Shown here piece after piece: positions 1 to 64,000 of a DNA stretch of 64,000 nt. The notes beneath the pieces were generated by a model, which made no database searches, was not told the origin of the DNA, and was given only the letters and a program-made list of their open reading frames with translations. The number at the start of each line of letters is the position of its first letter. Position 1 is the first letter of the stretch. The translations under genes were made by a program, and so were the position numbers. Location: assembly GCA_038087875.1 (NCBI GenBank), contig CM075987.1, forward strand, positions 27,406,001-27,470,000, read 5' to 3'. The stretch comes from Malacoraja senta. Its lineage: Eukaryota.

Positions 1-597
1 ATTCAGCCCTTCGAGCCTGCACCGCCATTCAATATGATCATGGCTGATCATCCAACTCAGTATCCCGTACCTGCCTTCTCTCCATACCCCCTGATCCCTT
101 TAGCCACAAGGGCCACATCTAACTCCCTCTTAAATATAGCCAATGAACTGGCCTCAACTACCCTCTGTGGCAGAGAGTTCCAGAGATTCACCACTCTCTG
201 TGTGAAAACGTTTTTTCTCATCTCGGTCTTAAAGGATTTCCCCCTTATCCTTAAGCTGTGACCCCTTGTCCTGGACTTCCCCAACATCGGGAACAATCTT
301 CCTGCATCTAGCCTGTCCAACCCCATAAGAATTTTGTACGTTTCTATAAGATCCCCTCTCAATCTCCTAAATTCTAGCGAGTATAAGCCAAGTCTATCCA
401 GTCTTTCTTCATATGAAAGTCCTGACATCCCAGGAATCAGTCTGGTGAACCTTCTCTGCACTCCCTCTATGGCTATAATGTCCTTCCTCAGATTTGGAGA
501 CCAAAACTGTACGCAATACTCCAGGTGTGGTCTCACCAAGACCCTGTACAACCGCAGTAGAACCTCCCTGCTCCTATACTCAAATCCCTTTGCTATG
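1..597 (-). mobile_element. CR1-clade LINE (HER1-like), 5'-truncated: ORF2 C-terminus plus 3' UTR
   Basis: ORF 57..632(-) reads ...LYRVLVRPHLEYCVQFWSP...RGDLIETYKI...TRGHSL...QRVVNLWNSLP, the typical CR1 RT C-terminus; nearly identical to 16385-16990. Confidence 0.93.
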
Positions 598-1444
598 TAA
601 CATGCTGGTTTCCTCACACATCTCAAAAACAAGCTGGAAGAGGAATTGTCCCTTTAACATTCTTCTAGATATACATTGTTCAGTTCAGTTTAGTTTTATT
701 TGTCACACAGGGCCAACGGTACAATGAAATGTGTTTGACAAGACAACGGGTCAGCAATGATATTGCAAGGATAAAATTAAGATAAAATAAGATAAAAGTG
801 ACATTGGTAGGTAAAAGACAATAATAAATAAAATAATCAACATATATGAAGTGTTTATGTTCAGAAGCCTGATGGCATGATGATAAAAACTGTATATACA
901 TGTGCCAAAATATACATGTGGCAAAAGAATTAAAGTGTTGTTAATGGGGTTGTGAGGGAGAATAAGAAGCAGGGACATGTACTGAGTAGGAAGGAACTGC
1001 AGATGCTGGTCGCAACCCGAAACATCACCCATTCCTTCTCTCCACAGATGCCGCCTGACCCACTGAGTTACACCAGCACTTTGTGTCTATCTTCGGGACT
1101 TATGTTCTGTCGGGAGCTGACATTGACCAGGTGGGCTGAAAGGCCTCCTTCTCTTTAGTCTGCTACCTATCCTCATCTGCAGCTCCTTTGTGTGTATGTC
1201 CACACCCGGATCACAGTCCCCAGCTCACTTGTTGCTAGTGGAAGTCTCTACAACACACACACCAAAACTGACGTTTATTTCTCCTCTGTGAATTGTTTCA
1301 AAGAAATGAACATCCCATGCCAGCTGTATTTCCTTTTTTTTTAATGCACTTTAATTGTGCTTATAAATAATTTTCTTTCAGTTCCAGTATATTTCACTTT
1401 ACTGATCCCCATTGAATTTGCACCCAAAACACAAACATGTTTAC

Positions 1445-1727
1445 TTTAGTTTAGAGTCCACACCAACCAGTGATCACCCGTTCACAGTAGGTCTATGCTT
1501 TCCCAGTTTTGCATCCACTCCCTACACTCTTGGGGCTATTTACAGAAGCCAATTAACCTACAAACCCGCACGTCTTTGAAGTGTGGGAGGAAACCAGAGC
1601 ACCTGGAGAAAACTCACGTGGTTACAGGGAGAACATACAAACTTTGTACAGACAGCACCTGTAGTCGGGATCGAACCCAGGTCTCTGGCGCTGTGAGGCA
1701 GCAACTCTACCGCTGCACCACCTTGCC
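1445..1727 (-). mobile_element. HE1-like tRNA-derived V-SINE
   Basis: Reverse complement has a tRNA-like head (TGGTGCAGCGG A-box, GGTTCGATCCC B-box), V-domain and partial tail. Confidence 0.85.
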
Positions 1728-2420
1728 ACTACTGTGTTATCTTGTGATAGAATTGTAGGGAGATGCCGCAGGGAAATGGGCCCTTAGTCCCAACAATTCC
1801 CCATCAACCATATCACCTATTTTTAGAAAAATTACCTATTTAAACGCATCCTTCATTTCTGCTGCTGTCTTCCCTCCCATCCTGAATTAGGCACTAAAGA
1901 TATTTGAGCAACTTTGCAAAGTAACAGGTTATTTCCTTCTATGTGGCATAATTCCCCCCCAAAATCCCCTTAATTAGTTCATTGGCTTTACGTTAAACTA
2001 CACATAAGAAGTTATTTGATCTACATTTAGTTTAAGTAATTGAATTTAGATCAATTTGAGCAATGAATGACCTGCATCTTGTTCCACCTCACCAACTTGA
2101 TCATAGAGTGATACGACATGGAAACAGGCCCTTCGGCCCAACTTGCCCATGCTGACCATGATGCCCCATCTACACCAGTCCCACCTGCCAGCGTTTGGCC
2201 CATATCCTTCGTCAACGTTTCCTATCCATGTACAATAACCCTCAATGCCCTTACTTGAGAAAAATCTTCTAAACGCACTTTTGAATCTTGCACTTAAGCC
2301 TGAATCATGACAACTTTTGGGGGATTAATGTTTTCATTATTTATTGCGTGGAGACCAAGCTCCTTGCATCGTCAGTCCACCGCCCAGCTTTAACTTTGTT
2401 AAACCCATTTAGTTCAATTT

Positions 2421-2725
2421 AGTTTAGTTTAGAGATACAGTGCGGAACAGGCCCTTCGGCCCACTGAGTCCGTGCCAACCAGCGATCCCCGTACACTAGC
2501 ACTATCCTACACACACTAGGGACAATTTACAATTTTACCAAAATCAATTAACCTACAACCCTGCACGTCTTTGGAGTGTGGAAGGAAACCGGAGCTGCCG
2601 GGGGAAACCCACTTGGTCACGGGGAGAACGTACAAACTCCATACAGACAGTACCCGTAGTCAGGATGGAACCCGGGTCTCTGGCGCTGTGAGACAGCAAC
2701 TCTACCGCTGTGCCACCGTGCCGCC
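2421..2725 (-). mobile_element. HE1-like V-SINE, full length
   Basis: GGCGGCACGGTGGCACAGCGGTAGAG head, V-domain, CR1-type tail GGGCCGAAGGGCCTGTT and (CTAAA)n end. Confidence 0.9.
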
Positions 2726-3247
2726 CCTTTTGTTCTGGACTTTCCCACCAGACGTTAAAGTTTCTAATTCTCATCTCAAGCTCTTCCATCAAATCACTTC
2801 ATAATCTTCCACACGTGAGAGATACGAGCCGAACTTATGCAAGCTATTTCATTGAAGGAGCAAAGAAAATGATGACAGTCCATAAACCAATTCCTGGCAG
2901 TCTTGCTGTCTAAAAGGATCTGTAAATATTTAACCATCTCCACGTCTCTGATTCAATCTTCCTTTCCAGGGACTGTGAAATATCATGGTTAACATGTTCA
3001 CTTTTGTAGTTTAGAATTACAGTGTGGAAACAGGTCCTTCAGCCCACGGGGTCCACACCGACCAACGTCACCCATACACTAGATATAGTTTAGTTTAGAG
3101 GTTCAGGGTGGCAACAGGCCCTTTGGCCCACCCAATCCGTGCCAAATCCCCATACGCGATCCCCGTACACCAGTTCTATCCTACACACTAGGAGCAATAT
3201 AGAGAAGCCAAATTACCTACAAACCTGCACATCTTTGGAATGTGGGA

Positions 3248-3530
3248 AAAGGTGGAAAAGATTTAATAGGAATCTCAGGGTAACTTTTTCACACAATGGG
3301 TGGTGGGTGTATGGAACGAGCTGCCAGAGGAGGCAGAGACTATCCCAACATTTAAGAATCAGTTGAGGCTGGGACTATCCCAACATTTAAGAAGCAGTTA
3401 GACAGGTACATGGATAGGGCAGGTTTGGAGGGATATGGACCAAACGCGGGCAGGTGGGACATGTGCAGCTGGGATATGTGGGCAAGTTGGGCCGAAGGGC
3501 CTGTGTCCACACTATCACTCTGTGACTATG
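3248..3530 (+). mobile_element. CR1 LINE 3' fragment
   Basis: GTATGGAACGAGCTGCCAGAGGAG (VWNELPE), then 3' UTR ending GGGCCGAAGGGCCTGTG...CTCTGTGACTATG. Confidence 0.8.
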
Positions 3531-3864
3531 AAACCAACGTTTTTTCATCTCCCTCTCTCCCCTTCTCCACATCTGTGAACGCCAACAGAAAAGAATATCT
3601 GTGGACGTTACAGACAGGGGTGGGGAAGGATGGTGCTTTAACCAGTGGTCTGGAGTTTGTCCTTAAGAAAAAGCCCCACTTGTTAGAGGGTGACACGGAG
3701 CCGTTCTGACACGCAGCCCTGCCAGAGGTAAGCCTGACATTGTTCACACACTGCTAGGATGTCCCAGCAAATACTTAGCCATCCTGGGAATGGCATGGAT
3801 TTCATCCATGTTTGCTCTACCACATGAATGTGAAGAGCTGGGAGGAACACTCGGAATGTGCAGG

Positions 3865-4047
3865 GAGGATCTGCGGATGCTGTTTTACACTGAAGATAGA
3901 CACAAAATGCTGGAGTAATTCCAAGTCTCTCACTCCCCTGACTCTCAGTCTGAAGAAGGGTCTCGACCCGAAACGTCACCCGTTCCTTCTCTCCACAGAT
4001 GCTGCCTGTCCCGCTGAGTTACTCCAGCATTTTGTGTCTGTCTGCGG
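3865..4047. mobile_element. Penelope-like pLTR fold-back fragment
   Basis: Minus arm GATAGACACAAAATGCTGGAGTAA followed by a plus arm with hammerhead core and tail ...CCAGCATTTTGTGTCT. Confidence 0.8.
3950..3977 (+). ncRNA. Minimal hammerhead ribozyme core (PLE-type)
   Basis: CTGAAGA-A-GGGT-CTCG-ACCC-GAAA-CG-TC = CUGANGA, stem II, GAAA, palindromic ACGT stem III, GUC triplet. Stem I is only ~2 bp. Confidence 0.7.
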
Positions 4048-4434
4048 TGTTTTATTGTCACGAGGCCTGAAACAGAACCCGGACATTCTTACTCACAAGC
4101 AGCACGACGGACATGGAAACACAGAACTCTGTAATACCCACAGTTAAAATTAATAAACAGATTAGAAACAAACAATAATATTAAAGATAGCGGAGTCAGG
4201 GGATATGGGGAGAAGACAGGAACGGGGTACTGATTGTGGATGATCAGCCATGATCATATTGAATGGCGGTGTTGGCTCGAAGGGCCGAATGGCCTACTCC
4301 TGCACCTATTGTTTATTGTCTATTGTAATATTGCAAAATCAAAAATAATGCCCCACAGGTCTATGTGGTCCGGAGCCTATTTGGAGATTGTAGTGTTTAA
4401 TACATAACATTACTTATAATACATAAAGTGTCAA

Positions 4435-4822
4435 AGTGCTGGAGTAACTCAGCAGGACAGGCAGCATCTCCGGAGAGAAGGAATAGGACGACCCTTCTTC
4501 ATACTGAGAGTCAGGGGAGAGGGAGTCGTAGAGAAATGGAAGGGTAAGTTGTGAAAACAACAGATCAAAGGGGATGTGGATCAATGAAATGTAGAATGGT
4601 TGGTAGACACAAAATGCTGGAGTAACTCAGCAGGACAGGCAGCATCTCTGGAGAGAAGGAATGGGTGACGTTTCGGGTCGAGACTGAAAAAGGGGCTGTA
4701 TACAGACTCGACCCGAAACGTCGGCCATTCCTTCTCTCCACAGATGCTGCCTGTCACGTTGAGTTACTCCAACATTTGGTGTCTATCTTCAATTTAAACC
4801 AGCATCTGCAGTTCCTTCCGAC
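4435..4822. mobile_element. Penelope-like pLTR composite (two minus arms plus an inverted plus arm)
   Basis: Repeated GCTGGAGTAACTCAGCAGGACAGGCAGCATCTC, then inverted arm CTCGACCCGAAACGTC...CAGCATCTGCAGTTCCTTCC. Confidence 0.8.
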
Positions 4823-5130
4823 ACATTGCAATGTGGCGATGTGTCTGCAAGAAATGTCAACAAGTCTAATGGTCGGCTGCCAATGGAAGCTCAGCAGGGT
4901 CAGGGCATCAATGCTCTGCTCAAGGCCATACCAAGCTAGAAGGCAGCCCCAATATTGAGGCATGTCCAGGTCTTTTTCCAGCCAGCTGAATGAGCAATAA
5001 TGTTCCTGTAAAGAACCCTTTTCTGCCAAGTGTATTTCCTGTAACACAGATTTGTCTACACTCGATTCTTGGAGGCTTCCTGTGGATTACAACAAACTTT
5101 CAATGATCCTTAACCTCCTATCTGTGTAGT

Positions 5131-5546
5131 GTAGAGATTCAGCGCGGAAACAGGCCCTTCAGCCCAACGAGTCTGCGCCCACCCTCAATCACCCATACAC
5201 TGGTTCTATCCTACTCACGAGGGACAATTTACAGAAGCCAATTAACCTACAAAACAAGGGATATGAGGAGAAGGCAGGCACGGGTTATTAATTGGGGACG
5301 ATCAGCCATGATCACAATGAATGGCGGTGCTGGCTCGAAGGGCCGAATGGCCTCCTCCTGCACCTATTTTCTATGTTTCTAATTAACCTACAAACTTGTA
5401 TGTCTTTGGAGTGTGGGAGGAAACCGGAGCACCCGGAGAAAACCCACGCAGGTCACGGGGAGAACGTACAAACTCCGTACAGACAGCGCCCGTAGTTGGG
5501 ATTGAACCCGGGTCTCTGGCGCTGTGAGGCAGCAACTCTACCGCTG
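5131..5546 (-). mobile_element. HE1-like SINE interrupted by a CR1 3'-tail insertion (5254-5380)
   Basis: SINE halves are joined across the insertion, which is flanked by duplicated AATTAACCTACAAA (5240-5253 / 5381-5394). Confidence 0.85.
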
Positions 5547-6226
5547 AGCCATTGTTACTTTCAAGATGATCCAGAATGTTTCAAACCTGATGCAGTACCT
5601 TTAATAGTTAACGCACAGGGAAAGGCGCAAGGATCAGACTTGTTGGAACTATGCGGTGGTGGCAGAACCCAGCCTGTCAACATAAAACATCTTGGTGATA
5701 AATGAGAGAGAAATGGGAAATGCAAAGATTAGTTAAGGGCAGACAGTTCCCGATCTAACAACAGGATGTTGTAGTGTAAGGATGCCACAAGTGATGCCTG
5801 CGACTGACATTATCCTCACTCAGACAGCCGACTACAGCGGCCAGAATGACGTTCGATGATGCATTTCGGGAACCCTTCCATGGCCTGTGTTAACGTCAGC
5901 ACAGCGCTAACTCTTGCAGCCTTGTTGTGGAACTTATGAATGAAGAGTGTTGAGCGTGAGTGTCACTGGGCAGGGTCTTGGCCAGGTCTGCTTCACCCCT
6001 CCCCGTGTCTGACGTGATTCAGATACTTACCTTGGATCAGTAACGAAGCTCTTTGTATCCCTCGTGGAACTTGGACTTCTCGCTTCCCCTGCACTCATCT
6101 GCAAGCTCCTTCATATTGACAGAACGCTGAGCTCAGCCACTGCAGCCCAGACTCAGGAATGTCTGTCTGACTTCTGCGCCAAATGCCGGTCGGAACCAAA
6201 CACTTGGTCTTCAAGAGACCACATCG

Positions 6227-6478
6227 TTCAGTTTAGTTTATTGTCACGTGTACCGAGGTACAGTGAAAAGCTTTCGTTACCTGCTAACCAGTCAGCGGTA
6301 AGACAATGCATGATTACAATCGAGCCGTCCACAGTGTACAGATACGTAATAAAGGAATAACGTTTAGTGCAAGATAAAACCAGTAAAATCTGATCAAACA
6401 TAGCCTGAGGGCCACCAATGAGGTGGATAGTAGTTAAGGACTGCGTTCTCTTGGTGCCTGATAACAGCTAGGAAGAAT
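6227..6478 (-). mobile_element. Rex1/Babar LINE 3' UTR fragment
   Basis: Matches the 3' UTR that follows the Rex RT ORF at 61722-62420 (...TCACTGTACCTCGGTACACGTGACAATAAACTAAACTGAA). Confidence 0.8.
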
Positions 6479-6893
6479 CTATGAAAGATTTCAGAAGATT
6501 TGGTTTTTACACTAAGTTTCTAAGACATGACTCTGCATCCTTTCATTTATCCTCCTGTTATGTGGACAGTTGGTGAACTTGGTGTTCATTGGCCATTCCT
6601 AGTTGCCCTCGGGACAGAGGTAGACCAATGGTTTGTGCAGTGACGGTATGGGCAATCTCAATGCTTGACCGAGTGATGGCGAACAAGCAGAATTTCCTCC
6701 ACATAGGATAGGAGACGTTTCAGGTCGACACCTGTCATCACTTTACAGGGATATGGGCCAAATGCAGGCAAATGGGACTCGTTCAGGTAGACCATTGAGA
6801 GAGAGAAAGAAAGAAAAGAAAAAAAAAACTGAACAAAACTGAAAAAATGTAGGGGGGCGAGGGAGAGGTCAAAGTTACAATCAGAAGAATCCC

Positions 6894-7410
6894 GAAACGT
6901 CACCTATCCATGTTCTCCACAGATGCTGCTGCCTGACCCGCTGAGTTGCTCCAGCACTCTGTGAAACGTCACATATCCATGTTCTCCACAGATGCTGCCT
7001 GACCCGCTGAGTTACTCGAGCACTCTGTGAAACGTCACCTATCCATGTTCTCCACAGATGCTGCCTGACCCACTGAGTTACTCCAGCACTCTGTGAAACG
7101 TCACCTATCCATGTTCCGGCAGCATCTATGGAGCGAAGGAAATAGGCAACGTTTCGGCCCGAAACCCTTCCGGGTTTCGGCCCGAAATGTTGCCTATTTC
7201 CTTCAGGGTTTCGGCCCGAAAGGTTGCCCATTTCCTTCGCTCCACAGATGCTGCCTGACCCGCTGAGTTACTCCAGCACTCTGTGAAACGTCACCTATCC
7301 ATGTTCTCCACAGATGCTGCTGCCTGACCCGCTGAGTTACTCCAGCACTCTGTGAAACGTCACCTATCCATGTTCTCCACAGATGCTGCTGCCTGACCCG
7401 CTGAGTTACT
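6894..7410 (+). repeat. Tandem array of 66/69-bp PLE pLTR-derived units, interrupted by an inverted PLE insert
   Basis: GAAACGTCAC unit starts at 6894, 6963, 7029, 7095, 7285 and 7354; a different PLE subfamily sits at ~7118-7245. Confidence 0.9.
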
Positions 7411-7509
7411 CCTGGTTGTATCATTTTGTGTATTTACCATCAGTTCCTTGTTTCTACATCTCAGGTCAGTCAATGCCTTGAGTATGAGTATGCTGCGGGT
7501 AATTTTATA

Positions 7510-7695
7510 TTTATACCAAGCCAATTAATCTACAAACCTGCACGTCTTTGGAATGTGGGAGGAAACCAGAGCACCCGGTGAAAACCCACGCAGGTCACGG
7601 GGAGAACATACAAACTCCGTACAGACAGCACCCGTAGTCAGGATGGAACCCGGGTCTCTGGCGCTGGGAGGCAGTAACTCTACCGCTGCGCCACC
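7510..7695 (-). mobile_element. HE1-like SINE, 5' part
   Basis: tRNA-like head and V-domain on the minus strand. Confidence 0.8.
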
Positions 7696-8109
7696 TTGTA
7701 AGTCAGGATGGTCATGAGAAGCTCAACATCCTAACATTGAGCCTCTAGCAGTGGATTCATAATGCAAGTCTCCTCGTCTAAACAGAGCTGGAGTTTGTCA
7801 CGGATAAACACTGTCTCTGAGTTGCCGGCAGGCTGATGTAAATTAGAACCGCGCGCGTTGCCGTGAACAACTAGGGATAACATTTCGATGCTGATAATCC
7901 ACGCAATCTTTACACAAGAGGATGTGGGCAGAGAACTGTAGATGCTGCTTCACACCACAGAGAGACACTAAATGCTGGAGTAACTCAGTGGGTCAGGCAG
8001 CATCTCTGGAGAAAAGGAACAGGTGATGAGTTGGGTGGGGATCCTTCACAAGGGTCTGAGGAAGCACTAGTCCCTCCTTCCCTCTTCAACCTCCAGCCCT
8101 CCTAGAGTA

Positions 8110-8403
8110 GGGTGGCACGGTGGCAAAGCGGTAGAGTTGCTGAGACCCAGGTTCAATCCTAACTACGGGTGCTGTCTGTACGGAGTTTGTACGTTCTCCC
8201 CGTGACCTGCGTGGGTTTTCTCCGGGTGCTCCGGCTTCTCCCCACACTCCAAAGACGTGCAGGTTGGTAGGTTAATTGGCTTCAGTAAAGATTATAAATT
8301 GTCCCTTGTGTGTAGGATAATGTTAGTGTACGGGGGTCGCTGGTCGGCGTAGACTCGGTGGGCCGAAGGGCCCGTTTCCACACTATCTCTGAACTGAACT
8401 AAA
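8110..8403 (+). mobile_element. HE1-like V-SINE
   Basis: GGTGGCACGGTGGCAAAGCGGTAGAG...GTTCTCCCCGTGACCTGCGTGGGTTTTCTCCGGGTGCTCCGG...GGGCCGAAGGGCCCGTTTCC. Confidence 0.88.
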
Positions 8404-8422
8404 CCCTACACTCAGTATATGT

Positions 8423-9130
<708 letters not shown>

Positions 9131-9429
9131 GGAGCCAACCTTAAGTATGTGCAAGGTGGCTCCGCAAGGCCTCATATCGACAGAATGCTTTGACACCTTG
9201 TTTCCCTGAACCCTGTTGGTCCTGTTGCTCACATTGAGACAGCGGTGTGATGTTTGGAACTAAGAGATATAAACAATTTGAAGTTCTTTGAAGATAAACA
9301 ATAGAGTTCCAATGTGGTTCGAGCAAACTGAAATATCTGCCTCTTGATTGTTCAGCGGTTGTGAACTTGAGGATGGGTGTAAATTCTCGTTATGTTCCCG
9401 TGGCTGACACATATGTACGGCAAACACTT

Positions 9430-9443
9430 GTCACCATAGCGAC
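9430..9443. promoter_or_regulatory. Candidate RFX X-box
   Basis: GTCACCATAGCGAC resembles GTNRCC-N2-RGYAAC with one mismatch, in unique sequence; motif match only. Confidence 0.3.
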
Positions 9444-9843
9444 AGCAAGCTCGCCGGTGCTCAATATCAATGCGTACACCTCAGTGTTGGGTCTATAACT
9501 CAAAGTATATCCAGCCTGGTCTACTGCAGACTCCAGTGTAAACGGTCGCGGTGAGTTGCCAAGGGACGAGGAAGATTTCCACATCAATACGAGAGCAACA
9601 AAGAGCAGAGGAATGAAACAACAGGGCTGGCATTTGCTCTGCAAACCCACCTCACTTTATTCAGCGGTGTAGGCAGCTGGCAAACTCTGACTGATTGAAA
9701 CACTCGCTTGTGGAGGAGAGAAACGATGGCTACAATTTAACTGGAATGTTGAAGAAGCCAAATAATAAAGTGAAGACAGACACAAAGTGCTGGAGTAACT
9801 CAGCGGGACAGGCAGGCAGCATCTCCGGAGAGAAGGAATGGGT

Positions 9844-9871
9844 GACGTTTCGGGTCGAGACCCTTCTTCAG
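9844..9871 (-). ncRNA. Minimal hammerhead ribozyme core
   Basis: Reverse complement is CTGAAGAAGGGTCTCGACCCGAAACGTC, consensus intact. Confidence 0.68.
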
Positions 9872-9996
9872 ACTGGTTAGGGATAAGGGAATTGAGAGAG
9901 ATATAGACGGTGATGTGGAGAGATAATGAACAATGAATGAAAGATAAAGTTAAAGAAAGAACTGCAGATGCTGGAGAAATCGAAGGTAGACTGAAT

Positions 9997-10024
9997 CTGA
10001 AGAAGGGTCTCGACCCGAAACGTC
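9997..10024 (+). ncRNA. Minimal hammerhead ribozyme core
   Basis: CTGAAGAAGGGTCTCGACCCGAAACGTC, consensus intact. Confidence 0.68.
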
Positions 10025-10126
10025 ACCTATTCCTTCGCTCCATAGATGCTGCCTGTCCCGCTGAGTTTCTCCAGCATTTTTGTCTAGGAAAGACAAAGTT
10101 AAATAACTTGTGCACTAATTGCAGAG

Positions 10127-10199
10127 ATACATAGACAATAGGTGCAGGAGTAGGCCATTCGGCCCTTCAAGCCTGCACCGCCATTCAATATGATCATGG
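10127..10199 (-). mobile_element. Very short CR1 3'-tail insertion with 12-bp TSD
   Basis: CR1 tail (same family as 16342-16430) flanked by CTAATTGCAGAG at 10115-10126 and 10200-10211. Confidence 0.8.
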
Positions 10200-10900
10200 C
10201 TAATTGCAGAGGTGAATGTTCAAGGTCCTTGCTTGGAACTTCATTGCCATCGTAAAATGGATTTACTTTCACCCAATGATTACCTTTGCAGTATTTTATC
10301 AATTATTACTCTGGGTGCCACCATAAAGCTGCTGTCTGTCTGTCTCTCTCTGCATGGTTCTGGTTGATGGCGTGCACTAGTTAATCAGCAATCGTTCCCC
10401 TCCATGTTAATCCCAGTGGCGCCACCAACGTGATCATTGCAATCATTGCCTGATTCTCTCCTCATGCCAACATTCACACCTTGCCACACAACCCGGAGCA
10501 GGGCAGCTCGGAAACTTAGTGGTGTTGATGGGCCGAATGGCCTAACTCTGCTCCTATAACCTATGCATTTATGAACCCCACAATTGTATTCTTTCCACTT
10601 CCCATCTGCTCCCTCCAGGTTCTGCCACACAGGGGACAAACTACAGCAGCCACTTAACCTATTAAAATGATTCAGTTTAAGGTTTACACTTGGGTAGCAA
10701 GGGGCACAGTGTCCCTGTGGAAGCAAGTTAACTCCACGATGGCACTTTCAGCTTTGGCGCCAGTGACGGGGAAACAAAAGCTTCAAGATTGGCCGCTCAT
10801 TAAAATCTTACCCACACAGAGGGTGGAGGGTGTATGGAACGAGCTACCAGAGGAGGTAGTTGAGGCAGAGATGTACAAACTCCATACAACATTTGAAAGA

Positions 10901-11212
10901 CGGTGGCGCAGCTGTAGAGTTGCTGCCTCGCAGCGCCCAGACTGGCTCTGACCCAGAGACCCGGGTTCGATTCTGACCACTGGTGCTGTCTGTACGGAGT
11001 TTGTACGTTCTCCCTGTGACCGCATGGGTTTTCTCCGAGTACTCTGGTTTCCTGCAAAGACGTGCAGGTTTGTAGGTTAATTGGTTATGGTTTTTTTTAT
11101 TGTAAATTGTCCCTAGTGTGTGTAGGATAGTGTTAGTGTGTGGGGATCGCTGGTCAGCACAGACTCGCTGGGCTGAAGGGCCTGTTTCCACACTGTATCT
11201 CTAACGTCTAAA
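10901..11212 (+). mobile_element. HE1-like V-SINE nested in a CR1 fragment
   Basis: CGGTGGCGCAGCTGTAGAG head, GGTTCGATTC B-box, V-domain and tail; CR1 sequence on both sides (10810-10895, 11228-11310). Confidence 0.85.
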
Positions 11213-11554
11213 GTCAAGTAACAGCTAAAGACATTTGGGCCGGTGCAAGGATAGGAGCGGTTGAGAGGGATATGGGGGGAAAGCAGGGTGGTCTACATGG
11301 GGCATCTTGGTTCATGAGGTTGGTGTCCAGTGTAAACTTGTCCCTTGTGTATGTAGGATAGTGTTAGTGTGTGGGGATCGCTGGTCGGTGCGGACTCAGT
11401 GGGCCGAAGGGCCTGTTTCCGCTCTGTATCTCCAAACTAACCTATTTACTTACTTTTTCTCTGCAGAAGGAGGTTATTTGTTTCCACGCTGTATCTCGAT
11501 AAACTAAACTAGAACTAAGTGGTTGAGTGGTGCAAGATCATATAAAGCCTGGTG

Positions 11555-11745
11555 ACAATAGACAATAGACAATAGGTGCAGGAGTAGGCCATTCGGCCCT
11601 TCGAGCCAGCACCGCCATTCAATGTGATCATGGCTGATCATCCCCAATCAGTACCCCGTTCCTGCCTTCTCCCCATATCCCCTGACTCCGCTATTTTTAA
11701 GAGCCCTATCTAGCTCTCTCTTGAAAGCATCCAGAGAACCTGCCT
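11555..11745 (-). mobile_element. CR1 3' end
   Basis: Encodes ...AGSLDAFKRELDRALKNSGVRGYGEKAGTGY* and ends in (TATTGTC)n. Confidence 0.85.
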
Positions 11746-11809
11746 GAACCCACCCGTTAGAATGTGGAGGTTTCTGTGGAACCTTCATCAGACTTTGCTG
11801 GATCCTTAA

Positions 11810-11962
11810 TGGGACTTTGCTGGCTTTACCTTGCACTAAACGTTATTCCCTTTATCATGTATCTATACACTGCAATCATATATTGCCTCTCCGCTGACTG
11901 GTTAGCGCACAACAAAAGCTTTTCACTGTACCTCGGTACACGGGACAATAAACTCAACTGAA
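11810..11962 (+). mobile_element. Rex1/Babar 3' UTR fragment
   Basis: ...TTCACTGTACCTCGGTACACGGGACAATAAACTCAACTGAA tail. Confidence 0.75.
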
Positions 11963-12985
11963 TTACATCCCAGTTCCTGCACTGACCATTTGCAGCAAGA
12001 TATTCCTTGTTTCTCTTCTCTCTCACACTTCTGATTATGAAGCACAGGGGAATAAAGCAACCTTGCTCTTCTCCCGCTGATGCTGACGAGCGATGGTGCA
12101 GGAAGGAACTGCAGATGCTGGTGTACACCGAAGATAGACCCAGCGTGCTGGAGTAACTCAGCGGGACGGGCAGCATCCCCAGAGAGAAGGAGTGGGTAAT
12201 GTGACCCTTCAGCCTCACTTACCTGAGAACTAGAAGCAGGCTCTCGCCCATCCCTTCTCCCCAGAGCTGCTGCCTGACCCACTGAGTTACTCCAGCATTT
12301 TGGGTCTATCTAGGAGTTACCATGCCTCAACTCAGGAATCTTTACCAGAGGGAACATACTCGGATTGGATTTAAGTTTAGAATGTTAAAGCAAACCATGA
12401 GACACCCTCGTTGTATTGAGATTCTCGCCACTGGAGTCCTGCTGGCTTGATGTTGGTCTTGGGTATAATTAGCCACTTGCCCAGAACACCGTCCATGGCT
12501 AACTGCCCCTTCATCTGCTGGACTGACCTTTGAAGAAAATGATTTCACGGTATTAAACATTTAGCGGCTGGTTTGACACACGGACCGCTTTGTGATTACA
12601 TCAGTTATTTTGAGCGATTTATGCCGGATAATTGCATTCGTCATTTGGACTTGAGGGAAATAATATTTAGCTGGGACAATTTCCCAACCATCCTCAAAGG
12701 CAGATTGAAGCTTGAATAATGGATGTCTTTGTTACAGGGATCGGACTAATCCTTACTGTAATGTGGGCAGGACTGATCTGCGCTTTCATGTGATCGAACT
12801 CTAGGACAAATACCGTTTGACATTTTAATACTACAGTTCCCTTTGATAAACAAAGACTAATTGAATCCGCAAGGTTATATCAATCACATCGTAACTGTGC
12901 CTGTTTTAATTGGAAACTCTGCTGCGCTGAGTACAAAGGATTCAATGTAATATCAACATTCAATAGTGGACAATAGGATCTTTTG

Positions 12986-13420
12986 AGTTTAGTTTATTGT
13001 CACGTGTACTGAGGTACAGTGAAACGTTTTTTGTTGCGTGCTAACCAGTCAGCGGTAAGACAATACATGATTACAATCGAGCCGTCCACAGTGTACAGAT
13101 ACATGATAAGGGAATTACATTTAGTGCAAGGTGAAGCCAGCAAAGTCCGATCAAGGATAGTCCGAGGGTCACCAATGTGGTAGATAGTAGTTCAGCATTG
13201 CTCTCTGGTTGTGGTAGGATGGTTCAGTTGCCTGACAACAGCCGGGATAAAACTGTCCCTGAATCTGGAGGTGTGCGTTTTCACACTTCTGTTCCTTTTG
13301 CCTGATGGGAGAGGGGAGAAGAGGGAATGGTCGGGGTGCGACTCGTCCTTGATTACGCTGCTGGCCTTGCCGAGACAGCGTGAGGTGTAGATGGAGTCAA
13401 TGGAAGGGAGGTTGGTTTGT
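12986..13420 (-). mobile_element. Rex1/Babar LINE 3' fragment
   Basis: Colinear with 61722-62160 (3' UTR plus the SHP.HSLFSPLPSGKR coding tail). Confidence 0.85.
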
Positions 13421-13574
13421 CAATGGATATTTTGAAGACAGATATAGATAGATTCTTGATTAGTCCAGGAGTCAGGGGTTATGGGGAGAAGGCAGGAAAA
13501 TGGGGTTAGGAGGGGGGAGATAGATCAGCCATGATTGAATGGCGGAGTAGACTTTATAAAAAAAATTTTTTTTC

Positions 13575-13856
13575 GAGATACAGTGCAGAAACAGGCCCTT
13601 CGGCCCACCGAGTCCGCGCCAGCCAGCGATCCCTACACATTAACTCTTTCCTACACACTAGGGACAGTTTACAATTTTACAAGCCAATTGACCTACAAAC
13701 TTTGGAGTGTGGGAGGAAACCTGTGCACCCGGAGAAACCCACGCGGGTCACGGGGAGAACGTGCAAACTCCATACAGACAGCGCCCGTAGTCAGGATCGA
13801 ACCGGGGTCTCTGTCGCTGTATGGAGGCAGCTCTACCTCTGCGCCACCGTGCCGCC
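13575..13856 (-). mobile_element. HE1-like V-SINE inserted into a CR1 3' UTR
   Basis: Full SINE; the CR1 tail breaks off at ~13553 and resumes at ~13862 (GATGGGCCGAATGGCC). Confidence 0.88.
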
Positions 13857-14316
13857 CGCCCATGATGGGCCGAATGGCCTAATTCTGCTCCTATCATATA
13901 TAAGAGAGGGTGGGGAAGGGAGGGGGGTAGAGTTGGTTTGCATCTTGTCCGGGTTATGTCCTTTACAAATGTTCGCCCCTCTCAACATAACATAACACTA
14001 CACACCTCATGTTTGGAGCCGCTCCATGAGAACTCCATGGAAACAGCGGTGATGTTCCCGAGTCTTTAATAAGCAGGTTTTCCTCACTGGAAGCAAACAG
14101 CTGGTGAGGTAACGTTTTTCCATTCACACTGGTTGATTTTAGGATCTGACAAAGGTCAGATATTGTTAGATGCACGTACAGTATGTGTTGGTTCTTGGAT
14201 GCATTGGGATAGAAATACCTATTTTAAGAGTTGGATTGCACAAGAGTTCTGGATGTGTTACAAAGCTTTACCTTGGAGTGAAAGGGCCAGCTCTCCCAGC
14301 AAGACTTCACAAGTTT

Positions 14317-14835
14317 TAGGAGTAGAATTAAGCCATTCGGCCCATTGAGTCCACTCTGTCATTCAATTATGGCCGATCTCAGCCTCCTAATCCTATTTTC
14401 CTGCCTTCTCCCCATAACCTCTGACACCCGTTCTAATCAAGAATTTGACTATCTCTGCCTTAAAAATATCCACTGACTTGGCCTCCACAGCCCTCTGTGG
14501 CAATGAGTTCCACAGATTAACTACCCTCTGACTAAAGAAGTTCCTCCTCACCTCCTTTCTAAAAGAGCGCCCTTTAATTCTGAGGCTGTGACCTCTGGTC
14601 CTAGACTCTCCCATCAATAGAAACATCCTCTCCGCATCCACTCTATCCAAGCCTTTCACTATTCTGTAAGTTTCAATAAGGTCCCTCCTCAACCTTTTAA
14701 ACTCCAGCGAGTACAGGCCCAGTGCCGTCAAACGCTCATCTTATGTTAACCTACTCATTCCTGGGATCATTCCTGTAAACCTCCTCTGGACCCGCTCCAG
14801 AGCCAGCACATCCTTCCTCAGATGCGGGGCCGAAA
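14317..14835 (-). mobile_element. CR1 LINE 3' fragment
   Basis: ORF 14393..14731: LGLYSLEFKRLRRDLIETYRI...TRGHSLRIKG...QRVVNLWNSLP. Confidence 0.9.
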
Positions 14836-15000
14836 ATTGTCAGGGCAGCAACTCTGGAGAAAAGGAATAGGTGACGTTTTGGGTCGAGAACCTTCTTCAA
14901 CCTGTGGATGTTCACTATTGTTTTCGTTATTCCAGCCGCAAATTTTCCCAAAACTCATGAGATTTTTGGTGTTGTTTAATTTAGTTTAGTTTAGAGATAG

Positions 15001-15305
15001 TTCAAGTTCAAGTGAGTTTATTGTCATGTGTCCCTGATAGGACAATGAAATTCTTGCTTTGCTTCAGCACAACAGAACATAGTAGGCATTGACTACAAAA
15101 CAGATCAGTGTGTCCATATACCATTCTATAAATATATACACACATGAATCAATATACTGATAAAGTGCAAATAACAGTATTGGCTAATAAAGTTCAGTGT
15201 TATGTCCGAGCCAGGTTTAATAGCCTGATGGCTGTGGGGAAGTAGCTATTCCTGAACCTGGTCGTGGCAGTCTTCAGGCTCCTGTGCCTTGTACCGGAAG
15301 GTAGT
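15001..15305 (-). mobile_element. Rex1/Babar-type LINE 3' end (second subfamily)
   Basis: RFRNSYFPTAIRLLN-like coding tail and AAGAATTTCATTGTCC...ACATGACAATAAAC(TTGAAC)n 3' end. Confidence 0.75.
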
Positions 15306-15449
15306 AGGGAGATGAGATGAGATACAGCGTGGAATCAGGCCCTACGGCCCACCGAGTCGGCACCGACCAGCGACCCCCGCACCTTAACACTGTCCCACAC
15401 ACACTAGGGACAATATCACACTTACAGTGCCAGAGACCCGGGCAGAATA

Positions 15450-15760
15450 GATCTTCTTTAGCTGGGAGAAGGTGACAACAAAGCAAACAGAGATAAAATG
15501 TAGTCAGACTGGTGGGGGAACTAGGAAGGGGGAGAGATGGAGAGAGAGAGGGAAAGCAAGGGCTACTTGAAGTTAGCGAAGTCAATGTTCATACCGCTGG
15601 GGTGTAAGCTGCCCAAGCGAAATATGAGGTGTTGTTCCTCCAATTTGCACTGGGCCTCACTCTGACAGTGGAGGAGGCCCAGGACAGAAAGGTCAGCGTG
15701 GGAATGGGGGGGGGGGGGGGGGGGAGGGGGGGGGGGAGTTTAAAGTGTTTAGCAACCTGA
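15450..15760 (-). mobile_element. Penelope-like element, GIY-YIG C-terminal fragment
   Basis: Minus strand translates EAQCKLEEQHLIFRLGSLHPSGMNIDF, a typical PLE ORF end. Confidence 0.82.
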
Positions 15761-16341
15761 AAAATGATCAGGCAGAACTCATTTGGATGCAACATATTTT
15801 GGTGGTGCTGGAGCCTTGAGATGTAAAGTTGGGTGACGTTACTATGCAGGATAGAAAACGCTGACTCTAGTGTTACGCCCCACCTGCTCAGAGTCCATGA
15901 CAGCTACTTGTGTCCAGAGCTAAGTGGGCAGGCCCTGGCAATATGCTCCAGGCATCCATATCTTCAACAAGACGGAAATAATCACGGTAAAATAGATGTA
16001 AGTGTTGAACACAAACCTGTATATCCAATTCATATGGCGGTTTCTATGTATCTCCCTCTCCCTTGAAGGGTCTCGACCCGAAACGTCACCCATTCCTTCT
16101 CTCCAGAGATGCTGCCTGTCCCAGCTGAGTTCAAGAGTCAAGAGAGTTTTATTGTCATGTGTCCCAGATAGGACAATGAAATTCTTGCTTGCTGCAGCAC
16201 AACAGAATATTGTAAACATAAATACAGATCAGTATGTCCATATACCATAGAATATATATATACACGTAAATAAACAGATAAAGTGCAATAGGCTGTTATC
16301 GTTCAGAGTTACTCCAGCATTTTGTGTCTATCTCCGGTTTA

Positions 16342-17410
16342 CATAGATACATAGATACATAGAAAATAGGTGCAGGAGTAGGCCATTCGGCCCTTCGAGC
16401 CTGCACCACCATTCAATATGATCATGGCTGATCATCCAACTCAGTATCCCGTACCTGCCTTCTCTCCATACCCCCTGATCCCTTTAGCCACAAGGGCCAC
16501 ATCTAACTCCCTCTTAAATATAGCCAATGAACTGGCGTCAACTACCCTCTGTGGCAGAGAGTTCCAGAGATTCACCACTCTCTGTGTGAAAAAGTTTTTC
16601 CTCATCTCGGTCTTAAAGGATTTCCCCCTTATCCTTAAGCTGTGACCCCTTGTCCTGGACTTCCCCAACATCGGGAACAATCTTCCTGCATCTAGCCTGT
16701 CCAACCCCATAAGAATTTTGTACGTTTCTATAAGATCCCCTCTCAATCTCCTAAATTCTAACGAGTATAAGCCAAGTCTATCCAGTCTTTCTTCATATGA
16801 AAGTCCTGACATCCCAGGAATCCCAGGAATCAGTCTGGTGAACCTTCTCTGCACTCCCTCTATGGCTATAATGTCCTTCCTCAGATTTGGAGACCAAAAC
16901 TGTACGCAATACTCCAGGTGTGGTCTCACCAAGACCCTGTACAACTGCAGTAGAACCTCCCTGCTCCTATACTCAAATCCTCTTGCTATGAAGGCCAACA
17001 TACCATTCGCTTTCTTCACTGCCTGCTGCACCTGCATGCCTACTTTCAATGACTGGTGTACCATGACACCCAGGTCTCGCTGCACCTCCCCATTTCCTAA
17101 TCGGCCACCATTTAGATAATAGTCTGCCTTCCCGTTTTTGCCACCAAAGTGGATAACCTCACATTTATCCACATTATACTGCATCTGCCAAACATTTGCC
17201 CACTCCCCCAGCCTATCCAAGTCACCTTGCAGTCTCCTAGCATCCTCCTCACAGCTAACACTGCCCCCCAGCTTAGTGTCATCCGCAAACTTGGAGATGT
17301 TGCTTTCAATTCCCTCGTCCAGATCATTAATATAAATTGTAAATAGCTGGGGTCCCAGCACTGAGCCTTGCGGTACCCCACTAGTCACTGCCTGCCATTG
17401 TGAAAAGGAC
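16342..17410 (-). mobile_element. Young CR1 LINE: RT domain plus 3' UTR, cut off by the gap
   Basis: Open frame GVPQGSVLGP...YINDL...KFADDTKLGG...HLEYCVQFWSP; (TATCTATG)n tail; in-frame 9-bp duplication (IPGIPG). Confidence 0.95.
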
Positions 17411-17610
17411 NNNNNNNNNNNNNNNNNNNNNNNNNNNNNNNNNNNNNNNNNNNNNNNNNNNNNNNNNNNNNNNNNNNNNNNNNNNNNNNNNNNNNNNNNN
17501 NNNNNNNNNNNNNNNNNNNNNNNNNNNNNNNNNNNNNNNNNNNNNNNNNNNNNNNNNNNNNNNNNNNNNNNNNNNNNNNNNNNNNNNNNNNNNNNNNNNN
17601 NNNNNNNNNN
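17411..17610. other. Assembly gap (200 N)
   Basis: Run of N; CR1 sequence on the two sides is in opposite orientation. Confidence 1.
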
Positions 17611-17742
17611 TTCTCTGGCCCAGAAGGCAGTGGAGGCCAATTCTCTGGATGCTTTCATAGAGAGTTAGATAGGGCTCTTAAAGATAGCAGAGTCAAGGGA
17701 TTTGGGGAGAAGGCAGGAACGGGGTACTGATTGGGGATGATT

Positions 17743-18142
17743 AGAGAGATTAGAGATTCCTTTATTTGTCATTCAGACCTTTCGGTCTGAACGAAATTTC
17801 GTTGCCTGCAGTCATACATATAATATTAAATGACAAAACACACAATAAACACAAATTAACATCCACCACAGTGAGTTCACCAGGCACCTCCTCACTGTGA
17901 TGGAGGCAAAAGTCTTAAAGTCTCTGTCTCTTCCCTCTTTGTTCTCCCTCTGCGCTGAGGCGATCCAGGCTTCTGATGCTGTGACCCCGCCGGGCGACGG
18001 TAAGCCAGTCCAGCGGCCGAATCCGTGCTCCGTCCGCGACGGGCCGGCTCAAACTCCGCGGCCCGGGGTGGTCAAAGCTGCCGAAGCTGCCGCCCTCCAG
18101 TCCAGCGGACGCAGCTGTAGTTGCGGGAGCAACTACAGCTGC
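17743..18142 (-). mobile_element. GC-rich non-autonomous retroposon with a Rex/Babar-like 3' tail, inserted in a CR1 3' UTR
   Basis: Minus-strand tail AAATTTCGTTCAGACCGAAAGGTCTGAATGACAAATAAAGGAATCTCTAATCTCTCT; CR1 host at 17611-17742 and 18165-18213. Confidence 0.6.
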
Positions 18143-18763
18143 TCGAAGTGGCTGAATGTTGATCACAGTGGCTCGAAGGGCTGAATGGCCTACTCCTGCA
18201 CCTATTGTCTATTGACCAGTGTGTCATGGAGGGGGTGAGCTGCATTGTACAGTTTAAGGAGCATCCTCCCCTCCAAGACCACCTCCCATGAATCCAACTC
18301 CGTCCCCAGCTCGGAGACAGCCTTCCTGATGAAGTACGCTGTATGGCTGCTCCGATTTTCCATGCTGTATCTGTAAAACCTCTTGCTGTGTTTTACCCTA
18401 GTACAGTACAGTCTGTGTGGGAAAGCACAGGCAGAAGAGCCACTGACTCAGCCTGCACTGCAGCAGTGACTGCTCCATGAATATCAAGGCTCCAAGCTGT
18501 TCATGGTGTCCATGACTCCACTGCCAGAACTGCTACAACTTCAACTCAAGACAAATGCTACGTAGATGACTCATAAAGATCACAGAGCAACTCTCCAACC
18601 ACGTTTGAAGTGAGATGTCGGCTCATCTCAGCACCTGCATTGAACAGAAGTGTCAGCATTTACAAAAAAAATCAGACCCAAAGTGGTGGAATAACCTGGA
18701 CTGAAGGAATCGTGTCCCAACCCGGAACGTCACCTGTCCATGTTCTCCAGAGACGGCAGTGGA

Positions 18764-19035
18764 GCGGCACGGTGGCGCAGCGGTAGAGTTGCTGCCTCAC
18801 AGCGCCAGAGACCCGGGTTCGATTCTGACTACGGGTGCTGTCTGTGGAGAGTTTGCACGTTCTCCCTGTGACCACGTGGGTTTTCTCCGGGTGCTCCGGT
18901 TTCCACCCACATTCCGAAGATGTGCAGGTTTGTAGGTTAATTTTGCCTAGTGTGTAGGATATTGTTTGTGTACGGGGTGATCACTGGTCGACGCGGACTC
19001 GGTGGGCCTGTTTTCGTGCTGTATATCTGAAATCT
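18764..19035 (+). mobile_element. HE1-like V-SINE nested in a PLE pLTR fragment
   Basis: SINE head, V-domain and tail; PLE tail at 18720-18752 resumes at 19038-19095. Confidence 0.85.
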
Positions 19036-19167
19036 AAAGATGCCGCCTGACCCGCTGAGTTACTCCAGCACTTTGTGTGTTTTCTTGTAAACCAGCATCT
19101 GCAGTTCCTTGCTTCTCAACATGTTTGTGTGTCCACATGTGGGGATTGGCCATGTTAATACTGAGAG

Positions 19168-19185
19168 GAACACTAGAGGGCAGCA
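19168..19185 (+). promoter_or_regulatory. Candidate CTCF site
   Basis: GAACACTAGAGGGCAGCA matches the CTCF core CCASYAGRKGGCRS with one mismatch, in unique DNA. Confidence 0.45.
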
Positions 19186-19429
19186 TATTGCTCATGATTA
19201 GAAGATGACTCGAGCTGAACTTAAAGCTTGACGATTAACTTTGCTTACTCAGCTGGTTTGAGACAGGTTGGAGTTTGGTTCAAGCTTTATCCCTCTTACT
19301 TTAAATGGTCTATTCAACTGAATTAAAATGACCCGATCGAGGAGCCTGCTTTCATTCTGATGTTTTAACGAGCTGCCAGAGGAAGTATTTGATGCAGGTA
19401 AAATAACGACATTTAACGAACAACATCTA

Positions 19430-19660
19430 GGGCGGCACGGTGGTGCAGCGGTAGAGTTGCTGCCTCACGGCGCCAGAGACCCGGGTTCCATCCTGACTAC
19501 GGGTGCTGTCTGTACGGAGTTTGTACAGCGCGTGGGTTTGCTCCTTTCTCCTAGTGACCGCGTGGGTTTACTCTGGGTGCTCTGGTTTCCCCCCGCACTC
19601 TAAATACGTGCAGGTTTGTAGGTTCATTGGCTTGGAATAAATATATATTGTCCTTAGTGT
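19430..19660 (+). mobile_element. HE1-like V-SINE, 3'-truncated
   Basis: GGGCGGCACGGTGGTGCAGCGGTAGAG head and V-domain. Confidence 0.83.
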
Positions 19661-20069
19661 AGTAGTAGTAATAATAACTTTATTTGTATCGTAACATTCA
19701 TACAATTGAATGCAACGCAAAGTGCTTTTCACAAAAACACAGGTCTAAGCAAAACTACAATTTAAAACAATAAGGGCATAGATAATTAATAACTTAAAAA
19801 GCACAGATTTATATAAAAATATAAAACAAAAATAAATAAATTGAGAGTGTAAAAGGACAAAAACCCAAAACGCTGAGGACAAATACTGAGTCCCACGTAC
19901 TAAATGAGCACACAAGCTGCTGAGTTACTCCAGCATTTTGTGTCTATCTTTGATGTAAACCAGCATCTGCAGTTCCTTTCTATACATAGAAGAACGCAGT
20001 GCAGGAACAGGCCCTTCAGCCACTATATGGAACAGCATCCCTCTTCCCATCAGAACTGCCCCCTCCATC

Positions 20070-20283
20070 CACTCTTTAAAGTCGACTTAAAACTCATCTC
20101 TACTCCCAATCCTTTCTTGACGTCCTCTGAGGGAGGGCTATATGTATATATTTATGTATGTATTTTATCTATGAACCACTGTTGTATAACGTTAGTACCT
20201 CCACCAATGTAAAGCACTTTGGTCAACGAGAGTTGTTTTTTAAATGTGCTATAGAACTAAAAGTGACTTGACTTGACTTGACT
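20070..20283 (+). mobile_element. L2-type LINE 3' end
   Basis: TTTAAAGTCGACTTAAAACTCATCTCT (FK..LKTHL-like), then ATGTAAAGCACTTTG...TGCTATAGAACTAAAAG(TGACT)n. Confidence 0.6.
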
Positions 20284-21042
20284 ATCTGTGCTGAACATGA
20301 AGCCAAGATGATCTAACCTCATCTGCCTGCACATGATCCATATCCCTCCAATCCCTGCATATACACATGTCTATGTAAAACCCTTTTAGACGCCACTATC
20401 GTATCTGCCTCCATCACCACCCGGGCAACATGGTCCGGACACTCACCACTCTCTGTGTAAAAAAACTAGTCCCGTACATTTCTTTTCAATGTTGCCCCTT
20501 TCATCCTAAAGCCTCTGGTTTTTGACATTTCCACCCTAGGTTCTGAATGTCTACTTTATTGAAGCCTCTCGCAGTTTTGCAAGGAATTTGTTGGCGTCAC
20601 TGCAGGCCCGAACGTCACCTCCACCCGTCAATGCTGTTCAAATATTGGAGTAAGATGCATGAAGATATTCGCACTGTCGTCAGGATTCTCAGCCCACCTG
20701 CCCCCGACCCATCATTCTCAGCTGCCTGCGCACTGCTGCCAGGACAGATGTTTCCACAGTTGTGTAAAGCAGGGGGCAAACACTGGAGATATTTCCAAGG
20801 GAATGCTCCTGACGTCACAAGTGATCGTGGAACAGACATCACTGCGTTATTTGTGAACCTCAATGTTTGCACAGATCACGTTTTAATCACGCAAGTGTTC
20901 TGGCCACACAAACACCGCTGCACAAAGCTGTGCTTGCATTCCTGCCAGTTTCCAAGCAACTTTAATTCTTGTCACTTTTTGTGGGTTACAGAATGTGTTG
21001 CAGTCATTTGAGCAGCCGACGCAACTGCGTCACGTACTTTGT

Positions 21043-21360
21043 GTAGGAAGGAACTGCAGATGCTGGTTTACACCGAAGATAAACACAAAGCGCTGGAGTA
21101 ACTCAGCGGGACAGGCAGCATCTCTGGAGAGAAGGAATGGGTGATGTTTCAGGTCGAGACCCTTCTTCAGTCTGAGATTGAGGGGAGAGGGAGACATAGA
21201 GATATGGAAGGGTAAGGTGTGAAAATGAGAGATTAAAGGGGACGAAGTTCAAGGAATACGTAGAATGGAACATTGTGAGCTGAGGGGAAGCTGACAACGA
21301 GGCGTCCAATCCGTGAAATGTAATTAGGAGGACAGTGAAGGATTGGCGGAGGAATGGAGA
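21043..21360 (-). mobile_element. Penelope-like pLTR/3' UTR fragment
   Basis: Full tail GTAGGAAGGAACTGCAGATGCTGG... and a CpG-decayed hammerhead core at ~21143-21170. Confidence 0.8.
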
Positions 21361-21544
21361 GAGAATTCATATGAGATAGGAGCAGAATTAGGCCATTCGG
21401 CCCATCAAGTCTACTCCACCACTTAATCATTGCTGATCTATCTCTCCTTCCTAACCCCATTCTCCTGCCTTCTCCCCATAACCCCTGACACCCGTACTGA
21501 TCAAGAGGGAAAGCAAGGGTTACGAAGTTAGAGAAGTTAATTTT

Positions 21545-22165
21545 CAGACTTGCCCCGCACATGTCCATTAAACTTTCCCCCTCCCACCTTATAGCTATGC
21601 CTTCTAGTGTTCCACATTTTCACTCTTGGTTCAGACTGTCTACCCTATCTATGCCCCTCGTGAATGTATACACTTCTATCAAGTCTCCATTCAGCCTCCG
21701 ATGTTCCAGAGAAAACCATCCAGGTATATCCAATGTCCCTGTAGCTGAAACCCTCTAATCCAGGCAGATTCCTGGTAATCCTCCCCTGCACCCTCTCCAA
21801 AGCTTCCACGTCTTATCTGCAATGGGGCGACTGGAGCTGCTCCAAATGTAGCCTGACCAGTGTCGTATAGAGTTGTATCAGGACTTTCTGACTTATATTC
21901 AATGCCCCTAGCAATGAAGACAAGCATACCATACACCTTCTTCACCACACTATCTACTTGTGCTGCCACCTTCAGTGAGATATGAACTTGGACCCCATGA
22001 TCCATCTGCACATCGATGCTGTTCAGTGTGTTGCCATTAACTGTACACTATCTCAGGCCATTAACTGTACACTCTCTCCTTACATTCAACCTCCCAAAGT
22101 GCATCACCTCACACTTGCTCGGGGTTAAACTCCATCTGCCATTTCTCCGCCCATCTGTGCAACTG
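21545..22165 (-). mobile_element. Old, decayed CR1 RT fragment
   Basis: GVQVHISLKVAAQVDSVVKKVYGMLVFIARGIEYKS, with frameshifts. Confidence 0.8.
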
Positions 22166-22254
22166 ATCTATATCCATCAACTTCAGCAATGGCCACACAA
22201 TAAACCTCATTCCTCACCAAATGGCAGTGTGGGGAAAACCATCAGCATGTTGCA

Positions 22255-22781
22255 GCAACACACCGCGAGGCCACATTTGAAGTATTGTATGCAGTTTTGG
22301 TCACCGTGTTATAGGAAACATGTTGCTAAGCTGGAAAGGGTACAAAGAAGATTTACGAGGACGTTGCCAGGACTCCAGGCCCTGAGCTTCAGGGAAACAT
22401 TGGGCAGGCTGGGACTTTCTTCCTTGGAGTGCAGGAGGATGAGGGATGATCTTACACAAGTGTACAAGATCATAAAAGGGACTTTTACCCAGAGTTAGGG
22501 AACCAAGAAACAGAGGACATCGGTTTAAGGTGGGAGGGGAAAGATTTAATAGGAATCTGAGGGGCAACTTTTTTACACAAAGGATGTTAGATATATGGAA
22601 CTAGCTGCCAGAGGAGGTAGTTGAGGCAGGTACTATTACAACCATCAAAACACATTTGGACAGGCACATGGATAGGACAGTTTTAGAGAGATATGGACCA
22701 AACGCAGGGAGGTGGGACTAGTGTAGATGGGCATGTTGGGCCGAAGGGCCTGTTTCCATGCTGTATCACTCTATGACTCTA
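22255..22781 (+). mobile_element. CR1 LINE 3' fragment
   Basis: [31 protein letters not shown]; 3' tail GGGCCGAAGGGCCTGTTTCC...(ACTCTATG)n. Confidence 0.87.
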
Positions 22782-22794
22782 TCACACAGAGGAG

Positions 22795-23250
22795 TTCAGT
22801 TCAATTCAGTTCAGTTTCAGTTTAGTTTATTGTCACGTGTACCGAGGTACAGTGAAAAGCTTTTGTTGCGTGCTGTCCTGCCAGCAGAAAGACAATACAT
22901 GATTACAATCGAGCCATTTACAGTGTACAGATGCATGATAAGGGAATGACGTTTAGCACAAGGTAAAGCCAGCAAAGTCCGATCAAGGATAGTCCGAGGG
23001 TCACCAATGAGGTAGATAGTAGTTCAGGACTGCTCTCCAGTTGTGGTAGGATGGTTCAGTTGCCTGATAACAGCTGGGAAGAAACTGTCCCTGAATCTGG
23101 AGGTGTGCGTTTTCACACTTCTGTACCTTTTGCCCGATGGGAGAGGGGAGAAGAGGGAGTGGCCGGGGTGCGACTGGTCCTTGATTATGCTGCTGGCCTT
23201 GCCGAGGCAGCGTGAGGTGTAGATGGGGTCGATGGAAGGGAGGTGGGTTT
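22795..23250 (-). mobile_element. Rex1/Babar LINE 3' fragment
   Basis: LPSIDPIYTSRCLGKASSIIKDQSHPGHSLFSPLPSGKRYRSVKTHTSRFRDSFFPAVIRQLN. Confidence 0.9.
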
Positions 23251-23577
23251 GCTCTGCTTCTCCACACCTCCTCCGCTCTCTATGATCAAGCAGAGGGGGA
23301 TCGGAACTGTGGACGGCCCTTGCCTCTGGCTGAGAATGCCATGAGACCTGTGGGAGAAAGGGGAGCCATGCTGCGGGAAGCGGCTCTGCCACTGCTCGCT
23401 GCATCATCAAAAGGCAGGGACTGCTTTCATCCTGTGGTTGCGCAGCTGTGCGTTTGAAGTTCCTACCTTGTACACCATCAAACACGACACATACTTGATT
23501 CAGTCCGACCACTTTGCCTTCTAACATTACAGTACCCTTCAGAAGATCAGACATGCTCATGCAAATAAACACTGCAG

Positions 23578-23783
23578 CAGGGGTTGCCAACCTTTTGCAT
23601 CCCGTTTACCTCTGGCAACTTTAATAGCACATAACAATGTTATTTATGAAGAACTAATAATGAACAGATACCGGTATACCAGAACCAAACACAGTCAGTC
23701 AACGAGAACAAATATGTACAAATCCAGAATCATCAAATTTACCCCCTGGGTAGGTGGAATATACCCCCGGTTGGGAACCCTTG
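23578..23783. mobile_element. Non-autonomous hAT (Charlie/Ac-like) MITE, ~206 bp
   Basis: TIRs CAGGGGTTGCCAACC / GGTTGGGAACCCTTG; degenerate 8-bp flanks CACTGCAG / ATCTACAG. Confidence 0.65.
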
Positions 23784-23871
23784 ATCTACAGCAACAACCA
23801 GCAATCCCATGAGATTCCTCAAGAGCTCTGTGGATCAGCTCTGCTCTCCAGAGTCCTGGAAAAGTTAGACC

Positions 23872-24200
23872 GAAGGTAGACACAAAAAGCTGGAGTAACT
23901 CAGCGAAACAGGCAGCGTCTGTGGAGAGAAGGAATGGCTGACGTTTCTGGTCGAGACCCTTCTTCAGACTGAGAGTCAGGGGAGAGGGAGGGTTGGACCA
24001 CGTTGTGTTGGAGCCTGCGGCGTGGAGGCTGTGGGACTGGTGCTGAGCCGTCTCCCTCTCCCCTGACTCTCAGTCTGAAGAAGGGTCTCGACCGGAAACG
24101 TCACCCATTCCTTCTCTCCACAGATGCTGCCTGTCCCGCTGAGTTACTCCAGCACTTTGTGTCTATCTTCGGTGTAAACCAGCACCTGCAGTTCCTCCCT
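23872..24200. mobile_element. Penelope-like fold-back element
   Basis: Minus arm 23872-23990 and plus arm 24050-24200, each with a singly mutated hammerhead core. Confidence 0.82.
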
Positions 24201-25010
24201 ATATATATAATGAAGTGTTTTTGTTGTCTATTACAGTGTTTACAGAGGGCTGTGCGGACAGTAGCTTCGTGGAGCGCAGCCCAGAGCGATTTAACAAAGC
24301 CAGGGTTAGGAGGAAGGCTGCTGCCCAGAACCCGCCAGTGATAACCTGCATTTGCCCCCCACTGCCCGCGAGTGTGAGGTTCACAAATTGGACTCATGAG
24401 CCATCAGAACTGACCAGAATTGAGACGGCACAACCCGCCATCGTCCTTACCCACGGGCCGCCCCCATCATTGATTCTAATCACATTGTGTTTCTGGATGT
24501 ATGATAGCAGAGAACTCTCGGCTGGATGTCAATGCATTGGTTTGTGTTACTCAGTCTGGGCGGATGGCTGCCAGAGAGAAGGAGAGTATTGGGGGAATGG
24601 GTGCTTGGTGCTGTCCCTGCACACCCCGTGGGACAGTGCAGATGGTGCAGAGTGCTGATGGTGCAAGAGGCTGTGGTGAATAGTCCTCTATTGTGGTCGC
24701 TGTGTCCTGAACATATGCAACAGTGGAGCCTCACAACAGCAGACAGGAATTAACTGTTCTCCTTTACCCTCTCCGTGCTCGATATGTACAGGGACGGACG
24801 CTGAGACAGAAAGACCGTACATACCGTATGAGGCGTAATGAATCAATCCCTTTTCCCCTGTATGTGTGTGCATGGAAGTACTGATACTAACATACATCAA
24901 CCATCCAGAACTGGACTTAATGTTCGAGCCAAAACAACTTCACGTTAGAGCCCAGTTTATGACATTTGTGGGAAGGAACTAACTGCAGATGCTGGTTTAA
25001 ACCGACGATA

Positions 25011-28000
25011 GGGGGACTCAAATAGAGAAAGCTAGTGGAAAATGTGGGAGGCAGGAGGCAGAGAAGGGAAGCACTCGGACCCAAAATGTAGGGGAGAAAG
25101 AAGAAAAAGATAATAAACAAAGAATAATTGGTGGTGGGTTTCTTAAATGTGTATATTTTAATGCTAGGAGCATTGTAAGAAAGGTGGATGAGCTTAGAGC
25201 CTGGATTGACACCTGGAAGTATGATGTTGTGGCGATCAGTGAAACATGGTTGCAGGATGGCTGTGATTGGAAACTAAATATTCCAGGATTTTGTTGCTTC
25301 AGGGGTGATAGAATTGGAGGGGCAAGAGGTGGGGGTGTTGCATTGCTTGTCAAGGAAGATATTACAGCAGTGCTTTGGCAGGATAGATTAGAGGGCTCGT
25401 CTAGGGAGGCTCTTTGGGTGGAACTGAGAAATGGGAAAGGTGTAGCAACACTTAATAATAATAATAATAATAGATTTTATTTATATAGCGCTTATAGGGG
25501 TGTATTATAGACCACCAAATGGGGAGCGAGAATTGGAAGAGCAAATATGTAAGGAGATAGCAGATATTAGTAGTAAGCACAAGGTAGTGATTGTGGGAGA
25601 TTTCAATTTTCCACACATAGACTGGGAAACACATTCTGTAAAAGGGCTGGATGGTTTGGAGTTTGTAAAATGTGTGCAAGATAGTTTTTTGCAGCAATAC
25701 ATAGAGGTACCTACAAGAGAAGGGGCAGTGCTGGACCTCCTGTTAGGAAATGAGACAGGGCAGGTGGCGGAGGTATGCGTTGGGGAGCACTTCGGGTCCA
25801 GTGATCACAATACCATTAGTTTCAATATAATTATGGAGAGGGTCAGAACTGGACCTAGGGTTGAGATTTTTGATTGGAGAAAGGCTAACTTTGAGGAGAT
25901 GCGAAAGGATTTAAAAGGAGTGAATTGGGACATGTTGTTTTATGGGAAGGATGTAGAAGAAAAATGGAGGACATTTAAAGGTGAAATTTTAAGAGTACAG
26001 AATCTTTATGTCCCTGTTCGGTTGAAAGGAAATAGTAAAAATTGGAAAGAGCCATGGTTTTCAAGGGAAATTGGACACTTGGTTCGGAAAAAGAGAGAGA
26101 TCTACAATAATTATAGGCAGCATGGAGTAAATGAGGTGCTTGAGGAGTATAAAGAATGTAAAAAGAATATTAAGAAAGAAATTAGAAAAGCTAAAAGAAG
26201 ATATGAGGTTGCTTTGGCAAGTAAGGTGAAAGTAAATCCAAAGGGTTTCTACAGCTATATTAATAGCAAAAGGATAACAAGGAATAAAATTGGTCCATTA
26301 GAGAGTCAGAGTGGACAGCTATCTGCAGAGCCAAAAGAGATGGGGGAGATATTGAACAATTTATTTTCTTCAGTATTCACCAAGGAGAAGGATATGGAAT
26401 TATGTGAGGTAAGGGAAACAAGCAGAGTAGCAATGGAAACTATGAGATTCAAAGAAGAGGAAGTGCGGACATTTTTGAAAAATATGAAAACGGATAAGTC
26501 TCCAGGTCCTGACAGGATATTCCCGAGGACATTGAGGGAAGTTAGTGTAGAAATAGCAGGGGCTATGACAGAAATATTTCAAATGTCATTAGAAACGGGA
26601 ATAGTGCCGGAGGATTGGCGTACTGCGCATGTTGTTCCGTTGTTTAAAAAGGGTTCTAAGAGTAAACCTAGCAATTATAGACCTGTTAGTTTGACGTCAG
26701 TGGTGGGCAAATTAATGGAAAGGATACTTAAAGATAATATATATAAGCATCTGGATAAACAGGGTCTGATTAGGAACAGTCAACATGGATTTGTGCCTGG
26801 AAGATCATTTTTGACTAATCTTCTTGAATTTTTCGAAGAGGTTACTAGGGAAATTGATGAGGGGTAAAGCAGTGGATGTTGTCTATATGGACTTCAGTAA
26901 GGCCTTTGACAAGGTTCCTCATGGAAGGTTGGTTAAGAAGATTCAATTGTTGGGTATTAATGGTGGAGTAGCAAGATGGATTCAACAGTGGCTGAATGGG
27001 TGATGCCAGAGAGTAATGGTGGATGGCTGTTTGTCAGGTTGGAGGCCGGTGACTAGTGGGGTGCCTCAGGGGTCTGTGTTGGGTCCACTGTTGTTTGTCA
27101 TGTACATCAATGATCTGGAAGATGGTGTGGAAAATTGGATTGGTAAGTATGCAGATGATACTAAGATAGGTGGTGTTGTGGATAATGAAGTAGATTTTCA
27201 AAGTCTACAGAGAGATTTAGGCCATTTGGAAGAGTCGGCTGAAAGATGGCAGATGGAGTTTAATGCTGACAAATGTGAGGTGTTACATCTCGGCAGGACA
27301 AATCAAAATTGGACGTATATGGTAAATGGTAGCGAATTGAGGAATGCAGTTGAACAGAGGGATCTAGGAATAACTGTGCATAGTTCCCTGAAGGTGGAAT
27401 CTCATGTAGATAGGGTGGTAAAGAAAGCTTTTGGTGTGCTGGCCTTTATAAGTCAGAGCATTGAATATAGAAATTGGGATGTAATGTTAAAATTGTACAA
27501 GGCATTGGTGAGGCCAATTCTGGAGTATGGAGTACAATTTTGGTCGCCTAATTATAGGAAGGATGTCAACAAAATAGAGAGAGTACAGAGGAGATTTACT
27601 AGAATGTTGCCTGGGTTTCAGCAACTAAGTTACAGAGAAAGGTTGAACAAGTTAGGTCTTTATTCTTTGGAGCGCAGAAGGTTAAGAGGGGACTTGATAG
27701 AGGTCTTTAAAAATTATGAGCGGGTTAGACAGAGTGGACGTGGATAAGCTTTTCCCATTGAGAGTAGGGAAGATTCAAACAAGGGGACATGACTTGAGAA
27801 TTAAGGGACAGAAGTTTAGGGGTAACATTAGGGGGAACTTCTTTACTCAGAGAGTGGTAGCTGTGTGGAATGAGCTTCCAGTGGAAGTGGTGGAGGCTGG
27901 TTCGATGTTATCCTTTAAAATAGATTGGATGGGTATATGGACGGGAAAGGAATGGAGGGTTATGGTCTGAGTGCAGGTAGATGGGACTAGGGGGAAGTAA

Positions 28001-28096
28001 ATTTAAAAAATAAAAAATAAAAAAAATAAAAAAGTGTTCGGCACGGACTTGAAGGGCCGAGATGGCCTGTTTCCATGCTGTTATGGTTATGTGGTT
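25011..28096 (+). mobile_element. Near-complete CR1/HER1-like LINE (APE + RT ORF2), disrupted; inserted into a PLE pLTR
   Basis: APE motifs CVYFNARSI, ISETW, GGGVALLV, YYRPP, VGDFNFP, LDLLL, SDH. RT motifs KSPGPD, NYRPVSLTS, QHGF, GVPQGSVLGP, YADD. PLE host at 24971-25010 continues at 28097. Confidence 0.96.
25142..27990 (+). pseudogene. CR1 ORF2 (endonuclease/reverse transcriptase) pseudogene
   Basis: Broken by a 40-bp insertion at ~25455, a +1 G at ~26861, a TGA at 27001 and a +1 A at ~27710; ORF pieces of 108, 455, 243 and 84 aa. Confidence 0.93.
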
Positions 28097-28400
28097 ATAG
28101 ACACAAAATGCTGGAGTAACTCAGCGGGACAGGCAACATCTCTGGAGAGAAGGGATGGGTGACGTTTCGGGTCGAGACCCTTCTTCAGGCTGAGAGTCAG
28201 GGTAGAGGAAGTCGAGAGATATGGAAGGGTAAGGTGTGAAAATGACAGATCAAAGCACAGATGTAGAATGCGTCCTTGTTAGCTGTGGGGATGGTGACAA
28301 CCAGACATACAAACAGTAAATAGATTGAGTGAAACTAGTCGGAGAAGGGTGGGGGAGGGACGGAGAGAGAGGGAATGCAAGGGTTACTTGAAGTTAGAGA
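28097..28400 (-). mobile_element. Penelope-like pLTR/3' UTR fragment
   Basis: ATAGACACAAAATGCTGGAGTAACTCAGCGGGAC..., colinear with 21043-21360 and 54935-55275. Confidence 0.82.
28161..28188 (-). ncRNA. Minimal hammerhead ribozyme core
   Basis: Reverse complement CTGAAGAAGGGTCTCGACCCGAAACGTC, intact. Confidence 0.65.
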
Positions 28401-28410
28401 GATCTAACGC

Positions 28411-28715
28411 GGGCAGCACTGTGGCACAGCGTTAGAGTTACTGCCTTACAGCGTCGGAGACCCGGGTTAGATCCTAGATACTGGTGCTGCCTATACAGAG
28501 TTTGCACGTTCTCCCTGTGATCTGCGTGGCATTTCTCCGAGAACCTCAGTTTCCGCCCAAACTCCAAAGGTTTGTAGGTTAATTGGCTGGGTATAAATGT
28601 AAACAATTGTCCCTAGTGTTTGTAGGACAACGTTAATGTGCGGGGATCGCTGGACGGCGCAGACTCGATGGGCCGAAGGGCCTGCTTCCACGCTGTATCT
28701 CTAAACTAAACTAAA
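28411..28715 (+). mobile_element. HE1-like V-SINE
   Basis: Head, V-domain, tail and (CTAAA)n. Confidence 0.85.
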
Positions 28716-30180
28716 ATAAAATCAATATTCATACGTTGTAAGATTATATGACTGTTAGGTTGTAAGATTAAGATTGTAAGATGTAAGATGAAGGTTGTAG
28801 GTTTCTGACCTTCCTGCCTGGAGCATTGGGGTCAGCAGGTCACAGGCAAGGATTCTGGGTGGGAACAGGATGTGTCTCCATGTTGGACCAAAGGAAGGTG
28901 GGCCATGGGCAAGGTTAGCATCACTCCACTGGAGCTGGGAGATCAGGTTGTGAGGAAGGAATGATTCCTCTGTTGCTTCAGGTGACGTCTTAGAGTTTAA
29001 TAAAACACATCAGGATTAATGATCCAATTAATACAGCACAGATGGTAGTTCTGCAATTGTGCCAATTGGTTTAAATGACTAAACTCCACAATGATGGGCC
29101 TAGGAACAGTGCAGTGGCAATGTCTAGACCTGAACTACAAAATCCCCCACAAATAAAACACCTTTGCCTGTTTGGACTCAACTGCAGCTTGTAGGGTTGT
29201 TTTTAAAGGTTCTTAGGTTCTTTGTGCTCAGTGGCGCTTGTTTCTGAAACGAGCATGATTATTGTGTTCTTCGTGGGCTTTCTTCACCAGGACCTAAAGC
29301 TGCCCTCCTGAAGATCAACTAAATCATCTCAGTACGAGGAGAGAGTGCCAGGCATCCATGGGAATGTTTAGATTAGTTTAGTTTAGTTTAGAGATACAGC
29401 GCGGAAACAGGCCCTTCGGCCCACCGAGTCCGTGCCGACCAGCGATCCCTGCACACTAACACTACCCTACACACACTGGGGACAATTTTACATTTATACC
29501 AAACCAATTAACCTACAAACCAGCACGTCTTTGCAGTGTGGGAGATCTTGGAGAAAAGCCATGAGAACATACAAACACCTTTCCTACAAGAAACCTTTTA
29601 CTCAAAAACGTCGGGGGTGGGAGAGATTGGGACTGAAAACTCATCTTCAGTCTAGTTGACTATCGTTGCCATGTGTAGTGAGGTACAGTGAACAGCTTCT
29701 GTTTGCACGCTATCCGGTCAAAGACAAGACTGTACGTGGAACGGATGGAATGGAATATCTGGTTGTCACGTGTGAAAGTCTCAGTGGAATTCTTTACTTG
29801 CCGACCTATTGTCTGGAAATAGTGGCCACATAGAGGATGGTGACAAAGTGACAGTACCCACACTGGGTCCACATTGCTCTTCCCCCTCCTCCCCCCCCCT
29901 CACGGCGGTCCCCGCAAAACCTCATCCACTGCCAACCGCAGGCTCCCACCAACGAGGCCTAAACATAATCGAGACGTCAACAGTGCACAGATAGAGGGTA
30001 GAACATTGAGTGCAATGATAAAGTCCAATCAAAGGTCTCCAATGATAGAGATGGGAGGTGAGGACCGCACTCTAGCTGATGAGACAGCTCAATATGGACA
30101 GAGGATAGATGGAGGCAGGGTTAGGGTTTGATGTGTAAACAAGGCCAGGCATTGCATCCTTCACTGCAGCTTGATAACCA

Positions 30181-30197
30181 GACCACCAGGGGGACAT
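30181..30197 (+). promoter_or_regulatory. Candidate CTCF site
   Basis: GACCACCAGGGGGACA core with a CTGCAG ~13 nt upstream, resembling the CTCF upstream module. Confidence 0.35.
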
Positions 30198-30820
30198 TTA
30201 CTGCCCGCTCTTCTCTTCTTCATTCATTGATTCACTTGCCAATTCAGAAGCTTATGTGACTGCACACTTAACAGAGACATATATCTCTGTTGAAATAGTC
30301 TACTTCTTGGCAGCAGGGTGACGCAGCTGGTCGAGCCGGTGCCTCACAGCGCCGGACACCTGGGTTCGATCCTGACCTCGGGTGCTATCTGTGCGGAGTT
30401 TGCACGTTCTCCCTGCGACCGTGTGGGTTTCCTCAGTGTGCTCCGATTTCCTCCCACATCCCAAAGTCGGCAGGTTTGTAAGTTACAAAAGGAGCCAGAG
30501 TGCTGGAATAATTCAGCAGGCCAGGCAGCATCTCAGGACAACATGGACAGGTTACATTTCAGCTTGAGACCCTTCTTCAGGTTTGCGGGTTATGTGGCCT
30601 CTATAAATCACGCCTGGTGTTTAGGGAAAGTGGGATAACATTGAACTAGCACGAATGGGTGATTGATGGTCAGTGTGGACTCAGTGGGCCAAACAGTTTC
30701 CACGCAGTATCTTGCAAAACAGGTCAATCTATCAACGTTATTAAATAGTTTCAGAGGACTTATCAAACGTAGTGTCTCTGGGGGACCAGGAATCGCTGGT
30801 CCACTATCGATATTCTCTTA

Positions 30821-31137
30821 AGGCCCTGTCCCACTGTACGAGGTTACTCACAAACTCTCCCGAGTTTTCCCCTTGATTTGAACTCGGGGAATGTCGGGGA
30901 ATGTCGGTAGCGAGCCCGTAGGAGTCCGTAGATGTTTCGTAGCGTCTCGTAATGCCAGGCGTAGGTACTCGGGGCATCAGGTAAGTCGGGACGTTTTTCA
31001 ACTTGTTGAAAAATGTCCACGAGTTAAAAAAATAGCCCCGAGTACCTACGAACGGCTATTACCGTAATACTCCGAGTTCGAATCAGGGGAAAACTCGGGA
31101 GAGTTCGTGAGTAACTCGGGAAAGTGGGACAGGGCCT
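30821..31137. mobile_element. PIF/Harbinger-type MITE A (317 bp)
   Basis: ~70-bp imperfect TIRs starting AGGCCCTGTCCCACT; TTA TSD at 30818-30820 and 31138-31140. Confidence 0.88.
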
Positions 31138-31881
31138 TTAGCTTGAGTAGCTCCTCTAATTCTAGTAATACACCTCGTGTCCCCTGGCATGGGAATCATA
31201 GAACAAATGCAGAAGGAGAGCATTCGGCCCATCACATCCGTGCTGGTCAAATGAAGAGCTACCCAACCTAATCCCACCTTCTGGTCACAGGTCTTCATGT
31301 GTTCTCTCCATCTCCACCTTTCTTTCCAGCTCATGGATAGGACAGGTTTGGAGGGATATGGGACCAACGCAGGGCAGGTGGGACTAGTGTAGATGGGGCA
31401 TGTTGGTTGGCGTGGGCAAGTTGGTGCCGAAGGGCCTGTTCCTCGCTGGAAGACTCTATGAGTCTATGACACTGAGATTCAGGTGCATCCACCCACAATG
31501 ATAAAAATGTATTTTCCACCCTTCCACTCTGATTTTTCTACGTCTGACTTTACACGTCTGTCCCCTGGATACTGACCCTTCTGCTGCAGGAAATAAATCC
31601 ATCCAGTCCCCCCTTCCCCCCTCCCACCCATAATATATTACAACTTAGTTATGTCTCCCTTCAGTTTCCTCTGTTCCAAAGAAAATATCTCCAGCCCATG
31701 CACTCTTTGCCCACAGCTAACATTTTCCAGCCCTGACAACATCCTCGTAAATCTCTTCTTGTGTCTCCTTCACCGCACCCAGAGAGAAGTTGCAGTGGGA
31801 TGTACAAGAGCTCAGAGTCAGGAGGAGATGGTTTGCAAGGTTAAATGCCACCAAAAACAAAACGACAAATACATTGAGGAA

Positions 31882-32452
31882 GGTAGACATAAATGCTGGA
31901 GAAACTCAGCGGGTGAGGCAGCATCTATGGAGCGAAGGAAATAGGCAACGTTTCGGGGCCGAAACCCTTCTTCAGACTGATGTGAGGAGGGGGGGGGGGG
32001 GGGGGGGGGTGGGAAGAAGAAAGGAAGAGGTGGAGCCAGTGGGCTGAGGGAGAGCTGAGAAAGTAAGGACTACCTGAAATTGGAGAAGTCAATGTTCATA
32101 CCGCTGGGGTGCAGACTGCCCAAGCGAAATATGAGGTGCTGCTCCTCCAATTTACGGTGGTCCTCACACTGGCCATGAAGGAGGCCGAGGACAGAAAGGT
32201 CGGATTCGGAATGGGAGGGGGAGTTGAAGTGCTGAGCCACCGGAGATCAGGTTGGTTATTGCGAACCGAGCTGAGGTGTTCGGCGAAACGATCGCCAAAC
32301 CTACGCTTGGTCTCACCGATGTACAGCAGCTGATATCTAGGCCCGAAACGTTGCCTATTTCCTTCGCTCCATAGATGCTGCCTCACCCGCTGAGTTTCTC
32401 CAGCATTTCTGTCTACCTTTGATTTTCCAGCATCTGCAGTTCCTTCTTAAAC
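31882..32452 (-). mobile_element. Penelope-like element: 5'-truncated GIY-YIG portion with an inverted pLTR, 14-bp TSD
   Basis: LLYIGETKRRFGDRFAEHL...KLEEQHLIFRLGSLHPSGMN; inverted arm 32340-32452; AATACATTGAGGAA at 31868-31881 and 32453-32466. Confidence 0.92.
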
Positions 32453-32599
32453 AATACATTGAGGAAAATGGGCTGAATTATTCTAAAAACCAACGGAGGA
32501 AATCACTTTAAACTCATGTCCATTCACACCCCAAAGGTTCGGGAACCTTCTTGTCACAAAGTCCAGAGAAGGCCAGGGGAATCCCACTCTCATCATCAT

Positions 32600-32905
32600 T
32601 TAGTTTAGTTTAGAAATACAGTGCGGAAACAGGCTCTTCGGCCCCACCGAGTCCCCGCCGAGCAGCGATCCCCGCACATCAACACTATCCTATATACATT
32701 AGGGATACTTTACAATTATACCAAGCCAATTAGCCTACAAACTTTACGTCTTTGGAGTGTGGGAGGAAACCAGAGCACCTGGAGAAAACCCAGGCAGGTC
32801 ACGGGAAGAACGTACAAACTCCGTACTGACAGCACCCGTAGTCAGGATCGAACCCAGATCTCTGGCGCTGTGAGGCAACCTTTATCACTGCGCCACCGTG
32901 CCGCC
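32600..32905 (-). mobile_element. HE1-like V-SINE, full length
   Basis: Head GGCGGCACGGTGGCGCAG, B-box GGTTCGATCC, V-domain, tail. Confidence 0.9.
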
Positions 32906-33414
32906 ATCTTTCTCCACCTCTCTCTCTATCCCTCTCTATCTCTCCATCTTTCCATCTGTCTCTCCCTCTTTCCCCCTCCCTTTCCACCTCGCTCTGCCTC
33001 TCCGCCTCTCCCGACCCTTTAAGATTCTCTTTCAAACCTATCCCTTTGACTAAACATCTGATCATCTATCCTAATAACTCCTATCTGCTGTCATTTGTTT
33101 GGGTTACTAACACCCCCGCATCTGCCTGGAGGCACTCTGCCATATTGGGACTGCAATAAAGTCCAAATTGGTGTTAATGTTATTAATTTGCTGATCAATG
33201 CTGCAATCGTTGCAGCCTTAGTTCAAAGTCCCCAAAATGGCTAATGTTCAACCAAGTTTGCAAAATAGCTGTGTTGGAGACTCTTACAAAGGAATAAGGG
33301 ATTAGAGTAGGCCATTCAGCCCTTTGAATCCATTCTGAGTTTCAATATGTCCATTGTTGAGCATCTCAATCCCATTTACTGCTTTCTTCATTACTGTTGA
33401 CAAAATGTATTGAC

Positions 33415-33965
33415 GTTCTTAGAGGATGAAGGGGAACCTCATTGAAACTAACAGGGCTAACGGAATCAAGGCATATGGGGAGAAAGCAGGAACAGGGTAC
33501 TGATTCTGGATGATCAGCCAGGATCATATTGATTGGCAGTGATGGCACAAAGGGCCGAATGGCCTAGTCCTACACCTGCTTTCTATGAAACTCAACAAAT
33601 AGTGAAAGGCTTGGATAAAGTGTATGCGAACTAGATGTTTCCGTTAGTGGGAGAGTCTAGGACCAGGCGGCATAGCCTCAGAATAAAAGGACCTTTGGAA
33701 AGGAGATGAGGTGGAATTTCTCTAGTCAGAGGGTGGTGAATCTGTGGAATTCATTGCCACAGACGGCTGTGGAGGCCAAGTCATTAGGTATTTTTTAAGG
33801 TGGAGATAGATAGATTCTTGATTAGTACGGGTGTCAGGTGTTATGGGTAGAAGGCAGGAGATTGGGTTGAGAGGGAGAGATAGATCAGCCATGATTGAAC
33901 AGCAGAGTAGACTTGATGGGCCAAATGGCCTAATTCTGCTCCTATCAGTTATGAACATGAACATA
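33415..33965 (+). mobile_element. CR1 3' fragment with a nested CR1 tail
   Basis: RMKGNLIE...QRVVNLWNSLP-like segments and two CR1 3' UTRs. Confidence 0.75.
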
Positions 33966-34892
33966 TGAATATATTTGGGATGTAACATTTTTGGAACCTC
34001 ATAACATCATTGAGCCTTTAAACATAGTTGGTCAGGTTCCAGAGGGAGATAGAGTGAGCTTGGCTGAGTTCTATTCCACTGCCAGCATCTATTCAGCACA
34101 AATACAGATGAGATATTTCACATTGATTCACATTGATTTCCCTTGAATGAAAATGCCAGGCGTTGTGTGCTGGACCAGGGCAAGGATTTGTGAGTAAAGG
34201 CCATGGCTCCGGGTGCCTTAGCTGGGCATCAAGCGGACGGACTGCTGGCTTCATGATGGCCAAGGACAGTAAGGCTGGAACATACCCTGAGGTCACCCAG
34301 GAATGTGGGCTTTCACAAAGAATCACATCACGGTTGGATTAGCACCAATGTCATTGTAACTCCTCCATTGTCGCCATTCGTAATCTCTTTCATTTAAGTT
34401 TCCAAACAGGATCCAATGTCTAAACTAAACGTGGAGGTGTTTATGTACGAGGCTGCACACTGACATTATGCCCAACAAAATGCACAAGTTTTCAACAAAC
34501 TTTCCTCCCTGGAGCCAATAACTAAAACAAGGAAATTAAATTAAACTCGCAAAATGCGGTCCAGGGCAAAGTCACAGTTGGGCAGCATGGTGGCACCTCA
34601 CAGCTCCAGAGAGCCGACTTCCATCCTGACCACGGGTGCTGCCTGTATGGAGTTTGCACGTTCTCCCCACGACCCGCGTGGGTTTTCTCCAGCTGCTCCG
34701 GTTTCCTCCCACACTCCAAAGACAGACAGGCTTATAGGCAGCTTAATGTTAGTGTGCGGGGATCGCCGGTCGGCGCGGACTCGGTGGGCCGAAGGGCCTG
34801 TTTCCGCTCTGTATCTAAAACCTGTCATCTCCCAGTAATGGCCGTGGATGAGGGGGACAGATATCCATCAGTCTCCAAAGAAAGGAAGGCTG

Positions 34893-35680
34893 ACAGTCAT
34901 ATACAGCATGGAAACAGGCCTTTCAGCCCAACTTGCCCATGCTGACCAAGATGCCCCATCTACACTAGCCCTTCCTCCACCTGCCCATGTTTGGCCCATA
35001 TCCGTCTAAACCTATTATATCCATGTGCCCCATCCTAATGTAAGTAGCTGCCGCAACTACCTCCTCTGGCAGCTCATTCCACGTCATTCCCCTCTCACCT
35101 TAAACCTATGTGCTTTAGTTCTTGATTCCCCTACTCTGGGTAAAGGACTCTGTGCATCTATTGCCCTCGTGATCCTATACAGCTCTGTAAGATCACCCCT
35201 CATCCTCCTGCACTCCAAGGAATGAGGTCCTAGCTTGCCCAGCCTCTCTCTATAACTCAGACCCTCGAGTCCTGGCTGCGTCCTTGTAATGAGCCTGTCC
35301 CACTTGGCAATTTTTTAGGCAACTGCCGGCGACTGTCATAGTCGTAGCAGGTCGCCGAAAAACCAGCGACAAGCTACGTCATCCTGGTGACAACATACGA
35401 CAGCACCTACGTCAGGAGAAGTCAAGCTACGCTCATTGGCGTCAAACCCACTGTCGCCAAAACATTTTCAACATGTTGAGAATTTAACGGCGACTAGAAA
35501 GACGTTACGACTTTTTGAGCGACTGAGGAGACGACTCCCGGCAACCAGCGGCGAACAAGTGGTGACAAACTAGTTGCCTGTAGTTGCCTAAACAATCGCC
35601 TAAGTGGGACAGGCCCATTAATCTTCTATGCCCCCGTTCCAGCTTAACATCTTTCCTATAAAAGGGTGACCAGCTGAACA
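34893..35680 (-). mobile_element. Decayed CR1 3' fragment hosting MITE B
   Basis: Colinear with 46385-46970 on both sides of the MITE. Confidence 0.75.
35290..35617. mobile_element. PIF/Harbinger-type MITE B (328 bp)
   Basis: TIRs TGAGCCTGTCCCACTT... / ...AAGTGGGACAGGCCCA (~45 bp imperfect); flanks TAA / TTA. Confidence 0.85.
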
Positions 35681-36285
35681 CAAGACTGCAGATTCTATTG
35701 ACAGAGGAGCACCCTCCACAGCCTCAGGATGTCCCACCCAGGGAAGTATTTCTGTAGTCTAATCATTGGTGTGATTTAGCAGAGAACAACTAACGTACAC
35801 ATCGCAGTCCCCCACAATGTGACCACAACCTGGAGATGGACCTTGATGACCGAGGTACATGGATAAATATTGAGCTGAGTATCCATGGGAACTGCCCGAC
35901 TGTTCTCCGTGAGCTGCCAGGAGCCCTTGATGACCACAGGAGGTGCAGAGATATACATTCCTTCCTGCAACCCAGTCAACCGCGGAACACTGTGCTGCAG
36001 CAACACGCCAACCTGCAGTACACAACGTCTGCTCACGTTTCTGAGTGCCCTCGCGTAGATGTTGACGGCTTGCTGGCTTGAATGTTTGACGGCACTCTCT
36101 GTATTCTCTGGAGTTCAGAAGGATGAGGGGGGACCTCATTGTGGGTGTGGAGAGGATGTTTCCACTAGTGGGAGAGTCCAGGACCAAAGGGCACAGCCTC
36201 ACAATAAAAGGACGTACATTTACAATGCAAGTGAAACAATTCAAATAAAACCATGGTATTGTGGTAGGATTCACAAAGAAATGAA

Positions 36286-36585
36286 AGCAGCACGGTGGCG
36301 CAGCGGTAGAGTTGCTGCCTCACAGCGCCAGAGACCCTCATTCGATCCCAACTACGGGTGCTGTCTGTACGGAGTTGATACGTTTTCCCTGTGACCGTGA
36401 GGGTTTTCTCTAGGTGCTCCAGTGTCAAAGACGTACAGGTTTGGAGGTTAATTTAGCGCTGGTAAGGTGTAGAAATGTCACCAGTGTGTGTAGGATAGTG
36501 TTAATGTACGGGGTGATCACTGGTCGGTGTGGACTCAGTGGGTCAAAGGGCATTTCCACGTTGTATCTCTAAAGTCAAAAGTAAA
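36286..36585 (+). mobile_element. HE1-like V-SINE nested in a CR1 fragment
   Basis: Head and tail present; CR1 sequence at 36095-36220 and 36590-36810. Confidence 0.8.
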
Positions 36586-37029
36586 GTTTAGAATGGAGAT
36601 GGGGAGGAATTTCTACAGTCAGAGGGTGGTGAATCTGTGGAACTCATTGCCACAGACGGCTGTGGAGGCCAAGTCAATGGGCTATTTTTAAGGGGGAGAT
36701 TGGCAGATTCTTGATTAGTGCGGGTGTCAGGGGTTATGGGGAGAAGGCAAGAGAACAGAGTTGAGAGGGAAAGATAGATCAGCCATGATAGACCTGATGG
36801 GCCGAATGCCCTCATGTCTCGTTTCCTCATTTTGTTCCCCAGTAAGATTGTGGGGCTGCACTTTCTCCTTGCTTTCGTGACTTCATTTGGTAAAAGACAT
36901 AAATATCGCCTGCAGTGAGATTTCCAACCACACTGGTCTGAAAAATCATTGTTCTTCTTTACTGACAGAATAACTAGGTTTAACTAACCCTACTTCCCCT
37001 GAAACCGTGACATTTAAAGGGTCGACACA

Positions 37030-37455
37030 TGGGCGTCACGGTGGAGCAGCGGTAGAGTTGCTGCCTCACAGCGCCAGAGACCCGGGTTCCATCCGGATCA
37101 CGGGTGTCATGTTTCTTGATTAGTACGGGTGTCAGGGGTTACGGGGAGAGGGCAGGAGAATGGGGTTAGGAGGGAGAGATAGATCAGCCATGATTGAATG
37201 GTGGAGTAGACTTGATGGGCCGAATGGCTTAATTCTACTCCTACTCCTTAGGAGTTAGTACGTTCTCCCCGTGACCTGCGTGGGTTTTCTCCGAGATCTT
37301 TGGTTTCCTCCCACACTTGAAAGACGTACATATTTGTAGGTTAGTCGGCTTGGTACAAATGTAAATTGTCTCGAGTGTGTGAAAAATAGTTAATGTGCGG
37401 GGATCACAAGTCGGTCTCGATGGGCCGAAGGGCCTGCTTCCGCATTGTATCTCTA
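37030..37455 (+). mobile_element. HE1-like V-SINE interrupted by a CR1 tail (~37110-37250)
   Basis: SINE head at 37030-37106; V-domain resumes at 37258. Confidence 0.8.
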
Positions 37456-37465
37456 AAAAAACACA

Positions 37466-37670
37466 TAATGCTGGAGTAACTCAGCATGTCGGGCAGCATC
37501 CCTGGACAACATGGATAGGTGACGTTTTGGGTCGGAACCAGTCTGAAGAAGGGTCTTGACCCAAATCATGACCTAGCCATCTTCTCCAGGGATGCTGCCT
37601 GACCCACTGAGTTACTCCAGCACTCTGTGACTTTCCTCGGTAAACCACTAGCTGCAGTTCCTTCTTTCTA
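37466..37670. mobile_element. Short palindromic PLE-derived element
   Basis: Arms GCTGGAGTAACTCAG... / ...CTGAGTTACTCCAGC meet at a decayed hammerhead (CTGAAGAAGGGTCTTGACCC at ~37543). Confidence 0.8.
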
Positions 37671-39305
37671 CATTTAAATGGACAAGATTCCCCTTAAACC
37701 TGTTCCGAAGCTTGATTTTGAATCCTGGGACCTCTCATTTCAGTTTAGTTTATTGTCACCTGTACCAAACTGAGGTACAGTGAAAAGCTTTAGTTACGAG
37801 CTGACCAGTCAGCGGAGGAGACAATAAGAAATGTTGCTGCCTGTAGCAGTGGAGATTTAGGAGTGCGGAGCGACTGTAGATCTGCTACTGTGGCCAGCAC
37901 GCAAACAGCCGCCTGGCTTGGACACCATCTCTTCAATGGCATCTCCACTAGCAAGACCACAAAGGTTCAGGGTCTCTGGGACCTCCCCGAGGGCAGGCAG
38001 GTGACAATAACACAGACCCTGCCAGCAACACCCAATTCCCATAAATGAATCTTGCAAATCTGCAAGGTTTTGTTGGCTGTAAATCACCCTGAGATGTGCC
38101 GCGGCAGTAAAGGCTGCAATATGCATGCAAGATTTATTTTCTTTTAATGAGCAGGACGCAATTAAAGAGATGATTACCCGGTCGGTGCAGGGACTGAGAC
38201 TCCATGATGTAGACGGTCACCCAGTAGAGTGGATGTCTGGGTTTAATAGTCTGGCACCATGTACTGCAAATGTGAGCCCAATTGAAGAAATCTCAGTTAG
38301 CGGACTGAATGAGGAAGCAGTTAAAGCAGGCTCCAATGTTCCCACAGTGATTGAAGGGGAGCCTGGCCTTATAGGGTGCAATGGAATGAAGGTTTGGTTG
38401 AATAAGCTGCCACCTAACACAGTGAAGTCAGCTGAACTATTCAAATAAATAAATAGACAGATTCTTGATTCAACGTAGAACAGAGGGGGCAGAATGCTGG
38501 TGCCAGTGCCGAAGGAGAGGAGATGATTTACACCAGCCTTATAAATGGACCTTTGCATTGGGAATGGTTGAATGAGTTCTTCTCATTCTTGGACACCAAT
38601 GAGGTGCACCATTAACCTTGAAATGGCTTGGGGGGGATTGATCGCAGTTCCCCCCCCCCTCGCTCTCTGTCCAGTCAGTGGGGAGCAAGCTTGAATGTGG
38701 ATTTCCCACAGAGCTATGTACAGAGGAGTGGGGGAGCGGGGATGGGATGGGTCCCTGGAGATAAAGCCTTTACATGGGAACCTCAGGCAGACGTCGGAAT
38801 GACCCGTATCTTGACATCCTGTTGCCGTGTGGAAAAGAGTTCCTCAAAATATTTTTCCTCCTTGCTCGGGTTTGTGATCGTTTCGTACTGAAAGGAGGTG
38901 AGTCAATCCTTTTGGGAGAAGGGATTAGCAAAACTAACAGGAACACAAATCAGGAAGGGTTCAGACGCTGTGTGAAAGGAGGCCAAGAGAGACCCTTTCA
39001 TCTGTTGTCCTGTGAGTCAATGGTCTGGAGCAGAGCCTATCCCATTATGTCATGTTCCAGTGATGTGTAGAACAAATCAGACACTCACGGGGCCCATATA
39101 CACACAGCCAAAGGGCTAGAAAGGAGTTTTGTTTCATATGGTGTGTCATAAAATATATGTAAGGTAAATTAGAATTAGTTTTTTGTGGTTATGAAGTTAT
39201 CACAGTGGTTTTAACAAATGTTCATTGCTCTAGCACTGTGGTTTGATCTCACTCTTGGAACCATATTAACCCATTCTTTAACCCATATTAACCCATATTA
39301 ACCCG

Positions 39306-39404
39306 TTCAGTCTGAAGAAGGGTTTCGGCCCGAAACGTTGCCTATTTCCTTTGCTCCATAGATGCTGCTGCACCCGCTGAGTTTCTCCAGCTTTTTTGTG
39401 TACC
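39306..39404 (+). mobile_element. ~100-bp mini-PLE (subfamily 2) with 13-bp TSD
   Basis: AACCCATTCTTTA at 39268-39280 and 39405-39417; target-derived filler at 39281-39305. Confidence 0.82.
39312..39339 (+). ncRNA. Minimal hammerhead ribozyme core, subfamily 2 (UUCG-capped stem II)
   Basis: CTGAAGA-A-GGGT-TTCG-GCCC-GAAA-CG-TT. Confidence 0.68.
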
Positions 39405-39804
39405 AACCCATTCTTTACTGCTTCTCGGTTTATTTTACTGTATATATTACACTAATGCCCAGCTTCCATTTTATTATTTCTTTACTTTAGAGATACAGCG
39501 AGGAAACTGGCCCTTCAACCCACCGAGTCTGCGATTTCCCCGCACACTAGGACTATCCTACAAACACGAGGGACGATTTGCAATTTGTACCAAAGCCAAT
39601 TAACCAACAAACCTGTACGTCTTTGGAGTGTGGGAGGAAACCGGAGCACCCGGAGAAAACCCACGGGCCCGTCAGTCCCAACTTGCCCACACCGGCCAAC
39701 ATGTCCCAGCTACACTAGTTCCACCTGCCTGCGTTTTGACCCATTTCCTTCCAAACCTGTCCTATCCATGTCTCTGCCTAAGAGTTTTTTAAACGTTGTA
39801 GGAA

Positions 39805-40212
39805 CATAGAAACATAGAAAATAGGTGCAGGAGTAGGCCATTCGGCCCTTCGAGCCAGCTCTGCCATTCAATATGATCATGGCTGATCATCCAAAATCAG
39901 TATCCCGTTCCTGCTTTATCCCCATATCCCTTGATTCCGTTAGCCCCAAGAGCTAAATCTAACTCCCTCTTGAAAACATCCAGTGAATTGGCCCCCACTG
40001 CCTTCTGTGGCAGAGAATTCCACAGATTCACACCCATCTGGGTGAAGAAATTTTTCCTCATCCCAGTCCTCAGTTGGGATAGTCTCTGCCTCAACTACCT
40101 CCTCTGGCAGCTCGTTCCATACACCAACCACCCTTTGTGTGAAAAGGTTAACCCTCAGGTTCCTGTTAAATCTCCCCCCCCCCTCACCGTAAACCTATGT
40201 CCCCTGGTTCTT
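39805..40212 (-). mobile_element. Nested CR1 3' fragments
   Basis: GMRKNFFTQMGVNLWNSLPQKAV...GYGDKAGTGY inside another CR1 tail (39667-39800, 40074-40212). Confidence 0.83.
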
Positions 40213-40931
40213 GGCGTGTCCTTGTGTCTGCCTCAGACACAAGTTCCATCAGAGTCAATGAAATAATTGTTTAAGGCAAAGCTGTTGTATCTTCAGCAAC
40301 ACAAGAGGAGATCAACTCAAGGTACTGAACAGGGTTTGAAGCCACAAGGTGCTGATTGCCAGCCAAGACTACTTGCACTGAGCCAAAGGCAACCCCTGTT
40401 TTGAATCCTTGCGAAGGATATGGGGATGACTGGTAACGCTGCATTTATTGCTGATCCTGCTTGATCCCGCCTGGTCTGCCACCTTGAACTGCTGGAGTCT
40501 GCATCTTGTAGGTTTGCAACTGAACTCAGCTGAAACAGGGGTAGGACTAGTCTCAATATCCTTTGGTCAGGGAAGGAAACAAGATCACCTGAGGCTCAGA
40601 ATTCTGGTGGCTGTCCAATAACAGCAGTAGGCTGCTTTCATACAGCAGTCTTGAAGTGAATTAACATATTAAAGCATTCCGCACAGCACAAGCAGGTGCT
40701 GGGCATTAGCGGGCGGAAGAGGTTCCACGGACTGGGTAAGTTTTTGAAGATGGAGAAGAGTTGGTACAGCTGAGGCATGTAATGGACAGAGTAACCACAG
40801 CGTTACTACCCCTGAACAAGCAACACAGGGCTCATGCACACTAGGTACAGGAGGAAGATTCAGGTGCGTAAAGACAAAATGCTGGAGTAACTCAGCAGGA
40901 CAGGCAGCATCTCTGGAGATAAGGAATGGGT

Positions 40932-40959
40932 GACGTTTCGGGTCAAGACCCTTCTTCAG
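40932..40959 (-). ncRNA. Minimal hammerhead ribozyme core in a PLE pLTR arm (40872-40963)
   Basis: Reverse complement CTGAAGAAGGGTCTTGACCCGAAACGTC; the only change is in loop II. Confidence 0.62.
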
Positions 40960-41929
40960 ACTGAAGTGTAAAGTGGGATCGTGGAGTCTCAGAAATGGTG
41001 GTCTGAAAATAAAGAAAGCAGGGTAACAATAAATAAGTCTCATTAAGCGTACCGGCTCACACCTCCTGTGCTTCAATGTTATATTGTACTGACTAGTACA
41101 GGGGTCTGGGGTAATGGGGAGAAGGCAGGAGAATGGGGTTAGGAGGGAGACATCGATCAGCATGGCGGAGCAGACTTGATGGGCCGAATGGCCTAATTCT
41201 ACATTAGGGGCAAGTGGAGTCAAGGGATCTGGGGAGAATATGGGATATGGGGAGAAGGCAGGCACGGGTTATTGATAGGGGACGATCAGCCATGATCACA
41301 ATGAATGGCGGTGCTGGCTCGAAGGGCCGAATGGCCTCCTCCTGCACCTGTTTTCTATGTTTCTATGTTACTCCTATCACTTATAATCTTATCTCCAGCA
41401 CTAAATGTTGTGCCTTTATCTGTACACTGTGGACAGTGATCAAGTGTAGTCTTTTCTTTGACTGGCTAGCAAGTAAACAAAAGCTTTTCACCGTCCCTCG
41501 GTGGTCGTGACAATAATAATCTTATCAACTAATAAATAAACCCGGGTTCAATCCTGATCCCCACGCTGACTTTGTGGAGTTTGCACGTCCTCCCTGTGTC
41601 TGACCACGCAACAAAACGTTTCACTGTACCTCAGTACACGTGACAATAAACTAAACTGAAGGAGTGGGTTTCCTCTGGGTGCTACGGTTTACTCCCACAT
41701 CCCACAGATGCGGGGGTTGGTAGGTTAACTGGATAAAGTAAATCGCCCCAAGTGCGAAGGCTAGTGTTAGAATCTGGGCAAATGTGCTGGGATTATGGGA
41801 AGGGTAAAGTGGGATCTGTACTGGTGGTCTGTGCAAACTTGGTCAGGTGAAGGGTGTGTTTCTGTGTTGTTTGAACCCACGACTCTCTGAGAGTAAGAAT
41901 TTAAAACTCAATGCAGAGGGATAAAGTTT

Positions 41930-42203
41930 GGAGATAGAGTGAGGAAACAGGCCCTTCAGCCCACCAACTCTGTGCCAACCCATAGTCCCGTTCTATCCTA
42001 CACACACCAGGGACAATTTACGGAAGCCAATCAACCTACAAACCGGCTCGTCTTTGGAAGGTGGGAGGAAACCAGAGCACCCGGAGAAAACCCACGTGGT
42101 CACAGGGAGAACGTGCAAACTCCATACAGTCTGCACCCGTGGTCAGAATCGAACCCATGTCTCTGGCGCTGCAAGGCAGCAACTCTACCGCTGCGCCACC
42201 GTG
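41930..42203 (-). mobile_element. HE1-like V-SINE
   Basis: Head, V-domain, tail. Confidence 0.85.
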
Positions 42204-43547
42204 CAAATGAGAAGGGAAACAGTGAAGGCGGCTATCCATGTTATGCAGGGACCTGCTGAGTTACTCCAGCACTTTATGTCCTTTTGTGTATTACCCAGCA
42301 TCTGCAGTTCCTTGTTTCTGTTCTCTGTTCTTACAACATTCGTAATCCAATCTGTTCTAACAATATTTGTAATCCAGTTGGCCAGGATTAAAGTTCTGGG
42401 AACAAGTGATGAAATGTTGCCGAGGCATCTGGGGAGTTGTAATGACAGAAACCGCCGGTGTAATTAATGTTGATCACATGGACAGAACAGGTTTTGATGC
42501 ATATGGGCCTAACGCAGGCAGGTGGGACAAGAGTAGATGGGACATGTTGGTGGGTGTGGGCAAGTTGGGCCTAAGGGCCTGTCTCCACGCATTAGTCTAT
42601 GAATAATTAACAATGGTGCATAATTGCTATTTGAAGGTGGTCCGTTAATACATTTAAAAAAGAGTTGGACCATTGGATGGGTGAACTTCAGTGGGAACCA
42701 ACCATTAACTGTGTTTCTCTCTCTGTAGATGCTGCCTTACCTGCTGTGCATTTCCAACCTGTTTTAGTTTTTATCTCATGATAACCTTAACCTTACTATA
42801 TTTTGTGTAGCTAGTATTACTTGCTTTTACATTTTATCCGAGACATTTTAATGCTAATTATGACATTTGAATGGCATATGATAAATCTGACATTTTAATT
42901 CTTGGGTGTCAGGGGTTAAGGGGAGAAGGCAGGAGAATGGGGTTGAGAGGGAGAGGTAGATCAGCCATGATTGAATGGCGGAGTAGACTCGATGGGCCGA
43001 ATGGCTTAATTCTGATCCTATGACGTGAACATTCGAATGCTTTTTTTTCCATTTCGTGATGTTTCCTTTGTTGCTTTCTGTACATCATCCACACCACTGG
43101 ACCAATAATGATCCTGGTATTTCTGCAATGATACGATACAATACGATAGAACTTTATTTATCCCAGGAAGGGAAATTGGTTCAGAGCACTTCCTTTAGCT
43201 TTACACCCTGTGTTAGCTACTTCCTGTGTAGATCATTAATGCTTGACTTTACAACGAGGCTTTGATCCTCATGTTGTCACCTTGCATTATACTAAACCCT
43301 CCTTGATGACCTCCCAGTGGTGTTCCCTAAGACCGTCTGTCAACAACTCAGCCCAGTCCAACATATTCAGCTGACATCACGTTACTAAAAGCGGGAACAG
43401 CAGCGCAGTGGTGCAGCCAGCCGGGCAGCTCTGAGGATCCGCAGCTGTCTGCTTGCAGCTCGAAACCTGCACTGGAAGGAATCAATGTGGGTGCATCATC
43501 CTGCACGCAGGTCTGGGAGCTTGTGAGGGCACGACAAGCAAGTCAGT

Positions 43548-43885
43548 ACGGCACGGTGGTGCAGCGGGTAGAGCTGCTGCTTCACAGTGCCAGAGACGCG
43601 GGTTTGATCCTGGAATGTGAGAGAAAACCCACGCAGTCACAGGGAGAACGTACAAACTCACGCAGTCACAGGGAGAACGTTCTCCCCGTGACCTGCGTGG
43701 GTTTTCTCTCACATTCCGGGTGCTCCGGTTTCCTCCCACATTCCAAAGACGTACAGGTTTGTAGGTTAATTGGCTTCTGTAAATTGCCCCTTGTGTGTAG
43801 GATAGTGCTAGTGTACGGGGTGATCGCTGGTCGGCACGGACTCGGTGGGCCGAAGGGCCTGTCTCCATGCTGTCACTACATCTAA
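43548..43885 (+). mobile_element. HE1-like V-SINE with an internal inverted duplication
   Basis: Normal head and tail; 43612-43717 is a fold-back of the V-domain start. Confidence 0.83.
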
Positions 43886-44024
43886 ACACACTGACCAATC
43901 TTCACTTGGAGCTGTAAGCAGGAGGCAGGAGTTACAGAATTTATTGAATTGCGAGCTTGCGTACAAAACGAGCTGCTAGCAAGGCCAAGGCTCCAAGATG
44001 TGCCATGTAGTCTTCATTGGTTAC

Positions 44025-44541
44025 TAGGGTCGCCAACATTCTCACTCCCAAATAAGGGACAAAAGGTCAAAACAAGGGACAAATTCCCGACGGCAATTCG
44101 TTGACCGACTCGGCCGTGGCTGGGTGAATGATGAGTTGGCCCGGGTGTTGGACTGCACACAGAGCCCAGCCAGCGGGCCAGCTGAGGAGTTTTGGCCCGA
44201 GCCGCATGAGGCAAAGTCCGGGCCCCGTCCAACTCCTGAACCGATGATATTCCATGAGAAGGAGGGGTGGTGGTGTCAGCGGTAAGCGAAGGTCCGAAGG
44301 TCGGACAGCTGGCCGGGCTGCCGACTGACGGGGCCACGGGCGAGGCACTGCCGCTGCACTCCATGGGCTGCACTACGTTGGGAAGGGTGAGGCAGGGCCG
44401 GTTGCAGCACTCCGACACGACAGTCCCCTCGACCCGAGTAGTAGCAGTCAAATACGGGACAAGGGCGGTCCCGTATGGGACAAACCAATTTAGCCCAAAA
44501 TACGGGATGTCCCGGCTAATACGGGCCAGTTGGCGACCCTA
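44025..44541. mobile_element. Non-autonomous hAT (Blackjack-like) element, 517 bp
   Basis: Perfect 13-bp TIRs TAGGGTCGCCAAC / GTTGGCGACCCTA; 8-bp flanks TTGGTTAC / TTAGTCAC (6/8); subterminal (AATAC)GGGAC repeats. Confidence 0.85.
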
Positions 44542-46096
44542 TTAGTCACGCATCAGGCTGAGCAGACTCAACATTACATCCTAAACCTGCATCCAGCACA
44601 GATCTGTCACCAGAAACGGACAGGGACGAGGATACTCTGAATAAACATTACACTATGGAGAGAAAAATGCGAACAGAAACTCAACATTACATCCTAAACT
44701 CAAAGTGATTTAGATATAATTTGCACCTGCAGAGCTGTACGATATTATCGATGCGTGTGATATACTGATCTCTGAATGATTTCATTGTTCTATCTGGGAC
44801 ATATGACAATAAAACACTCTTGACTCTAGCCTCTCCCCCAGGGTTTGCCTCTTGGCCCACATTCACAACTAATTTGTTACTTTATCCCCTCATTTTGCTG
44901 GTATTTATATGTCAGTTTGGAATGGTTGCCTCTTTCCAGCTGGCACTTGCTTCATTTTCTATTACTTTCTGCTCCTAATACTTATGGAATTAGCCTCTAA
45001 TTCTACACGATCTGTCTCCCTGTTGACATTAACCCCATTCATGTGGCTCGGGTTTCCTGCTAATGGTGTTCATCGCTTGACTATCTAACTAACAGAAGAT
45101 AGACACAAAATGCTGGAGTAACTCAGCGGGACAGGCAGCATCTCTGGAGAAAAGGAATGGGTGATGTTTCGGGTCAAGACCCTTCTTCAGACTGAAGGAA
45201 GGTCATGACCCAAAGCATGAACATGATGCCAAGTGCAACTGATCTCATCAGCCCCCACATGATCCATGTCCCTCCAATTCCTGCAATTCCACGTGGCGAT
45301 CTAAATGCCTCTAACACAAATGACACAATTATTGGTGTTTAGCTTCTCATTCTCCTGATGTTCATTCCCCATGAGTCAGAGAGTCGTCAATCGTTGCTTT
45401 GGAGTTTATTGGAGAAAGATTGAGAGATGCAAGCCCTAGAAAGTCATAGTCATGGAGTGATATTGTGTGGAAACAGGCCCTTCAGCCCAACTTGCCCACA
45501 CCTGCCAACATGTCCCATCTGCACTAGTCCCACCTGCCTGCATTTGGCCTATATCCCTCTAAACCTGACCTATCCATGTACCTGTCTAACTGTTGTGATA
45601 GCCCCTGCCTCAACTACCTCCTCCGGCAGCTCGTTCCATACACCCACCACCCTTTGTGTGGTAACGTTACCCCTCAGGTTCCTGTTAAATCATTCCCTCT
45701 TGCTTTATTTGTTCTCACACTCTGGTATTTGGCCATCTTGTTCGTACCTTCTCCAGAATCTGTTCTTCTCAGTGCTGGAACTTGGCTGCACCTCGGCTAA
45801 AATCCACCTCCCATTTTGTTGGTGCTTGAATAGTTTCCCTGGAATTTGTCACTTTCACCTCGTATTTGCCTCTGCCTCTGTTGGCAGTCTCTTCCCTTTG
45901 CTCTTTCACTTGTCTCACTGCATTGTGGCTAACAACTGTGACCAAGTTGCTTATATGAAACACCTTCCCGTTCAGTATAATCGGTGCCAGAATAAATAGT
46001 GTGTGAGCAATGTTACAATGTCTGGAAAAAGTCACTCTAATTCCTTCAGCTAATCAATCTGCTGAGTTGCAGTTCATGGCAAAGCCTGTCCCTGCT

Positions 46097-46365
46097 TTAG
46101 ACTTTAGAGATACAGCGCGGAAACAGGCCCTTCGGCCCACCGAGTCCACACCGACCAGCGATCACCCCGTACACTAGCACCAACCTATACACTAGGGATC
46201 ATTTACAATTTTTACCAAAGCCAATTAGCCTACAAGCCTGCCGTCTTTGGAGTGTGGAAGGAAACCAGAGCACCTGGAGAAAACCCACGCAGGTCACGGG
46301 GAGAACGTACAAACTCCGTACAGACAGCACCCGCAGTCTGGCGCTGTGAGGCGGCTACTCTACGA
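46097..46365 (-). mobile_element. HE1-like V-SINE
   Basis: Tail, V-domain and a partly deleted head. Confidence 0.83.
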
Positions 46366-46384
46366 TTGCTAGGATACACATTTA

Positions 46385-46970
46385 GAGTCATAGGGTGATG
46401 GAGTCTTACAGCCTGGAAACAGGCCCTTTGGCCCAACTTGCCCATACTGGCTAACATGTCCCATCTACACTAGTCCCACCTGCCTGCATTTGGCCCATAT
46501 CCCTCTAAACCTGTCCAATCCATGTACCTGTCTAAATGTCTATTAAACGTTGCAATTGTACCTGCCTCAATCACCACCTCCGGCAGCTCGTTCCATACAC
46601 CACCACGCTTTGCGTGAAAAAGTTACTCCTCAGGTTCCTATTAAATCATTCCCCCCTCACCTTAAACCTATGTCCTCCCGTTCTCAATTCCCCTACTCTG
46701 GGCAAACGACTCTGTGCATTTACCCGATCTATTCCTCTCATGATTTTGTATACCTCTATAAGATCATCCCTCATCCTCCTGCGCTCCAAGGAATAGAGTC
46801 CCAGCCTGCTCAACCTCTCCCTATAGCTCACACCCTTGAGACCTGGCAATATCCTCATAAATCTTCTCTGCACCCTTTCACGTTTGACAATATCTTTCCT
46901 ATAAATGGTGCCCAGAATTGAACACAATATTCTAAATGCGGTCTCACCAACGCCTTATATAACTGCAACA
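46385..46970 (-). mobile_element. CR1 LINE 3' fragment
   Basis: YRKDIVKRERVQRRFMRILPGL...SLERRRMRDDLIEVYKIMRG; 3' UTR present. Confidence 0.9.
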
Positions 46971-47244
46971 TGTCTATGCTCAATAGACACAAAATGCTGG
47001 AGTAACTCAGCAGGACAGGCAGCATTTCTGGATAGAAGGAGTGGGTGATGTTTTGGGTTGAGACCCTTCTTCAGAATACTCTGACTGGTGAAGACTAATG
47101 TATTTTTTGGGAGTTTGCTTTGCAAAGATTGAGTGCAAAACAGTAACTAATTATTTGGATAGAAAGCACTGTAGAATATCCCTCAGCTATGTGGTGGAAC
47201 AAGGCATACAGCCCCGTTTGGTTGCAATTGTTTTGTTTAGGTCA

Positions 47245-47527
47245 GAGATACAGCACGGATACAGGCCCTTCGGCCCACCGAGTCCATGCTGACCAGCGAT
47301 CCCCGCACATTAACACCACCCCACACACACTAGGGACTATTTACATTTACACCAAGCCAATTGTACGTCTTGTACGTCTTTAGAGTGTGTGAGGAAACCG
47401 AAGATCTCGGAGGAAACTCACGCAGGTCACGGGGAGAACGTACAAACTCCGTACAGACAGCCCCCATGGTCAGGATCGAACCCGGGTCTCCGGCGCTGTG
47501 AGGCAGCAACTCTACCGCTGCACCACC
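47245..47527 (-). mobile_element. HE1-like V-SINE
   Basis: Head, V-domain, tail. Confidence 0.85.
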
Positions 47528-48282
47528 GAGAAGCCCTGTGTTGGGTGGGAGAACACGTGTGTGTGTGAATGAAAGTTTTGTGTGTGTCTGTGTGCTGGTT
47601 AACATGCATTTAAACATGCGTGTCTGGACACCCTGTGACCTGACTGTGGGCAGAACTGTGGGTTGAGAGGGGATGAGGTCATAGTCATAGACTGATACAG
47701 CCTAGTAACAGGCTCTTCGGCCCAACATGCCCACACTGACCAACATGTCCCAGCTACACTAGTCCCACCTGCCTGTGTTTGGTCCACATCCATCCAAACC
47801 TGTCCTATCCATGTACCTGTCTAACCTGTTTCTTAAACATTGCGATATTCCCAGCCTCAGCTGCATCCTCTGGCAGCTCGTTCCATACACCCACCACCCT
47901 TTGTGTGAAAAGGTTACCCTTCAGATTCCTATTAAATCTTTTTCCCTTCACCTGTGGTTTTCATGAGTTTGGAAGTTCTTGAAGCAGAATTAGGCCATTT
48001 GGCCCATCAAGTCTACTCCGCCATTCAATCGTGGCCAATCTATCTTTCCCTCTCAACCCCATTCTCCAGCCTTCTCCCTATAACCCCTGACACCCGTACT
48101 AATCAAGAAGAACCACCCTTACTTCTCCCAGAAAGGCGCTGAAAGGCTCCCGGGGACTCTCATTTCATTGAAGAATTCCATCATCCAAGTGGTTTGCTTC
48201 CGCGAAAATAAACATGCTTTTATGTTATGTTCTCTCTGGCGCACAGCCTCGTCATTGTAGAGATGAACGGGGCACGTTGTTT

Positions 48283-48287
48283 ACACG

Positions 48288-48327
<40 letters not shown>

Positions 48328-48670
48328 CGCACACACACACACACATACACACACACACGCACACACGCACACGCACACGCGCACACACACGCACACACAC
48401 ACACACACACACGCACACATACACACGCGCACACACACACACACACATACACACACACGCACACACATACACACACACACACGCGCACACACACACACAC
48501 GCGCACACACACACACGCACACACACGCACGCACACACACATGCACGCACACACACACACACACGCACACACACATACACACACACGTGCACACACACAC
48601 ACTCACTCACACGCGCACACACACACACACGCACACACACACACACACACACACGCGCACACACACACAA
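48283..48670. repeat. Compound (CA)n/(CG) microsatellite
   Basis: Directly visible. Confidence 0.98.
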
Positions 48671-48775
48671 ACACAGTGATGCCATAGTCAGAGTCATACA
48701 ATGTTTTGACTGACCAATCGTTCCCAAATGCCTTCTGTTCAGTTTAGTCTATTGTCCCGTGTTCCGAGGTACAGT

Positions 48776-49469
48776 ACTACTAAATACTTTACTTTGTCAC
48801 GTGTGACAAGTCGCAGTGAAATTCTTTGCTTGCGTACCCAAGGTGTGTAAATAGTCACCCATAAAGTGCGCTTACAAAGTACTCCCCCCCTCCCCACGCC
48901 GCCCCCCCCCCCCCCGCTCTGGGCCCCTCCCACACCAGGCCCCTCCCACACCAGGCCCCTCCCTCAACCGGCCCCTCCCCACACCAGGCCCCTCCCACAT
49001 CAGCCCCTCCCTTACCAGGCCCCTCCCTCACCTGGCCCCTCCCCACATCAGGCCCCTCCCACATCAGCCCCTCCCTCACCAGGCCCCTCCCTCGCCAGGC
49101 CCCTCCCACACCAGGCCCCCTCCCACATCAGACCCCTCCCACACCGGGCCCCTCCCACACCAGGCTGCTCCCACACCAGGCCCCCCCAACCTCCCACGCC
49201 AGGCCACTCCCATACCATGCCCCTCCCACGCCAGGCCACTCCCACACTGAGTCCCCTCCCACACCAGGCCCCTCCCTCATCAGGCCCCTCCCACACCAGG
49301 CCACTCCCACACCAGGCCACTCCCACACCGAGTCCCCTCCCACATCAGGCCCCTCCCTCATCAGGCCCCTCCCTCATCAGGCCCCTCCCACACCGGGCCA
49401 CTCCCACACCAGGCCACTCCCACACCGAGTCCCCCCATGCCGGGTCCTCCTTTGTTCCTTCCCCAGGCA
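48776..49469 (-). mobile_element. Non-autonomous retroposon carrying a minisatellite, nested in a Rex/Babar 3' UTR
   Basis: TSD GTACAGT at 48769-48775 and 49470-49476; minus-strand tail AAGAATTTCACTGCGACTTGTCACACGTGACAAAGTAAAG. Confidence 0.65.
48920..49435. repeat. ~16-bp minisatellite (CAGGCCCCTCCCACAC)n
   Basis: About 30 variant copies visible. Confidence 0.95.
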
Positions 49470-50109
49470 GTACAGTGAAAAGCTTTTGTTGCGTGCTAAC
49501 CATCCAGCAGGAAGACAATACATGATTACAATCGAGTTGTCCACAGTGTACTGACAGCAATGTCGAGCCAGTGTTCAGGTAGCTGGCTGGTGTGTGAAGC
49601 TGAGAGGCACAGGGTCAGATTTGTCAGCGTAAATAACGCGTTTCAGCCAAGAAAGTTTAGCCCGGCCCAAAGAACACGCATAATGACCAATGAGCCAACA
49701 GGGGCTGATGTCACTGCATGATGTCACCCAGTTAGGGCAGCTCTCTGGAGGTTGAGGGGCAATGAGAAGCAGCCTAGCGCCAGAGAGAACAGCTTCTCCC
49801 TCATAAAACACCAGCAACTGAATGGCCTCTTGTTTTTGTAGAGCGTTTATTGAGGCAGGGCAAGGAATAAATTGTTATCCTTACTTAATGTTGCTTAAAA
49901 TTAGGCTCTGCCTCCAGGAGAAATGAGGCTGTTGCCGTGTCTCATTGCGCTAAAAGGCTGGGTGTGAAAATATTACATCAGTTAATTGGCTTTCAGTGAG
50001 AAAATTCAGAACGCGGAGCTATTAACTAGTCGCTGCCCCTTGTACCACTCTTTAATGCCAGAAGCCTCGCGCAGCCAAGCTAATCGTAGACTAGCAGCGC
50101 CCGTCAGCT

Positions 50110-50560
50110 TTCAGTTCAGTTCAGTTTATTGTCACGTGTACCGAGGTACAGTGAAAAGCATTTGTTGCGTGCTATCCTGTCAGCGGAAAGACAATACATG
50201 ATTACAATCGAGCTGTTTACAGTGTACAGCTACTGTACATGATAAGGGAATAGCGTTTAGTGCAAGATATGGAGTGATCGCTGGTCGGCGCGGCCTCGGT
50301 GGGCCTAAAGGCCTGTTTCCACGCTGTATCTCTAAAGCCTAAAAGTCTAAAGTAAAATTTCAGTTCAGTTCAGTTGATTCTCACGTGTACCGAGGTACAG
50401 TGAACAGCTTTTGTTGCGTGCTAACCAGTCAGCGGAAAGACAATACATGATTACAATCGAGCCATTTACAGTGTACAGATACATGATAAGGGAATAACAT
50501 TTAGTGCAAGGTAAAGCCAGCAAAGTCCGATCAAAGATATTCTGAGGGTCACCAATGAAG
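50110..50560 (-). mobile_element. Two Rex/Babar 3' UTR fragments with a SINE tail between them
   Basis: TTTATTGTCACGTGTACCGAGGTACAGTG-type tails at ~50125 and ~50375. Confidence 0.8.
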
Positions 50561-52819
50561 GCAATAAGCTGCAAGATCCATGCTGATGTAAGGTTAAAGG
50601 CTAAATATCCGACCATTATTTCCTGCTGAGAATGCTATTTCTCTCTCTCTGCCTATAAAATGGAAAACCCGACGTAACTTAAAATGCAACAACCCACTGC
50701 AATAAAACTGCCACGGTCCATTTCCAATGATTCAGAAGCCCAAAAGGTAGACGCAAAGTGCTGGAGTAACTCAGCGGGTCAGGCAGCATCTCTGGAGAAC
50801 ATGGATACATGACGTTTTGGGAGAAGGGTCTCAATCTGAATCGTCACCTATCCATGTTCTCCAGAGATGCTACCTGACCCGCTGAGTTACTCCAGCACTT
50901 TGTGCCTATCGTTGGTATAAACCAGCACCTGCAGTTCCTTGTTATTACTGCAGCGTGAATAGAGAAGTTAGAACTGGATAGATCGACACAAAATGCTGAG
51001 AAGGGTGAAGAAGGGTCTCGAACCGAAACGCCACCTATCCATGTTCTCCAGAGATGCTGCTTTGGGAGGGACTTCAAGGGGAGGATTTTGTCTGGATTAA
51101 TGTGGGGGCCGGACCAACAGTTGCTGGAAAATCGGTTGTGGACCTGTACTAATATTCTCACTATACAAACGATCTTTTTATTTCTTGAACTTTTTATTGT
51201 TTGTTTAGGATATTATCTATTAAGTGCTGTGTTTACAAACCTGTTGTGCTGCTCCAAGTAAGAACCTCATTGTTCCGTTTCGGGACAGACGACAATAAAA
51301 GACAGACGTCTGAAGAAGAGTCTCGACCCGAAACGTCACCTATTCCTTCTCTCCATAGATGCTGCCTGTCCCGCTGAGTTTCCCCAGCATTTATATCTAC
51401 CTTCGGTTTTTCCAGCATCTGCAGTTCCTTCTTAAACATAAAACACTCTTGATCATGATGTCTTGGAAGTGCTGACTCTAAAGGCAGGCAGATCATCAGA
51501 GACCCACACCGCCCCGGCTCCCATTTCATTCCTGCCGTCGGGAAGAAGGTACAGGAGCCTGAAAACTGAGATGTCCAGGTTCAGGAACAGCTACTTCCCT
51601 ACAGCCACCAGGATCTTGCAATAAGGACATTGGGCTTTTTTGTTTGCACCAGTATTGGGATTATTCACTTCCTAATTTCTTTGTTTATTATAGATTATCT
51701 GTGTGTATTATGCGACTTGCCTGTTACACTGCTTTAGTCAGAGGGAGGTGAATCGGTGGAGTCCATTGCCACAGAAGGCTGTAGAGGCCAAGTCAGTGGG
51801 TATTTTTTAAGGCAGAGATAGATTTTTGATTAGTACAGGTGTCGTGGGGTTATGGGGATAGGAGGTCCATCAAGTCCACTCCTCTATTCAATCATGGCTG
51901 ATCTATCTCTCGCTCCTAACCCCATTCTCCTGCCTTCTCCCCATAACCCGTGACACCCATATTAATCGAGAATCTATCTATCGCTGCCTTAAACAACTCC
52001 ATTGACGACCTCCACAGCCTTCTGTGGGAATGGATTCCACAGATTCACCATCCTCTAACTAAAGAAATTCCTCCTCATCTCCTTCCTAAAGGTACGTCCT
52101 TTAATTCTGAGCCTGTGACCTCTAGTCCTAGACTCTCCCACTAGTGGAAACATCCTCTGTCCAAGCTTTTCACTGTTTGGTAAGTTTCAATAAGGTCCCC
52201 CCCCTCGTCCTTCTAAACTCCAGCGGGGACAGGCCCAGAGCCGTCCCAGACGTTGCCAGTGTTGCCTTGAGCTTCTCGGGTTGGAAGTCAGCTGTCGCGG
52301 CCTCATGGAAAAACAACCAGCAACATGCTTCCTGCGGGGTAGTTGGTGAGATGGAGGTTACGACGCAGACTGTCTGGCTGGCTATGTAAGTGGGAGCTGT
52401 TCCCTGGGCAGAGCCCAGCCAACAGAACCATGTGTCTGGCACCGACCCTCCCACCAGCTGCAGCCACACCAGGAAAAGCCGCTCGCTGCGAAGAAAATTA
52501 GTCTCTGCTTTCTTTGAAACATGCCTCTGCTGCTTGTTTTCTGCTTGGAAATGAAAATGAGTTTTGAGAAATGGTGAGCAGTTCTTGATTTATTAGGTAC
52601 GAGGTAGTGAAGTGGCCTACTGCCATTGAACAATCTGCTTGCAGACATGCAACAGGGCTGAGAGCTAATCTCAGGAGATCGCCTTGCCCTGCAGGGAGGG
52701 GGGGGTCCGCTTCCCTCCCCGTATTCCGTGCAGCGAGTTGCTAATTCTTCTGGAGGCATAAGAGACTGCAGATGCTGGAGCCTTCAGCAAAGAAAAACAA
52801 CAAGCTAGACGACTAAAGA

Positions 52820-53127
52820 GCTGGAGTAACTCAGCGGGTCAGGCAGCATCTGTGGAGAACATGGATAGGTGATGTTTCACAGAGTGCTGGAGTAACTCAG
52901 CGGGTCAGGCAGCATCTGTGGAGAACATGGATAGGTCATGTTTCACAGAGTGCTGGAGTAACTTAGCGGGTCAGGCAGCATCTCTGGAGAACATGGATAG
53001 GTGATATTTTGGGTCAGGACCTGCCTTCAGACTTCATCTATCCATGTTCTCCACAGATGCTGCCTGACCCGCTGAGTTACTCCAGCACTCTGTGAAACAT
53101 CACCTATCCATGTTCCCCAGAGATGCT
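52820..53127. repeat. Tandem plus inverted array of 66-bp PLE pLTR units
   Basis: Three minus-strand copies (52820-53010), then two plus-strand copies (53035-53127) of the unit seen at 6894-7410. Confidence 0.87.
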
Positions 53128-54067
53128 AGGAAATGCTGGGAAAAAAATATGTGCATTCACCTTATCTATTTCCTTCATGATTTTATTCACCTTCAGTTTA
53201 TGAGATCACCCTTAAATCATTCGTTCATAAGATATCGGAGCAGAATTAAGCCATTCGGCCCATCAAGACTGCTCCGCCATTCAATCATGGCTGATCTATT
53301 TTTTCTTCTCAACCCCATTTTCCTGCCTTCTCCCTGTAACCTTTGGTGCCCTGAGTAATCAAGACCTATCAATCTATTCCTACGTTCTAGGAAATAGTCT
53401 TCGCCGACTCAATCTCTCCCGATAACTCAGTCCCTTGAGACTTGGCAACATCCTCGTAAATCTTTTCTGCGCTTTGTGGTATCGTTTCTATAAGCTGTTG
53501 ACCAAAGCTGAACACAATACACCAAGTGCGGCCTCACCAATAGCTGGCAACTGAGCCTTTGGTCATCTGTCACACTAGATTATCTAGACTGCTGAATAGT
53601 TCTAACTTCAAATCTAATTTTGCTGGGTCCCCTTAGACATTTTACCTGATTATAGTTGCTACACATGCAGATAGTTGCTGCTTTTCTTCAACTATCTTGG
53701 GCTGCCCATGCACACAATGACCCAACCAAGTTGCCGAGCGAAAACCAATGACATTGAGGAATTGCCCATCACCATAGCTCATCGCACAGTACATAAGCAG
53801 AATGTTCTCAATGTGAAGGCCAATGTAATCTTTCAAAAGCTGAAATGATTGTATTTTTTAATGGGCATTCTTTGCAGATTAGCAGAGCCGTCAGCATTCA
53901 GCAGAGCATTTGACCTGAACTGCCCCTCCACTCAAACAAAAATATTCAGTATGTCAGGTAATCAACTCCATCGACGCACATGAGATTAAGTGAAGATTGA
54001 CATAAAGTGCTGGAGTAACTCAGCGGGTCAGGCAGCATCTCTGGAGAGAAGGAATATGTGACGTTTA

Positions 54068-54600
54068 TTTCAAGAGGGCTCGAATACAAAGACAGGGATG
54101 TATAGTAATGCTGAGGCTCTATAAGGCGCTGGTCAGGTCACATTTGGGGTATTGTGAGCAATTTTGGGAACCATATCTGAGCAAGGATGTGCTGGCTCTG
54201 GAAAGGGTCCAGAGGAGGTTTACATGAATGATCCCAGGAATGATGAGCGTTTGTCGGCACTGGGCCTGTACTCACTGGAGTTTACAAGAATGAGGGGGGA
54301 CCCCATTGAGACTTACCAAATAGTGAAAGGCTTTGATAGAGTGGATGTGGAGAGGATGTTTCCACTAGTGGGAGAGTCTAGGACTAGAGGTCAAAGCCTC
54401 AGAATTAAAGGACGTTCCTTTAAGAAGGAGATGAGGTGGAATTTCTTTAGTCTGAGGGTGATGACTGTGGAATTCATTGCCACAAAAGGCTGTGGAGGCC
54501 AAGTCAATACATATTTTTAATGCAGAGATAGATAGATTCTTGATTAGGCAGGATAATGGGGTTTAGGAGGGAGAGATAGATCAAACATGGTTGAATGGGG
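54068..54600 (+). mobile_element. CR1 LINE 3' fragment
   Basis: ERLSALGLYSLEFTRMRGDPIETYQIVKG...TRGQSLRIKG. Confidence 0.87.
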
Positions 54601-54934
54601 AGCCACGTTTTGGGTCATAGAGTCACACAGTGATACAGTGTGGAAACAGGCCCTTCAGCCCAACTGGCCCACACCGGCCAACGTGGCCCAGCTACAACAG
54701 TCCATTTTGGGTCGAGACCCTTCTTCAGACTGAGAGGGAAACTAGAGGTAGGAAAAGGTTCAGAACAAATCAGAGCTGGCACCGATGTCCAATGAAAGGT
54801 GGAGCCCACAATGGTCAATTGTTGGCTGTGGAAGAGATGATAATGAAAGGATATATGGAGTCCTCTGACTCAGGCACAGCCGACATCAGAGCTATCATCT
54901 GCCCCTGTGGTTCCAATGCTCTCTTTATCAGAAG

Positions 54935-55275
54935 ATAGACACAAAATGCTGGAGTAACTCAGCGGGTCAGGCAGCATCTCTGGAGAAAAGGATTAGGTGA
55001 CCTTTCGGGTCGAGACCCTTCTTCAGACTGAGAGTTAGGGGAGAGGGAAACTAGAGATATAGATGGTGATACAGAGAGGTATAGAACAAATGAATGAAAG
55101 ATATGCAAAATATTAACGATGATCAAGGAAAGGGCCCAAAGAAAGTAGTACAATGACTGGGGTGGGGGAGGGATGGAGAGAGGGGGATGCAAGGGTTACT
55201 TCATGTTAAAGAAATGAATATTCATACCGCTGGGTTGTAAGCTGCCCAAGCGACATATGAGGTGCTGTTCTTCCT
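54935..55275 (-). mobile_element. Penelope-like 3' fragment (GIY-YIG end plus pLTR)
   Basis: EEQHLICRLGSLQPSGMNI on the minus strand; mutated hammerhead at ~54999-55026. Confidence 0.82.
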
Positions 55276-56364
55276 TGGACCAGTGATCCCCGCACATTAA
55301 CACAACCCTACACACACTAGGGACAATTTACACATACACCAAGCCAATTAACCTACAAAGCTGTTAGTCTTTGGAGTGTGGGAGGAAACCGAAGATCTCG
55401 GTCAGGTGGAGAACGTACAAACTCCGTACAGGCAACACCCGTAGTCAGGATCAAACCCGGGTCACTGGCATTGTATTGCATCAACTCTACTGCTGTGCCA
55501 TCTTGCCAGGATATGGACTAAATGTGGGAAAATGGGGCTAGCTTAGAATGGGCATCTTGTTTAGCATGGACAAGTTGGGCTGAAGGGCTTTGTTCTGTGC
55601 TGTGTTACTGTGACTCTATATTGGCCAATGCATCAAATAGGATGACTTCCACGGGAGAACAATTGACTAATTCAATGACGCAAGAGTGAGACAAGACCAT
55701 TTCACAAACGTTTGGGAGTCAGACAATTACTAAAGATTAAGATAAAGACAGTCAAAAAGAAGGTTGCGAAAAACAAAACTGTCACGGGTGTGATTTTTGT
55801 ATCATGAAGAAGGAATGTTCTGGGCAAGCTTGGTAGATTGCACAGGAAATACAGGCAGGATTGTTTTAGTTTTAGTTTTTAGTCTTAGAGACACAGGTCC
55901 TTCGGCCCACCGAGTTCGTGCCGACCAATGATCACCCCACACACTAAAACAATCCTACACACACTAGGGATAATTTTTACAATTTTACCAAAGCCAATTA
56001 ACCTACATACCTGTACGTCTTTGGAGTGCGGGAGGAAACTGGAGCACCCGGAGGAAACCCACGCAGGTCACAGGGAGAACGTACAAACTCCGTACAGACG
56101 GGGTCACACCGACCAACATGTCCCAGCTACACTAGTCCCACCTGTCCACGTTTGCCCCATATCCCCCCTAAATCTGCTCTATCCATGTACCTGTCTAACT
56201 GTTCCTTAAACATATTTTCCCCTTCTCCTGCCTATCCCCTGTAACCTTTGATGCCCTTACTAATCAAGATAATGTCAATCTCCACTTTAAACATACCCAG
56301 TGACTTGGCCTCCACCACCGTCTCGCCCTGCGTTGTTGCAGGAGTCACAGTTGTGGCAATAGAT

Positions 56365-56971
56365 GTCTATAATCATGAGAGGAATAGATCAGGCTAGATG
56401 CACACAGTCTCTTGCCCAGAGTAAGGGAATCGAGGACCAGAGGACCAGAGGTTTAAGGTGAAGGGGAAAAGATTTAATAGGGGTAACTTTTTCACATAAA
56501 GGGTGGTGGGTGTATGGAACAAGCTGCCAGAGGAGGTAGTTGAGGCTGGGACTATCGCAACGTTTAAGAAACAGTTAGACAGGTACATGGATAGGACAGG
56601 TTTAGAGGGATATGAACCAAACGCAGGCAGGTGGGACTAGTGTAGCTGAGACATTGTTGGCCGGTGTGGGCAAGTTGGGTCGAAGGGCCTGTTTCCTCAC
56701 TGTATCACTCTGTGACTAGTGTAGCTGAGACATTGTTGGCCAGTGTGGGCAAGTTGGGCTGAAGGTCCTGTTTCCTCACTGTATCACTCTGTGACTAGTG
56801 TAGCTGGGACATTGTTGGCCGGTGCGGGCAAGTTGGGCTGAAGGTCCTGTTTCCACACTGTATCACTCTGTGACTAGTGTAGCTGGGACATTGTTGGCCA
56901 GTGTGGGCAAGTTGGGCCGAAGGGGCCTGTTTCCACACTGTATCACTCTATGACTCTGTGACTATGACTCT
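56365..56971 (+). mobile_element. CR1 3' fragment with a quadruplicated 3' UTR
   Basis: VWNKLPEEVVEAG coding tail followed by four 79-bp units. Confidence 0.88.
56636..56953 (+). repeat. 4 x 79-bp tandem repeat of the CR1 3' UTR
   Basis: ACTAGTGTAGCTG unit starts at 56636, 56715, 56794 and 56873. Confidence 0.93.
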
Positions 56972-57584
56972 ATGCATGGAGTGTGCTCAATTCTGCGTGG
57001 TCCCACACCCATACCCCCACCAACAGCATTGGACTTGGCGCAGTGACAAAGACCACTGGGTCCGCAGGAACCCCAGGCACGCACTCATCAGCGTTGAGCC
57101 CTGGTGGCGTTGCATTGATTCAAATTATCTTTCAAACAGTATTTGTCAGCGGGAACATATTTACAAACTTGACGAACCAAACAGCGAAACAAAATACATT
57201 CCCAGCGAGCCTGAGAACAATCTGTTCCAAAGATATGACGAGGAACTTCTCTTGTACCAAAGAGCTGACTATATCTGTGCTGAACACGATGCCAATTTAA
57301 CTGTCTGCACAAGCCCCATGTCCCATTATACCCACCTGTTGATGTCTGTGTAAGTGCCTCAATCATTGCTCTGCCTGCTCCCATCACCTCCCCTCTCAGA
57401 GGGTTCCAGGAACCTACAATCCTATCTCGTACATCTCCTTTAAACTGCTGAAGAATGTAGAAACAAAGAACTGTGGGTGCTAGCTGTTACACAAAAGGAC
57501 ACCAAGAGCTGGAGCAAGTCGACAGGTCAGGCAGCACCTCTGGAGATCACGGACAGGTGACATTTCAGGCCGTTCATAATCTTC

Positions 57585-57840
57585 ACCACTAACTTCCACC
57601 CTGCCCTCACATTCACCAGGACCATCTCTTACACCTCTCTCCCCTTTCTTGATCCATCTAAATCCATTACAGCAGACAGGCTATAGGCTGACGTCTATTA
57701 AATACATACTAACTCCCACAGTTATCTGGACTACACTTCCTCCCACCCTGCCTCTGGCAAAGATGCTATTCCTTATTCTCAATTCCTCCGTCTCCGTGCA
57801 CCAGCTCCAAGATGAGACTTTCTATTCAAGGACATTCATA
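57585..57840 (+). mobile_element. Penelope-like RT/thumb fragment (decayed)
   Basis: NFHPALTFT...SLPFLD and TNSHSYLDYTSSHPASGKDAIPYSQFLRLR are PLE RT C-terminal motifs. Confidence 0.8.
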
Positions 57841-57939
57841 GAAACAGAAACATAGAAAACAGTTGCAGGAGTCGGCCACTCGGCTTGTAGGGGCATTCAA
57901 GATGTCTTCTTTCTTTACTAAACATGACCACCCCCTTCT

Positions 57940-58225
57940 GTCCTTGTACCTACCCAAGAGTATCTAACATGCCTCTATTGTATCTGCCTCCACCACCACC
58001 CCTACCCGGCAAAGTGTTCCAGGCCAACACCACCCTCTGTGTGAAAAACTGGCCCCGCACATCTTCATTCAAATTTCCCCAAGTGTCAGACATTTTCACC
58101 ATGGGATAAAGGTTCTGACTGTCTACCCTATCTACACCTCTCACCATTATATATACTTCTACCAGGTCTCTCCTCAACCTCCCACATTCCAGAGAAAACA
58201 TTGCAAGTCTATCCAACCTCTCCCC
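57940..58225 (-). mobile_element. Old CR1 fragment
   Basis: ERLDRLAMFSLECGRLRRDLVEVYIMVRG...FFTQRVVLAWNTLP. Confidence 0.8.
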
Positions 58226-58799
58226 AAAGTCGCCCATCCCTTCTCTCCAGAGATGCTGCCTGACTCCAGCCTTTTTGTGTCTACCTTCGATTTAAACCGG
58301 CATCTGCAGTTCCTTCCTACACATGATCACATAGGGTACAGAACTGAGAAAGGAACTTTGTTCCGATGTTGTGAATCAATTTGTTGCTTCTCACAGGACT
58401 TTGTGCATTTACTTGCACGCTCAGTCTGAGAATGAAGAATAATTGTGCCACAAGATTCCAGCCTCCCACTATCATTGACTCACAAACACCTTCTATTTGG
58501 TTAACACGGGCTCTTCACACAATGAATGACTCAGGCAAAACGCAACTCATCCTGGAACTTCTGTTTCTTTATATCAATCTGTTGTCAAATCAATTGAATC
58601 TTCAAAGGAAACGATGTCTACTGAGAATTTATTAGCCCTGGGCCCCACATTAGGACACAAAATATCCTGAACCATGAAAATGCTGAAAAGCAAAAGATTG
58701 TGTGGTCAGATTACTATGGTACTCTTATTACAGGGTATTATATTACTTACTGAGAGAGAACGTGTGAGAGAGAGAAAAAGAGTGAGAGAGAAAGAGTAA

Positions 58800-59717
<918 letters not shown>

Positions 59718-59784
59718 TTAGAAAGAGAGTTTGAGGGAGAGAGTGAGAGAGAGGAGAGAGAGAGAGAAAGAGAAAAGGCATGAT

Positions 59785-60240
59785 TAGTTTAGTTTAGTTT
59801 AGAGATACAGCGCAAAAACAGGCCCTTCGGCCCACCGAGTCCGCACCGACCAGCAAACCCAGCATACTAAAGGGCCTGTCCCACTTTCACGACCTAATTC
59901 ACGACCTCTGCCGAGTTTGCCCTTGACTCATACTCGCAGCATGGTCGTCACGAGGTCGTAGGAGGTCGTAGGAGGTCGTAGCAGGCCGTGATGCTAGTCG
60001 TAGGTACTCGTGGCATCAAGTAGGTCGGGACGTTTTTCTAGCATGGTGAAAAATGTCCACGAGTAAAAAAGGTGGTGAATTAGGTCGTGAAAGTGGGACA
60101 GGCCCTTTACACTATCCTACAGACTAGGGACAATTTACAATTATACCAAGCCAATTAGCCTACAAACCTGTACGTCTTTGGAGTGTGGGAGGAAACCGGA
60201 GAACCCGGAGAAAACCCACGCAGAGGAGAAGGTACAAACT
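59785..60240 (-). mobile_element. HE1-like SINE hosting MITE D
   Basis: SINE tail at 59785-59870 continues at 60110. Confidence 0.82.
59871..60106. mobile_element. PIF/Harbinger-type MITE D (236 bp)
   Basis: 36-bp TIR with one mismatch (AGGGCCTGTCCCACTTTCACGACCTAATTCAC); flanks TAA / TTA. Confidence 0.9.
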
Positions 60241-61721
60241 ACAGATTGTTAAAAGATTGTATGAGAAAGAGAGTGTGAGAGAGAGAGTGTGTGTGTGAGA
60301 GAGAGAGAGAGAGAGTGTGAGAATGCAGCAACATCTTACTTGTTACATCATACCTTTAATGGTTAGGTGATGTTACTACTTGATGATAGATCCGTATAAA
60401 AATCACTAACACTCACATAATTGGAACCAAGGATTTTGATAGGTTTCTAGTGTTTTGAGCATTATGGAGTTATAGATAACAGTACTCAGCAAATATTAAA
60501 ATGCTTGAGCAGTGATAGGTGTAAATACTTGGCTATGTAGACAAAGCAAAAGCCATTAGAGGCAGCTGAGTGAAGATATTACATGGGGTTCTAACTCATC
60601 CATGTTACTCCAGTGCATGTCCACACTCAGGTTTGGGATACTGAAGGTTAGTTGCAGACACACACACACACACACACACAGCAGGTTGACGGCTTCCAAT
60701 TGAGTATGCAAGAGCAAGTGGAATGGAAATCCTCCCGCTTAGCAGCAGGCCAGATGTAAACAGTTTTTGTGGTGTCTAAACGACAGACACCTATGGAATG
60801 CCTGAACCAAACATGGCGCATTCCATGCATTCAGCATCAGAGCTCAGAGTCCGGGCATGTCAACTTACCTTCAATGCAACAAAAGAAATCCAGGCTATCA
60901 GTTAAGCAGCGCTTACACCATTCATTCCCTCTGACTGCTTGTAATGGGTCCAAGATTCATCCCCACGCCTCAGGCTGGGACTTGTGGTACAGGAGGCTGA
61001 GGAGCGTTAAGGTGGACAAAATCACCAGAGGAATCAATAGGGTACATGCACGGAGTCGGGTTTTTCTCCGAGGGTAAGGAGATCAAGAACGAGAGGGCAT
61101 AGGCTTAGGGTGAGAGGGGGAAAGATTTAAGATGAACCTGAGGGGCAACTTTCTCCATACAAAGGGTTTAGGGTGTACGGACGTTCTGCTAGATCAAATA
61201 AGTTGATGCATGAACAACAACATTTAAAATACATTTGGACAAGTGCCTGGTTTAAAGGGATATGGACCAGGCAGAGGCAAGTAGGACTGGCTTGGAATGG
61301 ACACCTTGGTAGGCATGGGCGAATTGGGCTGAAGGGCCTCTTGGGCCTCCCTACTGAACGTAGGTCTAAGAGTATAGGAAGGAACTGCAGATGCTGGTTT
61401 AAACCGAAGATAGACGCAAAAAGCTGGAGTAACTCAGCGGGACACAAACAAGATATTTGTGTCACTGCAACCATCAGGTTATTAAACACTACAACCTCCA
61501 AATTACATAGACTTGGGGACGTGATTGTTCTAACAGGAATTAGCTACTTGGGATATCAGCTGCTGCCACTACCACCAAGTGTTCCCCATCTGCCTATCCC
61601 CCCCCCCCCAACCCCCGCTCACCTGTCCAGCTATTATCTACCACGCTCTGTCCTTCCTCTTCCCTTTTCCTTCTCGCCCCCTACAATCAGTATGAAGAAA
61701 TGTCACCTATCCATGTTCGAT

Positions 61722-62420
61722 AGTTCAGTTTAGTTTATTGTCACGTGTACCGAGGTACAGTGAAAAGCTTTTGCAGCGTGCTAACCAGTCAGCGGAAAGA
61801 CAATACATGATTACCAGCAAGCCAGCCACAGTGTACAGATACAAGATAAAGGGCATAACATTTAGTGTAAAATAAAGTCCAGTAAAGATTGATTAAAGAT
61901 AGTCCAAGTGTCACCAATGAGGTGGCTAGTACCTCAGGACTGCTCTCTAGTTGGTGAGAGAATGGTTCAGTTGCCAGCTGGGAAGAAACTGCCCCTGAAT
62001 CTGAAGGTGTGCGTTTTCACACTTCTGCACCTTTTGCCTGATGGGAGAGGGGAGAAGAGGGAGTGGCCAGGGTGCGACTCGTCCTTGATTATGCTGCTGG
62101 CCTTGCCGAGGCAGCGTGAGGTGTAGATGGAGTCAATGGCAGGGAGGTTGGTTTGTGTGATGGTCTGGGCTGCGTCCACAATTCGCTGCAATTTCTTGTG
62201 GTCTTGGATGGAGCTGTTCCCAAACCATGCTTTGATGCATCCTGATAAAATGCTTTCTGCAGCGCATCTGTAGAAGTTGGTGAGAGTTGTTGGGGACATG
62301 CCGAACTTCCTAAACCTTGTAAGAAAGTAGAGGCGTTGGTGTGCATTCTTGGCCGTTGCTTGGATATGGGTGGTCCAGGAGAAGTTGCTGGAGATATTTA
62401 CTCCTAGGAACTTGAAGCTC
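61722..62420 (-). mobile_element. Rex1/Babar LINE: RT C-terminus plus 3' UTR
   Basis: TNFYRCAAESILSGCIKAWFGN...LQRIVDAAQTIT...SHPGHSLFSPLPSGKR...SFFP. Confidence 0.92.
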
Positions 62421-63049
62421 CTTAAACCTAAACTTGAACTTAGAGTTCTCCAGAGATGCTGCCTGACCTGCTAAATTACTCCTAAGTGGCCCACAGGCAG
62501 AGAGGAGCGTGGTGAAACATCACCAATTGTCTGGTAGAATCCCAATGTCAGATATCCCTGAGGTTAAGGCCACAGCTATTGGATTCTGAGAGAGAGGGAA
62601 GCTCACCGTCTGAAACCACGGATCAGCTGTCTGAAGGGGCTTTTAATTCCTTAAAACATCTTTTGCTCCCAAATGGCTGGCGTGTGAGAGATTTAGTGTC
62701 GAGCTGGTTTTAATGATGTTCTGTCTGGGACACGCTATGCAAACAAAGTGAATGCTGAGTTATGAATCCTGAATGAAAAGTAGAAAGGTTCCAACAGACA
62801 TTAATTTTAAAGGGCTTTGGGGAAATATAAATTACAGATAAATTACAGCAGGAAATGTCTATGGACAGACTATATAGTGACCTAAGATAGACACAAAATG
62901 CTGGAGTAACTCAGCGGGACAGACAGCATCACTGGAGACATGGAATGGGTGACGTTCTTCAGAAGAAGGGTCTCGACCTGAAACGTTCTCCCGTTCCTTC
63001 TCTCCAGAGACGTTGCCTGTCCCGCTGAGTTACTCCAGCATTTTGGAGG

Positions 63050-63290
63050 GACCCAATACACTAGCACTATCCTAGACACTAGGGACAATTTACAATATTT
63101 ACCAAAGCCAATTAACATACAAACCTGTACGTCTTTGGAATGTGGGAGGAAATTGGAACACCCGGAGAAATCCCACGCAGGTCACGGGGAGAACGTGCAA
63201 ATTCCGATCAGACAGCACCCGTGGTCAGGATCGAACTGGGGTCTCTGGCGCTGTAAGGCAGCAACTCTACCGCTGCGCCATCGTGCCGCC
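63050..63290 (-). mobile_element. HE1-like V-SINE
   Basis: Head and V-domain. Confidence 0.85.
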
Positions 63291-63332
63291 CTCGAGGTCG
63301 AAGGGGCCATCTTAGGCAAGACACTAATACGT

Positions 63333-63458
63333 CTGAAGAAGGGGCTCAACCCGAAACGTCACCCGTTCCTTCTCTCCAGAGATGCTGCCTGTCCCGCTGA
63401 GTCACTCCAGCATTTTGTGTCTACTTTCGATTTAAACCAGCATCTGCAGTTCCTTCCT
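63333..63458 (+). mobile_element. 126-bp mini-PLE starting at the hammerhead core, 12-bp TSD
   Basis: ACACTAATACGT at 63321-63332 and 63459-63470; the insert begins CTGAAGAAGGGGCTCAACCCGAAACGTC. Confidence 0.87.
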
Positions 63459-63744
63459 ACACTAATACGTTAAGAATTTAATTGAATTCTTGGATGAGAT
63501 GAAGCTAGCCGTGGGGTTTGCTGCCCACCACAGGTCACGGACATATACAGTAACGCAGCTAATCCAACTGAACAGGTGGGGCCCCTCAAACGTAAAAAAA
63601 GAGCACCCAATTCTAGTTATCTTGCTGAGACCCAATAAATGTTGCAAGACAAAATAGCAACCAATGTCACCAAGGCTGATGGATGTAAACCCTGTATGCA
63701 CCATTTCCTGCCACCCAGTGCTATTCAAGTTAACTCATCAGGTC

Positions 63745-64000
63745 ATAAGTGATAGGAGCAGAATCAAGCCATTCAGCCTATCTAGTCTACTCCGCCATTC
63801 AATCATGACTGATCTATCTCACCCTCCTAACCCCATTCTCCTGCCTTCTCCCCATAACATCTGACACCTGTACTCTATCTCTGCCTTAAAAATATCCACT
63901 GACTTGGCCTCCATAGCTTTTTGTGGCAAAGAATTCCACAGGTTCACCACCCTCTGACTAAAGAAATTTCCCCTCATCTCCTAAAAGAACATCCTTTAAT
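63745..64000 (-). mobile_element. CR1 3' end
   Basis: Same family as 14317-14835. Confidence 0.8.

Follow-up and report, generated by a model that had tools for sequence, protein, structure and literature searches.

Minimal hammerhead motifs dispersed in the genome of a skate-like fish as probable remnants of Penelope-like element ends

Minimal type I hammerhead ribozymes (min-HHRs) are an already known kind of motif, reported in 2014 to be massive and dispersed in animal genomes (PMC4209133), with thousands per genome in coelacanth and Xenopus. They are mostly single dispersed motifs from truncated Penelope-like elements (PLEs), opposite-strand pairs lie 100-700 bp apart, GUU triplets are common in the published alignment and a helix I of 2 bp has been published for Drosophila virilis, Culex and Oikopleura (PMC4209133). 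In the 64-kb window, i.e. the whole stretch of DNA analysed here, the motifs are likewise mostly single and dispersed, with opposite-strand pairs at such distances. The sequence-only reading of this DNA as dense in minimal type I hammerheads of PLE pLTRs, tied to RT/GIY-YIG, fits the published consensus, which equals the window motif base for base, the common items being CUGANGA-H, G10.1-C11.1, GAAA, palindromic 15.2/16.2 and NUH. With a helix I of 2 bp and a helix II of 4 bp, the stems lie towards the lower limit of the published range and come close to the minimum size of natural hammerheads, and cleavage by so small a motif would be of some interest. Cartilaginous fish were not found in the PMC4209133 supplement file that was searched, and what is new here is a lineage that we did not find in print, together with an unusually dense and clean record of PLE insertion products.

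Insertions of EN+ PLEs (PMC3846280; PMC8557442) show 5' truncation, partial tandems, adjacent inverted pLTRs, head-to-head junctions, a 30-40 bp tail at one end, target duplications and solo pLTRs, a list that the window shares, although most of its copies measure only 60-130 bp and no complete element is present. Poseidon PAc from Anolis carolinensis (PMC11167929) has its HHR about 85-100 nt upstream of the 3' end, as in the window, and both have two end classes and no ends at the HHR cut site. However, PAc belongs to a different clade and its ORF starts inside stem II, where there is no start codon in the window. It uses uncut RNA as substrate and its HHR cleaves only with its own protein. 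Non-LTR retrozymes (PMC7229834; bioRxiv 10.64898/2026.07.22.740005) are also non-coding and pLTR-related with a type I HHR, and like the window copies would require a PLE protein if mobile. Their HHR is canonical and recurs in every tandem unit, and they give rise to circular RNAs, whereas the window has no such array and its HHR is minimal, in copies that grade into coding PLE ends.

The window motif consists of CUGANGA, one extra base, a stem II closed by G10.1-C11.1, and GAAA. At the six sites previously described as intact the 28-nt core was indeed found, exactly so in five, but the label holds less well for stem I, which has 2 bp in only four of the six, the structure descriptor giving 1 bp at 9997 and 0 bp at 28161. 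Allowing up to 3 mismatches, the 28-nt core has 17 matches in the window and none in 100 shuffles. A minimal type I hammerhead descriptor returned 11 matches (mean 0.36 and maximum 2 in 100 dinucleotide shuffles), among them three with a broken palindrome that were missing from the earlier list (21170-, 45190-, 55026-), while a stricter descriptor (stem II of at least 4 bp plus palindromic helix III) returned 6, against 0.03 in shuffles. In 8 of the 11 helix I reaches 2 bp, which is its maximum, and 8 of the 11 have ACGU together with GUC or GUU, i.e. a palindromic 15.1-16.1 without helix III loop. A profile finds 60 pieces (4,526 bp, 7.1% of the window) and none on the reversed window; a longer profile finds 63 pieces in 30 clusters across the 64 kb. 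All 11 core bases are kept in 15 of the 27 core-spanning pieces, and core plus stem II in 10, and a core-bearing piece occurs locally about every 2.4 kb (27 in 64 kb). An Rfam search of the window gave zero hammerhead matches at E≤1; eight weak microRNA/snoRNA matches below the gathering score were due to inverted repeats and microsatellites.

The four PLE coding fragments that had been recognized at 15.6, 32.2, 55.2 and 57.7 kb are all real. A C-terminus fragment matches skate, ray and shark proteins with 84% identity (E 4e-21), the RT piece does so with ~64% (best E 3e-22), and the window fragments align in order along P0019, a protein with RVT_1 and GIY-YIG matches. The window holds RT/GIY-YIG fragments only, its GIY-YIG piece scoring below the Pfam cut-off (E 0.025), and no full-length PLE occurs within the 64 kb. 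Three HHR copies are contiguous with the ORF end (31975-, 55026-, 28188-) and one pLTR adjoins the RT fragment directly (57458..57830). The resulting order on the sense strand is RT, GIY-YIG, stop, a pyrimidine-rich UTR of 100-200 nt, HHR, ~60 nt and an optional tail of 30-40 nt. The closest proteins resemble Neptune in their Zn-finger-like linker and C-terminal GIY-YIG; the CX2-5CxxC linker between RT and EN, a Neptune feature also found in Nematis, belongs to a part absent from the window and is seen in relatives that share 57-81% identity with the window fragments. The Neptune-like assignment comes from this linker in relatives rather than from a tree. The copies derive from one element end by 5' truncation and form a nested series, from the coding frame down to a partial tail. 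Judged from sequence, the motifs are most probably (a probability of about 0.85) the minimal type I hammerhead of the pLTR of an EN+ Neptune-like PLE of a skate-like fish, with the ~60 pieces representing dead, 5'-truncated insertions.

Table 1. Hammerhead cores, PLE pieces and arrays in the 64-kb window
Feature	Position	Strand	Details
min-HHR core, majority subfamily (C3 to C17)	3950..3977	+	Descriptor and core match; 2-bp stem I, 4-bp stem II, ACGU palindrome
min-HHR core, intact	9844..9871	-	Descriptor and core match
min-HHR core, arm of inverted pair	9997..10024	+	1-bp stem I
PLE end: last ORF codons, stop, whole 3' UTR, HHR core, short 3' end	28097..28398	-	3' UTR ~200 nt, pyrimidine-rich; HHR 28161-28188, stem I lost
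min-HHR core, subfamily B	39312..39339	+	U-G pair in stem II, GUU triplet
min-HHR core	40932..40959	-	One loop-2 change
Composite PLE insertion	31868..32466		14-bp target-site duplication (31868-31881 / 32453-32466); pLTR (-, short end, HHR 31947-31975), 3' UTR, GIY-YIG C-terminal fragment (-), inverted partial pLTR (+, long end with tail)
GIY-YIG endonuclease fragment up to ORF stop	32073..32338	-	One frameshift near 32243
Solo ~130-bp unit, HHR + tail (63331-63461)	63321..63470	+	12-bp target-site duplication; start 0-2 nt upstream of C3
Solo unit	51308..51435	+	Ends -2 to +127, as in 63331-63461; stem II damaged; target duplication absent from the flanks checked
PLE end: ORF C-terminus (55199-55273), 3' UTR, HHR, short end	54917..55273	-	HHR core 54999-55026 (-), palindrome broken
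ORF C-terminus (15566-15706) + 3' UTR start	15436..15706	-	HHR absent
Partial pLTR (-, long end, 57458-57572) head-to-head with PLE RT fragment (+, 57573-57800)	57458..57830		RT fragment with two stops
Two direct pLTRs (-) + inverted pLTR (+) with tail	4425..4821		Damaged cores; textbook PLE partial-tandem arrangement
Head-to-head pLTR pair, short end on -, long end on +	23865..24202		11 core bases kept in both cores; stem II damaged
Head-to-head pair, short/long ends	37456..37670		
Head-to-head pair, short/long ends	50744..50946		
Head-to-head pair, long/short ends	12097..12317		Cores deleted
Head-to-head pair, long/short ends	3860..4050		Contains 3950 core
Head-to-head pair, long/short ends	985..1096		Without CUGANGA
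Head-to-head pair, both short ends	62879..63045		Exception to one-tail rule
3' UTR + HHR (21143-21170) + long end	21042..21300	-	
pLTR (-) with HHR (45163-45190) + short fold-back arm	45091..45220		Centre of arm just upstream of C3
Tandem array, 66-bp pLTR-derived unit	6894..7412	+	Unit starts at G12; without CUGANGA
Second tandem array, 66-bp unit as at 6894..7412	52820..53009	-	

Measured from C3, 29 of the 63 pieces have their 3' end between +84 and +102 and 19 between +125 and +129 (the latter class lying near the profile end, which sharpens it), in agreement with a 30-40 bp PLE tail and two RT start sites. Of the 33 pairs of neighbours, the head-to-head orientation accounts for 14 and the tail-to-tail one for 3, and the tail is on one arm only in 9 of the 11 scorable pairs (p=0.03). 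At the other extremity, 5' ends form a continuum from ORF to mid-tail, with 42 of 52 pieces failing to extend 20 nt upstream of C3, as a separate short element would also give. The upstream edge of the HHR (-6 to +2) accounts for 15 of 43 5' ends (p=2e-6 vs uniform), several of them fold-back junctions, and none of the 43 scored lies at the HHR cut site, where 2.1 are expected; the template was therefore probably uncut RNA. Two solo copies have near-identical ends (-2 to +127/128). Target duplications are convincing in 2 of 136 tested units (14 bp and 12 bp), in a count that leaves aside 12 element-internal repeats and 5 matches of 8-9 bp at chance level (3.3% of random pairs) among the 19 units with flanking matches of at least 8 bp. 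The two 3'-end classes, one-armed tails and lack of cut-site ends fit the 2024 in vitro model (PMC11167929), and all three lend themselves to a count across the whole of any skate assembly.

The mechanism that we infer is modelled on in vitro work with the Poseidon element of Anolis, which is of a different clade from Neptune. The element protein would nick DNA and then prime reverse transcription within its own RNA, either about 60-75 nt or about 100 nt 3' of the HHR cut site, hence two 3'-end classes. Most copying would reach no further than ~130 nt, ending at the HHR or only a little way into it, or else would fold back or restart on the opposite strand, which would leave solo stumps as well as head-to-head pairs in which a single arm has the tail. 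The template is probably not cut at the ribozyme site. Source elements that are active probably keep the HHR as a weak, dimer- or protein-dependent ribozyme. Once inserted, it undergoes neutral decay, much as its flanks do; at non-CpG sites post-insertion change affects 12/291 core and 127/2037 tail positions (p=0.19).

A separate, retrozyme-like non-coding class, as had been proposed for these copies, is not borne out: they pass by degrees into coding PLE ends, have the inverted pLTR plus tail that is usual in PLE insertions, and form no core-bearing tandem array in the window. Animal retrozymes are defined by tandem units (PMC7229834; bioRxiv 10.64898/2026.07.22.740005), with minimal motifs also admitted (bioRxiv 10.64898/2026.07.22.740005), and no array in the window repeats a complete HHR in two or more units in a row. 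Both arrays (6894-7412, 52820-53009) are made of 66-bp units without CUGANGA, that at 6894..7412 being a minisatellite, not a ribozyme array; an origin from cleavage-made circles was ruled out for these arrays, given that their unit begins 8 nt 5' of the cut site. The two cases of same-strand neighbours less than 1 kb apart (51005/51308, 62960/63331) have unrelated sequence between them and a damaged core each. Helix I is nowhere longer than 2 bp in the window, where a canonical type I HHR would have ~6 bp and a loop 1-loop 2 contact.

The two subfamilies, said to keep stem II pairing with different sequence, do keep it, but the difference is one-sided only (U-A to U-G) and hence not covariation. 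Among 17 copies, neither stem I nor stem II shows a change on both sides, and the covariation score is at shuffle level (235/500 shuffles as high), the subfamilies being too close. Between four subfamily consensuses, the core differs less than the flank, as predicted, but not significantly so (0 of 11 core vs 24 of 98 tail positions, p=0.056); the three differences within the HHR all preserve pairing or the NUH triplet. When 16 contexts were folded, the hammerhead-compatible monomer exceeded the minimum by 2.2-7.8 kcal/mol, and P(stem II) was 0.001-0.11 and P(stem I) below 0.01 in 16/16, since the core, rich in purines, pairs with a pyrimidine run downstream of it. The consensus fold of 17 copies contained a 4-bp tail hairpin only, with no hammerhead. 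The core pattern had 0 matches in the viral contigs searched and occurs at at least 121 loci in metagenome contigs, none of which among the matches listed is homologous to the tail of the window element, so that these loci supply no covariation data for this family.

A chance likeness, in which a repeat fortuitously contains CUGANGA...GAAA, could draw on the lack of Rfam matches and on the non-independence of the copies, by which the shuffle test shows a repeat rather than a function. It is nevertheless extremely improbable and effectively refuted by position and consensus match, the motif being placed as PLE hammerheads are, 3' of the ORF stop and 5' of the tail, with all consensus items fitting, including the extra base after A9, G10.1-C11.1 and the palindromic 15.2/16.2. 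It is a possible, if doubtful, alternative that the motif is vestigial, a hammerhead descendant that does not cleave in this lineage and is kept, or simply inherited, as a signal for promoter function, splicing or protein binding. Such a reading bears on activity alone and does not conflict with an origin by PLE insertion. The 2-bp stem I (U-G plus G-C in subfamily B), the unfavourable monomer folding in 16/16 contexts, the absence of compensatory changes and of 5' ends at the cut site, and the failure of frog retrozyme dimers to cleave in vitro (8/9) are all consistent with it. However, since the Anolis HHR cleaves only with protein, poor monomer folding is to be expected, and both the core-versus-tail contrast and the three pairing- or NUH-preserving differences point the other way. 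Unrelated loci linked to PLEs have this core too, with stems of their own (77 distinct contexts), G is found at position 17 in 0/77 of them although the pattern leaves this position free, and the terminal residues of a shark gene model match a frame-0 reading of the core.

As to origin, the copies could instead belong to a self-standing, SINE- or retrozyme-like non-autonomous element, with a ~130-nt HHR+tail unit transcribed, perhaps from the initiator-like TCAGT immediately 5' of the core, and copied in trans by a PLE protein. A solo unit starting at the core within a 12-bp target duplication, a second copy with the same ends and the peak of 5' ends at -6 to +2 suggest as much, trans mobilization of other sequence is possible for pLTRs, and a 2026 preprint traces animal retrozymes and monomers to pLTRs (bioRxiv 10.64898/2026.07.22.740005). 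This account is nevertheless quite unlikely, because no core-bearing tandem unit exists in the window, every tail subfamily distinguished has a coding-linked member, 5' ends are continuous from ORF to mid-tail, several ends in the peak are fold-back junctions, and the Anolis template needs about 55-60 nt past the priming site, which tail-ending copies lack. In a related and likewise unlikely scenario, the ~130-nt unit would be discrete by virtue of an RNA start at TCAGT, three bases before C3, where tail-primed reverse transcription would run off; some copies would be re-transcribed and re-copied as a SINE-like family, moving uncut, with the core in an alternative helix until protein binds. 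Such a start would account for a helix I of only 2 bp and, if this were true, skate genomes would be a very large natural record for testing the purpose of PLE hammerheads.

A coding role for the HHR+tail region was rejected, one frame being open in the majority subfamily but interrupted by a stop in the A2 consensus. A GT at the ORF stop and a pyrimidine tract plus CAG just upstream of the core, as in D. virilis, would suit an intron; of 38 joints 15 were listed, and these did not include the expected one, the adjacent stretch being skipped as repeat.

The hammerhead ribozyme (HHR) motifs in the window are best read, with a probability of roughly 0.85, as the ends of a Neptune-like Penelope-like element (PLE) that carry the minimal type I form and were amplified as short dead insertions, a known phenomenon that the sequence-only reading had spotted correctly. 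On the sense strand, an ORF and its stop codon are followed by a pyrimidine-rich UTR of ~100-200 nt, the HHR, ~60 nt and an optional tail, and the HHR is continuous with the ORF end in three copies, at 31975(-), 55026(-) and 28188(-). The 3' ends of the 63 pieces of pseudo-LTR (pLTR), counted from C3, the first base of the 28-nt HHR core, fall into two main classes, at +84 to +102 (29 pieces) and +125 to +129 (19 pieces), with 11 cut earlier and four in between; the longer class lies close to the end of the profile used, yet flanks beyond that point vary among copies. The gap between the classes corresponds to the 30-40 bp tail described for PLEs (PMC8557442, PMC3846280). A separate non-autonomous family is an unlikely reading, and when 50 of the 63 pieces were sorted by four diagnostic strings of our own into groups of 19, 19, 7 and 5, every group had at least one coding-linked member.

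The PLE coding fragments initially recognized from the sequence alone are genuine (see table). A 58-residue C-terminal piece has 18 protein matches, the best four from skates (75-84% identity), and longer shark and ray relatives, to which the window fragments align, combine RT, CxxxxCxxC linker and GIY-YIG within a single frame, the layout reported for Neptune and Nematis PLEs (PMC8557442). The element is called Neptune-like on the strength of the linker in these relatives, and the protein matches make a skate-like fish the probable host. Contigs matching it number 1,944 to 88,005 in four runs of four organisms, which indicates presence and many variants rather than copy number. In one shark gene model, the terminal residues match a frame-0 reading of the HHR core, a hint that the motif may be old in the group. 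Five skate and ray gene models (P0001-P0004 and P0022) finish in PLE endonuclease sequence yet bear host-gene names (neuromedin-U receptor 1, receptor-transporting protein 3-like, divergent kinase), reflecting either exonisation or an annotation artefact. By title or abstract start, no skate, shark or elasmobranch report of the motif was found, most subscription papers and Repbase lying outside the search.

Features located in the window
Feature	Position	Strand	Remark
GIY-YIG domain C-terminus	15.6, 32.2, 55.2 kb		PLE
RT fragment	57.7 kb		PLE
Partial pLTR	57458-57572	-	head-to-head against RT fragment, adjoining
pLTR + UTR + GIY-YIG piece + inverted pLTR with tail	31879-32451		inside 14-bp duplication
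Solo unit	63331-63461		inside 12-bp duplication
Long LINE fragment	25001-27747	+	AP-endonuclease and RT domains, three open stretches
LINE RT fragment	16444-17409	-	runs into 200-N assembly gap 17411-17610
Pfam PF09004 (ALKBH8_N) match	61970-62470	-	E 1e-9
Long (TG)n/(AC)n runs, 16-bp minisatellite, 79-bp tandem of repeat end	8420-9131, 48283-48675, 48922-49434, 56635-56955

The 28-nt motif was recovered where it had first been seen, with 17 sites at ≤3 mismatches versus none in 100 shuffles, and a structure descriptor (CUGANGA, 0-1 extra base, stem II, GAAA, 0-8 nt, UH) found 11 matches versus 0.36 per shuffle; because the copies form one repeat family, these tests demonstrate a repeat, not function. 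A pLTR profile made from 12 hand-picked copies detected 60 pieces, which cover 7.1% of the window, but nothing once the sequence was reversed; a longer profile gave the 63 pieces. All 11 core bases are intact in 15 of 27 core-spanning pieces, and core plus stem II in 10, and a 2-bp stem I, 4-bp stem II and the palindrome occur together at four sites only (3950+, 9871-, 39312+ and 40959-).

Between the four group consensuses, 0/11 core versus 24/98 tail positions differ, which is in the direction expected of a conserved core but falls short of significance (one-sided p=0.056). Three group differences lie inside the 28 nt (a loop base, stem II U-A to U-G, and GUC to GUU), and position 1.1, directly after the cut site, is also altered between groups, giving a U-G pair. 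Since stem II changes on one side only, the earlier proposal that subfamilies keep its pairing with different sequence reduces to a single wobble change; across 17 aligned copies neither stem I nor stem II shows a both-sided change, and shuffles reach a similar covariation score. Post-insertion non-CpG mismatches amount to 4.1% in the core versus 6.2% in the tail (42 copies, with the eight array units excluded; p=0.19), and the genomic copies hence show no detectable constraint and decay neutrally after insertion. When monomers are folded, the downstream pyrimidine run pairs with the purine-rich core, the hammerhead-compatible fold is dearer by 2.2-7.8 kcal/mol and stem II has a probability of 0.001-0.11; three stem II pairs reach a median of 0.58 across 89 unrelated metagenome contexts, by a measure not quite the same. 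Among the metagenome matches listed, PLE coding sequence lies near 21 of 121 loci, helix I is mostly 2-4 bp, and position 17, left free by the search pattern, is C, U or A in 77/77 distinct contexts; these loci show the core to be widespread among PLEs. Two of them on one contig, L001 and L002, are opposite-strand cores accompanied by PLE RT and EN sequence, and another, L115, has two cores on the same strand.

The suggestion of a retrozyme-like class did not hold within the window. What defines an animal retrozyme is the tandem repetition of units that each contain a type I HHR (bioRxiv 10.64898/2026.07.22.740005; PMC7229834). The two pLTR-derived tandem arrays have 66-bp units that start at G12 and lack CUGANGA, and of nine core-spanning neighbour pairs ≤1 kb apart, seven are opposite-strand and two same-strand with unrelated sequence between; the defining feature of retrozymes is therefore absent from the window. 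Retrozymes averaging 363 bp have been described in one chondrichthyan, and the supplements of that study may hold related families (bioRxiv 10.64898/2026.07.22.740005).

Where insertions begin was assessed on 43 pieces with a 5' end between -30 and +70, omitting the eight array units as well as any piece whose end falls before +45. Fifteen start at -6 to +2 (p=2e-6 versus uniform) and none at the cut site (2.1 expected), although ends near -5 may partly be profile edges because the upstream profile reflects one subfamily, and several ends are fold-back junctions at the near-palindrome around C3. Two readings of this pile-up remain. It might mark transcription start at a putative initiator-like TCAGT before the core, or else copying might stall and fold back where the HHR is structured, in the way that self-priming at palindromes has been proposed for rotifer PLEs (PMC3846280). 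For a Poseidon element of Anolis, two internal reverse-transcription start sites are reported to define the tail, uncut RNA to be the main substrate and the HHR to cleave only on adding protein (PMC11167929). The window fits this model, under which priming would occur at internal sites inside the element RNA, uncut RNA would be the template and the ribozyme might still be active in the element.

Neighbours no more than 420 bp apart form 33 pairs: 14 head-to-head, three tail-to-tail and 16 direct. The tail is on one arm only in 9/11 head-to-head pairs with both ends intact (p=0.03), three more with a truncated arm being excluded. Only two of 136 units tested have convincing target duplications (see table), ≥10 bp being reached by 1.8% of random pairs. 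One pair of inverted arms encloses a 19-nt spacer (12214-12232) found nowhere else in the window; its - strand includes a perfect splice-donor 9-mer, and the spacer may have been captured from the host. Other repeats have since inserted into pLTR copies at 16131-16306 and 54603-54713 and split them, in one case within the HHR and with a short duplication.

Three UTRs (31976-32073, 55027-55199 and 28189-28386, all -) have GT as their first bases, at the stop codon of the ORF, and finish in a pyrimidine tract and a CAG that stops one base short of the core. These candidate-intron borders resemble those of the D. virilis Penelope intron, which ends at helix I (PMC4209133). Contigs did not confirm splicing there, the expected joint being absent from the 15 of 38 joints listed. 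An 8-bp helix is possible between mid-pLTR and tail (~63377-63445(+) and all long-end copies) and is therefore foldable in long-end copies only; 90-92% of its cells are paired, with a single both-sided change, and this does not exceed shuffles.

The open frames scanned yielded no host gene. The PF09004 match belongs to a family that often matches LINE C-termini. Once the pLTR is masked, another 39% of the window consists of internally repeated sequence, in families of 20-30 copies.
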